Positions 1-64,000 of a DNA stretch of 64,000 nt are shown in pieces. The notes below the pieces were generated by a model that ran no database searches, was not told the DNA's origin, and was given only the letters and a program-made list of their open reading frames with translations. The translations under genes and the position numbers were made by a program. Source of the stretch: Octopus bimaculoides (Eukaryota). Location: positions 38,666,641-38,730,640 of the forward strand of contig NC_068987.1 of NCBI RefSeq assembly GCF_001194135.2, read 5' to 3'. Numbering within the stretch: position 1 is the stretch's first letter; every line of letters begins with the position of its first letter.

Positions 1-296
1 TATATATATATATATGCAGTGGTCGGCACAGCTAACCAAAAAATTAGCTTTGCTAACCGCTAATCCGCTAAAAAAGTTAGCTTTGCAAACACTAAAGCAC
101 TAAACAGGTGAAAAAATATCAGCGGAAGCTAACGCTAACTGATAACCACTAACTTTTATCATATGAATTTAGTTTTTTTTATGACTCTAAAACCCTTAGC
201 ACAGACCTAGAGAGCTGAAATTTTCATGTTGTAGCTTAGACATAGAGCTTTCCAAAAAAGTATAGTATGCCAAGATCAGATGATGATCAAGTTGTA

Positions 297-1788
297 CTAC
301 TCTGGCTGGACCTTCTCCATCGCCTCGACGTGATGTTGGTTGCCCTTCATAAATATCAGCCTCTCAAAGTTACCATCTGGCAGGGTGGCTGTCTTGACCC
401 TCAAAATATCTTTGCCTATAGAGAATAGGTGCTCACCTGCAGCACTGAAAGGGATGGTGGTGTTATACTTGGTGAGCAGATCGATCAATACTTGCTCACC
501 TAAAAAGGCGAATTCAGTCAGGACCTCATTCGAGACGGCCTCCAGCCAGGTCTTCACCAAGCTCTGCGCCTTGAACTTCAGTGACCTGTGGATCATGCTC
601 TCCCGAAGAATTCATCTTGCTCATCCTCATTGCTGGTGGTGCTGCTGCCCTCCTCATTGGTCTCCATTAGAGTAGTCTCTATGACGGTCTCCATGGCATT
701 CGTTACTCTGCTTATCTGGCTGTTATTATGCTGCTCCACCCAGAACAGGCGAAACGTTGGGTGTAAGGCAGCGGTCAGATGGTATTCCAGGTATTCTGGG
801 AGGAGCCCAAACCTTTTCGTGATGCCTGCCAGTACCACGCCTACCAGAGGACTGCAGTACAGGATATGTCTGAACTTGGCCTCCTTCAATTTCATGACAG
901 TAGCTGCTATAGTTGGCAGAAGACCCTCGAGATAGGCCTAGTCCTTCCCTTGGATTTTATCCAAGGCCTTGGCAACATTAGACATAACCTGGGCATACTC
1001 CGTCAGGAAGGCAACATCAGAATCAGTGAAGGTCTGCACCTTCAGGTGTGTCATCACCCTGTGGGCAACTCCCATATTCTTCTCCAACAAGTTGTTGAGA
1101 ACAACAACAAAATCATATGCTAGGCAGAGTTCTATCTGGTACTGTGGGGACACTAGCTTCCTCTTCAATGTGTCCAGAATGCTGTCTGCCGCCACCGTGC
1201 TGCGGCTCTGCAGATTCCACAGCCGCTGTGTCTTGGACATGGCCTTCCTGTAGGCCGACTTGAACGAAACGCTGTCAAGAGCCTTGTCGGCATCTACGCT
1301 GGTTACCAAGTTGAAGGGCTGCGAACTTCATGTTCACTGGAAGGTTTAGGCCCAGGCCGCTGGACTCATCAAGGACAGAATCAACAGAGATGTACTCAAC
1401 TTCGTCTACATCTCCAGCTTCTGGATCCATGTCCACGTCCACATCCTCAATGCACTCCACGTCCGGATCGGCAGCAACCTCAGAAATGTCTGACAAGAGT
1501 TCAACTTCTGTACCAAACTGCATAAATGCCTTGACAAAATTTTTGCCATTGTCCGTCGTGGTCCTGGTCACCTTATCTTGCAGATGGAGCTTTTAATGGG
1601 TGTCCACCACAGCCTGGGTGAAAGCATCAAATGTGTGATCTCCTCTGAGCCAAGAACAATCCGGGATGGCGTGTTGTCTCATCCGGGTCTTGGGGTCCAG
1701 CCAGTGTGCTGTCATCCCTAAGTAGGATCTGTTGTGGGTCGACCAGCAGTCCGCAGTGGTCGCCACCCGGGGGACATCCTTGAGCAAT
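297..1788 (-). pseudogene. hAT transposase, catalytic and dimerisation part (frameshifted)
   Basis: Motifs VATTADCWS, TTTDNGKNFVKAF and KYNTTIPFSAAGEHLFSIGKDILR..L.D.NFE.LIFMK, spread over several frames. Confidence 0.85.
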
Positions 1789-2619
1789 CTGTAATTAGAA
1801 AATGTTAAATTGTAAAGAGACATAAGGTGTAAAGTTAAAAACTTGAAATTAGGTGTGTGTGTGTGTACAAAGTATGGGGGTTTAGTTCACAGGTGATCTA
1901 AACGATTAGGTACGCTAGGTAAGTGCTGTAACATATTACTAAGGCTCCTACACAATGAAAACACTAACACCGATAGCAATAACATATCTAATGCTCCTGG
2001 CCTGATCATTTTAAACAATTTAAATGTACATAATATAGTCCCCACCTCAGAGGGTAATGGGCGCACAGCTGAAGCCGACGCAAACACTAGTAGGCACTCT
2101 GACACTAACAATACTAACTACATTATAACCACACAGCTAATAATTATACTTCAGCTACTAATAAGACTAGCAATAATATTAATACCAGCACCAACGGCTA
2201 TATTACCATTACTGAAAATGATACTACTACTAACACTCCGACTGCAAACGCTACTACTAATAGTTGCAATAATAACATCACTAATACCACCTCTACCACT
2301 GCAAATACTAACGCAACTACCAATGATATTACTACTGCCGCCGCTGCTAGTAGTAGTAGTAGTAGTAGTAATCATAACAGCGATGCCGATAACAATAATG
2401 ACAATAATAATAATAATGTAACGCTGGCGTTGATATTGATACTAGAAATGACAGCAATATCACGATCGATTCACCTAATATTATCCTAGCCACTACCAGC
2501 ACTACCTCATCTCGATCTCCAATTAACCAGATCCGGGACAGACTGCCCGCTGCAAGTCCAGTGCAGATGATTCAACGTCGTATACTAATGCACCGTTCAC
2601 AACATAGTAAATAACTCCT

Positions 2620-2990
2620 ATAGCAACTACATTGGATCTACCACAATTTTAAACAAAGGTATTATGCACATTTAAACTCGTTTAAATATAAAGAGAATAG
2701 GAATTCCACATCACTAGCCAACCACGTACACCATCTAATTAAATACAATATAATCCTTCCTGGGCTATAACAGACTCGGGTATCCCGTACCAGGGCCAAC
2801 AACTCATTTGTGGACTCTGCTTAAAAGAAACCTTCAAGATTTTAACCCATAACTCACCACAATTGCTTAATAAACATAGCGAAGCCTTCACTACGCGTAA
2901 GCACAAATTCTTCTGCACTTTTGAATTCTTTCATAAATCTAAATGTTCACCCCCCTCACGAATACCACCCACATACGAACCACCATGATC
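2620..2990 (+). mobile_element. Penelope-like element 3' fragment
   Basis: NSTSLANHVHHL..WAITDSGIPYQGQQLICGLCLKETFKIL..LLNK, similar to the copy at 29883-30116. Confidence 0.5.
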
Positions 2991-3019
2991 ATTAACACAT
3001 ACCCCTCGATATCTCTTCT

Positions 3020-3200
3020 TTTCTAGTCTAGGCACAAGGCCCGAAATTTTTGGGGAGGGTACCAGTCTATTAGATCGACTTCAGTATGCAACTGGCATTT
3101 AATTCATCGACCCCGAAAGGATGAAAGGCAAAGTCGACCTTGGCGGAATTTGAACTCAGAATGTAAAGACAGGCGAAATACCGCTAAGCATTTCGCCCGG
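3020..3200 (+). mobile_element. SINE of a second abundant type; related copies at ~17660-17880, 20100-20275, 42870-43090, 46230-46360, 60100-60200 and 61060-61240
   Basis: Shared core atcgaccccgaaaggatgaaaggcaaagtcgacctcggcggaatttgaactcag, in either orientation. Confidence 0.8.
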
Positions 3201-4154
3201 CATCTCTTCTATTTACCTTATCTCATATCTCTTCTATCTACCTTACCTCATCACTTTATGCGATAAATATTAATTCTTTAATTTACCTTTAATTTATCTT
3301 TAAACCTTAACCTAATAAATCCCTTAGTATTCAATTCTAACTCCTACTCCTAAATAATTTAACATTCAACTAGTTCCTCCACTCTCGACTACCTATATAC
3401 CCATAACCCATTGCTAAAAATAACTCTACAGCCACTGACCTTAGCCAGGACAGACACAAGCATTTACTACTAGACTAGAAGAATACCACTGACACCTACT
3501 ACTCTCTTTAAATTCCTTTCATTTTGCTCTATTTTGTTTACTTTTTTACGTTAACTTCTTCTATCTCCTCATCTCCTCTCTTATCTTCTCGGCTATCCTT
3601 GCACGCTATATTCTGAGACACTATATGCTTATATACCTTACTTTATCCTAAAGCCAATCCTTAACATCCCACCTCAGTCTGTTTACCTCTCTTTCTATTA
3701 ATTTACTTTTCTTTCCTTTTACCACTTAATAGCCACCTCCATTATTGAACGTTGAGATGCTCGCGTCTTTTTTCTGGATGTTTACAATATCAGGACTTTA
3801 ACCCACGCGGATCTACGCAGGATTGCACCTAAGGACTTATTCACTTATTTCCACCACATCGGAAAGTTGAACTGTGAACTTTTATGCTTATTTTTCTTCT
3901 CTCTCTTCGTCTCTTTTTTCGTTTACTTCTGTCCTCTATGTCGTCATTTCATTTATCTATACCCCTGTAGCAAGGCACAAGAAGCCAGCGCCATTTTGTA
4001 CGAGATCTCGCCGGTAGTCATTACCATGTTCGAGACAGGAGCGAGATCTCGCCTGCAACCATTTGCCATGCGCAAGACGTCAGCGAGACTCTCGCCGGCA
4101 ACGACTATTTAAGCAGGAGAATTAAGACATTCTTTCTCTTTCTTTCTTCTCGCT

Positions 4155-6430
4155 CGTAGAGTTCGTATCGTGCTGGTGTATTTGTTGATTATGTGCGGAG
4201 TAGTCGACTGTCTTGTGTTGCTTTGCAGCGGTTTTCTGGTGGTGCTTTCTCTCCGCCTTGAATAGGGTCAGCAATATCAACAAAAAGAAACATGGGATCT
4301 TGTTCAAAACGGGGGCACCAGTATTTTCTTAACGAAACACTTTGAAACTTGGGACACTGGTAGAATGTGTCATATAAAACATCTTTTTCTCTTAGTATTC
4401 TTAACAAAAAAACGTACATCGCAAGTTATTCCATGTTAAAGTTGTCGTATTTCTGTAATTTCAACCAATCACTGACGTCTATTCAGCTGAATAGAGTTAC
4501 TGCTACCCGGTCATAAAAATGTTATTCCCTGTGACATATTTCATCCGGTTTAATCGTAATTTATACGCATATATTGTTTATATAATAAATTACACTGTGC
4601 GTATCTATGTGTGTAACAATTTTAGAGTTCGGATTCTAGAGTTAGGGTTAGGGTTAGGGTCAGAACTAACGGGGATTAATACGATATACACCGTTACAGC
4701 GCTAACTGTTTTCAACTGAATAGACGTCAGTGATTAGTAGAAATTATCGAAATAAGACAATTTTTTACATGAAATAAATTCGAATACAAAAATTGTTTTC
4801 TGTTCTATAACACATAATAGATAAGTATACGAAGTTTGAAAGTCTTTCGGTACCAAAAACACTACATAAAACATAAATGAAGACCGGTGCCCCCGTTTTG
4901 AACAAGATCCGAAACATGTTCTATTCGGACCTTAGTGGGTACAAATTGTCCTCTTCGGAGGAGGAGCTCGCACGAGCAGTTGGTAGAATGGACAAGTGCT
5001 TAAGGAAGAAAAGTTTTGCGGAAGTGACAGAAGTCACAAAAAAAGACGTGGACCTGACAAACATAGAAAAATATGAGAAGATGGCACGTAGGGTAGGTGG
5101 TGACGTTAAGTTGTCACCAACCCAGAAAGTATTGGAAGAGATGGATAAGAAAACTATAGTATACAAAGTGTATTCTGTGGGAATAAAGAAGATAGAAAAT
5201 GTGGAAGTAGAAATTATAGAAAAGGCGTTGTGCTCCGTCTGGCAAGACAACATATCTTGCCAGAGGAAGCAGATACGGAACAATTGTGGTCCATTTCAAG
5301 ACAGAAGGAAAAGCAAAAGAACACGCAGTAACCACAGTAAAGTCGGATAAAGTGGTCCTTGTACCCACTTATCATGGAAGAAGGACTTTCAGGATTAAGG
5401 TGGAGGGAATCCCATCGGAAATAGAAGTGGCTTGGGTTGCGGCGGCTGTTCTTCTAGGAAGTAAAGAAGAAATAGCCGTACTCCAAGCCACAAAAACAGA
5501 AAATTCGGTATGGAAAGGCCAAACACTGGACCTGATCATACAGGGCACTGCAGAAACACTGGAAAATCTAGTAGAAACAATGACCATTGGAGATGTGGTG
5601 TTGAGAGTGTGGGTGAAGGGCAGAACCCCTCGTTGCTTTAAATGTAGCCAAAAAGGTCACATTAGAACACACTGCCCTCTACAGAAGCAGAGAAGTCAGG
5701 AGGAAGTTGGAAAGGAACCGGAGAAGGTGCAACAGGAAGAAAAGAGAAACGAAGAACAGTGGATGGTACCTGAATGAAGAAAAAGGAAGAGGAAGAAAGG
5801 ACAGAGTGAAGTAGAACGCCAAACCATACCCACCCATACCCTCTCACTACAGACACCAATCCACCCATTCCCCTCCTACACAAAGCAAGAGAAAAAAAGA
5901 AATACAAACACACCAGAATATACCCCCCCTCATTGAAAATTGTTACATCTGTATGATGGTTGAAGGTGTAGACAAAGAACTGCTTAATAAGACTACAAGA
6001 TGGAAAGCTGCAAGATTCGTCAACGTCGAAGGGTGGACTAATATAGCTGGATGGCACTCATGTGTTCTGATGTGGGAAAGCCAAAAGGAAGAGATATTGA
6101 AATTCAAGAAAGGTTATAAGTGTTGGAGGGTGATTGGAGATTTAAAGACGATATTGGACAATGTGGGATACGAATAGCTAACAAAGAAATATGGTATAGA
6201 CATTTTGAAGGACTCGGAATTCAAAAGATAAAAGGAAGCAAGTGATGCTGCTTGAGGTGGGGCAAGCAGCACATTTCCATTATCATTTTCATTGTATCAT
6301 TCATGTTATCGTACGTTTAATTTTTATTTTCTCATTTTTATTTAAGTTTTCGTGTTTATATGTCCCCACATGTGTTTGTATTGTCCCTTCTTCATTGGCC
6401 CTTTGTGGGTAATATTAAATAATCTCGTTC
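4155..6430 (+). mobile_element. ORF1-only non-LTR-type element (Tx1/L1-like ORF1 with CCHC knuckle) inserted in the Gypsy 5' LTR
   Basis: ORFs 4916-5350 and 5286-5777 end in CFKCSQKGHIRTHC (CX2CX4HX4C). No RT is seen before the 3' tail. Flanked by a tctcgct duplication, and LTR sequence resumes on both sides. Confidence 0.65.
4295..4910. mobile_element. MITE with 25-bp TIRs and 8-bp TSD
   Basis: TIR GGATCTTGTTCAAAACGGGGGCACC at both ends, TSD GAAACATG (4287-4294 and 4911-4918), longer imperfect internal inverted repeats, and (TTAGGG)3 in the centre. Confidence 0.9.
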
Positions 6431-9400
6431 TTCTCTCGCTGACGCCGAGCAAGACTTCGAAGCCAGGAGCTCACAGCGGACTTTTGTCCCGCTGTTATAC
6501 CACATGCATTGTCTCCAGAAGTTATTGAACCTCACGTGTATGGGAGAGAAGGCTAACTACACAATGCTGTGAGGATGGTTACTGAAACCAAACTCCTTGT
6601 ACGAAGCACCTGTGAATAAACGGTTATTGAATTTACTCCGCCTGAGAACTTCGTTCTTCGTATTTCCAGCTCCTTGAATCAACAGAATAATTATAATGGA
6701 AGGAGTTACCCCAAAAGTATCATAAAAACCTTCCTTCCATTATAAAATGGCGACCCCAGTCTAAAAGGATTTTCAGCACCCGAAAGCTTTTATCGTTNNN
6801 NNNNNNNNNNNNNNNNNNNNNNNNNNNNNNNNNNNNNNNNNNNNNNNNNNNNNNNNNNNNNNNNNNNNNNNNNNNNNNNNNNNNNNNNNNNNNNNNNNNN
6901 NNNNNNNNNNNNNNNNNNNNNNNNNNNNNNNNNNNNNNNNNNNNNNNNNNNNNNNNNNNNNNNNNNNNNNNNNNNNNNNNNNNNNNNNNNNNNNNNNNNN
7001 NNNNNNNNNNNNNNNNNNNNNNNNNNNNNNNNNNNNNNNNNNNNNNNNNNNNNNNNNNNNNNNNNNNNNNNNNNNNNNNNNNNNNNNNNNNNNNNNNNNN
7101 NNNNNNNNNNNNNNNNNNNNNNNNNNNNNNNNNNNNNNNNNNNNNNNNNNNNNNNNNNNNNNNNNNNNNNNNNNNNNNNNNNNNNNNNNNNNNNNNNNNN
7201 NNNNNNNNNNNNNNNNNNNNNNNNNNNNNNNNNNNNNNNNNNNNNNNNNNNNNNNNNNNNNNNNNNNNNNNNNNNNNNNNNNNNNNNNNNNNNNNNNNNN
7301 NNNNNNNNNNNNNNNNNNNNNNNNNNNNNNNNNNNNNNNNNNNNNNNNNNNNNNNNNNNNNNNNNNNNNNNNNNNNNNNNNNNNNNNNNNNNNNNNNNNN
7401 NNNNNNNNNNNNNNNNNNNNNNNNNNNNNNNNNNNNNNNNNNNNNNNNNNNNNNNNNNNNNNNNNNNNNNNNNNNNNNNNNNNNNNNNNNNGGTTCATTG
7501 GTCCTTTTCTCTGTTAGAATTTGTATATTTCCATACTTTTTTCCTTTTTCCTTTCTTTCCTCTGTAAAAGATGAGTCTTCCCAGCTTTCTCGCATAGACT
7601 GGTGACGTCATACTTTGGTTTGCTCAATTGGATGCATATTTTTCTGCCCATGCTGTGCCTCACCAACAGCAACTGAACCTTTTGTACTGTGGAATGCCTT
7701 TACCTCTTTGCACGCTCAATGAAAGATCTCATTACTGACCCACATCCGGACGCGACTTACACGTCAGTCAAATCCGAGGTTCTCGTCGGAACACACAATC
7801 CGCGGAGAGTAAATTCCGGACACTGGTGTCGGATGAACACCTGGGAGATAGGACACCATCTGAGTTACTTCGTCGTTTGTGAGAGCACAGCAACACTCCA
7901 CTTGAGGACAATCCTCTGCTTAGGAAATTGTCTTTCTTTCGTCTACCGCCGAATGTCCAGTCGATACTGGCCGCAACGGACGACTTCAATTCGCTCGGAC
8001 ACCATGGCGGACAAGATCACAGAGTTTACTGTGCAGCCCGCATCTTACCATACCTGTTCGGACTCCATAGTAGCTTCCTCTACTACTACAGAGTCTCCTG
8101 TCTCGTCGCATGACGACGTTTTGGAGAGAGTCGATGCATTAACACGTCCCATGAACACACTTTGGCGAGAAGATGCCAGCTCTCGTCGTCCTCGTAGCAG
8201 AAGCCGTTCTGAACCACGGCCATCTAGTTCTGCTCCAACGGTTTCCAGATTTAAGGACAAAGCCCGTTAATGCATCCAGCCCTGTTCATTCTAGCTGTCG
8301 GGAAACTAATTGCGGAAGATTTGCGCACGTCAATTTCTTCCCGCAATTTTTCATCTCATCGTGCATCCTTTGTTAAGGATCGTATGTCTAACGAATCGTT
8401 CATGATTGACACTGGATCCAGCTGTTCTATTTGGCCTTTGCGTCTTACTTCAGACGAGCCGAAGCAACATGCCATTAACCTGCACGCGGTGAATCTATCC
8501 CCGATAAAAAAAAAACTTACGGTCAGGTCTCATTAAACCTAGCTCTCAACCTTCGAAGGGATTTTAGATGGGTTTTTGTTATAGCAGATCTGCCATACCC
8601 CATTCTGGGCGTGGACTTCTTAAACCACTTTCACTTGTTAGTAGGTGTCAGACGACAGAGACTCGTGGACGATTCTACGTCTTTGTTTATGCCTACTCGG
8701 GTTACTACTAATGCTTTTTTCAGCCCGTCATTTTTTGTCGCCACTGCTGGTGACCAGTACCACTCTCTTTTGGCTTCTTTCCCAGAGCTGGTAGATCCGA
8801 CTTTCAAATCAATCAAAGTAACACTCGAATCGCTTTTATATCACTACTTCTGGACCACCCGTTTTTTCGCAGCTTAAAAAGGCTCGATCTGAGTTTGAGC
8901 ATATGCTTCAACTCGGCCTTATTCGCCCCTCCACCAGCCCTTGGTCATCTCCTCATCATTTGGCACGGAAAGGGGATTCAGATTTTTGTCCGGTGGGAGA
9001 TGACAGACGTTTGAATGTGATCACTGCTCCCGATCACTATCCGATAAGGTATGACCGGGATTTTTCTTCAAACTTGCATGGTTGTACTATTTTTTTCCAA
9101 GACTTACCTCATCCGGGCTTATCGTCAAACTCCGATGAACCTTGACGACATTCCAAAAACTGCCGTTGCCACCCACTTTTGGAAGTATCGAGTTCCTGTT
9201 TATGAGCTTTGGTTTGCGGAATGCAACGAGTACATTCCAGAGGTTTATTGACGAAGTTGTCCGTGGACTTGACTGTGTTCGCTTACGTCGATAATTTGCT
9301 CATAGCTAGCGACACGCGTGTAAATCACCTCCAAAACTTATCTCAACCTTTTCAGCGTCTTCGCACCTACAATGTGCGAATCAACCCCGATAAGTGTGTT

Positions 9401-11127
9401 TTCGGACAGACCTCTCTGGAATTCTTAGGTCATTATATCGACTCTAATGGTATCCGACCTCTCTCCTCCAAAGTCGATGCAATTCATCGCATCTCACCTC
9501 CCACTTCTCTACGCCAACTGCGTCATTTCTTGGGAATCGTCAACTTCTACAGGAGATTCATACCTAAATGTGCAGACAAGTTACTTCCCCTGACTATTGA
9601 AAGCAAATGAAACAAGAAATCCTCCTATCACTCTATCAGTCGAGACATTATCTTTTGAGTCAATCAAGAAGGAAATAGCTTCTGTTCCTTTGCTTGTACA
9701 TCTGGTTCCTGATGCTCGTCTCTCTTTAACAGTTGATGCATTCTTTTCTCGCCAATTAAAGTCAACTGAACATCCTTACAGTACGTATGATCGTGAACAC
9801 TTAGCGATCTACCTGTCGGTTCGTCATTTTCAACATCAACTCGAGGGTCGAGATTTTGTGATTTATACTGATCACAAGCCTCTTACGTTTGCTCTGTCAC
9901 CTAAATCGGACAAACACTCGCCTCGTGCTTTTCGTCACCTGGACTACATTTCCCAGTTCACGAGTGACATTCGGCATATACCTGGAATAGAGAACGTACC
10001 TGCTGACGTACTCTCTCGTCTCCCTGTGTGTTCTCTTTCATCTCCAGCTGCAATCGACTTAACTGCCATTGCGCAGGATCAGCCAGCTCTGGATACATTG
10101 GATCTAAGTTCTACCAAGTTGTCTTGTTGCAAGTTTTCCTATCTTCCACTTCCGTCTGCTGAAGGCGCAATCCTTTGTGACACAGCCACTGGTTCTCCCA
10201 GACCGTTTGTACCTGAGAACTACCAGCGTTCCGTTTTTGATGCCTGGCATCGCTGCCTCGGTAAAGCTTATTACGGCTCGGTTTTTCTGGCCTAATATGT
10301 GTTGCATGATCACCGCTTGGGCACGCACTTGTGTGAAATGCTAGCGTTCTAAAATCCACAGGTACATTCGCGCTCCTCTTGGACAGTTTTCTCCGCCGGA
10401 GACTCGCTTTCGTCATGTCCACATTGATCTGATTGGACCATGGCCTGTCAGTCGCGGTTTCTCTTATATATTGACATGCGTCGATCGTTTCTCTCGTTTC
10501 TCACATTTTTGCACCATATCTTGTTGTTTGCGATCGGTTACCATCTTTGCTCTTTTTTTGTGCCTGCTCCAGTTATTCTCTATCTTTGCACTGGCGTTCT
10601 CAGGGGGAGCCCCTGTAGCAAGACACAAAGAAGTCAGCGCCATTTTGAAACAGTGAGATCTCGCCTGCAACCATAGCCATATGCGAGACAAAAATGAGAT
10701 CTCCCCTGCTACCATTATTTCAGGAAAAGCCAACAACATTTTCTCTCTCATTCTTCTCACGCTGACGCCGAACAAGACTTCAAAACCAAGAGCTCACAGC
10801 GGACTTTTGTCCCGTTGTGATACCACATGCATTGTCTCCAGAGGTTATTGAACCTCACGTGTATGGGAGAGGATGGTTATTGAAAGCAAACCCCTTGTAC
10901 GAAGCACCTGTGAATAAACGGTTATTGAATTTACTCCGCCTGATAACTTCATTTTTCGTATTTCCAGCTCCTTAAATCAATCAACAGAATAATTATAATG
11001 GTAGAAGAAGATACCCCAAAGTATCATAAAAACCTCCCTTCCATTATAAATGAATAATTAAATAATTAAATTAAATTAAGAAAATATGAAGTAGTCCATA
11101 ATTTTTGTAATTCCAATTTATAAATAC

Positions 11128-11714
11128 CTTCTAAGATACTCCTCCAGCTGTTTATGGCTGGCTAAGATCATCCTGTCCAGGGTTCAGCATCTTGATCAGG
11201 CCGAAAAGGTGGGTGGGGAACTCCACTACATGCAGTGGTAGCATGTTGTCGATAAACAGGTCTACATTCCTTCTGTCCACCATAGACTGACGGACGCTAG
11301 TGCCAGCAGTTTGGGCAAACACCTTGCCAATGCTGGGCTGGCAAGCTTTCTTTGCACATGGCTGCAAAGATTGGCTACTGGCACTGATACCAGAAGATTG
11401 CCCGTGTTTCCTCTTCTCAAATTAGATGGCATGCTTTGAGTGTTTCCCTTTGACATGCAACCTCAAGTTCAGAGGCTCGCCACTTGTCCCTTGATGGTGG
11501 TCTGCTTGGGCTGGCACATGATGCACCAGAAGTACAAGATTTTGCTGTTCCTCTTATCCCTTGACGTAAGGACAAAGTGGTCCTCCAGGGAGGGCCACGG
11601 GTTCTGAGGCTCCTGGCTCTCAACCTGAACGGCCTCTGCCCCACCCGCAGTCATTGCAGTCTCCTCAACAGGCCCTTCATCCTCAGGCCGAACAAAAACG
11701 TTTTCACCTTCCAT
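11128..11714 (-). pseudogene. hAT transposase N-terminal part (BED-finger-like region), frameshifted
   Basis: MEGEN...PWPSLEDHF...FWCIMCQP and FIDNMLPLHVVEFP, just inside the right TIR. Confidence 0.7.
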
Positions 11715-12035
11715 AACTATAAGCAATAATTTGATAAGCCGATAACGTACACTGCTGTTGCCGATACTGTAAGACACCCTAATGTGACAACGTCGTAAGT
11801 GAACACAACTCAAAACTGCAGAATTACACAATGCTGTTCAGCTAGCTGCTGTTGCGTCGACCAGTCACGCCTTGTCACGTGTACATATAGTAATCCAATA
11901 GCGTGCTTGACGGACTCTTCGCTAATCCACTAAACGAAAAGTTAGCTTCGCTAATTAGCAGTTAGTGGATTAGCAGAACTATGCTGACCACTGTATATAT
12001 CTGTGTATATTTATATATCACTCTCTATCTCTCTC

Positions 12036-12077
<42 letters not shown>

Positions 12078-13153
12078 TATATATACACACACACACATAT
12101 ACATTTATATATCATTTGCAATCAGTAAGTAGATGATATTCGCTAAATGCGTAGTGTGAGTTCGTTCCGCCAGTATGTTTGTTGCTCTTTTCTTATAATA
12201 CCTAATACTGTTTGTCTTAAACATTGCGAATTGATAACTAGAAGTCGTTTTTCTTAAAGAATACAGGTTTAACTTTATTCAGAGAAGGCACTTTTATAAA
12301 TTGAGCAAATAAATGGAAAACAAATATAAATGTTGAAGGCTTAAAATAGTATATTCGGTATATAATAATTGTAATTTAAATCATTTATTATAATAATTAT
12401 GATTAATATAAAAATCTACCATATCTGTTCAATAACCATCAAATAATTTCAGTTCAAGAGTTTTCCTTCTTTCAAATAATTTGTGATATTGAAACAGTAT
12501 CTACAATCATTTTTATCACAACAGTAAGTTTGTTAAAATAAGAGAAACGTATACTATTGTTTTAAATTATTCTAGTCTGCTTCTTTGCGTAACTGCTGTC
12601 AGATTAGGCATAAGCCATTTACATATGAAATATATAAAATATTACGAAACTTTAACTATTTGAAGTGCGAAAACTGCAAAAATTCTAAACCAAACAATCT
12701 GAAATTTTAATATTTATTTTCAACAATCGAAATATTATCTATTACTAAAACAAATTTAGAAATACTTATCTTCTCTATAGCTTATATGAGAAAGTAGGCT
12801 TTCGCTTCTTTCTCTTTATATATGAACTGATATGGTAGATCTGAATATATTTTAAGGAATGCGGTTAAATGCTTAGTAAAAAGTTATACCTTTACATATG
12901 CAAAAGGTAAAAAAGAGAATATAAAAGTTATATTAGTTCAAATAATATATATTCCTTGTACTTGCTATCATTGTGAATATAGAAAACCAAAATTAAAAGA
13001 ACAACAAAAAGGTTTCATTTCCCAGTTGAATCAGTGCCGTAATTTGCTTAGTATTTTCTTTGAAAGAAAGTAGTCGGACCGGATCGGTTAACAGATCGAA
13101 CTGTAGTAGTAGTTGAATGCCTCTCAGTTGCAGGCCGATGGGCATTAGTGTTA

Positions 13154-13312
13154 TCACTTCCTTGAGACGATTCTCTTGAGACGATAGTCTGTCCTGCTTG
13201 TGCCCGACATTTGCGACATACTGTGAGTTTCTCCGAAACTGCTTTCTCCACCGCCCATAGTACCATTGAGGTTATGGAAATATGCTCTCATTTGTTCGTT
13301 CAAAGAACGACT
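13154..13312 (-). CDS. Terminal coding exon; SRSLNEQMRAYFHNLNGTMGGGESSFGETHSMSQMSGTSRTDYRLKRIVSRK*
   Basis: Long polypyrimidine acceptor ttccatcttcag|AGT, phase 0. TGA at 13156-13154. AATAAA hexamers lie downstream on this strand (e.g. 12274-12279, 12384-12389). Confidence 0.75.
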   Translation of the reverse strand, partial: SRSLNEQMRAYFHNLNGTMGGGESSFGETHSMSQMSGTSRTDYRLKRIVSRK

Positions 13313-14734
13313 CTGAAGATGGAAAGAAAATGAAAATAAAATACACATAAAGAAAATGAAAAAAAATAAACATAAAAGAAAATTAAAACAAAATAAACAT
13401 AAAAGAAAATGAAAACAAAATAAAAAAAGAAAAGAAAATCAAATAATAAACATCAATATAAAAATGTGATTTACTATTTAGTTATGACAGGGTGAGTTGT
13501 GTGATAGATTCAATAGAACGATGCATTTTTACACTTTGCAGTACTTAATCACAGAAATTTTACCGAGATTGAATATGTCGATAAAATAAAATATTTAAAG
13601 CTATACCAGTCAGATATAAATTTTATTGTAACCAAACTAAACCTTTCTTCCAAAAATGCGTGACCTCGTTCCTTTGTTACAAATCTTTATTTAGACACAA
13701 GAATGCAGCAGATGATAGAAGTAGTTGAGAAACAGAGAAAATACTTTGTAGTATTTTACCTCTTTACATAACGCCGAAGTCACCAAAAGGCTTAATTTAG
13801 ATATCATTATTTCCACTGGAGGCCAATGTCTATAGGGGAAGGTGTAAAATTGATTGACTCGACTCGAGTGTAATTACCGGTAACTGTTTTGCAAACCAAA
13901 AAGGTACTAAGTTCAACGGAAAATCAGATCTAGCTGGGTGTAAGCTCACATATAAAAACGCGACGCTAACTGATGCAGAAAAGGGATTCAGATCCTAACT
14001 TTTTTCTTTCGATTAATTTAACATTTTTATACAAAACAACGCTCATCAAATTTACAGTGGGTAACCGCGTATAGCTGAGATTGACATGAAGAACTACAGG
14101 TCTCTGCCATGGAGAGTCAATAAATTTACACACATATTTTGAATTTAAAAGTTTCTCTTGTTTGAATTTTGGTTGCTCAAAGTTTTCAGGCAAATAAATG
14201 TTATATTTTCTTTAGCAAACATTCAGGAACCAATGGAATATCATGAAATCAGTGCCTTTTGGGTTCAATGTTAGCTTAAGTAATGTCTACTTGCAATTAT
14301 CGGATCGCCGTAGTTTGCTCTCAAAACTGGATTATTTTAATTGACCATAAATGCCTTATATTTTCAGAGGAGAGACAATTAGGATTATTTTAATATTCCT
14401 AGATTTCCCGTCATCATTAGCGTTGTAAAATGAAGAACTCACTTAAACCAGTCACCTAAACAAATCCGAAAACTGTTTCACAAGCTACAAAATTCACTCA
14501 TCTGTTAGTCTCGGCAGATATTTGTCTCCCACTAGCGATGTAAACAAAAGTGTTTATATGCACCTAAAGCAAATGGTAACTACCACAGTTTTCTGTGTTC
14601 TAACACAGCATCCACTTTTAAGTGGAGACAAAAATTATCTCTTGGTATTAATACTGCCTTTGTCGCTATGAAGCATTTTTCACGTACAGGTGAAATATTT
14701 TGAAGATCTCATGTAAACATAAATTATTATTTAC

Positions 14735-14920
14735 CCAAGAATAAGACATTTGTCCGCTTCTGTTCAGCAACTGAACTTCGTCAGTTGAGTTACGGGTGAG
14801 TATTTCATCAGCTCTGGCAGACAGGTTTTGGTAAATTTGATCTATGTCAAAACCAAGCACACGACGACTGGAGCCGTCTGAATTGGAAATGTCAAAGAAA
14901 TGCTGATAATTTCTCCATGC
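14735..14920 (-). CDS. C-terminal-domain exon 2; AWRNYQHFFDISNSDGSSRRVLGFDIDQIYQNLSARADEILTRNSTDEVQLLNRSGQMSYSW
   Basis: Acceptor cagtcacag|GCA (an alternative in-frame AG lies 6 nt upstream, start 14926), donor TGG|gtaaat. 186 nt, phase 0-0. The W..Q..RR..FD..I..A..I..D..Y.W spacing resembles the recalled hillarin/LTD-1-like C-terminus. Confidence 0.85.
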
Positions 14921-16126
14921 CTGTGACTGTGAGTATAAAGAAAAGAAAACAGTTAGTTGTGAAATAACGTGATCAAGACAATATATTAAGTAATGGTGCT
15001 TAATTTTATTTTAACGTTGGTTTTAATCCAAATGCTTTACATATACTGATGGTTTAGCAATTGTCATTAGTAATGTTAAATTTTACTTTAATATAGAGAC
15101 TAGCTTCTTGACGATTTTCAGAATTAAAACAGAGTAATTGCTTGTTTTGATTTTCTTATATTTATATATGTATATTCTTTGCCAGATTAACGAGAATTTC
15201 GTTAACTTTGCATGTCGAATTTAATTCATCTATCGGGTTTGGTACAAGCAACGAAGAAAGCCGTAAAATAAACAAGTTGAGAGGATCTTGAGTTGAGTTG
15301 TTTATTTCTATCGATAACCTATTTCAATAAAACAAGGCGGATGGCAGCCTTCAGCAAAACTGAGAAGCACAAAATATGTCAAACATCTAATTTGATAACC
15401 AGTTATAACATCAGTATTTGCAAACTCTGTATTGAACATTTACGTGTATAAATATCCATAAACGTATATGTGCCCTTATCATACTTTAATAACAAGCAGA
15501 AATATTTTTGATTACAATAGAAACAAAGGGAATTAAGATAACTTATTACTAATGATATTTAATTTCAGCACTTCGGGTGTGAATATTCTTTATTAGAAAG
15601 AAATTCAAATGTTTATATGGTCCAGTAAATTTGCAAGTACAGTATTTATTATTTTTTTTTTTGCCTATTTACGCTGTTGGAGATTACCTTAATATCTATT
15701 TGTTTCAAGTTGCTTTGGGGAGTGTACAAAAGTGCTAATTCAGTATAGGGTTTGATCAAAATATTATACATTAATTTTAATAAACTCGCACTACTTACAG
15801 TTATAAATCCTACCTCTATATGGTAGGTATTACAGGTAGGACGACTTCGCTATAGATTTTGGATTTATTTAGAACATTGTCTAACGAGATTCGATCAAGT
15901 ATACCTACGGCCTAGAATTCATCACTTTATCTACTAGACTTGATGCAAGTTCCCCTGTAATAATTATGAATATTTTACTAGCACGTCTAAAGTTTTGGAA
16001 TCGACAGTTAAAATTAGCATCATTTTAAAACCCGATGCATGTTAAATCAATTACTTGGGAGAGAATGCAAATATCTTGTAACTCTCGCAGTTATAATTAA
16101 CAATCGTAAAATAGCTTATTACATAC

Positions 16127-16416
16127 CTCAGAATGTCTTTCATATTCGCCAAGGACCACCAATGCACTAATGAGAAGATCATGAGAGAAACCAGCCGAAC
16201 GCATGTACCAACCCATTCTAGAACTAGTTCTTGAGTCAATGCTGACATCGTCACGATTGAGAAAGGCACTGGGATCAGGGGCTGCATAACCGCGGATCCT
16301 GCTTCGAGCCTCATTCACTTCAATAGATAAATAGTCGGTGAGATTTTTTTGTTCAATCTCTATAACACATCGTCGAATATCATCCTGGTTGTCGGTCAAG
16401 AAAGCACTTTCGAGTT
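16127..16416 (-). CDS. C-terminal-domain exon 1; (K)LESAFLTDNQDDIRRCVIEIEQKNLTDYLSIEVNEARSR...LLISALVVLGEYERHSE
   Basis: Acceptor ttctttccttcgcacag|AA, donor TGAG|gtatgt. 290 nt, phase 1 to phase 0, joins exon 17 in frame. Confidence 0.85.
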
Positions 16417-16651
16417 CTGTGCGAAGGAAAGAAAAATGAGTATATTACACAATCCATGTGTATCTATTGCTGTGTATAAATATAAATATGCACAAACATG
16501 TGTGTATGTGTGTCTGTTTATGTATGTATGGGTGTGTGTGTGTGTATGAGTTGTAGGCGCAGGTTTGGCTGTGTGGTAAGAACTTTTCAACCATATGGTT
16601 TCAGGTTTAGTCCCATTGTGTGGCATCTTATATATATGTATATATATATAA

Positions 16652-17428
16652 ATTTATTTTGACCGAATCAGTCTCTTGCTACTCTGAGTTTCACCTGTAG
16701 GTGCACAGGATCTCCAGGCAAGTTGTTACTGGAAAATTGATGGATTTTGCACATTTGTATATAATCTTCTAGTCATAAGTTTTGGTGATGGGGAGAAGGT
16801 ATGATTAAGGGGCGGAAAGGAACAAAACATTTATCCTCCAAATCTTTTTGTACTATTCTATATTTTGCTTACCATTTTACTATTTTGTCCATCCCTTCCG
16901 AACCCTTGCTACTTCAACTACCATGTTATATACAATTTTATTTTTTTCATGGCTTTTCATCATGTTATTCCTGAATTGTACTTCTTCAAACTCCTGTAAT
17001 TTCTTCTTTTTCTATTTCTTTTCTCCTTTTCCATTTTCCTTTTCTCTTCCTTCTTTCTTTTTTCTAATTTTCCTTTTCTGTTTTCTGTTTTCTTTTTCCT
17101 TTTTCCCTTTCTTTCTTTCTTTCGTTCTTTTTCCTTTTCTTTTTCCTCCTCTCTTGTTGCTCCTTTATTTTTCTGCCTATGTTCTTTCTATCATGCTGTT
17201 TTCTTTTCTCGCTTTTCTCCCTTTTCCTCCTCTTTTCTTCCCTCTTGTTTTCATTCTCCCCCACCTTTGTCATACTTCCCTACTACCACCACCACAACAC
17301 GTAACTAGAAAATTATATATAAATGGTTGCACACCCATCAATTTTCCAGTAACAACTTGCCTGAAGATCTTGTGCACCTACAGGTGAAACTCAGAGAAGC
17401 AAGAGGCTGCCTCGACCAAAATAAAATA
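16652..17428. mobile_element. Foldback/MITE-like element with ~150-bp imperfect inverted arms and a pyrimidine-rich centre
   Basis: 16661-16800 is the reverse complement of ~17270-17420 (ctctgagtttcacctgtaggtgcaca...caggcaagttgttactggaaaattgatgg). Confidence 0.75.
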
Positions 17429-17581
17429 TTATTAATCTCTGCCATGGTTTTAAATACTCTTTTTTCCGACAATCCACNNNNNNNNNNNNNNNNNNNNNNN
17501 NNNNNNNNNNNNNNNNNNNNNNNNNNNNNNNNNNNNNNNNNNNNNNNNNNNNNNNNNNNNNNNNNNNNNNNNNNNNNNNNN

Positions 17582-17634
<53 letters not shown>

Positions 17635-18329
17635 GTATTGTTTTTAATATTTGATATTTCTAGGGTAACGAGCTGGAAGAATCGTTAGCACACTGGGAAA
17701 ATGCTGAGCGACATTTTGTCCGTCTTAACCGTTCTGAGTTCAAATGCCGCTGGAGTCAACTTTGTCTTTCATCTTTCGAGGTCAATAAAATAAGTACCAG
17801 ATGAGTACTGGTGTCGATGTAATCGACTTACCCACTCCCCCAAAATAGCTGGCCTTGTGTCAAAATTTGAAACCAATATATAAATGTCTGTTGGAGAGTT
17901 ATGCATATACTTAACCGTATTTCAACATTACATCATATGTAATTCTGCTTGTGAATAGGTTTGCATCTTTGAGATTGCAGTCTCATTGTAAATGTGACTA
18001 ACTCTTAGGGAAATAGAAGACAAGATGGATCATGATTATATAGATACTTAGATTCCTAGTCAATTCATATACAAAAAAGTATTATATAGCTTAACTGAGC
18101 CTATAACCTGCGACAGAATTTACTTAATTTACAGAATTTAGTTTATGTTTTCGTTTAATTGTCTATCATCAAGAAATGCGGAACAATTATTAATAATAGA
18201 AATGTGGAACAATCGTTAATAATAACGAATCAAGAGTCTAGAGTAACTGTTGCCCTGGTTAATTAGTTGATGATAAAGATCATAACAAATAGAAACATCT
18301 AAATTTATTTGAAATTGAAATTTTCTTAC

Positions 18330-18512
18330 TGTCTTTAATATTCAAAGCATCCAACAATGGTCTGGCTTTCTGAATTTGAGGTTCCAGATCAGGATGTCTA
18401 TAAGGCTCAGCATCAGCAATTGCTTTCTCCAACTTAGGTTTGTCCTTATGAATTATTGATGTATTTATTTGGTCGAGCAAAGTACCAACCTGCTCGGGTG
18501 ACAAGCTTCTTG
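18330..18512 (-). CDS. Repeat exon 17; (S)RSLSPEQVGTLLDQINTSIIHKDKPKLEKAIADAEPYRHPDLEPQIQKARPLLDALNIKD
   Basis: Acceptor atttttag|CA, donor GACA|gtaaga. 183 nt, phase 1-1. Confidence 0.88.
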
Positions 18513-19615
18513 CTAAAAATGTTCAATGAAATAAAGTGAAATAAGAAACTGGAGAAACATATATAAATAAACATATACAGGCATACATATAAATAAATAG
18601 ACAGTTGTTGATTGATATTGTCATTTCTAAATGGAATCTCGTATGTCGAGTTTAATAGATTTATATTTGTATTCGTGAAGGCATTCGCGGAAAGAATGTA
18701 GCATGTTAGATCAATGTCTCAGAGTATTTCGTCTTTCCCTCATTATTCTGAGTCCACATGCTCTCACGGTCAGCTTTATCTTGCATCCTTCATAGGTCAG
18801 TTTAAGCATTTGTTGCCTTTACTAAAATTTGTGAGCTTGTGAGTATGTTAGAAATCATAATCATTATTGTTTTCATTCATAGACTTTTGCAGCCAGTTAG
18901 ACTGATACTTATGTTTAGTACGGATACTTATGTTTAGTATCCGTAACGTGATACAGTTGGCAGATAAACATATATAGCAGTATTATATGGAGTTGTATGA
19001 ACTACACAGAACAAGGATTATTGACCAAACAAGGCATAGATTTTCAAATTTGGGGCATAGACATTCAAGTGGCATGACATGCCCTCGCCAACTAATTTGG
19101 CGCTTCTCCTGCGTATATATTGATGGACTTTAAAATGGAAATATGTTTCTACAAAACTTTACGGTATCATTTTGTGATGTGAATAAAAATCAAAAGAATG
19201 ATCTTTTATTCAAACTTTTGATATTTTCGTATCTTTTCACTAGGAATGCAGAATACAGGTCGATGAAAGCAAATTGATAAATTTCATAAAAACTAAAAGA
19301 AAACAAGGTTAAATTTAATCTGCTAAAAATGCAGTGATTAAGAAGAAAATTCAATATATCCGGCTACTTTTGCTTTTATTCAAAATATTAATTTCTCTTC
19401 ATTAACCACAATGAGGAGTTTGTAACGGAGGAGGAGGTATTTTCTGTGCTACTTCTTTGTTTCAGGAACTGGGGGAAGCAACTTCCGTATAATCATACAT
19501 ATATATGTGTGTGTCTGTGCGGGTGTAGCCGTGCGTATATATCTGTGTGTTTATATAGGTTTGTATAATTAGAAAACTGGTAACGAAGGTAATAAAAAGA
19601 ACTTAAATTACTAAC

Positions 19616-19789
19616 ATCTGCTACCACCATCCAAAGAATCGAGAAGGTCTCTGGCTTGCTTTATGTTACTGCTTAATTCTGGAGACTTGGCTGCTTCAGC
19701 TTCAGCAATAGCACGTTCAAGACCAATAATATCTTTCTGTTTAACAGCATGGTCTAGTTGATCACGCAAGACAGATGGAGATTTTGGAG
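19616..19789 (-). CDS. Repeat exon 16; (A)PKSPSVLRDQLDHAVKQKDIIGLERAIAEAEAAKSPELSSNIKQARDLLDSLDGGSR
   Basis: Acceptor ttttgtttctag|CT, donor AGAT|gttagt. 174 nt, phase 1-1. Confidence 0.9.
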
Positions 19790-21249
19790 CTAGAAACAAA
19801 ACAAAAACATTTAAATGATTTATTGGAAAAGTACAAATTTTACATTATCATGAAGGTAAAAAGCGTTTATCGCAGAACATTTAGATAAAATCCATAAAAC
19901 ACGAAATTTTCAATCGTCCACTGATATCATTTATTTTTTTTACACATGATATGCATTAAATTTGAACATCATTGCGTAGCAAAAGCGGAAAATAGGCAGC
20001 AAGAATGATTTTATTAATCTAAATATCTGACATGTTTATTTGAGTGTATAAGTTGTCTTTGTAAAAGAATACTAAATATATGTAAGTCCAGCAATTTCAG
20101 AGAAGAGGCTAAGTCGATTACATCGACCCCAGTATTCAACTGGTACTTATTTCATCGACCCCAAAGGGGTGAAAGACAAAGCCGACCTCGGCGGAATTTG
20201 AACTCAGAACATAAAGACGAAAGAAATACCGCGAAGAATTTTGTCCGCGAAGACTTTTGATACCTCGCTGCCTTACTAAACGTATATGATATTTGCATCA
20301 ACTATAAATAAATAATTTCATCAGGTGACTGATAGGAGTCCTTGGAGAAGTTATAACATTATATTACAAAATGTTATGATAATCCTGGGTTCTTCAACAA
20401 TATTAGAATAAATAGATTTTTGTCAGTTTCAACGAGGAACTGAACTATATGCTGATTCAATCAGCCTTTAATTAACTAAGAATTACACAGGTTCACACAA
20501 TCTTAATGCAATCCTCATGCAGAATCAGTATGGCGCAGACTCTGACAAGGTTGAATTATTGGGCACAATCTATCACAAAGGGCTTCCAAACATCTACTTA
20601 TTTTCACTTACACTTTCACTCATAGGTCCAAAACTATAGCGAAATACACTTTCCCAAGATGCGGCCAGCAGGATCATCCATGATATACAATTGTTACAGA
20701 AGTAAAATTGTTTTAATCAGAAACTAATATCTCATGGTTTCTGTGCATCGGAATATTGTCTCATATTTTATGATTCATGTTAGCATTTTGAAATAACAGT
20801 ACAATTACGTGGGAAAACTATAGTTGCTTAAATACATTGACTACGTGCCAAAAGCTAATGCTATCAATATCAGCGGGACTAAAATCAAAGTTAATACCAC
20901 TTGGACTTTTAAGCTCAGAACATAAATGAAAAAAAACAAAAAAAAAACAGAACAGAATTGTATTGTTTCCAACATTCTAACATTGCTATTTTTCAATATA
21001 GTATATTATTTTGAAATAATTGCTTACATTATCTCAAAGCCCCCTTAAATCTATATAGAAGAAAAACAGTATTCCAAACGAACCCGGATATATTTGAATA
21101 ATACATTGTATATTCGAAGCTAAACATTGCCTAGCACACTTGCGTTCCGTTAAGCATTATTTTTTCCCTGAGGCCTCTTATTTGACAATAATTATGTTAC
21201 CTTAGCAAAATAATAATAATAATAAAGAACAGTAAGAGAAAGGCTGACA

Positions 21250-21800
21250 AATTTGGGAGTGACCTGGATAGATTACTACGATATGGTACCACATAGCTAG
21301 AGCGGAAAAAACCATGGATATGGATATCTATAAAGTGGCAGTTAAGATCAAAGCATTAATCTGTGGCAGTATGAGACAATGGAACACCAAGTAGCAGCCC
21401 ATTGGAAAAGTTAGCATAAATCGAGAATTATTTCAGGAAGATAGTTGCTATTCGTTATAGTTCTCATGCCACTCACTTGTATGTTACAATAGGTAAAGAC
21501 AGCCTATGATCCGAGGAGAAGCATTGAAAAACCAAACCTTTTACTCTATATAGATGATTTGAATTTGTTCACGATAAATGAGGAACAGTTGGACAGTCTA
21601 GTAAATAAATTGTGCCTGAATATTTTCTGGAGATATTCGATGGATTTTGGGTTTCCCAAGTGCAAGGTATTGATTCTGAGGAAAGGAAAATTGGTCCGAA
21701 GTGAAGGTATAACAAATGCCAGGAATGAAAATAATAGAATGAAGGAGAGTGCAAGGTGTTAATCCTTGGGTGAAATGAAGCAGGATAGTTGAGATGACAA
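21250..21800 (+). mobile_element. Decayed non-LTR retrotransposon RT fragment (R4/Dong-like motif style)
   Basis: LFQEDS..; ..NEEQLDSLVN..MDFGFPKCKVLILRKGKLVRSEGI. Confidence 0.55.
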
Positions 21801-22619
21801 AAGCAGATCTACAGATTACAGCAGATCTGTAATACAAGAAAACTATTGACAATGTTTGCTGCCCATCAGCCTACCATGTGTCTCTCTTCCCAGACGTATT
21901 TCTCCCAGGCAGAGTCAACGAGTAATGTCGACCTGAATTTTTTTTTAGGGATTTGTAGTCTCTATGAGAGCCTTTTGCCATTCACACTCCATGTATGGCA
22001 TTTGTTTGGGATGGGCCCGGACCAAGTGGTATCTACGACTGTATTAGAGTTTTATTTGTCGAGTATCTTTCAAAGACGCTTAACTTGTTACCTTGGTTTC
22101 CTGAGTAAATAAGAAATGATAAACGAGTGACATAACACAAGTTAAGAATATTGTGGAAAACCAACCAACAGATCGGTGGTTTGTATTCTGTCATCACCAA
22201 ATTGCTGTGGATGTTGTATCTCAAATGGACTAGTTGAAATCGCTAAAGATAAGTACTGCAGCTGAAATACCATAAAACTGACTGGTTGTTTGTTAGCTAC
22301 CAAACGTTGAACTCAACCACTCTTGTGGATTTAAAGACGCCTCTCCAATATTAATCAACAAACCTTAATTCCAAAGATCATCTTATAGCCAATCTGATAT
22401 AAGGTTTAGTCTTTTCCTCAGATTATGGATTGTGTAGTGTCCAGTGTACAACAACCAATTGCATGTTAGACTTACCAGTCAGAGATCCATAACCAGATGG
22501 ACATTTTTCTCCACTAAATGTTACCATAGATTCCTAAAAAAAAAACAGCAATCCTACCGACTCGACCAAGGCTGACTTTCTACTTTATCTTAGACAAAAT
22601 GATATTGAGAGATACTTAC

Positions 22620-22793
22620 CTTTATGTACACCTCCGATACTATTTAAAGTATCTCTTGCTTGCTGGATATCTCCCGTCAGTTCTGGATGCCCAGCAGCAA
22701 CACATTCGCTGATAGCTTTTTCAATAGCATTAGGATCCTTTTGTCTTATGGCAGATTTAAGTTTGTTCCGCAAAATATCTGGAGACTTTGAAC
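22620..22793 (-). CDS. Repeat exon 15 (subtype B); (G)SKSPDILRNKLKSAIRQKDPNAIEKAISECVAAGHPELTGDIQQARDTLNSIGGVHK
   Basis: Acceptor tccttttcag|GT, donor AAAG|gtaagt. 174 nt, phase 1-1. Confidence 0.92.
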
Positions 22794-23449
22794 CTGAAAA
22801 GGATTTTAAAAATAATCATAGATATATGCAAGGATTAAAAATAAGACTAGAGTTACAGGAAGCTTACAACTTGATTGACAGTTTTTAAAGTATTCAATTC
22901 TCTAACTGATTTCTCTCGTGGTAACAGATAAGACCTAGATTTACTGCAAATGCGGTAAGTGGGATTATATGAACGGGTAAGTATATGCATATTCTTAGGA
23001 AATCAAATATTTGATGTGAATTTTATTTCTCTGAATGCATTAGTAATGTGAGATATATAAACTTTATCTAGGAACGGAAACTAAAATGTAATATCAGTCG
23101 CTGGGAGTTTAACGCTTGTTATATGATGATTGCACATAAAGATTATAACATTAATTAAAATAACGCAATCCTTTTATCACAGTTACAGAAGGATAAAAAG
23201 CAAAATTGAACAGGTAGGACATTCAACTTGTAACAAAAATACTGTTACATTATACAATACCAACCTCCTCTGAAAATACGCCGCCTTTCAAAAATATTAT
23301 AGTATAATAAAGGTACAACGATGCAAATTTTGCAGGAACTTTATTTTAACGAATCCAGAATTTTGAAATGCTATGCTAGCCACTACAGCCCAAAATATTC
23401 ATATATCCTTTCGTATACATATGGCATTATTATGGCTTGTGTAACTTAC

Positions 23450-23623
23450 CTCCACGACCGCCGCCTATATTTTCAAGTGCATCTCTGGCTTCTCTAAGGT
23501 CATATGATAACTCGGGGTAAGCTGCAGCTTCACATTCCTTGATAGCTTGTTCAAGAGCTGATTTGTTCTTCATAGCAACAGCATCATGGAGCATTTTTTT
23601 CAGAGATTCAGCAGATTTTGTAG
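23450..23623 (-). CDS. Repeat exon 14 (subtype A); (A)TKSAESLKKMLHDAVAMKNKSALEQAIKECEAAAYPELSYDLREARDALENIGGGRG
   Basis: Acceptor cttctttcacaaatag|CT, donor GGAG|gtaagt. 174 nt, phase 1-1. Hand-translated. Confidence 0.92.
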
Positions 23624-23668
23624 CTATTTGTGAAAGAAGTTAATTCATTAAATGTTTATATACACACA

Positions 23669-23717
<49 letters not shown>

Positions 23718-23870
23718 NNNNNNNNNNNNNNNNNNNNNNNNNNNNNNNNNNNNNNNNNNNNNNNNNNNNNNNNNNNNNNNNNNNNNNNNNNNNNNNNNNN
23801 NNNNNNNNNNNNNNNNNNNNNNNNNNNNNNNNNNNNNNNNNNNNNNNNNNNNNNNNNNNNNNNATATATA

Positions 23871-23917
<47 letters not shown>

Positions 23918-23959
23918 GCAGGCAGGCAGGTGGGCAGGCAGGCAGGCAGACAGAGAGAC

Positions 23960-24024
<65 letters not shown>

Positions 24025-24149
24025 TACCAGCTTGAACCAAAAGTGTTTTAGAATTGTCAACTTATATCTCCATGATATATCATTAACTTACTACAAGTTG
24101 TACAATCTTGCTGAATTGTTTATTCTTTATTTTACAGCTTTTATCATGA

Positions 24150-25140
24150 GTGAAAAAATTGCAATTAGAACCATTTCCCCGCTAATTGTGGGGGAAAAGG
24201 GCTAAGTGCAAAGGCAGCTGTAAAAGAAATTAACGATGTGGAAGGTCCGAGGATTGTCAACGAACATGTGGCAAGAATTGATTCAGATGTTACAAGGAAG
24301 GTGACACAAACCAAGGTCAGATATATCTTCTGTTGTGGAAGGTGTAGCTGTACTTGAAATGGTTGAACAACAGCCAAGTGCAAGCACTCGTACATTGTGA
24401 ACAGAATTTGATCCTTCACAAAGCGCCATCAATCGACACTTCTATAGGGTTGGCTTTGTGCACAGAACCTATCGAGAAGCTCCTCATGAACAGATCAATG
24501 AGCAGGCTCAACAACGTGTGAACGTTTGCAAACAACTGCTGGAAAATCCTCGAAATACCCGTTTTTGAAACTGGGATAGAAAAAAATGAATCTATTTTCG
24601 TAATCCCAATAAAAGAAATCAACGGCAGTGTTCCAGCTAGGCTTCAAAACCTGTCGTGAAGCAAGGGCTGTTTGAACAGAAGATTATGTTGTGCTTGGTG
24701 AAATTTCGAGGACGGTGGTGGTGTTGCACTTTGAGCTTGTCACAGATGGTCAAACTGTGAACGTTAACTTTTATGCCCAATACCTGCAGCGAGTATATGA
24801 CGCTTTGAAAGCTCGCTATCCAGTATTGATCAATCGAGGACATGCACTCCTACAACATGACCACGCCCCAAGACATACTGACAATGTGATTACCGAGCGC
24901 AAACTTCGGAAAACTGAGGGGCTAGAAATGCTACTTCACCTTGCCTACAACCTGGACCTTGCACCATCAGATTACCACCTTTTCCGAATCATGACTCATT
25001 TCCTGCACTGATGGATGTTAAAAAATGAGGATGAGAATGAAAACAGGTGCAAGGAGTTATTTTTTACTTTAAATCAGCCAAATGGTATAAGCACGGAACC
25101 GAGCTTCTGGCACAACGATGGCAACAGATAATAGAATATA
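24150..25140 (+). mobile_element. Mariner transposase remnant
   Basis: HFELVTDGQTVN..YAQYLQRV..LLQHDHAPRH..HLAYNLDLAPSDYHLFR (YSPDLAPSDYHLF motif). Confidence 0.85.
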
Positions 25141-25281
25141 ATGGAATATATTTTGATGAATAAATGCTTCTCATATGTAATTTGTTTGAACTATTATTTA
25201 AAACTTTTGACTCAACATGTTACACACACACACATGCACACACATATATGCAAATGCATATACGCGTTCTCTCTCAATCCC

Positions 25282-25328
<47 letters not shown>

Positions 25329-25929
25329 GAGGGAGGGAGAGAGAGAGAGAGAGAAAGAGAGGGAAGATAGTGGTAAAAAGAAAAGAAAGAGAATTCAATA
25401 AGCCAATATACAAAATATACATTTCGTTATTATTTAGCTGTAAAATTACACAAATGAATGCAGTGAGATTTTTCTGCTAATTAAAATTTCAATTTGGTAA
25501 GCGCAGTGCACAAATATCTGCCTTTGAATCACTTATGCAACTTTTATGTGTGTGTGNNNNNNNNNNNNNNNNNNNNNNNNNNNNNNNNNNNNNNNNNNNN
25601 NNNNNNNNNNNNNNNNNNNNNNNNNNNNNNNNNNNNNNNNNNNNNNNNNNNNNNNNNNNNNNNNNNNNNNNNNNNNNNNNNNNNNNNNNNNNNNNNNNNN
25701 NNNNNNNNNNNNNNNNNNNNNNNNNNATACATATATACATACATATTCTTTTATTCTTTTTATTTTTACCAATTCCTGGTATTTTTATGGTCACGCTAGA
25801 ATACAGGCATCAGTATGTCTCAATGTATTTCATCGCACGGATTGCTCGCAAATGAGAGATTTTAATATCACTGCCCTCATTTTTTGCAAAGTAATAATTT
25901 GAGCACATATATGAGGTCACTGGGAGTGC

Positions 25930-26790
25930 AGGGAAAGAGTTTTAATGCGGAAGGCCCAGTGTGGCTGGTGACGTTTGAAAGGAAAGAACGGGTATAACAA
26001 CGAAGATGGGAACAAGGAATATATATGGGATGTTTCTTTCCCGCATCAAGCTGTGGTTGAGGAGGCTACGTGGGTTGCTTAAAAGAAAAAAATGAGTGAG
26101 ACTAGGGAAAAACGAAAAGTGTAATATGCAAAATGAGGCAGAGGAGAGCGCAGCTGAGAAGCAGGATGGTGGAGTCGTAAGTGAGGGAAACTGGATGCAG
26201 TGAGTTGGGTTCCGAACGTGGTGTTTAAGAGCTGAAGTGCAGTTGATGGTACAAGTACGGGAAGGGGCTGCTTGACTAAATATGAGTGGATAAGCACGTC
26301 GAATAAATAGACCTGACATGTATTGCAGCTGAATAATGGTAGCAGTTACACAGCCAGCGAAGACAGAGGAATATAAAGTAGGAGATGGAGTACATGGTCT
26401 GTGGGTGAAGGGAAAGTCGAAGTAGGGTTAGGGTTTCAAGCAGAGAGTGTGAGAATGGAATGGTCAATAAGACAGTGATCTCGAGGAGTGAAGGAGGTGT
26501 AAGAGAAGTGAAATGACGAGAGATAAAACGTGCTGACAGAGAAGAAAGAGTATTGTTCTTCACAACAGAGAGAGAGAGAGAGAAAGAGAGAGAGAGTAAG
26601 AGAGAAAGAGAGGGGGAAAGTGAAGGGGAAAGAGGAGAGGTAGTATAATAACCGAATAATTCTGGGCTGGACCCAATAAACTGGGAAATGATTTCGCTCA
26701 ATGAAGTCAACATATATGTGATGTAGGTGGTAGCCATTCTTGTGCCCATAGTCTTTCCAATGACTGTTTCTACATCGTAAAATTAAGGGT
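25930..26790 (-). mobile_element. Highly decayed retroelement remnant (possibly Penelope-like)
   Basis: GC-richer block with broken reading frames and a weak CT(x)CTS motif. The family is uncertain. Confidence 0.3.
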
Positions 26791-26883
26791 GAGAAGAAAT
26801 CATGCAAAATGAGGAATGCAGAGGAGCTAGCATAGTAGGATGTTCAAGTGTTTTTACTTCAGTAATATTTCCGAGAATCTTAC

Positions 26884-27057
26884 CTCCACGTCCGCCTCTC
26901 AGAAGGTCCAATTTATCACGAGCTTTTTGTACATCAGATGCCAGTTCTGGAAAACCAGCAGCCGTAGCGTCTTTGATAGCTCGTTCCAATGCTGGTTCAT
27001 CTGCTTCTTTCATAGCATATTTCAATGCTTCGCGGACTGATTCAGGAGTTTTTATAC
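26884..27057 (-). CDS. Repeat exon 13 (subtype B-like); (G)IKTPESVREALKYAMKEADEPALERAIKDATAAGFPELASDVQKARDKLDLLRGGRG
   Basis: Acceptor ttttgtcaacaaaag|GT, donor GGAG|gtaaga. 174 nt, phase 1-1. Confidence 0.9.
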
Positions 27058-28216
27058 CTTTTGTTGACAAAATATGGTTAAATGTATGACATATGCAATG
27101 TACTATGTTATTATGCATATTGTTTTCTTTTGACAAAGTACAGAAACACAATTATAATTCAATATATTTTCAAATGAATATTATTTCAGAAATTATTGCA
27201 GTAACAGATTTCACCTGAATATATACAAAAAAAACAACAACACAAAAGAATGTTCTATATCTATGAAAATAGGAAAATAAACAGTACACACACATAAATT
27301 TGTTTTAATACCTGAAAGTAAACAATTTGAATTGTTAATTGTGTATTTCATAATATACAAATATAATACTCGAATATAACACTTATACACATTCACGAGC
27401 GCGCGCAAACATATATGTATACCGCGGTAAAAAAAATCATCCTTCGATGATTTAAAAGTATAATAATTACGCTTTTATTTAATCATGGATGATCAAAGAA
27501 AACGCATGTAAAAGCAAAATTGTAAAACATTTTGAACGCACAAAAAACAGCAAAATTATGTAAGGAAATATTGTTCATCATATGTGAGCTGGTCCCTGTA
27601 ACAAATGTATTAAGAATGAATTCAATGGTGAAAAGATGCACAGCTTTGCTGTATTAACTCAAATAGACTAAGAATCATGATTGTTGTTATTAGTGAATCT
27701 ATTAAGTCAGGATAAGTCTCAGTGTTTAGCATTAAAGCGTTGCACACACACACACTCACAATCACACACATATACACACACTTATACATACATGTATGGA
27801 ATTATTATGCATAGATAATACATAAATACAATTTTTTCATAAGCATACATATATATATATATGTATATGTATCTGTATACACACACACTCACATACACAC
27901 ACATATAATATATATATATATATATTAGAAAAAATAATAAGGTACTCAGAGATCTGGATAGTTGTACATTTACAGATTCTTATTAATATGTTACATGTTT
28001 TTATAAATCATATATACAGCGCTTGCATCTACTCTAATAGATTCTTCAGATTTAAATTTGAAGAATCTATTAGAGTAGATGCAAGCGCTAATATATGATT
28101 TATAAAAGCATGTGACATATTAATAAAAATCTGTAAATGTACAACCATCCAGATCTCTGGTACCTTATTATTTTTTCTAATATATAATACCTGTACATCA
28201 CTTCCAAACCTTCTAA

Positions 28217-28274
<58 letters not shown>

Positions 28275-28389
28275 TACGTATGTATATGTGTATGTATATA
28301 TATATGTGTGTATATGTATGTGTATGTGTGCATGTATATATATAAATATATATGTGTGCGTATATATATATACGCACACATTGGCTACT

Positions 28390-29230
28390 ATCGCTCGACT
28401 TCTATCTTTCAGCAAGTCATGCAGCCATTGGAGAAGTTAAAGTCACCCAAAAGGAATACACTGATGTGTTGTTCCAGTTTGGTGAGAACTTCTATCTTTG
28501 TTAGGTAGTCGTCAAACTTGCCTGTATGACTCGGAGCATACGGTGGGCGATATGTAGTACATATAACAATATTAAGTTGTTTTATGGGTACAATTTGAGT
28601 GTCACACACTGAATTTGAATATGACAGCAGGACATAGGGCGTGAGGTCTTCTCGGATGTACACAGCAACTCCACCATGACTCCTCTCCTTTCTATCTAAG
28701 CGTATGACAACATATTGTGGTATGTGTATTTCTGCATCCCCTCTATCAGGTCTAAGATGCGTTTCCACAAGTACCATGCATAAAGCTTGATTGAATGCCG
28801 CAAGGTCTCTCAGGAATGAGATTTTTGTCTTACAGTTGCCGTGCAACAGCCCTCCTATATTTAGAAGAAATAGTTTTGTGACGTTTGTGTTGGTGTTACT
28901 GGTGGCTATCCTGTATCTGTAGTCGAGGGTAGCCTTGTGTAGAAGTGGGTGTAGTTCTCAGTTTGTGTTTGTAGCCATGTCAGCTACCGATTGCAAATAA
29001 GTGTGTGTAGCTAAGAAGTTAGTGTTGAAATCATGTGGTTTTGGGCTCTGTCACACTACGTGGCAATTTGAGCTAGTATCGTCTACTATAGACTTAATCG
29101 ACCAATGCTTTGCGAATGAATTTGGTGGACGGAGATTGTGCAGAAGTCCTTTATGCAAGTATATGTGTGTGTACGTGTTTGCATTTGTCTCACACTGCTT
29201 AACAACTATCGTAGGTTTGCTTACGTCTTC
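28390..29230 (-). mobile_element. LINE fragment (APE endonuclease plus ORF1 end)
   Basis: ETHL..RLDRKERSHGGVAVYI..YRPP..LLGDFNF in ORF 28409-28846. Confidence 0.8.
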
Positions 29231-29350
29231 ATAACCTATAAGCTGAACAAAAAGAGAACAGAATTAGTATCAAACTCAAAATAAGAACTAAGATCGATGT
29301 CATTGAGTAAAAACCCTGGCGAATTGATTTTCCAATATGGCTGTAGTCGT

Positions 29351-29401
<51 letters not shown>

Positions 29402-29779
29402 CGTGCGTGTGTGCGTGCGTGTATGCGTGCGTGTATATGAGTGTGTGTGCTCGAGAGAAAATGAGGTACAGTGTATATGTATGCATGTGTGTGTATGTGT
29501 GTGTGTGTGTGTGTATGTGTATACACATATTTGGATTTGGTTAAACAGAGATGAGCGATAGATAGAAGAATATTGAGCTATACTTGATAACAGATGATGC
29601 CGTCGAGAGGTAGGCCCCACGTCGTGCATTCTCTCCTGATGACCCCATACGCTTGCTGGCTTCCAGTATTCGGAGTTTTCGACTGGTAGCACTTGCATGT
29701 GCAAGTTGTTTGCAAAGCACACACAGGCACACATACATACACATACATATATGTTTATATATGTTGTTAAACTAAAAAT

Positions 29780-30260
29780 TAAAATCAATAATGGAGAAGT
29801 TAAAGAATTAAGACATTGGAAAGTCAAATATAGTCGTTGGATATTACCGAATGCGTGTTCGGTATATGTACTGTGCGGTGATTTAGGTTGCAATTAGATT
29901 TGTGGTAAAATTTGAAGGTATGAAAAAGCGGTGGTTGCATCTACCTAGGGACTCATCATACTTATTTAGTAGTATTGAAGAATTGTGTATTAATATGTGG
30001 AATGCCTCTTTTAGGAATAGCTTACGGGCTGAGCGTTGACCTTGGTATGGAATTCCTGAATCTATTAGGGACCATGACAAGTTATATGAAGTATTCCTAC
30101 TTTTGAGATGATGCATATTGTGGATTTACTGTGCTTCTCATATCTATTATATTATTATATATCTTATTATTCTTCCCTTCCTTTTTGAGGTTTATACTCA
30201 CTTTAGTACATCACCCCTGTACCATTTTCTTTACCTATCTTTAGTACCTTTCAAACATAT
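29780..30260 (-). mobile_element. Penelope-like element 3' fragment
   Basis: HLKSRNTSYNLSWSLIDSGIPYQ..LKEAFHIL..LLNKYDESLGRCNH. Confidence 0.55.
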
Positions 30261-30329
30261 CACCCCACCTTCCACTTCTCATACCGCTGAAATGCTCTTT
30301 GCACCACCTCTATGTCAAACTGGATGTGT

Positions 30330-31220
30330 GGGCCAGAGCCCTGTCTTGAATGAAGATATAACGGCCACCAAAGGTTTCTGTGACCTAGGGTTACACTTTC
30401 TCATCCAACATTTCTGCATAAACTTCACTGTTGACCTTGACACCAGCATCGCTGAATATCACGCAAGACTTGTACCCATCAGATGCAACTGCAGCCCACA
30501 CCATGAATAAAGCTGGTTTCTGACGGCGTTTAATGACTCCTGCTACCTTCGGGCAAATTTTCTTCATTACGTGCATAAAGCTTGTCATTCTCCCTGTTGG
30601 TAACTGCCCCCACAGTGAAGATCTTCTTGTCGGACTAGATCAACACTTTGTTAGCGGCGTCTTTCATCTCAGCTAACATGGTTTTACCCCTGTCGAACCC
30701 TTATTCTTGGAAGCTGCTGAAATTAACTGCCGAGATTGTTTCTTGTATGCAGTTAGCTTTAAATCCTCTTTAAAAATCCCGTGCATTAATGGTTTTGAAA
30801 TATCAAGAGCTTTTGCAGTTTCTCTTGCACTCTTGGAAGGATTTCGGTTCATTCGCTTCTTCACAGCTTCAGCAGTATGAATTGATCGTTTCTTACCAGG
30901 ATACCAGGAATTGGCTTGTTAGAGGTAGTAGTAGACGTCATATACCGTTTCCAGATATTGAACACTGTTTTATGGCACACATTCAACTGTTTTGTTATGT
31001 CCTAGTTGCTCACGCCAACTATTTTCAAAGTGACAATCTGATCACATTTTGCTTTCGATACCACATTTGTTTACAAACCTGTTATAGACGAACGAAACAA
31101 TAGACACATGAACAAAAGACATATGCAGATCTTTATGTGAAATGTAGATAATATTACCCCAAGCGATATTCTTTATGAAGAGTTTTAAACATGGGTAAAT
31201 CTTTCTGAGACATCCTGTAT
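30330..31220 (-). mobile_element. Tc1/mariner-superfamily (maT/DD37D-like) transposon, 3'-truncated
   Basis: RNPSKSARETAKAL..LKLTAYKKQ and RQKP..MVWAAVASDG.K...GVKVNSEVY..ML. Probable left end ta|caggatgtctcagaaag at ~31218. Confidence 0.7.
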
Positions 31221-31328
31221 ATGTGAGTTAGTTGCAAAAATATCTGGAGTTAAATTTGATTTCTTGAGTTTTGAGATGTTTTGAGAGTGGTTGGGATGTT
31301 CTTTGTTGTTTTGAATGTATATATGTTT

Positions 31329-31403
<75 letters not shown>

Positions 31404-31983
31404 TATATATGTGTGTGTGTTTGTATATGTGTGGTAAATTTTTGGACTTGGTTCCAGAGAGAAAAAGGCTTTGATGTCTCTAAAATACCAATACAAAAAC
31501 AAGATTTTTAATATATACATAGAATAGACAGAAGCATGTTTTCGTGGGGAAAGCTGTTCACTTCACCACTTCGTGGTTCATATTCGATCCCACTGCATAA
31601 CAAGTGTATTCTATTGTCACGGGTTATGTGTGAGAGTGTGTGAGTGTGTGCGTGTGTGTGTGTGCGCGCGCGCGCGCGCGTGGTGTGTGTTTGTGTGTTT
31701 ATGTGTATATGAGTCCAAGTCTATATTTATATCGATATAGAAAACTGTGTTGTATTATATATGCTGTGACCTTTTATTTTGACAAGTAGTACTGAATGAA
31801 ATTAATACCAGTCTGAAATAAGTATTGGGGTCGGAATTATTGAGTACCCGCTCGAATGTAGTACTCCAAAATGGCTGTAGTCCAACTACGTGTTTAAGTC
31901 ATAGGAACGTGACCGTTCTAGTGCACAACATCAAAGTTTTAATCGATTAAACCAACCTCAATAATTATTTTAAGTTTGATACT

Positions 31984-32028
<45 letters not shown>

Positions 32029-32029
32029 G

Positions 32030-32230
32030 TATTACCTGCATCGCCCAGATTATCGAAGGTTATTATTCCCTTATACGCTTCTTCTGCTCAACTCTTTCCA
32101 AAGCTAGGTCTTCCTAGTATTTTACGGTGATATCAGTATTTTCAGGTTGCTTTTTATGCAGACTTTGTACCGAGGATGCTTTCCAGTGCACATTTCACCG
32201 TAGAACAGTTGCTTTAGAATCCTTTTATCT
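32030..32230 (-). mobile_element. RTE-type LINE 3' fragment
   Basis: LKQLFYGEMCTGKHPRYKVCIK, typical of an RTE ORF end. Confidence 0.5.
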
Positions 32231-32369
32231 TACATACGTACAACATTGCTTGTCCAACGCATTTGAGTAGATACGATGACAGACTGGATGCCTATTCATA
32301 CACACATACACACGCACATATATATATATGTGTGTGTGTGTGCGCGCACGCACACACACAGACACACAC

Positions 32370-32418
<49 letters not shown>

Positions 32419-33345
32419 AATAAGCAGATAGATCACTACTTAGTGTTTGGGGGATAGCTGAAATGTAAGGCGTACTTTTTCATACCAATATTATTAATTA
32501 ATTGCTGTTGATAGTGCATATACTGACTTGTTAAGCTTAGACCAATTTTGAATACACATCAAATAGCAATAAACTAATCATTTCTTTGATGACAACATAT
32601 AAGTATTCTTTCTTTGATGATGGTTTAACGACACCAGAAACTATTTCGAGATATCCCTTTTTCTGTCAACGAAAGATCAAAACCTTGGGAGCAGTCGCTT
32701 TACTTACGTTTCATTGCAATGTCAAACTTTAATGCTTATTAAAACGGGATATCTTACATTTAAAATTATGCATGAGTGCACGCATGAGTGCACGCATGAG
32801 TGCATATGTATTATGTATGCAAGTATGTGTATTAATGAGCGTTTCTTTGTATGTTTGCTTCACATGTGCTTATTCTTGATAAAGCAAGGTGGAAAGTCCA
32901 ATATATACAAGAAAAGGAATAGTTCAGCATAATACTATAAGTTTATAATCTGAACTTGTTAAAGATATCAAACTAACCGCGTAAATTATAGCGTTGCCCC
33001 CAATTTTTTACCCCTTTGTTTTTATGCTTTTCTTCAGTTAATTCCTAAAGAAATTTGGCATCATTTTCTTAAGACAAAAAAAAAAATAGTAAAAGGATAC
33101 CAAACATTCTGATCTGACAACTACTAATGAGGCACAATATGTTTAAGAAAACCTCTAAGACAATGGATGATAGAAATTGGGGTGAAGTAACAGCACTCAT
33201 TATTTCTTTCGAGTTTGGATGGGAAATAAAAATAGAAAACTTAAAAATACCTTATGTGTCTTGGGAGGGTCATTACGCCGGTAATAATAAACACACACAC
33301 AGGTTCTATATCACTTCTTTATCGTTAATCAATCTGTAAAATATC

Positions 33346-33413
33346 TAACCAACTAACTAATCGATGGTTTGTTTAATGCGTGTTAAACGTACGATCGATT
33401 AGTTAGTTGGTTA
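33346..33413. repeat. Perfect 20-bp inverted repeat hairpin
   Basis: taaccaactaactaatcgat (33346-33365) and atcgattagttagttggtta (33394-33413), with inner gtttaa/ttaaac pairing. Confidence 0.9.
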
Positions 33414-33975
33414 ATCAACTGCCGATGTGACTATCACTCACATGTGGGTCTTGGCATTTGCAACAGACGCTACTTTTCTAAGCCCGAAGCAAGACTTTCC
33501 AGTTTTCCTGACGGAGATTCATGGTCTCGCGGGACAGACTGATACCTCTAAACATACATACATACATACATACATACATACATACATACGTATGTATGTA
33601 ATGTATGTGCGTACGTGCACACACATACACACACACGCACGCACACCACACATACACACACGCACACACACACATACACACACACACTCACGTATCATAT
33701 ATGATTGAAATAATATAGCATAAAATCGTGATATTTAATCATAAAAATAGAAAAAAAATCTATATTTTTTTCGATTAAACTCAAAAAAATTTAATGAGCT
33801 ATTTAGTTAGTAGGGTTCAGTTGAAGAATTTTCTAGTACTTATTGTATGATTTAGTTTTAGAAACTGCAAAGTTTATATTATATAGCATTACTTCTGCCG
33901 TCTTTCTATGTCTAGTAGTTCCACAAACGTTTTTGGAGCTAAGATAAACCCCGAAATTGTTATCAAATTGCTAAC

Positions 33976-34155
33976 CTCCACAGGGTCTGCTTAACTGCTG
34001 TAAATGAGTTCGAGTGGGAAGCATGCCATGAGCTATTTCTGGATATTCTGAGGTGTCACCTTGTCGGACAAATTTCAGTAGACTGGGTTTCTTTACTGAT
34101 CCTGGCTGTGTTGGATGATGTAAGGTCTTCAAATCATTACAAACGGCAAAGAAAT
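33976..34155 (-). CDS. Repeat exon 12 (highly diverged, A-like); (D)FFAVCNDLKTLHHPTQPGSVKKPSLLKFVRQGDTSEYPEIAHGMLPTRTHLQQLSRPCG
   Basis: Acceptor caagtttag|AT, donor GGAG|gttagc. 180 nt, open, phase 1-1. Keeps the YPEI motif and R/L spacing. Confidence 0.65.
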
Positions 34156-35247
34156 CTAAACTTGATGAGTGTTCTATAATATTTAAGATGAAAATTAAAG
34201 GAAAAATCAACAGCAAATGTCTTTCTTTTTGGGCGGGGTGAATATGTAGATATTTACTATTGATTTTCACTGTAGCAAAACAATTTAAGGCAAACATTCG
34301 AAGTAAACTTTGAAATTTAATCTAAAGCAAATAATTCACCACACATTTTTCAGAGAAAAATTCCGTTATTTGCATTCTTGGAAAATTAGGTCCTATATTA
34401 AACTGGCTTCAACTAAAAGTAAAACAAATTTGAGGATTTGATTTATTTTATGCTTACCTTTTTCTCTCGAACACTAATTACTCCTTTTAGTATAGAACAC
34501 AAATAATGAAATAATTATAGTCATAAAGTGTTTTCATTAATTTTTCATTAATTCTAAAGGTCAAATAATTTGCTTAGTAAAACAAATAGTTCAAAAATAC
34601 TGGTCTTTAGAGCACTTCTTTTATTCTTTTCATATAAAAACTATGGATGAATAATGTAATTATATTACTCTAATATAAGTAAACATGAATTCAAATATGT
34701 CATTACTACTAAAACTGTTGTAAAAAATCTGAATATATATGTAAATTTAAAAATATGCAAGAGTAACAAAAAGAAATGATAAAAGAAATCATAATTTTTA
34801 ATATAGTACGAACACATATTTGAGATTCTGTCTCTACCCAAATCAGAACCAATAAACGCTTTGAGATATTCTGATAATCGAGATGAGATGGGACTGACAG
34901 TCTGTCTATTGACTGAAACAAAAAGTACTTGAAATTGCCTGGATGTTACATGTCTACCAGTCAAATACTTTTGTTAGTGCTATGTTGAACATTCAAAGGA
35001 ATATAAGAGCAACGTCAAATCAAGTGGCACTAGAATATATTTTGTAACGGAATTTGTCGTTATTTAACATTACGAATTAACTGCAGCAATTCTGTTTAAA
35101 CTTATCGGAAACATCCCATTATAAGCACCAATTTGAAACAGAAGGAAAACAGAAGAGATAAATGAGTTAATCTAGGTCTGTTTCTTCTGCTTCAAATTTT
35201 AAAATATGAATAAGCAAGTCTGTATTAAAATTGCAACATACTGTTAC

Positions 35248-35289
<42 letters not shown>

Positions 35290-35454
35290 GTCTGTCTGTC
35301 TATCTGTCTGTCTGCCTGTCTGGCTGGCTGGTTGGCTGTCTACATACACACGCGCACGCACACACATACACACACACGCACACACACACACGCGCACACA
35401 CACACACACACACACACACATACATATATGTAAATGCATATATCATACTATCAT

Positions 35455-35830
35455 AGGTGCAGGCGTCGCTATGTGGTAAGAAGTTTGCTTCCCAGTCACA
35501 TAATTCCGGGTTCAGTCCCACTGCGTGGCACCTTGGGCAAATGTCTTCCACTATAGCCTTGGACAGACCAAATTCTTGTGAATGGATTTGGTAGACGGAA
35601 ACTGAAGGAAGCCCGTCGTGTCTTTGAGTCTGTGTTTGTCCCCACCACTGCTCGACAACCAGTGCTGGTATGTCCACGTCCCCGTAACTTAGTGATTCGG
35701 CAAAAGAGATCGATAAAATAAGTACCAGGCTTATAAAAGTAAGTACTGGGGTTACTACATTCGACTAAAAAGTCTTCAAGGCGGTACTCCAACATGGCCA
35801 TAGTTTGAAACAAGTAAAAAAGATAAATGA
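35455..35830 (+). mobile_element. tRNA-derived SINE, family with related copies at ~49072-49431 (+), 47996-48239 (-), 53010-53160, 16555-16625 and 63960-64000
   Basis: Shared head gcagg.gtggctgtgtggtaagaag...ggttcagtcccactgcgtggcaccttgggcaa and core cggcaaaagagaccgatagaataagtac. Confidence 0.8.
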
Positions 35831-35858
35831 TATCTATCTATCTATCTATCTATCTATA

Positions 35859-35895
<37 letters not shown>

Positions 35896-36312
35896 CAAAG
35901 AAGTAAGGACCAAAATCCTTCAAAGGGATGTTAAACATCCAGACCGCCGGTTCAATCCGAGCAAAGAATATATAAAAACTATATATTTAATATTGGTATA
36001 ATTAATAGATAAAGTATAAGGAAAGGAAAAAATATAAGTGTAGACGATCTTTTAATACAAAGTTGGTACAAATCCGATAAAGATTCTTCAAGTTGTTTCC
36101 AAGCCTAATTAATTCCAAAACAAAACGAAAAAAATAATCNNNNNNNNNNNNNNNNNNNNNNNNNNNNNNNNNNNNNNNNNNNNNNNNNNNNNNNNNNNNN
36201 NNNNNNNNNNNNNNNNNNNNNNNNNNNNNNNNNNNNNNNNNNNNNNNNNNNNNNNNNNNNNNNNNNNNNNNNNNNNNNNNNNNNNNNNNNNNNNNNNNNN
36301 NNNNNNNNNNNN

Positions 36313-36367
<55 letters not shown>

Positions 36368-36566
36368 AGTGAGAGTGATAGTAATGGCAAAGAAGTGCTT
36401 TTAAATAAAACAATACACAAATGTATAGAAAGCATATATTTCATTAAGTAATGTAAAACACATGGAAGAATACTGCTGAAAGTTGCAGAGGGCAAGTGAT
36501 TTTGTGAAGAGCAGTTAAGCTGAAGCAATTTTGTCTTCGAATCGCATGACCCACCTCTACAGTTAC

Positions 36567-36728
36567 CTTTTGGAGCTGCAAGATAACCTCTAGCCTGTTG
36601 AATCTCAGGTAACAACTTCGGATATTCAGCACTTATACATTCCTTGATTGTTCTCTCAGTAGCTTCTGGATTATTTCCTCTTTGAGCAGGCTCAAGTCTC
36701 GCGCGCAGGGATTTAAAGGGTTTTATAC
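36567..36728 (-). CDS. Repeat exon 11 (subtype B, shortened); (G)IKPFKSLRARLEPAQRGNNPEATERTIKECISAEYPKLLPEIQQARGYLAAPK
   Basis: Acceptor tgtgattaccag|GT, donor AAAG|gtaact. 162 nt, phase 1-1. Confidence 0.8.
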
Positions 36729-36954
36729 CTGGTAATCACATTTTTTAGCAATATATAATCTCATTTTATATGTCATATCGCATTATTTTCGCATTATATT
36801 ATATCGCATTATATTTTACTATATGTTAAAGTTATATTATTACACTGGAATTTGTAAGTGTAGCCATATAGAATAGGTAATATGTTGTTTTGTACTTTTA
36901 GATCTAATTGAAATTCAGCTTTCAATCTAGTGTTAATGACTGGAATCAACTCAC

Positions 36955-37126
36955 CAGGTTCCCTGCCTACTACGCACATGACGCGCATCTTATAAAGAGA
37001 GGGGTGTGTAAATATAACGTACTTTCTTTGACTTGCACATCCATTTAAAATCTTACTGCCTCTATAGCTTTTATGGTATTCATCTGCAATCAAACATGCT
37101 TCTGAGTCAATCATGGACGTGTTCAA
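36955..37126 (-). pseudogene. Probable decayed repeat pseudo-exon (VEHVHD*LRSMFD ... KILNGCASQRKYVIFTHPSLYKMRVMCVVGREP)
   Basis: Good acceptor (aaattttgtag) and donor (CCTG|gtgagt) 172 nt apart. D/LR at repeat positions 6/8-9 and C at position 31 counted from the donor, but there is a TGA at codon 7 and a net 2-nt frameshift. Confidence 0.5.
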
Positions 37127-38817
37127 CTACAAAATTTTAGGAAATGTTTCCATTTGCAAACCTTGTTCGAAATAAATATTTCACATATTAATTCTAATTG
37201 TTAATTCACAGTTAATTCTAATTGAATGGCATAAATGTTTTGTAATTACTCTGGAAATATATGGAGAATAAATAAGTTCATAATTAAATTAAACTAGGAC
37301 TGATTCATTAGAAGATACATGCTTAAATGAAAGATAAAAGTTAAGTAATAGTTGGCAGTAGTCAGTTTTCAAAAACTTTCGGATACATTGTTTCTGGGAC
37401 TAAACTTTATTCTAACACACACACACACACACACACGCGCGCGCGCGACAACGTGTCTAATTAATTAATGAAAATTAATTCAGGCCTCATCAAGTATNNN
37501 NNNNNNNNNNNNNNNNNNNNNNNNNNNNNNNNNNNNNNNNNNNNNNNNNNNNNNNNNNNNNNNNNNNNNNNNNNNNNNNNNNNNNNNNNNNNNNNNNNNN
37601 NNNNNNNNNNNNNNNNNNNNNNNNNNNNNNNNNNNNNNNNNNNNNNNNNNNNNNNNNNNNNNNNNNNNNNNNNNNNNNNNNNNNNNNNNNNNNNNNNNNN
37701 NNNNNNNNNNNNNNNNNNNNNNNNNNNNNNNNNNNNNNNNNNNNNNNNNNNNNNNNNNNNNNNNNNNNNNNNNNNNNNNNNNNNNNNNNNNNNNNNNNNN
37801 NNNNNNNNNNNNNNNNNNNNNNNNNNNNNNNNNNNNNNNNNNNNNNNNNNNNNNNNNNNNNNNNNNNNNNNNNNNNNNNNNNNNNNNNNNNNNNNNNNNN
37901 NNNNNNNNNNNNNNNNNNNNATATAAAATATGACATACCTATATAGATAATATAGATAAAAGAAAAAAAAACATGTAGTAAATAAACAAACGAACATATA
38001 CTAAATACACAGTTATTCTTCATGTTCAATGGTGTGACCATCTAACTTGTTGAAAATTCCTTTTGTCTTAATGCACAAGGCCAGAGCCACTGTCAATGTA
38101 ATTGTTGACAAAAAAGTTATTGAGACTGTAACAGGCATCTGCCTGCAATGAGAATACAAAGATACTCGAAATCCATTTGGCAATCACAATACATGTACAC
38201 ACACATTTGTGTATATGTACATATAGATAATATATATTATGTGTATATGTGTGTGTAAATTTTTGTGATTGTTGATCTCTTATATTCTATATATCATACA
38301 TTAGTGAACAATGTGGAACAACTAAACCTGTCAAAAGGTTGTAGAAAGATATTGAGAGTATGAGCGGAAGTAGATGATAAAGCGACTGTAATATTGGCAA
38401 AGCAAATTAAATGTGAGCAAAAGTACTTCCATTTGAAGCAAGACGTGATATGATTCCAAAAGCAGCTTTATAGAATTAACGATAATTTGCTGTACAAAAT
38501 ATTTGGGAACATTTTTTTTTTATCTAAAGCTTGATATCTGTTCTATATTTGGCATTAGATGAATAGCTAAAAGTTATTGCTCAAATATAGAGAAGAAAAA
38601 ACATATTAAAATATCTTACTGTAATTTTCATTATACTGAGTATAATGAAAGTTTAATGCTATTAAAAATGCAAGGTTGTACAAAAGAACATTCTGACAGA
38701 TTTTATTTAAACTGAAATTAAAGAAACAACTATTTAAAGCTGTCACAAAAGCTAAGAAAGTATTGAAGCCTAATTCAATATTTATGGGCTTTTTCGCAGA
38801 AGCTGACTAAAACCAAC

Positions 38818-38994
38818 CTGATGCGCGGTCCTCTTCCATAAAATCAAGAGCATAGCGAGCTAACTGGATATCAGACATCAATTCTGGATGTCCGGATCCA
38901 ATGCATTCTTCAATCGCATTTTCTAATGTCGATTTATCGTTTTGTCTTTTTGCTTGGTCAAGTTTAATGCGCAGGGAATCGGGGGTCTTTACTC
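38818..38994 (-). CDS. Repeat exon 10 (subtype B); (G)VKTPDSLRIKLDQAKRQNDKSTLENAIEECIGSGHPELMSDIQLARYALDFMEEDRAS
   Basis: Acceptor ttttccttcaccag|GA, donor TCAG|gttggt. 177 nt, phase 1-1. Hand-translated. Confidence 0.88.
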
Positions 38995-40142
38995 CTGGTG
39001 AAGGAAAATAACTGTCAGTAATTTAAAATTTTGATAAACCTTTAGCAAAAGCTATCAAGGAAAAAAGACATTTTTGAATATTGCACTGCCATTTATATAA
39101 TGATTTTCTCCAGAAGTTAATCACCTAACTTGCAAACATTTACAATCACACGGATTGCAAATTCTTCGTACTGTTTCAGCATTTATTGACATATCTCTTT
39201 TCATCCGCAGCTCTATTGAGTGAGAATCTCTCGAACAGGTCCCGCTTTATATCAAAGATCTACACGATGTCGTATAAAACCAGTTACATATAAACGAATG
39301 CTCGATTACAGGACTTTATACGCCTATATACTTCCTTCGTCTACTGAAAAGTTAACAAACTATCATCAAAGAAGAACCTTAAATCATTTTGGAACAGAGA
39401 AACTTAGTTTCATTCACTGGTTCCTAAATAAATTGCATTATATATATAAGAACACGCACTCACTCATACGCGCGCGCGCACACACATATACATACATAAT
39501 TTTCGATACTATATATCTATATATATATATATATATATAGAAAATGCACATATAAAGACTAACAATCTATGACACTTGAAGTAGTTACCACAGCTAAGTA
39601 ATCTTGTCTTTTCAGAATATACCCACTCAAAACTCTAATTATTTATATTGGGCAACTTAGTAACATACGAGAGAACTGCTTATGCTTCTTGAATGTCATA
39701 CTCTGCACAGACATTAACTCACATTCTAGTACATAGGCAAACACATATTTAATAAACATTCAGGTTTTCTATACATACAAAATTCTCCTTCTGCTATTAA
39801 TTCTTAAGTGGACAGTACTTATATTCTCCATATAGTTACAATTAAAGCAACCTCATCCTCTCATTACATGCAATGGGATGCAAATGTAATAAACATATTG
39901 AATAATCATGCTCTCAGATGCATTCCATTAACATGTCTTTTTCGCCATTAACCTCCAGTAAGTATAACTAACATTCAGCATCTTCATTGAAGTATCAATA
40001 CTCATATATTGTTTCATTGCAATATATTATTTGAAAGTAACAGAAACCACAACACCAATACTTATTTCTCTTTTTACTCAGACATTCAAAAGCTTTGCAC
40101 AAATATTCAGTGCATTTTCTAAGTGAATTATAATAAACTAAC

Positions 40143-40316
40143 CTCCACGACCATAACCCAAACTTTCCATAGTATCTCTCGCTTTGCAAAGAATACCGGA
40201 GATTTCTGGATAACCAGCTTCTTCAGCTTCACAAATTGCATTGTCTAATAGTGATTTGTTTTTCTGGTTGATAGCTGTCCTTAGTTGATCTCTGATTTTT
40301 GCTGCTGAAGTAATAT
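40143..40316 (-). CDS. Repeat exon 9 (subtype A); (H)ITSAAKIRDQLRTAINQKNKSLLDNAICEAEEAGYPEISGILCKARDTMESLGYGRG
   Basis: Acceptor tttatcatcaactag|AT, donor GGAG|gttagt. 174 nt, phase 1-1. Hand-translated. Confidence 0.9.
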
Positions 40317-41780
40317 CTAGTTGATGATAAACCCAACAGTCACAGATTTTTTTTTAAATAGAAAGAAAATACATATAAAACAAAGCGCAGATATTAGAAT
40401 TTCAAATAAAATATGAATTTCAAGCATTCAAATAGACGTAACTAATTTAAATTTATTTCTCTAAATATTAATAAGTACACGTGTTATTTGATAAGAACAT
40501 TAATATTTGTAGTAATTCAGAAATATTTTCCGCTCATTTACTCAGATTACAGAATTATACAGTAAATAATGCTAATATATGGGATTACTAGATGAGTAAG
40601 ATAAATTTATTCTATAATCTTATGAACACTCTTCAAATTTAAAAATGCTGATCACTATCAGAAGGAAGCCTCAGGTATTGGAGAAGTAACAAATATTATA
40701 TGAACAATAGCTTTATCCGTCTTTCTGGTGTTAAGTACTCATTCTACTTCTTCGTTATCAACATTTAAGTGTGTGTGTGTGCGTGTGTGTATGTGTGTGC
40801 GCGCGCACAAGTGTGTGGGTGTGTATTGTAGTAAAATTAATAAGAAGAGTACAGTGAATTTGCAGTGGGGAATGAAAAAAGTTGAAAAGAGAGACAGTTT
40901 TATATTCTCTATGTTAAAAAAAAAATTAAATAAAATTAAAAAAAGATTGCAGTTGGATGTGAAAGTGTGTACTTTAAATATTTGTCGTAAAGCTACATAG
41001 TTTCACTGTTTATATTATCATCATTCCCACACTTGAATGGGAGATTTTTTTAGACACTACTCCCTCTTTACACACACACACACATATATGATGTGTGTTT
41101 GTGCTTCTTTATATGCCAGACAAAGTCAATGTCATTGTTTTGATGTTACCACCAGAATTTGAATTTCGACCTTTAAATTTATACGTCATTAGTCAGATGT
41201 TTTTCTTTTGAGTGTGACTAGTGTGTGTTGTATGTGCATTTAACATTCCACTATGTTATTAATATAGCTTCCATTAGTAATCGCTTAATTTATTTAACAA
41301 CTCAGTTGAGCATAGAAGTGTTTCCCACTAACCTTTGCTTATCAAGTTCTGTCATGTGCTTTATAACTTAGTGCATTGTAATTGCTCTTTGATGAAAACG
41401 TATGAAGAACCGATGGGTGAGAGTGTGTGTGAGTATATATGCGTTCATGCATGTGTAAATGTATATGTGTGTAATTATAAAGTCATTTTCAAATACGCAC
41501 ACACATATGCATATATATATATTACATATGTAAATTATTTCTAACCATATATGAGTGCGTGTGTGTATGCGCGCGCGAGCGCTTGTTTGTGCGCGTACGC
41601 GAGTTGTGTGTGTGTGCGTGCGCGCGCATTTGTGCATGTGCGTGTGCGTGTATAGACACATTTCCTGTGTTTCTAATGTGAATGTTTGCATCAGTGCAAA
41701 TTATAGCAACATTATTATGATTACATTGGTGATGAAAACATTGACATTGTGATGAAAAATATCATTAAATAACATCTTAC

Positions 41781-41954
41781 GTCCATCCCCGCCTTGTAAG
41801 ATGTTCAAAGACTTTCGCGCGTTATCAACATCACTTTGAAGTTCAGGATAGCCGGCAGCAATACATCTCTTAATAGCTGATGCGATTTCATTTTCATCTT
41901 TTAGCTTAATACTATCCTTAAGTTTGTCTCGAAAAATGCTGGGTGATGTATTCC
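41781..41954 (-). CDS. Repeat exon 8 (subtype B); (G)NTSPSIFRDKLKDSIKLKDENEIASAIKRCIAAGYPELQSDVDNARKSLNILQGGDG
   Basis: Acceptor ttttatcaattaccag|GG, donor GGAC|gtaaga. 174 nt, phase 1-1. Confidence 0.9.
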
Positions 41955-42592
41955 CTGGTAATTGATAAAATACCACTTGGTACTTAATTTCATGCATCAA
42001 GATATATTTTGTTTTTCAGATTGTTATTGATCTTTCATTTTCCTTTAAATTTAAATTAAATGAAAACTTATTAAAGATATAATTGCTTAATACCTATCAT
42101 AATAAATAATCCTGCTTGATCATGAGGACGGCTACACACAACAAAAATACCAGCAACGGTTAATGATCAGAAAACTTTGTTAGGATGTTAGGACTCCATG
42201 AAATAGTTTAGAGGTCCATAACTACACAAATTCATGAAAATAGAATTTTATTTACATTAAATATTTAAAGAGGAACTCTTAAAATCCCTTCTAAAATCCT
42301 TAATCATGCAGCTGGCATTTTGTACCAAATTGTGAAAGTTTGAAGTAAATGTTCACTTTATCATGAATTTATAAAGATTTTATATATCAAGTGAACTGAT
42401 ATTTAAAAAGTAGCAATACAATCTTTAACATTTATTCCCTTATACTTACTCTGTTTTATGATTCGTAATCAACTGTGTTAGAAATATCGTAAAGGGAAAT
42501 TGAGTTAGTATTTCTGACAGTTCGTTGTATTCATGATATTTAAAAACCCTTGCTAATATATCTTATTAAAATGCTAAAAATACAATGCTAAC

Positions 42593-42778
42593 CTTCGAAG
42601 CGGCTCCCCAGCTGTTGAAGAGTTTTTCTTGCTTCATACAGCTCAGGACCAAGCTCTGGATACTCAACACTTTCGCATTCTTCGATAATGTTTTCAAGAT
42701 TTACTCTGTCTTTCCGCTCAACAGCTGTCCGTAATCGGCAGCGCAGATTACCTGGGGACTTAATATCTGTTTTGGAAT
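42593..42778 (-). CDS. Repeat exon 7 (subtype A-like); (D)SKTDIKSPGNLRCRLRTAVERKDRVNLENIIEECESVEYPELGPELYEARKTLQQLGSRFE
   Basis: Acceptor tttgaattttag|AT, donor GAAG|gttagc. 186 nt, phase 1-1. Hand-translated. Confidence 0.85.
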
Positions 42779-43377
42779 CTAAAATTCAAAGTTAGCTTTC
42801 GATGATTCTTAGAATGGTAGGCAAGTAGATACATAAATAAATGAATGTTATTATTAAAAACTATTCCAAAATCGGTGAGCTGGCAGAATCTTTAGAACAC
42901 CGGAAAAAATGCTTTGCACTATTAATTCCGGGGTTTTTACGCTCTTAGTTCAAATCACGCCAAGGTCAATTTTGCTTTTCATACTTTCGGGTTTAATTTT
43001 TTAAAAAGTACCTGTGAAGTACTGAGGTCGATGGTATCGACAAATTCCCTCACAATTGCTGACCTTGTGCCAAAATTAGAAACCATTATTAAAGCTATTC
43101 TGAAATACACACACATACACACACACATACATATAAATGTGTGCATGTGTGTATGAGTGCACGTGTATTTGTATAGATGTATATACACAAATAACTAAAG
43201 GTTTCAAATTAAATCGAAATATAATTCAATCATAATTTCAATCAGCAATTTTAAAATATTGATTTTTATCTAATTTCCAGATATGTTTTTATATTTCGAC
43301 CAATATTTTAAGCAGGAGCTAAAATTATCTACACTTATGTTAAGTCATATTTATACGAATATAATTATTGTTCCAAC

Positions 43378-43536
43378 CTCTGAATCTTTTATCCCTAGTA
43401 TGTGAGGAATCTTTATTTTGAAAATGCTCTGATGATATTCCTTTAAGTTCATTATAACCTGGAAAGGGACGACCCAATCTGCTTTCTCTGAAACGCTGTT
43501 GAGTGACAGTTCTCTGGAAACCAAGAGCAGCTAACC
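43378..43536 (-). CDS. Candidate non-repeat (or very diverged) in-frame exon; (G)LAALGFQRTVTQQRFRESRLGRPFPGYNELKGISSEHFQNKDSSHTRDKRFR
   Basis: Acceptor aaaacttag|GG, donor AGAG|gttgga. 159 nt, open, phase 1-1. Only a GYNEL ~ GYPEL echo of the repeat. Confidence 0.4.
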
Positions 43537-43949
43537 CTAAGTTTTAAATAGAATAATTTCAGAAATCGGAATGGATGAAAAAATTAAATAGATCCTTACC
43601 ACAGGCTCTAATTGTCCATTTTTCAATATCCAAAATGGGGAACATATTTTGTATATTAGCCAGTAAGATTCTATACACACATGCATACACACAAACATAT
43701 TTATATACATATATGTATATAGCTACATTCATACACATATACATTAATATGCATACATATATGTCACGAGTAAAATGCTGTAAAATCCATACCGGTGTTT
43801 ACATTAATATATTTATACACCAATATATATACTATAAATTATTTAAGTAATATATATATTTTATGATACGTATTTTAAATAATATATTATATTGTATAAG
43901 CATAATATGAATGTGAGCGTGTGTTACAAAAAAAAAGATAAAAAACAAA

Positions 43950-45620
43950 CATATGACGCATATACCGGTGTTTTATAAGAGGAGTATGGCTAAGAATTCC
44001 AACATGTCGGACTTAATTTTTGCCCCATGCAAGCGACATAAGGATGATGAATACAGCAAAGACTCCAAAAACCGACGCAGCTTTAAAATAATCAGGTCAT
44101 AATAAAGATCTGGACAAGAAATAACATGTGCAACGCATCCCTCAGAGCTGAGTCCCTCCACGTTTTTGCAATCCCGATACCATGTAGAGTATTTCAGCCA
44201 ATCGAATGGCCTCTAGCGTAACAAGAAATTATGGCGGGAATTTGAAAATGCATACAGGACCCTACCATAACAGCTAAGGGTGACGTTGATAGTCGAAGGC
44301 AATGACGGCAATCACTACCAGCTCTGAGTCTGCCAAACTCACTCCAATAGAGTAGGTAACAGCCTGCTAAATAACTGTTAGGACAGTGCAGAAGCAAAGG
44401 CTGGCAAATTCGTGCGAGCTACTGGAGGATTGTGGGATGATCACTTTGCAAAGTTCTGACTGGACTTGTAGTGATTGCGCAAACAAAGAGAAGGTCCATA
44501 TGTTCCAATACTAAAACTGTAGAGAAAACTTCTGGATGATTTTGAATAAGGATGGCAAACATATGGCTTGCTGTTACTGGGACGTAAGCCGATATATAAT
44601 GATTAGTGGTTGGGTTAGCTATACGTAGGGTTGAACGGTAAAAGACTCGAAATCCTTCACTACTCCTGATGACTAAGAGCTTCCCTCTTTCAAGACAATA
44701 TCCCACAATAACATTTGGAATACTTCACTGTTCTATAGAGGAAATCCGTTCCATAGACATTAAACTCACAAACTTTGACATCAACTGTAAACTCTCACAA
44801 AAATTCAATTTTAGAAAAAAAGAAAATGTAAGAGTCTTAAGGTCAATGCAAAAAACCTTTGAGTGCCGTATTATGTCACTGAGAAAGCATCTGCCAAACA
44901 AAAGCAGTTAAATCAAATACATCAACCAAACACCCAAAAATGAAGGGAATAACACCTTGTGAGTTAGTAGTGAACTCCCCACCAAAAATTCAGTTCCTGA
45001 TAACCTCCCTTGTTGACCCAGAAGCGCAGGGTTAGCATAATTCAGCGAAGACTTGGAAAAGAAACACTTTGCATATCACAAAAAAGTTATGAAAATGTGT
45101 TTCCCGTAAACTTGAGGAAGAGAATAATATTAACATGGAATGAAATCTCTCTTGGACTCGTGACCGTCATGTCACATTTCGAAAGCTTACGCTTTTGCCA
45201 TACAGAAGTAGAAGATAACTACGAAATATCGATGACCAAAGGGGGGAGTGAATCTCTTAAACTCCATAGGAGTAACCTCTAATGTCGGTTGCATCAATCC
45301 CTTGTGAAGGATATGGTACAACCACCCACTGCAACATGGTATTGCTGAAACAATATACGATTCTGTCAGCAGAAAAGACTGTCCTGGAATAAATATCAAC
45401 GCCCCTGCTATTCCCTACATATATGCGTATCGTTACAAGGAATATTGACAGAATATCCCTATCAAAACATGTGCAAAACATAATACACTTGATAGAGTTA
45501 TTTTGGAAAGAAGAGAACAATTGCGCACAGTCAAAGAGGTTAAGTCCGCGGCAGATGTGAATATCTCTTCCAAAGTCAGTGAAGCTGACAGATTCTTTGC
45601 CGTGATCATATTTTTGCATA
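43950..45620 (+). mobile_element. Heavily decayed LINE-like remnant
   Basis: GC-richer block of broken ORFs with weak post-endonuclease-like segments. The family is not resolved. Confidence 0.35.
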
Positions 45621-45776
45621 TATACTAATAATCATTGGTGCACTTGACTATCTAAGTAAATGTCAAAACGACAATCTATAAAATCTAGGACTTCGGGCAA
45701 AGAAAGAGAGTGGGTAACATGCACTTTACAAGTATAATCTAGATTATTTTTAGAGGCCATTCCTAGCGGGAACCAT

Positions 45777-45828
<52 letters not shown>

Positions 45829-45903
45829 ATACACACACACATATATATATATATGACGGGCTTCTTTCCACTCACAAGGCTTTAGTCGGCCGGAAGCGAT
45901 AGG

Positions 45904-45954
<51 letters not shown>

Positions 45955-46379
45955 GCCATCGTCAGCTGTCAGTTTAAGATGTATTTTCTCAAAGCTTCAA
46001 TTCATATTAACTCCAATCCACCGATTCATTTCGAATAACCCGAAATCTATTATAAAACACCCCAAACCACGTGAAACAACTGCTCTAATAAATTATTAGT
46101 ATTATCTCCGCAACGATCTTGAAGGTAATAATATATACACAAAAATCGGCAAAAATCTCGATTTGCGATATATCAACTGAAATGAGATGTGAATCAATGT
46201 CAAAATTAAAGAAATCGTCGACTTTGCTTTTCATCCTTTCGGGGTCGATTAAATAAGTACCATTTACGTACTGTGGTCGATGTAATCGACTTAATCCCTT
46301 TGTCTGCCCCTGTTTGTCCCCTCTTTGTTTAACTCTATGTGGGCAACAAAGAAATAAATTATATCTTGTAAACTCTTTG

Positions 46380-46895
46380 TTCCAGTTCCAACAGGTCAAG
46401 AGCTATCACAGTACGCTGATAACCAGCAACAAACAATTAGAAAACTACTATTTTGATTTCTCCATTTGACCTCATTGCAGCTAGTCAGAATCATCCTCAA
46501 CAAGCTAACATACAGCAGTACCTCGGCATCATTACTACACCAGCTTTGGTGAATACAATTGTCCTACCACTTCACCAGCACTCCACCTCAAAATGAGAAC
46601 CCGACTTCCTCCCTTCCAAAGTGCTTGTCGCTACTACGTACAAGGTAGCAGTAAACTTGGCCCCCGTGGCGTCAAGTCAAAGGTCACTAATTTTTCCACA
46701 TCCTTTCATATACCAGAAGTTTATAAGGAGCATTTGTGTATATGGTATAATGGGAAAAGTTTATCCTCACCTCTATCTTAAATACAGTGCCGATGGGTCC
46801 GATTCCAAATACAGATGAAGAAAGGGCAGCTGGAGTGCCTTCTTCCACCCGAAACTACGTCAAGTGTCTCTCTCTCTCTCTCTCGTTCTCCCTCC

Positions 46896-46946
<51 letters not shown>

Positions 46947-47640
46947 CATGAGAATACGCCTAAACGTAGAACGCAACAGCAGAAAAGCAGAAAAAACAAA
47001 AAAATATAAGAACAACTACAACAATGAATAAAAAACGAAATATAGATACACCCGACTATCAAGCACTGACCGCCATAGAATTTCACCCAACAAGACGGAG
47101 CCCTCCCACCCAACTTAATGAATTGGCACAACAAAATGTTTCCGCAAAAGAACCACTGGGAAAGAACCTGGAAAATATGAAAGAAGACCCAAGCCTTCAA
47201 ATTCAGCAGTCAGCAGCCATCACTCAGCGGCACTGCGAATGTGAAACCGTTAAAAATTAAAACATTCCTCGAAGTCAAGTCGTTACACAATCTTCCTCCT
47301 CTGCTGCCATTAAACAACAAAATGCATGGCTGAAGACTCTTGGAACAACGTAATCGACGAACCACCCTAGTTTCGACATTCTTATTGTATGCACAAGGCA
47401 TCAACCCAGCAGTTTAACATTCAAAATGAAAGATTGCATTAACAAGTATTAGAATTGCTGAACAGACATGCCATTTTTTCATTCTAACGGTACCCACCTG
47501 AACAAATCTCACTTGGATGCCGAGCTGAAAATCGGGAACTTCACTATCACTCGCGCACAGCGCGTAGGCTGAAGCAAAGGAGGAACTACTATCTTATTCT
47601 TTATTCCCTTTCTATGGAAACAAATGACATATTCTCAAAC
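46380..47640 (+). mobile_element. LINE 5' part (Cys-rich ORF1 remnant plus start of APE endonuclease)
   Basis: ACRYYVQGS.K.G..G; ..HLNKSHLDAELKIGNFTITR....SKGG; similar in type to 28390-29230. Confidence 0.55.
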
Positions 47641-48768
47641 GGGTATTATGAATCTGTATCTGCATGTAATAACGCTAGCAATTTAACCGTAATTTAATTC
47701 TAAATGCATCCTTAAACATCTCTATAGTGCTTCCAAGAGTGCCTCGACAATGTCAAATTCTTGCTCTAAATTTTTATTTTTATTATAAAGTAAATTAGCT
47801 ATTGGTTGAATGAATGACTGTCTTAAGTTGAATTCAATTTAGGTGTTTCCTTTTGCTACTGTTTATTAACTGGTAAAATGTTTTCAGATGTTCAGTTGGA
47901 ATTTCACCAATTTGGATTACTTTGATAATGTGTCGACATATATTTTCGAAGATATTATTATCAATTTTGATAATATTGTTTATATGTATATATACTCTTT
48001 TACTCTTTACTTGTTTCAGTCATTTGACTGCGGCCATGCTGGAGCACCACCTTTAGTCGAGCAAATCGACCCCAGGACTTATTCTTTGTAAGCCTAGTAC
48101 TTATTCTATCGGTCTCTTTTACCGAACCGCTAAGTTACGGGGACGTAAACACACCAGCATCGGTTGTCAAGCGAAGTTGGGGGGAAAAACATAGACACAC
48201 AAACATATACACACACATACATACATATATATATATATANNNNNNNNNNNNNNNNNNNNNNNNNNNNNNNNNNNNNNNNNNNNNNNNNNNNNNNNNNNNN
48301 NNNNNNNNNNNNNNNNNNNNNNNNNNNNNNNNNNNNNNNNNNNNNNNNNNNNNNNNNNNNNNNNNNNNNNNNNNNNNNNNNNNNNNNNNNNNNNNNNNNN
48401 NNNNNNNNNNNNNNNNNNNNNNNNNNNNNNNNNNNNNNNNNNNNNNNNNNNNNNNNNNNNNNNNNNNNNNNNNNNNNNNNNNNNNNNNNNNNNNNNNNNN
48501 NNNNNNNNNNNNNNNNNNNNNNNNNNNNNNNNNNNNNNNNNNNNNNNNNNNNNNNNNNNNNNNNNNNNNNNNNNNNNNNNNNNNNNNNNNNNNNNNNNNN
48601 NNNNNNNNNNNNNNNNNNNNNNNNNNNNNNNNNNNNNNNNNNNNNNNNNNNNNNNNNNNNNNNNNNNNNNNNNNNNNNNNNNNNNNNNNNNNNNNNNNNN
48701 NNNNNNNNNNNNNNNNNNNNNNNNNNNNNNNNNNNNNNNNNNNNNNNNNNNNNNNNNNNNNNNNNNNN

Positions 48769-48802
<34 letters not shown>

Positions 48803-50343
48803 AAAACTGTTGTCATGTACCAACCTGCCCCTGGTAAGCAGTATATTGAACCAAATATCTATGTGTATGGTAGAAGATTTGGTGTAGTCGATCAGTTTGT
48901 CTACCCGGGAAACACTCTCTTCAGTTTGTCTACCCGTGTGTACTCTCTTCTCTTCTTTATGCCTGCGAGACCTGGGTCACATATCGTTACCACCTCAAAC
49001 AACTGGAACGTCTCAGACGGATCTGTGGCATCAAGTGGGAGGACCGCATCAGCGATCTTGAGATATTGGATATATAGGCGCAGGAGTGGCTGTGTGGTAA
49101 GTAGTTTACGAACCACATGGTTCCGGGTTCAGTCCCACTGCATGGCACCTTGGGCAATAGTCTTCTACTATAGCCCGTCGTATGTATGTATATATATGTA
49201 TATATGTATGTGTGTGTATATGGCTGTGTCTGTGTTTGTACCCCCAACATCGCTTGACAACCGATGCTGGTGTGTTTACGTCCCCGTAACTTAGCAGTTC
49301 GGCCAAAGAGACCGATAGAATAAGTACTAGACTTACAAAGAATAAGTCCTGGGGTTGATTTGCTCGACTAAAGGCGGTGCTCCAGCATGGACACAGCCAA
49401 ACGACTGAAACAAGTAAAAGAGTAAAAGAGTATGTTTTTCTCCTTGTCTCCGTATTCTTTCTGTTGAAGAGCGTAGCTCNNNNNNNNNNATATATATATA
49501 TATATATATATATATACATTCGTGTGTGTATGTGTGTGAACTGTGCGTGCGTTATGTGGTGTGTTGTGTGGTGTGGTGTGGTGTCTAAGTGTTTGTGTGA
49601 TTTGATAAACAGATAATGACCAGGAAAATATTGCATATAATAATTTTTATAAGTTTCTATAAGTGATTGAAATTGATCGATGTAATTTATTTTCAGTAAA
49701 AGAAAACAGTATAGCTAACAGAAGAAAAAACAATTTTTTCTTAACAATATAAGCATATATCACTGGTAAACATTCAACTATAAATGACAAAATATTTAAT
49801 TTTTATTATGAAATTCATGTTTCCTTTTCAAATCCAAATTATTTTATGGTTTCTTTCATATAGCGATTCAAATAGCTGTATATTACAATGTCAAAAACAT
49901 AATATGTATTTATATCAAAAGTATTTCCTATGTGTGAAATAAACGGAACAAACATATACGGACTATGATATTAATAGTTAAATAATTTTTCTGTAGAAAT
50001 TCAAAATATTTTCCTGTAACATTAATTTTTTACGATGTACAAAATAGCTGAAATATAAAATAAGTGAAATAATCTTCTACTTTTAGTCCAGTCTCCTAAA
50101 ACAGTGAAAATGAGCATATAGCTGGAATATTAAAAAAGAAAAAATGGTTGGAATGTTACTATTATTTTCAAGACAAATGTAAAGCATTATCAAATTTGGC
50201 AGCATTCAAATAAATAGATCTGTTAAATAAACATACATGTTAACTATAAAGCAAAATAAGTAAAACAAAGAGAGATACACAGGAAGACACATCCGATCAA
50301 AATTACACTTATATAAGAATAGTTTAAATAATTGTTATCTCAC

Positions 50344-50517
50344 CACCTCGACCACCACCAAGTTTTTCAAGAGTTTCCCTAGCTTTTCGGAGATCGTAAG
50401 CAAGTTCTGGATAACCAGCAGCTTCAGCATCGTGAATAGCTTTTTCCAAATTTGCTTTGTTCTTCTGGGTGACAGCACGTTTTAACTGGTTACGCAAAGA
50501 ATCGGGTGTCGTCGATC
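50344..50517 (-). CDS. Repeat exon 6 (subtype A); (G)STTPDSLRNQLKRAVTQKNKANLEKAIHDAEAAGYPELAYDLRKARETLEKLGGGRG
   Basis: Acceptor ttttttttgtag|GA, donor GGTG|gtgaga. 174 nt, phase 1-1. Hand-translated. Confidence 0.92.
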
Positions 50518-51600
50518 CTACAAAAAAAAATTATGACAACGTGTGATTACTATCGATCATATTATTCTCTTCTGTCCCAGCCGAATCATTGAAAATATGA
50601 CAAAATCATTGTCTGAATCTTTGGCTCTTTTATTTTTTACTTTCTATATTTCTTGTTGCTATAATCTCAGGATTTTAAAAGGGCTTTAAAGATTTTTTAG
50701 CAAACAACTCATATACATCTTTAAATGATACATGTATTGAAAAATATTATATTGTATAGCATTTTCTCAAGCATGCATCAGTCATCCACTAATGTAAAAA
50801 TACTGACATCAGCTATGTTGTTTCTACGGGTTGATGCCTCATCCAAAAGCATTTTTCTTTTAATTTTAGAGTCGAACCTACTTTGTGTAGTGTGAATATA
50901 AGCGAAGAGGTTCAAATGTCTCAGTTCAGAAATTAAATTGGAAGCTACAAAAACGAAACATATCTGTGGAGATGTTATTTTATTACTCAAATTTAACATT
51001 TATATGGTTGTAAGTATGAAATGTATATAGTATTTGTAATACATCTTCGCCTTCTTAATGTATAAAATCGAAATTTTTGATAAAGAGTAAAGAACCCGAA
51101 ATTACTGAAAGAAAAGATGGTTAAAATGAAAAAGAGTGAGAGGGAAATTTGGTTGCAGTAAAAAAAAACATAGTTAACCAGGAGGAGGATGAATGCGGAG
51201 AGACATACTGAGTGTTCCTCACCATTTTAGGCATTAATTTCAATATATTAATAATAGAGATTTTTCACATTTTGAACTTAACCAAAACATTCTAAACAAT
51301 TCATTAAATAAAAGTAAGTTTAGTAACTAGATGAGAATGAAATGCAGATCAGTTTCAATATCAAATAAATAATGATATCTCTTCTTACTAGAAATTATAC
51401 AAATTGATATTATACATATAATTATACATATAATTATACATATAATATGTCAATATATTTCCAATAAAGTATATGGCTGAATTTACCAGAAAGTATGCAC
51501 TTTTGGAACACACTAAAAAAGTGCAGTAAAATCGTACTTCGAATATATTTCACTTTTATCCGAAGGTTGAAATAGGAGATAAAGAAACTTGATAACTTAC

Positions 51601-51673
<73 letters not shown>

Positions 51674-51815
51674 TGTGCGTGTGTTTGTGCGTGCGTGTGT
51701 TCATGTGTGTGTAGGATTGTAGTAAACATTTTTATGGTTATGGTATGAGAAAAAATGGAATAATCATTAGAACGATATCCGTTTTCAAATTTCTTCAACT
51801 CAATAAACACCAAAC

Positions 51816-51989
51816 CTTCAAGCGAATTATTCAAAGATTCAAGAAGCTTTCTTGCTCTACATATTTCCAAATCAAGTTCTGACATGCCAGCGTCAACACA
51901 TTCATTGACAATATTTCGTAAATTTTCTTCATCCCCTAACCAAATTCCTGCCTTCAGTTTCTCACTAAGTGAATCGCCAGACTTTGTTC
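51816..51989 (-). CDS. Repeat exon 5 (subtype B); (G)TKSGDSLSEKLKAGIWLGDEENLRNIVNECVDAGMSELDLEICRARKLLESLNNSLE
   Basis: Acceptor ggatagtag|GA, donor GAAG|gtttgg. 174 nt, phase 1-1. Confidence 0.8.
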
Positions 51990-52811
51990 CTACTATCCGA
52001 AACAGACAAAGTGAATCAGAAATTGCTGTTCGCGAATATTTCTGAAAGTAATCCATCACGAAGTTTCAACAAAATATTGTTGAATTTTTACTGATGTAGA
52101 ATTGTGCCAAGGATGTTTCTCATCTCAGTGATTAATAAATAATGCAGAATTCTGCAACAAGACAAGCTTAAAGCAGAAATTTTAACAAAGACAAATGTCT
52201 AAATATATTGAATTGTATAGAAAGTATTTGCCCTATTATACCCAAGATAAAAATAAAATTTTAACATTCCGCGCTTGTTTTATAACAATAGACAATAGAT
52301 TTAGCTAGCGTTTTTAGTTAAACCACGTTCCTGAACAAAGAAGTGTAATTATCGGCAAAACAAAAAGAACAAAATTAAAATACACTACCGCATAGCAAAC
52401 CAAGCATAATGGGACGATGAGTGGATTCCTCATATTTTGAGATAAAGAAACCACACCAGTTGTTTTATTTGTGATATATTAAAAATAGAACAAAAGAATA
52501 ATGGAAAACTGTTTCAGAAATACAGCAGAACGCTTATCATTTGGTAATACAGCAGCAGCTAGTAACGTGTCGTATATAACTATCTATGATGGTTTTCACA
52601 TTCCTAGTCGAGCAAACAAAGAAATATTTACAAGACTTCATTGGGGATTAATTTTCTGTCAGGAGGTGATTTAACCCAATCAAAACGTTATTAATTGATG
52701 TTATCGAAAAGAAAGAAGGCCGTTGGATAGGACAAAGATTTTTAGAATAGACAACACAAATGTCCAACACACACGCACGCACACAGACACACGCACTCAC
52801 ACACACACACA

Positions 52812-52880
<69 letters not shown>

Positions 52881-53297
52881 TTCACATATATGTATTTGTA
52901 TGTGTGCGTATGTGTGTGTATATATGTATATACATATATATACATATATATATGTACATATGCATATCTAAGTGTATATATAAATATCTCAATATATATT
53001 ATGCATATATTTGTGCAGGTGTGGCTGTGGTAAGAAACTTGGTACCAACCACATGGTTCCGACTTCAGTCCCAATGCGTAGCAAGTGTCTTCTACTATAG
53101 CCTCGGGCCAACCAAAGCCTTATGAGTGGATTTGTTAGGTGAAAACTGTAAGAAGCTCATCGAGTATATATATATATATATAAGGGGGGAAAATTGAATA
53201 TTAATTTGATTAATATCCATTTAAAACCAGTGGCCTAGCAAATTGAAAAATCTGAAGATTCAGAAAAATTATAATATATACATATATATATATATAT

Positions 53298-53347
<50 letters not shown>

Positions 53348-54132
53348 NNNNNNNNNNNNNNNNNNNNNNNNNNNNNNNNNNNNNNNNNNNNNNNNNNNNN
53401 NNNNNNNNNNNNNNNNNNNNNNNNNNNNNNNNNNNNNNNNNNNNNNNNNNNNNNNNNNNNNNNNNNNNNNNNNNNNNNNNNNNNNNNNNNNNNNNNNNNN
53501 NNNNNNNNNNNNNNNNNNNNNNNNNNNNNNNNNNNNNNNNNNNNNNNNNNNNNNNNNNNNNNNNNNNNNNNNNNNNNNNNNNNNNNNNNNNNNNNNNNNN
53601 NNNNNNNNNNNNNNNNNNNNNNNNNNNNNNNNNNNNNNNNNNNNNNNNNNNNNNNNNNNNNNNNNNNNNNNNNNNNNNNNNNNNNNNNNNNNNNNNNNNN
53701 NNNNNNNNNNNNNNNNNNNNNNNNNNNNNNNNNNNNNNNNNNNNNNNNNNNNNNNNNNNNNNNNNNNNNNNNNNNNNNNNNNNNNNNNNNNNNNNNNNNN
53801 NNNNNNNNNNNNNNNNNNNNNNNNNNNNNNNNNNNNNNNNNNNNNNNNNNNNNNNNNNNNNNNNNNNNNNNNNNNNNNNNNNNNNNNNNNNNNNNNNNNN
53901 NNNNNNNNNNNNNNNNNNNNNNNNNNNNNNNNNNNNNNNNNNNNNNNNNNNNNNNNNNNNNNNNNNNNNNNNNNNNNNNNNNNNNNNNNNNNNNNNNNNN
54001 NNNNNNNNNNNNNNNNNNNNNNNNNNNNNNNNNNNNNNNNNNNNNNNNNNNNNNNNNNNNNNNNNNNNNNNNNNNNNNNNNNNNNNNNNNNNNNNNATCC
54101 CTAGTATACACACACACACACACACACGCACG

Positions 54133-54163
<31 letters not shown>

Positions 54164-54179
54164 ACACACACACACACAA

Positions 54180-54540
54180 ATTCATCCATCCTTCTCTGTC
54201 CACTATTCCTGAGAAGGTACAGTGGGTAGAGTCCTCCGACACGCCCTCTATAAGGATTTCCGAGAGTAACCAACTGAGACTATGGACATTATCCAACCCT
54301 TTCGTTCTTTTTCTACCCCTAGGGCTTCTGCCAGTTGGCACGGATTGAAAAATTCGTTTTGTGATTCTTTGCAGTGACATTCTAATCACATATTCGTAGT
54401 ACTGGAGCTGCGGAAAGGAGCGACTCAGCCTGGAGAGACCCCGCCTGATCTTTGAACTATGTACCTTGTTGAGTAACATTATTGCGGTGATGCTTAGGTG
54501 GAATTACATATCGGCCTCTTGTATTCGTGATCGTACTCTT
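54180..54540 (-). mobile_element. RTE-type LINE 3' fragment
   Basis: QLQYYEYVIRMSLQRITKRIFQSVPTGRSPRGRKRTKGLDNV..LSW. Confidence 0.7.
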
Positions 54541-54595
54541 TCGGTTATTGCCCAACGTTTATATGTGTGCGTGTGTGTAGATAGATAGTTAGATC

Positions 54596-54664
<69 letters not shown>

Positions 54665-54885
54665 CCATAAATAAATATAAAGTGGGTGAAAAGACGCTAT
54701 TGCAGGCCTAGGATTGGAATTATCTTTCAGACTGATCAAAGTTTTAAATTCCAATTTCAAATCAGAGTAAAGTAGTCCAGTAGAACAAGAGTTGGTTACA
54801 AAAAGTAGAGTTCAAGCGAGTAATAAAGAGAACTGGTAGAAAACCAATTCCAGATGATAGGGATCCATCTATAATTGTTGTGGTT

Positions 54886-55270
54886 GTTGTTGGCCCTCCG
54901 TCGCTTACGACGTCGAAGGTTCCAGTTGATCCGATCAACGGAACAGCCTGCTCGTGAAATTAACGTGCAAGTGGCTGAGCACTCTACAGAAACGTCTACC
55001 CTTAACGTAGTTCTCGGGGATATTCAGTGTGACACAGTGTGACAAGGCTGGCCCTTTGAAATACGGGTACAACAGAAACAGGAAGAAAGAGTGAGAGAAA
55101 GTTGTGGTGAAAGAGTACAGTAGGGTTCACCATCATCTCCTGCCGGAGCCTCGTGGAGCTTTAGGTGTTTTCGCTCAATAAACACTCACAACGTCCGGTC
55201 TGGGAATCGAAACCGCGATCTTATGACCGCAAGTCCGCTGCCCTAACCACTGGGCCATTGCGCTTCCACA
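54886..55270 (-). mobile_element. tRNA-derived SINE
   Basis: Head gtggaagcgcaatggcccagtggttagggc...ggtttcgattcc (A/B boxes) followed by a non-tRNA body and an (ACA)-type tail. Confidence 0.75.
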
Positions 55271-56124
55271 TCTATAATAGATGCTACATATACACATAAC
55301 AGGATGAATATATATAATCTTTACAACTGTTTCAAATATTCGGTGATTGGGTGATGTTATAATGCATATTAAGCAAACTAGTATACATAATGAAGTACTG
55401 CTACGCACAACAAAAAAGTTTTTAAAATATTAATTTACATGATAATTGATATGCGAGGGAATCGCCAAACATATTCTTCTGAAGAATAAATTGTAAATGT
55501 AGTAGTGGTCGGCAACATATTCATGATAAACGTTCATGATTAACAAATGCGTCGATAAAAAAGACAAAAGAAGGAGGACAGTTACTAGTGAAGAAGTGAG
55601 TATAAGGAAAGGAGAAACAACGTGAAGAGAAAAAAGGTTAACGAAAAGTGTGAAGTTGAGTAAGTGGTAAAGAAAAAGAAAACATCGAAAGAAAGGAAAG
55701 AATGAAACACAAATACGAAGCTCATTCGGTCAGTTTGGAAACTTAAACTTACAATGGAAAGGTTGTAAAACTAAACATTGAGGAAGGTGGTAAAGGAAGA
55801 GGTCATCAAAGAAAATCTATAAAAAGAGGGAATAGCATACGACATTTTCCCCCTGCGGTATAAAACAAGCAGAGTAACTTGTTGGTGACTTGGTTTAGTA
55901 TAAGTGTCTTGTGCGTGTAAATAAGAATGAAGCCGTTGGCAAAATATGAATAAAAATAATATAAATAATATAAAAACGGATAAAAACCAAAACCAAAAAT
56001 TATTATATGCCTGAAGTTCCATTCGAATTAAGGTATGTCTATAATTAGCTGAGTCAGTTAAAGCAGCCGATCGCTGGTAAAAAGAAAATGTTTTGTAAAA
56101 TGTATGCCTACAGAATGTGATTAC

Positions 56125-56168
56125 ATCAAACTGTTTATTAAGGAAAGCATTCTTCTAGTGTAATATAT
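56125..56168 (-). pseudogene. Probable 3' half of the same decayed repeat exon (IYYTRRMLSLINSL)
   Basis: Continues the 57794-57916 fragment in register (D-I-x-x-A-R-x-x-L position) on the other side of the LINE. Resembles the exon 5 end ARKLLESLNNSL. Followed by gtaatc. Short, so could be chance. Confidence 0.45.
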
Positions 56169-57793
56169 GAATGGATTCTCTACTGTCAATGTTGTTTTTG
56201 TTATTAATATCATTGCCATTACTATCACTTGCTCTAACACCCCAAACCTACCCAGCACCACCACCATCATCATTATCATTATCATTATCGTTTGAGCTGT
56301 TTTTCAGATCTTTGCATCTTATTTGGTATGGAAAGGAAATGTGGATGATAGTACTGCTTCGGAAAGGCACCAGCCTTCAGATACAGATGGATCTTCCAGT
56401 ACCCAGATGGGAAAATGGTGGTCCTGGACGTGAAAAGTAGTAAAGGATATGTCTTTAAATTCTGTGCCCCCGACCAGGACGGGATGGCCGGATTTCTTCA
56501 GGTATCCAAAAGCTTTCCTAGGAATATCCTGCCCTTTAGTGTTAGTGGGCGGTTACAACGCTACGATGGTTGCATATCGAGATTGTGTTGGGTTAGCTGA
56601 TAAGAAAGGTGGACGTAAAAGCCTAGAAAACCGGCTCGGTCGTTGACAACAGATTGACAGGTACTGACTAGATTTCCCGAACGTGACAATATGAACATGG
56701 CAAATAACATCTGGTCATCCAGATCACACCTTAGCAGAGTATTCTGTAGGTCAGTAGATAGGAATAACATAGGGTTGTCCATGATTTAAATTAATCGGCT
56801 ACAGAGACCACACATTTATATGTACGGTCGACCTAGATAAGCTGTATGGGCAGGGACCCAATCACTGGAAACTGAACGCATCTTTTCCGACACGGTAAGT
56901 TTACGGTGACCGTATTAGAGAACAAGTTAAGAGCGAGTTGATGTGAGCATTCGTCAACAAGCGATGGTGGCTACTCCTGAAAAGAGCAATCTGATCAGAA
57001 CAATAAGATTTAGTAAGGACATAGTAGAGAATTCTAGAGTAGAGCAAGAGCTAGTAACACAGCAAAGACGCTAGGAAAGATATGATCGACGTGATGGCGG
57101 CGAGATTAGCTCTTGACCAGTTCTTCAACGCTAAGCACGAAGGCTGTGTTGTCAGAACCAGGACCCATGCTTTCATACATGAGAGAATGAAAGCTCAGAT
57201 TGTACAGGCGCAACATGGAACAAGCTATAATTTGGTTTTCGATGGATCAGAGTGCATGCTATTCAAGTCTAAGTAGGAGTAAGCAGCTTTTCAGTGACAC
57301 TCTGCTCAAAAATTTGGGGTGGATGGTGAACTGTAAACGGAAGTGTCCTTTACCACCGATATTGACGGCCTATTGCGACTCTCGATAGGAATACAGAGTC
57401 CTGCGAAAGGCTGATAACAGCTGGCATAGTTTACCTGGCGAAATTTAATCAGACTTGGTCGGAGACCTCTTGACAGATGTCTAATGCAAATATTAGCAGA
57501 ACTGGAGAATTCTTGATTCTGTAGAAAGATGTATGGTAGTGCTGTTGAGAAAGAACCTAAACAAGGGGGATGTCTAACAACTTCAAGCCGTAACCCTGCT
57601 AAATGTTCGATGATCAGAGTGACTGGACACTTGTCGGGATCATTCAGTATTATGTGTTCGGTTCTTCAATGATCCCCGCTCTCTCCACTTCTGTACATCA
57701 CAACCATAGGGCACACTGCAGATATTAGAAATTTTGAGAGGCATCTGTTGAACTAGGATGTGAGAGATCCGTGTTTGCATAGGACATCACCAA
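56169..57793 (+). mobile_element. Decayed L1/Tx1-like LINE (endonuclease and linker region)
   Basis: VVLDVKSSKG..FKFCAP..FF; RLALDQFFNAKHEGCVVRTR. Lies exactly between the two halves of a pseudo-exon. Confidence 0.6.
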
Positions 57794-57916
57794 TACTGCC
57801 TCGAGTTCAGTCATTGAAACAGTAACACATTCTAGAGTACTTTTTTTCAAAGATTCTTTGCCATTATTTTTTATAATCTCTTTTAATTTTCCTTGGAATC
57901 ATCAGAATATAAACTT
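57794..57916 (-). pseudogene. 5' half of a decayed subtype-B repeat exon (KLKEIIKNNGKESLKKSTLECVTVSMTELEAV)
   Basis: In register with exon 1 (KLNDAMKLKDKITLNKAIRECVIAGFPEMDAD). Frameshifted near the acceptor (catcaag|) and cut off at the edge of a LINE remnant. Confidence 0.65.
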
Positions 57917-58809
57917 CTTGATGTGATAAAATAGCAATAACCTTATGTCATTCATTTGCATAAAATGGAACTCCCTTTAAAACTCAGAAATGAATTAGAA
58001 GTGCAAGGATTTCAAATGAATATAATGATTTCAAGTCCCAAAGTATATTTTTCTAAATATTTTGATATTTACTATCTATTTAGTAGTGCATGCCTGGATA
58101 TGAAATTTCCTCTATTAAGATACATTTCATACTGCTAATCATTTATCTGTTAAATCTTTAGACAACTAGGAACAGTAAGCACACAGTTCTATCAATAATA
58201 AAGTTAAATTTTTTTCATATCGCTCTCAAATACTATTAGAGATTAGTGTAACCCCTAAAATAGCAATTAAAAGCAGGTTTGTAACATAAACTAATGAAGA
58301 AATGCGCCGCTGATGCAGAATCATAATTCATTGAATTATATAATTATGTATTTCATATCATAAATTTTTTTTATAGAACCGAAACATGGATAAAGATACT
58401 GTGATAGCAAGTACGCTAAGTTTCTCATGATAGACTAAAAGTTTCTCATGTGAGATCAAAATGTCTCATGATATGAGCACAAAAAGAAAGAAGATACTTG
58501 CAGACATCTTTCGTTTTTTGCTCAAAGTCAAGTAAATTTTGCTGATCACTGATATCGGGCTTCACACCAGGCCATATTCGATGTTATATTTTGGAAACAT
58601 CGACATTTTAAAAGAGGATGAAGAGCATTGAACTACAATAACTTTATTGGCACAAACACAATATGAAATTTGGAACCCACTAAAACCATTGGGGAATAGA
58701 TTTCTTTTGCAATATACTGAAATACATCTCGTTTGTAATCGCTTGAAGAAGTATTATATATTTACGTGATTGCTATTATATGTTTACGTGATTGAAACAA
58801 AAATCTAAC

Positions 58810-58977
58810 CTCCACGACCATCACTCAAGCTCTCTAGAATATCTTTTGCATCTCGCAAATCAGAATTCAATTCTGGATGACCGGCATCTTCACATTGACT
58901 AATAACTTTCTCCAAAGCAGCCATGTTTCTAGCTTCAATTGCTTTCTGTAATTCTCTACGTAATGTATCTGGAGAAG
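58810..58977 (-). CDS. Repeat exon 4 (subtype A); (A)SPDTLRRELQKAIEARNMAALEKVISQCEDAGHPELNSDLRDAKDILESLSDGRG
   Basis: Acceptor ttcttatatgtag|CT, donor GGAG|gttaga. 168 nt, phase 1-1. Not in the ORF track; translated by hand. Confidence 0.9.
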
Positions 58978-59285
58978 CTACATATAAGAAAACGAAATAG
59001 ATTTGGATTTCATTAGGCCATTAGCATAAAGATAACTTCACCATTCATTTTTAGAATCAAAGCAAAATTTAATAACAAAATTGATAAGCAATTAAAGTAT
59101 ATATTTACAACTACTAGAACTACAGTAATATTCAACGATTGTACGAATTGGAAAGCTTTACGTACATATAATATACGTATACCACCTTTATACAACTTTT
59201 CAATGATTTTTATCACGAAGGAGAAAAAGTCTCGTAAAAATGATGGCATTACTGAGAAAAAATTGCTCAATATCAACTTTCAAAC

Positions 59286-59456
59286 CTTCATATTTTCGTC
59301 GCTCATCCAGTTTGCTTCTGGCATATTCTATATCAGAGTCCAATTCCAGCATTCCAGCAGCAATGCATTTATCAAGAATTTCCTCAATATCTTCTATGTT
59401 GCCTTCCATAACTGCTTTTTGCAGTTCTTCACGAAGGGCGAAAGGGGATAATATTC
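59286..59456 (-). CDS. Repeat exon 3 (subtype B); (G)ILSPFALREELQKAVMEGNIEDIEEILDKCIAAGMLELDSDIEYARSKLDERRKYE
   Basis: Acceptor aatgttttag|GA, donor GAAG|gtttga. 171 nt, phase 1-1. Confidence 0.85.
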
Positions 59457-59696
59457 CTAAAACATTATCCAAGTACATATTGTTTACAATACAGAAATTG
59501 AGAAACAAGAAAATTCCTAAAATGTGTCATATAACAATAATATAATTTTGAAAGGCAAAATCTTAGAAATGGCTTAAAAATTTTTTTTTATGGTTTTAAT
59601 CAGCAGTTAAAAACTGTACTCTGTTTAAACATTACAAGAACTAACTACTGATGAAAGAAATTTATTTAGACATGGAATGTTTAACTCCAGGCTAAC

Positions 59697-59870
59697 CTCC
59701 ACGACCACCTCCGAGACTTTCGAGGGCATCTCTTGCTTTACGGAGGTCAGATGCCAATTCAGGGTATCCGGCTTCCTCACATTCTTGTATGGATTTTTTC
59801 AAATTTTCAGGATCTTTCTTTCTCATGTCTCTTAATAATTGGTTGCGGAGAAAAATTGGAGACTTTTTGT
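59697..59870 (-). CDS. Repeat exon 2 (subtype A); (D)KKSPIFLRNQLLRDMRKKDPENLKKSIQECEEAGYPELASDLRKARDALESLGGGRG
   Basis: Acceptor cttctaacag|AC, donor GGAG|gttagc. 174 nt, phase 1-1. Confidence 0.9.
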
Positions 59871-59949
59871 CTGTTAGAAGAGTGGTTGAGAAAATATCAT
59901 TATGAACTTGCACTGTAGACAAACAGTAAATAATTTCTTCAGGAAATAT

Positions 59950-59954
59950 TCATA

Positions 59955-59990
<36 letters not shown>

Positions 59991-61258
59991 AATGATGATG
60001 ATGATGATGATGCTAACGATTCTGCCAACTCGCCGCCTTGATGGTAATAATAATATTAATAATGATGATGATGATGATGATGCAAATTATCATCATCATT
60101 ACCGAAAGGATGAAAGGCAAAGTCGACCTCGGCGGAATTTGAACTCAGACGCGCTAACGATTCCAAATTTTGGCACAAGGCAAGCAATTTCGGGAAGGGA
60201 TAAGTTGGAGGAATTTCAACCATGTTTCGTGGTCTGCTACCACAACAGCTCCTTTATAGGATCCAGTTAGCTCAAGACATCATCAGGAGGAATCACGTCC
60301 GGTTTCGGCCCCTACTCCTCTACCGTTTTGACGTGGCGGGGCCCTTCCTTTCGGAGCCAGATTAGCTGCCAATTTTCGAATAAGTTTATTGAAAATTTTA
60401 AAATTTGGTACATTACTGTAATTTTTCGAGCTGAATCTCAGGAAAAATTTTAAAATTTTTCTGGAAAAAGTGAAATAAATTATAGAGGTTTAAAATTTGA
60501 TAATTTTTACCCAGTCAGAAAACAGGATTTGGAAGCTGTCATTTTGTGCGTGACTGCACATTTTATCAACATCCTGAAAATTGCACATGTTATCAATTTT
60601 CCGAAAATAGCACGTGTTTTTATATGAAACTGTAAACAAATGAATTATGTACGACATATAACCCCTCATAACTTATTTATTTTTTGGAATTATCAGAAAT
60701 TTGTATTCTAAACGCAAGAATTCATACTATTATGCAAAATGCAAAAAATGGGCATAAACAGCAGTATACAGCGGCAACATGTGGTTTCGCGTAAAATATA
60801 TTTGTCAACACATGTGCATAGAATATATTCCTCTTAGTTGCAAACAAAAGAGTTTTCATGTTTGGTGTGTTACTATGGAAACAGGCATGAATGTGTCTGT
60901 GGCTTACGATTGGCTAAAATTACCCAAAATTTTCAAATTTTAAAAGCTAATAACATTTCAATTATTGATTTATTGCGAAAATAAAACCATATCATTACAC
61001 CCAATATGAAATCAATTCGAGCAGGAATTGAAGAGATTAAATATTTGCAGCCAAATAGAAAAGATCTGATAAGTCGATTATATCGACCCTAGTGCTCAAA
61101 TGATATTTATTTTATCGATCCCGAAAGAATGAAAGGGAGAGTGAACCTCGGCGAAATTTGAACTCAGAAGGTAAAGACGGACGAAATGCCATTAAACAAT
61201 TTGCCCGGCATGCTAACGATTCTGCCAAATCGCCGCCTTGACGGTAATAATAATATCA

Positions 61259-61336
<78 letters not shown>

Positions 61337-61379
61337 CAGCAAATTATCATCATCATCATTACTGCTGTTGCTGCTGCTG

Positions 61380-61448
<69 letters not shown>

Positions 61449-61450
61449 AG
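59950..61450. repeat. (GAT)n and (TAC)n trinucleotide microsatellites attached to SINE ends
   Basis: Direct reading. The window has many other (CA)n, (TA)n, (GA)n and (GATA)n tracts, often at gap edges. Confidence 0.95.
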
Positions 61451-62780
61451 CTAATATCAGAAGAAATTTAAGACTTAACTACATAAACTTAAGTTTTCAT
61501 TTATTTTGTAAAGCATTTATTGAATGTAAGGCTATTTTCGTGTTTTCACTATAGTGTACATAAATATTAACAATATATATTGATGTCAAACATCCGATTA
61601 CCAATTTTAATCACAGTTCTATATGTATCACACGCAGAAACACACACGCACATACATGTATATAGATGCAGAGATACATATTTAAGTTTAATCCATAATG
61701 GTGAGTCCGACAAAATATATTTTGTTTCGCCCGATGGCCCTGTTAAGGACCTTGTAAAACACATACAAACTAGTCATATAGATATGTGTGCGCGTGAGAG
61801 TCTGTGTGTGTGTGCGTGTGTGGGGGGTTGTGTTACACTGGCTTTATCACAGATAATTCTACATTTTAATATCTTTTATTCAATTTCAACTCAACTCTGA
61901 TTCAATAATATCGAGCAATAATTCTGGTGGACTGCCTTATAGCTATATTTCGTATTTTTATTCCAATTACTTGTCCTCATCCTTTTGAATCTTATAAATG
62001 ATTCCGCATAACAACTCCAACTTATCCCTTAGTCAGCTTATCTATCCACTATTATGCGTTATTAATGAATCTTTAGTTTCCTAAATCTGTCAGTTACTAT
62101 CCCTGGCGTGTAATCTGTTGCAATAGATCTAATGAATGAGAGCTAATATGACACTTTGTCTTCACAGTGCCCCTGCTTAGTTGTTTCTCAGATAACAACT
62201 TACTACTTCATTACTACGATATTGTTACCCCTACATATTTATTTAACCAATTCAGCTATGTAGGTTGTTATTCCATTTACACTAAATCTGATGAAATGAT
62301 TGGTTGAAAGTTTCATTTAATATCGTATGGTTTTATGATAATTGATATAATATTTTCAATAATTACCGGCTCGAACTTGACTGGTTAATAAATGTAAAAC
62401 CGTCATCTGCATTCCTTTGTATTACACACACACACAAATACACACACATACACAGACACAGACACACACACACACACACATGCACGCACGCGCGCACACA
62501 CACACACACACACACAAACACATATGTATTATATGTACGCGTGCATATAATATTATATTTATATTATATTTTGTTACATTGACACATCCTCACACCGAAA
62601 TTATTAATTTAGAAAGCTTTGTACAAAATGTATAAGATCGCTGCGATAGCAATGTATTATTGCAAATATAATCATAAAAAACATAAAACAAATAAGATAT
62701 AAATTTTACTCTGTTAATATTTTTAAAATATTAAATTTCTTAATAATGTTTCTTAGTCGGGTTGAAATAATTGTTCTAAC

Positions 62781-62954
62781 CTCCTGTGCCACCACCAAGT
62801 TTATCTGATAGATCTCTGGCTTGTTGTATGTCAGCATCCATTTCGGGAAATCCAGCAATCACACACTCGCGAATGGCTTTATTCAAAGTAATTTTATCTT
62901 TTAATTTCATTGCATCATTTAGTTTTTTCCTTAAGGTTTCTGGACACATTGATC
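62781..62954 (-). CDS. Repeat exon 1 (subtype B) of repeat-array, hillarin-like gene; (G)SMCPETLRKKLNDAMKLKDKITLNKAIRECVIAGFPEMDADIQQARDLSDKLGGGTG
   Basis: Acceptor ttttcatcccgtag|GA, donor GGAG|gttaga. 174 nt, phase 1-1, open frame, matches the repeat consensus. Confidence 0.9.
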
Positions 62955-63862
62955 CTACGGGATGAAAATTAATGAAGATAATCTTTAAAATAATTGGTTG
63001 TTGCAACCTTAATATTTTATTATATTCTTATTATATTCATACTTTATTATATTCTTTTACAAATTTCAGGTATTTGACTGCGGTCGAGTTAGAACACCAA
63101 CATCAAAACGCTATTCGACTATATTGAAACTGGTACTTATTTTCTTTGCTGAAACATTACAATACATAGAGTTGAGAATCAAGCAAAGATACCACAGACA
63201 TACGCACAAATATACAAATAGATAGATAGATAAATTAAGAGAGATATCACAGCCTTCTGTATAGGTCCCGTCTAACAAATTTACTCTCAATGTATTGGTC
63301 AATTCGAGAGTGTAGAAAGCATTTACCACATTTATTACAGTCCTAATGTGCAACCTCATGGTTTCAAGAAAACTTCTTAATCACAAAACTATGCTTTTAC
63401 ATCCCTCCCCCTCTGTATGTCTGTCTATCTATGTATATATATATATATATATATNNNNNNNNNNNNNNNNNNNNNNNNNNNNNNNNNNNNNNNNNNNNNN
63501 NNNNNNNNNNNNNNNNNNNNNNNNNNNNNNNNNNNNNNNNNNNNNNNNNNNNNNNNNNNNNNNNNNNNNNNNNNNNNNNNNNNNNNNNNNNNNNNNNNNN
63601 NNNNNNNNNNNNNNNNNNNNNNNNNNNNNNNNNNNNNNNNNNNNNNNNNNNNNNNNNNNNNNNNNNNNNNNNNNNNNNNNNNNNNNNNNNNNNNNNNNNN
63701 NNNNNNNNNNNNNNNNNNNNNNNNNNNNNNNNNNNNNNNNNNNNNNNNNNNNNNNNNNNNNNNNNNNNNNNNNNNNNNNNNNNNNNNNNNNNNNNNNNNN
63801 NNNNNNNNNNNNNNNNNNNNNNNNNNNNNNNNNNNNNNNNNNNNNNNNNNNNNNNNNNNNNN

Positions 63863-63925
<63 letters not shown>

Positions 63926-64000
63926 TGTATGTATATATTTGTGTGTGTGTTTGTGTTTGTCCTGCCACTATCGCTTGACAACAGAAGTTTACGTCCCCGG

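Follow-up and report, generated by a model that had tools for sequence, protein, structure and literature searches.

Repeat and terminal exons in the window

The stretch analysed here (64,000 nucleotides, hereafter the window) matches Octopus bimaculoides CM046607.1:38,666,641–38,730,640 at 100% identity and is likely to comprise the 3′ third of a single giant gene of ~216 kb. A profile of the repeat unit, run over both strands of the window, returned 16 strong matches (E 1e-14 to 1e-28), all on the minus strand, together with one weak match (57797–57889, minus strand) and a degenerate copy within terminal exon T1 (minus strand); the plus strand yielded none (E ≤ 1). Each of the 16 strong units follows a polypyrimidine tract and an AG acceptor, with two leading bases, and ends at a G|GT donor, with one trailing base, so that every exon is of phase 1 at both ends and has a length divisible by 3. 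Twelve of these exons measure 174 nt and the rest 171, 168, 177 and 183 nt. The first-pass annotation of this DNA had listed 17 such exons, ten of them of 174 nt; its splice sites, phase and divisibility hold for the 16 strong units and also for the seventeenth, which is only a degenerate candidate, and the predominance of 174 nt stands, with the count rising to 12 by the boundaries used here.

In the direction of transcription, R1 (62781–62954, minus strand, as are all exons below; 174 nt; 91.5 bits) encodes an A-type unit ending in GGGTG and is missing from the UniProt protein A0A0L8GL38, where it has no match at high identity. R2 (59697–59870, 174 nt; B-type with a GGGRG linker), R3 (59286–59456, 171 nt; charged linker DERRKYE) and R4 (58810–58977, 168 nt) are all present in that protein. 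A degenerate repeat candidate at 57754–57891, ~138 nt long if a weak donor is used, scores 13.7–15 bits, lacks the third helix and is probably a decayed or doubtful exon. R5 (51816–51989, 174 nt) is skipped by A0A0L8GL38 and is intact in O. sinensis, and R6 (50344–50517, 174 nt) is the first of the six 3′-most repeats common to all orthologous models. R7 (42593–42766, 174 nt), with 98.3% nucleotide identity to O. sinensis, is skipped by the protein models whose sequences were read. R8 (41781–41954, 174 nt), R9 (40143–40316, 174 nt) and R10 (38818–38994, 177 nt), likewise skipped by the protein models, constitute RefSeq LOC128248363 (protein XP_052825468.1). R11 (36555–36728, donor GAG|gtgggt) has an orthologue in O. 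sinensis LOC118764272 that is spliced alike, and its reading at 174 nt is backed by the O. sinensis model P0154. R12 (26884–27057, 174 nt) occurs in every protein model whose sequence was read; R13 (23450–23623, 174 nt) encodes a unit with 100% amino acid identity to O. vulgaris; R14 (22620–22793) and R15 (19616–19789) are of 174 nt each; and R16 (18330–18512, 183 nt) is the last full unit and is divergent.

Joined, the 16 repeat exons form 929 stop-free codons and run on into three terminal exons: T1 (16127–16416, 290 nt, phase 1 to 0), which holds a degenerate capping repeat and the start of a tail domain; T2 (14735–14926, 192 nt, phase 0/0), the core of that domain; and T3 (13154–13312), which carries the annotated stop, its sequence from 13312 to 13157 preceding a stop that ends at 13154. 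The conserved C-terminus is carried past the T3 stop by the +1 frame, as far as ~13048. The coding total in the window is ~1140 codons, close to the ~1200 first estimated, and the stop-free splicing into three terminal exons had been read correctly. The units had also been described as usually ending in a Gly linker; only about half of them end in a GGxRG-type linker.

None of the assembly gaps touches an exon. The nearest (23718–23863) lies 95 nt upstream of an acceptor, and the reading frame is independent of gap contents because every repeat exon is symmetric. At the gap-free O. sinensis locus L004, the same ten exons—orthologues of 51989 (R5) through 22793 (R14)—occur in the same order, all open, flanked by AG/GT and 174 or 177 nt long, and no extra repeat exon was found there at the positions of the O. 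bimaculoides gaps. Gaps 17478–17581, 53348–54096 and 63455–63862 fall outside this check; across the first of these, the join of the exon at 18512 to T1 is contiguous in the proteins of O. vulgaris and Argonauta and in those derived from transcripts.

Extent of the gene and existing annotation

Upstream of the window the array goes on: A0A0L8GL38 (P0001, 1563 aa), which uses nine window repeat exons together with T1–T3, has ~15 further units, and the first repeat exon of the gene lies ~137 kb past the window edge. A called gene of 5242 residues spans the locus in O. bimaculoides, and one of 6596 residues with an Ig-like_KY domain spans the orthologous O. sinensis locus; their lengths imply ~87 and ~94 repeats, respectively. 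Additionally, a 1293-nt spliced mRNA contig (L001/P0159) passes from two repeats into the capping repeat and on into the tail. The array had been suspected to extend past the window edge, as it does, and the initial view of a very large gene in which each repeat has its own symmetric phase-1 exon is supported. It was first supposed to be hidden, but A0A0L8GL38, the 5242-residue model and LOC128248363 all cover the locus, and the gene is already in the databases, in pieces and uncharacterised.

The separate RefSeq annotation of R8–R10 in O. bimaculoides (LOC128248363), and of the corresponding exons in O. sinensis (LOC118764272), might indicate that R8–R10/R11 form a nested gene with its own promoter and 3′ end, encoding a small protein of 3–4 repeats. 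The O. sinensis copy has its own terminal exon, with an orthologue at window positions 33974–34183. However, the "start codon" lies in a read-through intron, directly upstream of a phase-1 acceptor, and the end of the O. bimaculoides model reads into the next intron, features that are together typical of a partial transcript model. In strand, phase, size and family these exons also match the neighbouring ones, and R7, which lies 640 nt upstream and is just as conserved, is left out of the model. We consider a nested gene highly unlikely and read R8–R11 as probable exons of the giant gene.

The 58-residue repeat module

AlphaFold, supplied with shallow alignments of paralogues only, modelled the unit of each exon as a three-helix module (pLDDT ~85) joined by linkers below 50, with a pTM of 0.62 for a single unit and 0.30 for four units. 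Each 58-residue module is thus predicted to fold independently as a three-helix mini-domain, and the disordered linkers, along with the absence of a fixed inter-unit arrangement at this pTM, point to beads on a string and not to the helix-hinge rod that had been envisaged as one of two options, the other being a combinatorial isoform generator. The linkers between modules are short and either Gly-rich (GGGRGG, GGTGD) or charged. In the order of the array, A- and B-type units alternate as a weak super-repeat, suggesting that the units are used serially.

No Pfam, PDB or literature description of the 58-aa unit was found in the sources searched, and none of A0A0L8GL38, P0159 and the repeat-only models carries a precomputed Pfam assignment. 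PDB sequence and Foldseek searches gave no spectrin-family match. The PDB sequence matches of the repeat profile were confined to de novo designed helical repeats (DHR series), at a marginal E of ~0.01; these designs have an idealised helix, a G-x-PEL capping box and another helix, as does the octopus unit, but they are artificial, and the likeness reflects convergent idealised sequence and not homology. The architecture recurs in a contig of another genome (L005), where 20 kb hold 19 units, each in an exon of its own. The earlier remark of knowing no described family with such an array holds, within the sources searched, for the module itself and fails for the protein, since orthologous models join the array to a KY/transglutaminase-like head.

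A Dscam-like combinatorial generator of isoforms, in which regulated choice among many alternative exons would yield a large repertoire of proteins differing in function (for recognition, for example), would draw only on the permissive architecture—all exons being symmetric—and on the differing repeat numbers among models. Yet the array contains no mutually exclusive exon clusters, its exons appear to be used serially in all models, and the alternating A/B order suggests the same. Further, the units are generic idealised helices whose conserved positions (L, A, I and the PEL cap) are structural, and the orthologues have no signal peptide or extracellular hallmark. The chance that the array serves in this way is very slim, and we favour serial use of the units in a spacer.

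Skipped exons

Repeat number differs among the three fully read models (10, 16 and 24), all of which end with the same six repeats followed by the tail. As noted at first pass, any of the exons could be skipped without frameshift, and the annotations are consistent with skipping. It might be argued that the skipped exons (R1, R5, R7–R11 and the candidate at 57891) are intronic pseudo-exons, that the true protein is of 1,700–2,100 aa and that the giant models are over-predicted: just 16 repeats occur in the 2069-aa O. vulgaris model and 10 in the 1720-aa Argonauta model, weak GTT donors and loss of the Gly linker are seen in several skipped exons, and the 57891 candidate is plainly degenerate. 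The dN/dS of the skipped exons, 0.72, is also compatible with this reading, a value that comes from 25 substitutions only and does not in itself demonstrate protein-level constraint.

Several observations run counter to pseudo-exons. Mismatch to O. sinensis is 2.4% in the skipped exons versus 6.6% in deep intron (p = 1e-8), and their 100-nt flanks, at 4.3% (p = 1e-3), are also conserved above deep intron. In O. sinensis every skipped exon remains open and of exact length, with its AG/GT sites, and RefSeq joins R8–R9–R10(–R11) in two species, so that four skipped exons are spliced together. Moreover, the 5242- and 6596-residue models exist, and the gene of Argonauta nonetheless covers 204.6 kb. 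On balance pseudo-exons are unlikely. Conservation above the intron level instead suggests that the skipped exons are regulated cassette exons, with the block R7–R11, plus R5, possibly behaving in this way.

KY-like head and C-terminal tail

The gene is orthologous to O. sinensis/Argonauta LOC115214248 and O. vulgaris CAI9725887. The O. vulgaris (P0157) and Argonauta (P0160) proteins combine a KY-like head, repeats and tail in one chain and are 87–100% identical to window exons R6 to T3. The O. bimaculoides models are split, with the KY-like N-terminal model P0156 on the same strand, 8.7 kb upstream of the first repeat exon. In O. vulgaris and Argonauta head and array lie in one protein, and in O. 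bimaculoides they may belong to one transcription unit. The precomputed Pfam annotation places Ig-like_KY (PF23265), outside the window, on P0156, P0160 and the 6596-residue gene of O. sinensis. It assigns Transglut_core (PF01841) to P0160 and P0164; this domain is weak on P0156 and faint at the Argonauta locus. In an alignment of the octopod and related proteins, the Cys and His of the Cys-His-Asp catalytic triad of the transglutaminase core appear to be substituted, with ...KGSYESLF... and ...NTWNAV... at the presumed Cys and His motifs. The KY/transglutaminase-like head is probably non-catalytic.

These features place the gene in relation to the KY/hillarin family, whose domains the octopod orthologues carry N-terminally, ahead of the repeats and tail; they are encoded outside the window, with none inside it. 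A "Kyphoscoliosis peptidase" of the annelid Owenia has both head and tail in common with the octopus gene and holds ~1–2 degenerate copies of the repeat, and the Octopus paralogue P0163 is without any repeat array. Vertebrate KY is not known to have either the repeat array or the tail. The vertebrate family member causes myopathies. Vertebrate KY, a muscle protein, associates with the cytoskeleton and is linked to filamin C (PMC6078408).

The octopus tail matches the Owenia KY tail by BLASTP (E = 4e-9). Searched against the PDB, the Owenia tail gave ten matches, all of them dynein stalk/microtubule-binding-domain chains, cytoplasmic dynein constructs included (best E = 9.5e-5), and the sole match of a joint tail profile was DNAH6 residues 2750–2885 (E = 0.019); a cephalopod-only tail profile does not reach dynein. 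The tail, with its core in T2, thus appears remotely similar to the microtubule-binding domain of dynein heavy chain, a similarity that is transitive through the Owenia homologue. Dynein heavy chain has a motor and an antiparallel stalk, whereas the octopus product is without both.

Proposed product and its relation to known modular proteins

Judging from sequence, the gene probably encodes a giant KY-like protein with a head, a K/E-rich linker, an array of 58-residue modules and a tail, which would serve as an extensible cytoskeletal tether or spacer. The KY (kyphoscoliosis peptidase)/transglutaminase-like head, encoded outside the window, would be followed by the K/E-rich linker, then by a very long tandem array of perhaps ~85–95 modules (as the 5242- and 6596-aa lengths indicate) and a conserved tail of ~210 residues. 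Such a protein could act as a long, flexible and extensible element of the cytoskeleton whose two ends bind different partners, one through the KY-like head and the other possibly by contact with microtubules, with tether length fixed by the number of symmetric exons included.

This organisation invites comparison with titin, nebulin and obscurin, which likewise combine giant size with tandem modules, one frame-neutral exon per module, and a weak super-repeat (here the alternating A/B order); the octopus models, too, differ in module number. Those proteins are built of Ig/Fn3, PEVK or nebulin repeats, to which the 58-aa three-helix units are unrelated in sequence and fold, and their length isoforms arise by exon skipping, which in octopus is suggested by the gene models. 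Spectrin rods and spectraplakins also place tandem three-helix modules between a head and a possibly microtubule-binding C-terminal domain. However, spectrin repeats, of ~106 aa, are connected through continuous helices, whereas the octopus units are of 58 aa with disordered Gly-rich linkers, and spectrin rods and spectraplakins gave no significant Foldseek or HMM match to the octopus unit.

More tentatively, and with rather less than even odds, octopods, and probably other cephalopods, may possess a ~6,600-residue, ~750 kDa head/~90-bead/tail protein that works as a length-programmable tether or entropic spring. A non-catalytic KY-like head would then be followed by ~90 three-helix beads on flexible, Gly/Arg-containing linkers and by a tail like the dynein microtubule-binding domain, so that the spring would join microtubules to a KY-binding cytoskeletal partner. 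The conserved cassette block (R5, R7–R11) would set its length, and the unusually low synonymous divergence of this block might stem from RNA-level regulation, acting through the control of splicing or through structures for A-to-I editing. The module of 58 aa could represent a new domain family that grew from the roughly two copies of the annelid orthologue.

For annotation, one gene appears to have been split into at least two RefSeq models (a KY-like partial and LOC128248363) beside the 5242-residue model, and the older UniProt entry A0A0L8GL38 is part of the gene only. The 58-aa helical domain defined here is in no curated family. If confirmed, the product would rank with the largest proteins of cephalopods and would elaborate the KY family in a lineage-specific way. 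Its head–array–tail layout leads to a testable function, that of a tether from microtubules to a KY partner. With one module per symmetric exon, the gene would be a natural experiment in which exon duplication and cassette splicing set spacer length, paralleling titin and nebulin with a different fold.

Exon array and reading frame

The window is eukaryotic DNA of 36% GC, rich in microsatellites and interrupted by ten N runs. Searching it with a profile of the conspicuous repeats on the minus strand returned 16 strong matches and one weak match, and a refined profile picked up a degenerate copy within the terminal exon T1; all 18 lie on the minus strand, the plus strand giving no repeat match at E ≤ 1. 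Each strong unit (R1–R16, running from 62954 to 18330) encodes a module of about 58 residues in a single exon. Acceptors comprise a pyrimidine tract and an AG 20 nt upstream of the conserved core (14–32 nt in four units), with two leading bases, and donors read G/GT, with one trailing base. Exon length is 174 nt in 12 cases and 171, 168, 177 and 183 nt in one case each, and every one of the 16 exons is in phase 1 at both ends. Joined, they form 929 stop-free codons, and are followed by the terminal exons T1 (16416–16127, minus strand, phase 1 to 0), T2 (14926–14735, minus strand, spliced after T1) and T3 (13312–13157, minus strand), with the stop ending at 13154. Profile search, splice-site inspection and concatenation thus bear out the exon coordinates, phases and approximate codon count of the first-pass annotation. 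The super-repeat signal is weak, with a mean identity of 0.45 at lag 2 versus 0.39 at lag 1.

No exon in the window is touched by an assembly gap, and the symmetry of the repeat exons keeps the reading frame independent of gap content. The match to GCA_001194135.2 CM046607.1:38,666,641–38,730,640 is 100% over the whole window, gaps included. The orthologous stretch of O. sinensis (27.7 kb, zero Ns) carries orthologues of exactly the ten repeat exons between and including exon 51989 (R5) and exon 22793 (R14), in unchanged order and all 174 or 177 nt long, open and bounded by AG and GT; it has no additional unit at the positions of the O. bimaculoides gaps, a comparison that excludes gaps 17478–17581, 53348–54096 and 63455–63862. 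The exon join over gap 17478–17581 is contiguous in orthologous proteins. Many N runs are bordered by CA/TG or TA-rich microsatellites, for example at 17582–17631, 23660–23717 and 53296–53347, and the gaps are therefore probably repeat-induced assembly breaks, not lost unique sequence.

A degenerate Ty3/gypsy-type retrotransposon remnant sits downstream of the gene (8270–10300 and 4877–5777, both plus strand); its RT/RNase H ORF matches Ty3 Gag-Pol (E=3.7e-8), and a nearby ORF, which contains a CCHC zinc knuckle, looks gag-like by eye. The R12–R13 intron harbors a mariner (Mos1-like) transposase fragment (24691–25011, plus strand; E=4e-15 against Mos1 structures). Also judged by eye, ORFs at 30391–30864 (minus strand) are presumably Tc1/mariner-like, an ORF at 28409–28846 (minus strand) presumably derives from a LINE endonuclease, and we take the ORF series at 297–1823 (minus strand; e.g. 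...TADCWSTHNRSYLGMTAHWLD...) to be hAT-type transposase-like.

Gene identity

The first-pass annotation had considered this gene hidden and the array without a described family; neither description holds. UniProt entry A0A0L8GL38_OCTBM (1563 aa, "uncharacterized") matches the spliced window product and is a model of the same locus: it includes nine window repeat exons and T1–T3 and leaves out seven strong ones, and a further 830 or so of its residues are encoded upstream of the window. Word-indexed protein searches with the repeat and with the tail gave one match apiece, whereas an exhaustive repeat-profile search of proteins gave 259 matches, most of which are single-exon fragments. XP_052825468.1 (LOC128248363) corresponds exactly to exons 41954, 40316 and 38994 (R8–R10) spliced together, and its O. 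sinensis counterpart comprises the same three plus the orthologue of exon 36728 (R11). A non-repeat ORF in the R11–R12 intron (33974–34183, minus strand) is orthologous (90% at the amino acid level) to the exon that ends O. sinensis LOC118764272; it may be an artefact of annotation or mark an alternative 3' end.

Longer models reveal the layout of the product. A "kyphoscoliosis peptidase-like, partial" protein (P0076/P0156) carries a single repeat copy at its end; its O. vulgaris cluster-mate, CAI9725887 (2069 aa), comprises a head resembling kyphoscoliosis peptidase (KY), a K/E-rich linker, 16 repeats and the same tail, and is 87–100% identical to window exons 50517 (R6) through T3. Argonauta LOC115214248 isoform X1 (1720 aa; Pfam Ig-like_KY and Transglut_core) shares this layout with 10 repeats. 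Locus look-ups returned a 5242-residue gene covering the O. bimaculoides stretch and a 6596-residue gene with Ig-like_KY covering that of O. sinensis. About 170 kb upstream, on the strand of the array, there is a KY-like N-terminal model, and the first repeat exon follows 8.7 kb further downstream; the Argonauta gene spans 204.6 kb of its genome. The model lengths lead us to infer about 85–95 repeats and a locus extending over some 216 kb.

On the strength of A0A0L8GL38, CAI9725887, the Argonauta isoform and the locus look-ups, the gene is annotated, fragmented in O. bimaculoides, and probably a member of the KY/transglutaminase-like family; an independent gene nested within the locus is a less well supported reading. 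Literature searches found no mention of the accessions or gene IDs, and only incidental expression or proteomics mentions of KY in molluscs or octopus. The gene, annotated by computation alone, is an uncharacterised, probable KY-family member with an extraordinary exon-modular array.

Related copies occur in other species. A 1293-nt Logan contig (run SRR25158155) contains a lone ORF that takes in the capping repeat, preceded by two repeats and followed by the tail, with 49% identity to octopus; this contig is a spliced mRNA of another species in which the predicted joins are seen. A 20-kb piece of an AT-rich ENA genome contig carries 19 units on a single strand, alternating between A-type (..AAGMPELD.DI..) and B-type (..YPELG.DL..GGGRGG), nearly all one per exon with boundaries as in the window. 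Two A+B pairs in this piece are fused into 348-nt exons (5881–6228 and 9971–10318, plus strand), and a fused pair also occurs in a Logan fragment (P0005), a sign that introns between units have been lost or gained. Large protist proteins (Rhodelphis, Polykrikos) and a Lysinibacillus S-layer protein (P0008, P0009, P0031 and P0144) were not treated as orthologues at only 15–21 bits per unit; a generic helical motif with weak similarity, L..AI..gD...L..AI..AE.aG...AR.lL, recurs many times in them, through either homology or convergence.

Predicted fold of the unit and sequence similarities of the tail

AlphaFold2 predictions, made from shallow alignments of paralogues only, gave three helices of about 14, 14 and 17 residues in each of four consecutive units (pLDDT ~85), with linkers below pLDDT 50 and a pTM of 0.30; a single unit predicted from a 31-sequence alignment reached pLDDT 84.6 and pTM 0.62. 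These models fit independent three-helix mini-domains on flexible linkers rather than a continuous rod. Foldseek searches of the four-unit and one-unit models against PDB returned nothing significant, and the repeat profile matched only de novo designed helical repeats among PDB sequences, via an idealised G-x-PEL capping box. No description of the 58-aa unit was found in Pfam, PDB or the literature.

The tail encoded by T1–T3 is homologous to that of a "Kyphoscoliosis peptidase" from the annelid Owenia (BLASTP E=4e-9). In PDB, all matches of the Owenia tail are to chains from the stalk and microtubule-binding domain of dynein heavy chains, the best being DNAH6 residues 2760–2883 (E=9.5e-5) and others including constructs 3J1T, 3ERR, 5AYH and 6RZB; a joint tail profile has DNAH6 2750–2885 as its sole match (E=0.019). 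Neither the octopus tail alone nor a cephalopod-only tail profile matched dynein in PDB, so we assign remote sequence similarity to the dynein heavy-chain microtubule-binding domain with moderate confidence, transitively via Owenia. Since the Owenia KY protein has only about 1–2 degenerate repeats and the Octopus paralogue none, the huge array is a lineage-specific expansion within this gene.

Within the T3 region (13048–13312, minus strand), the annotated stop at 13154 is preceded by a short tandem duplication (ATCGTCTCAAG twice). The conserved C-terminal sequence of O. vulgaris and Argonauta (...SRESSQGSDNTNAHRP...FFQRKY and stop) runs on in the +1 frame beyond this stop to about 13048. A frameshifting indel in O. 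bimaculoides, whether genuine or introduced by the assembly, is suggested by this.

Conservation of the skipped exons and proposed role

Exons R5 and R7–R11 (51816–51989 and 36555–42766, minus strand) are passed over by readable protein models, and several have weak GTT donors. Deep intron shows 6.6% mismatch between O. bimaculoides and O. sinensis. The skipped exons show 2.4% mismatch (binomial p=1e-8 against deep intron) and their 100-nt flanks 4.3% (p=1e-3); exons common to all models show 5.6%, not significantly different from deep intron. dN/dS is 0.32 for the common exons and 0.72 for the skipped exons, the latter from only 25 substitutions, with dS at 0.03 in the skipped versus 0.11 in the constitutive exons. 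Regulated cassette exons typically show high nucleotide conservation reaching into their flanks and low synonymous divergence. Because conservation extends into the flanks and synonymous divergence is low, the pattern argues against decaying pseudo-exons, a less well supported explanation; the low synonymous divergence may reflect splicing-regulatory or RNA-editing constraint.

Direct support extends to the match of exon and module, the predicted three-helix units with disordered linkers, the head–array–tail layout of the orthologues and the conservation of the skipped exons. A Dscam-like diversity generator is less well supported. We propose that the protein is most likely a flexible tether or spacer that is long and can extend, anchored at one end by a KY-like head that is probably non-catalytic (GSY and NTW stand where the Cys and His motifs are expected) and at the opposite end by a tail that may bind microtubules; the length of the protein would be tunable through inclusion or skipping of symmetric exons.
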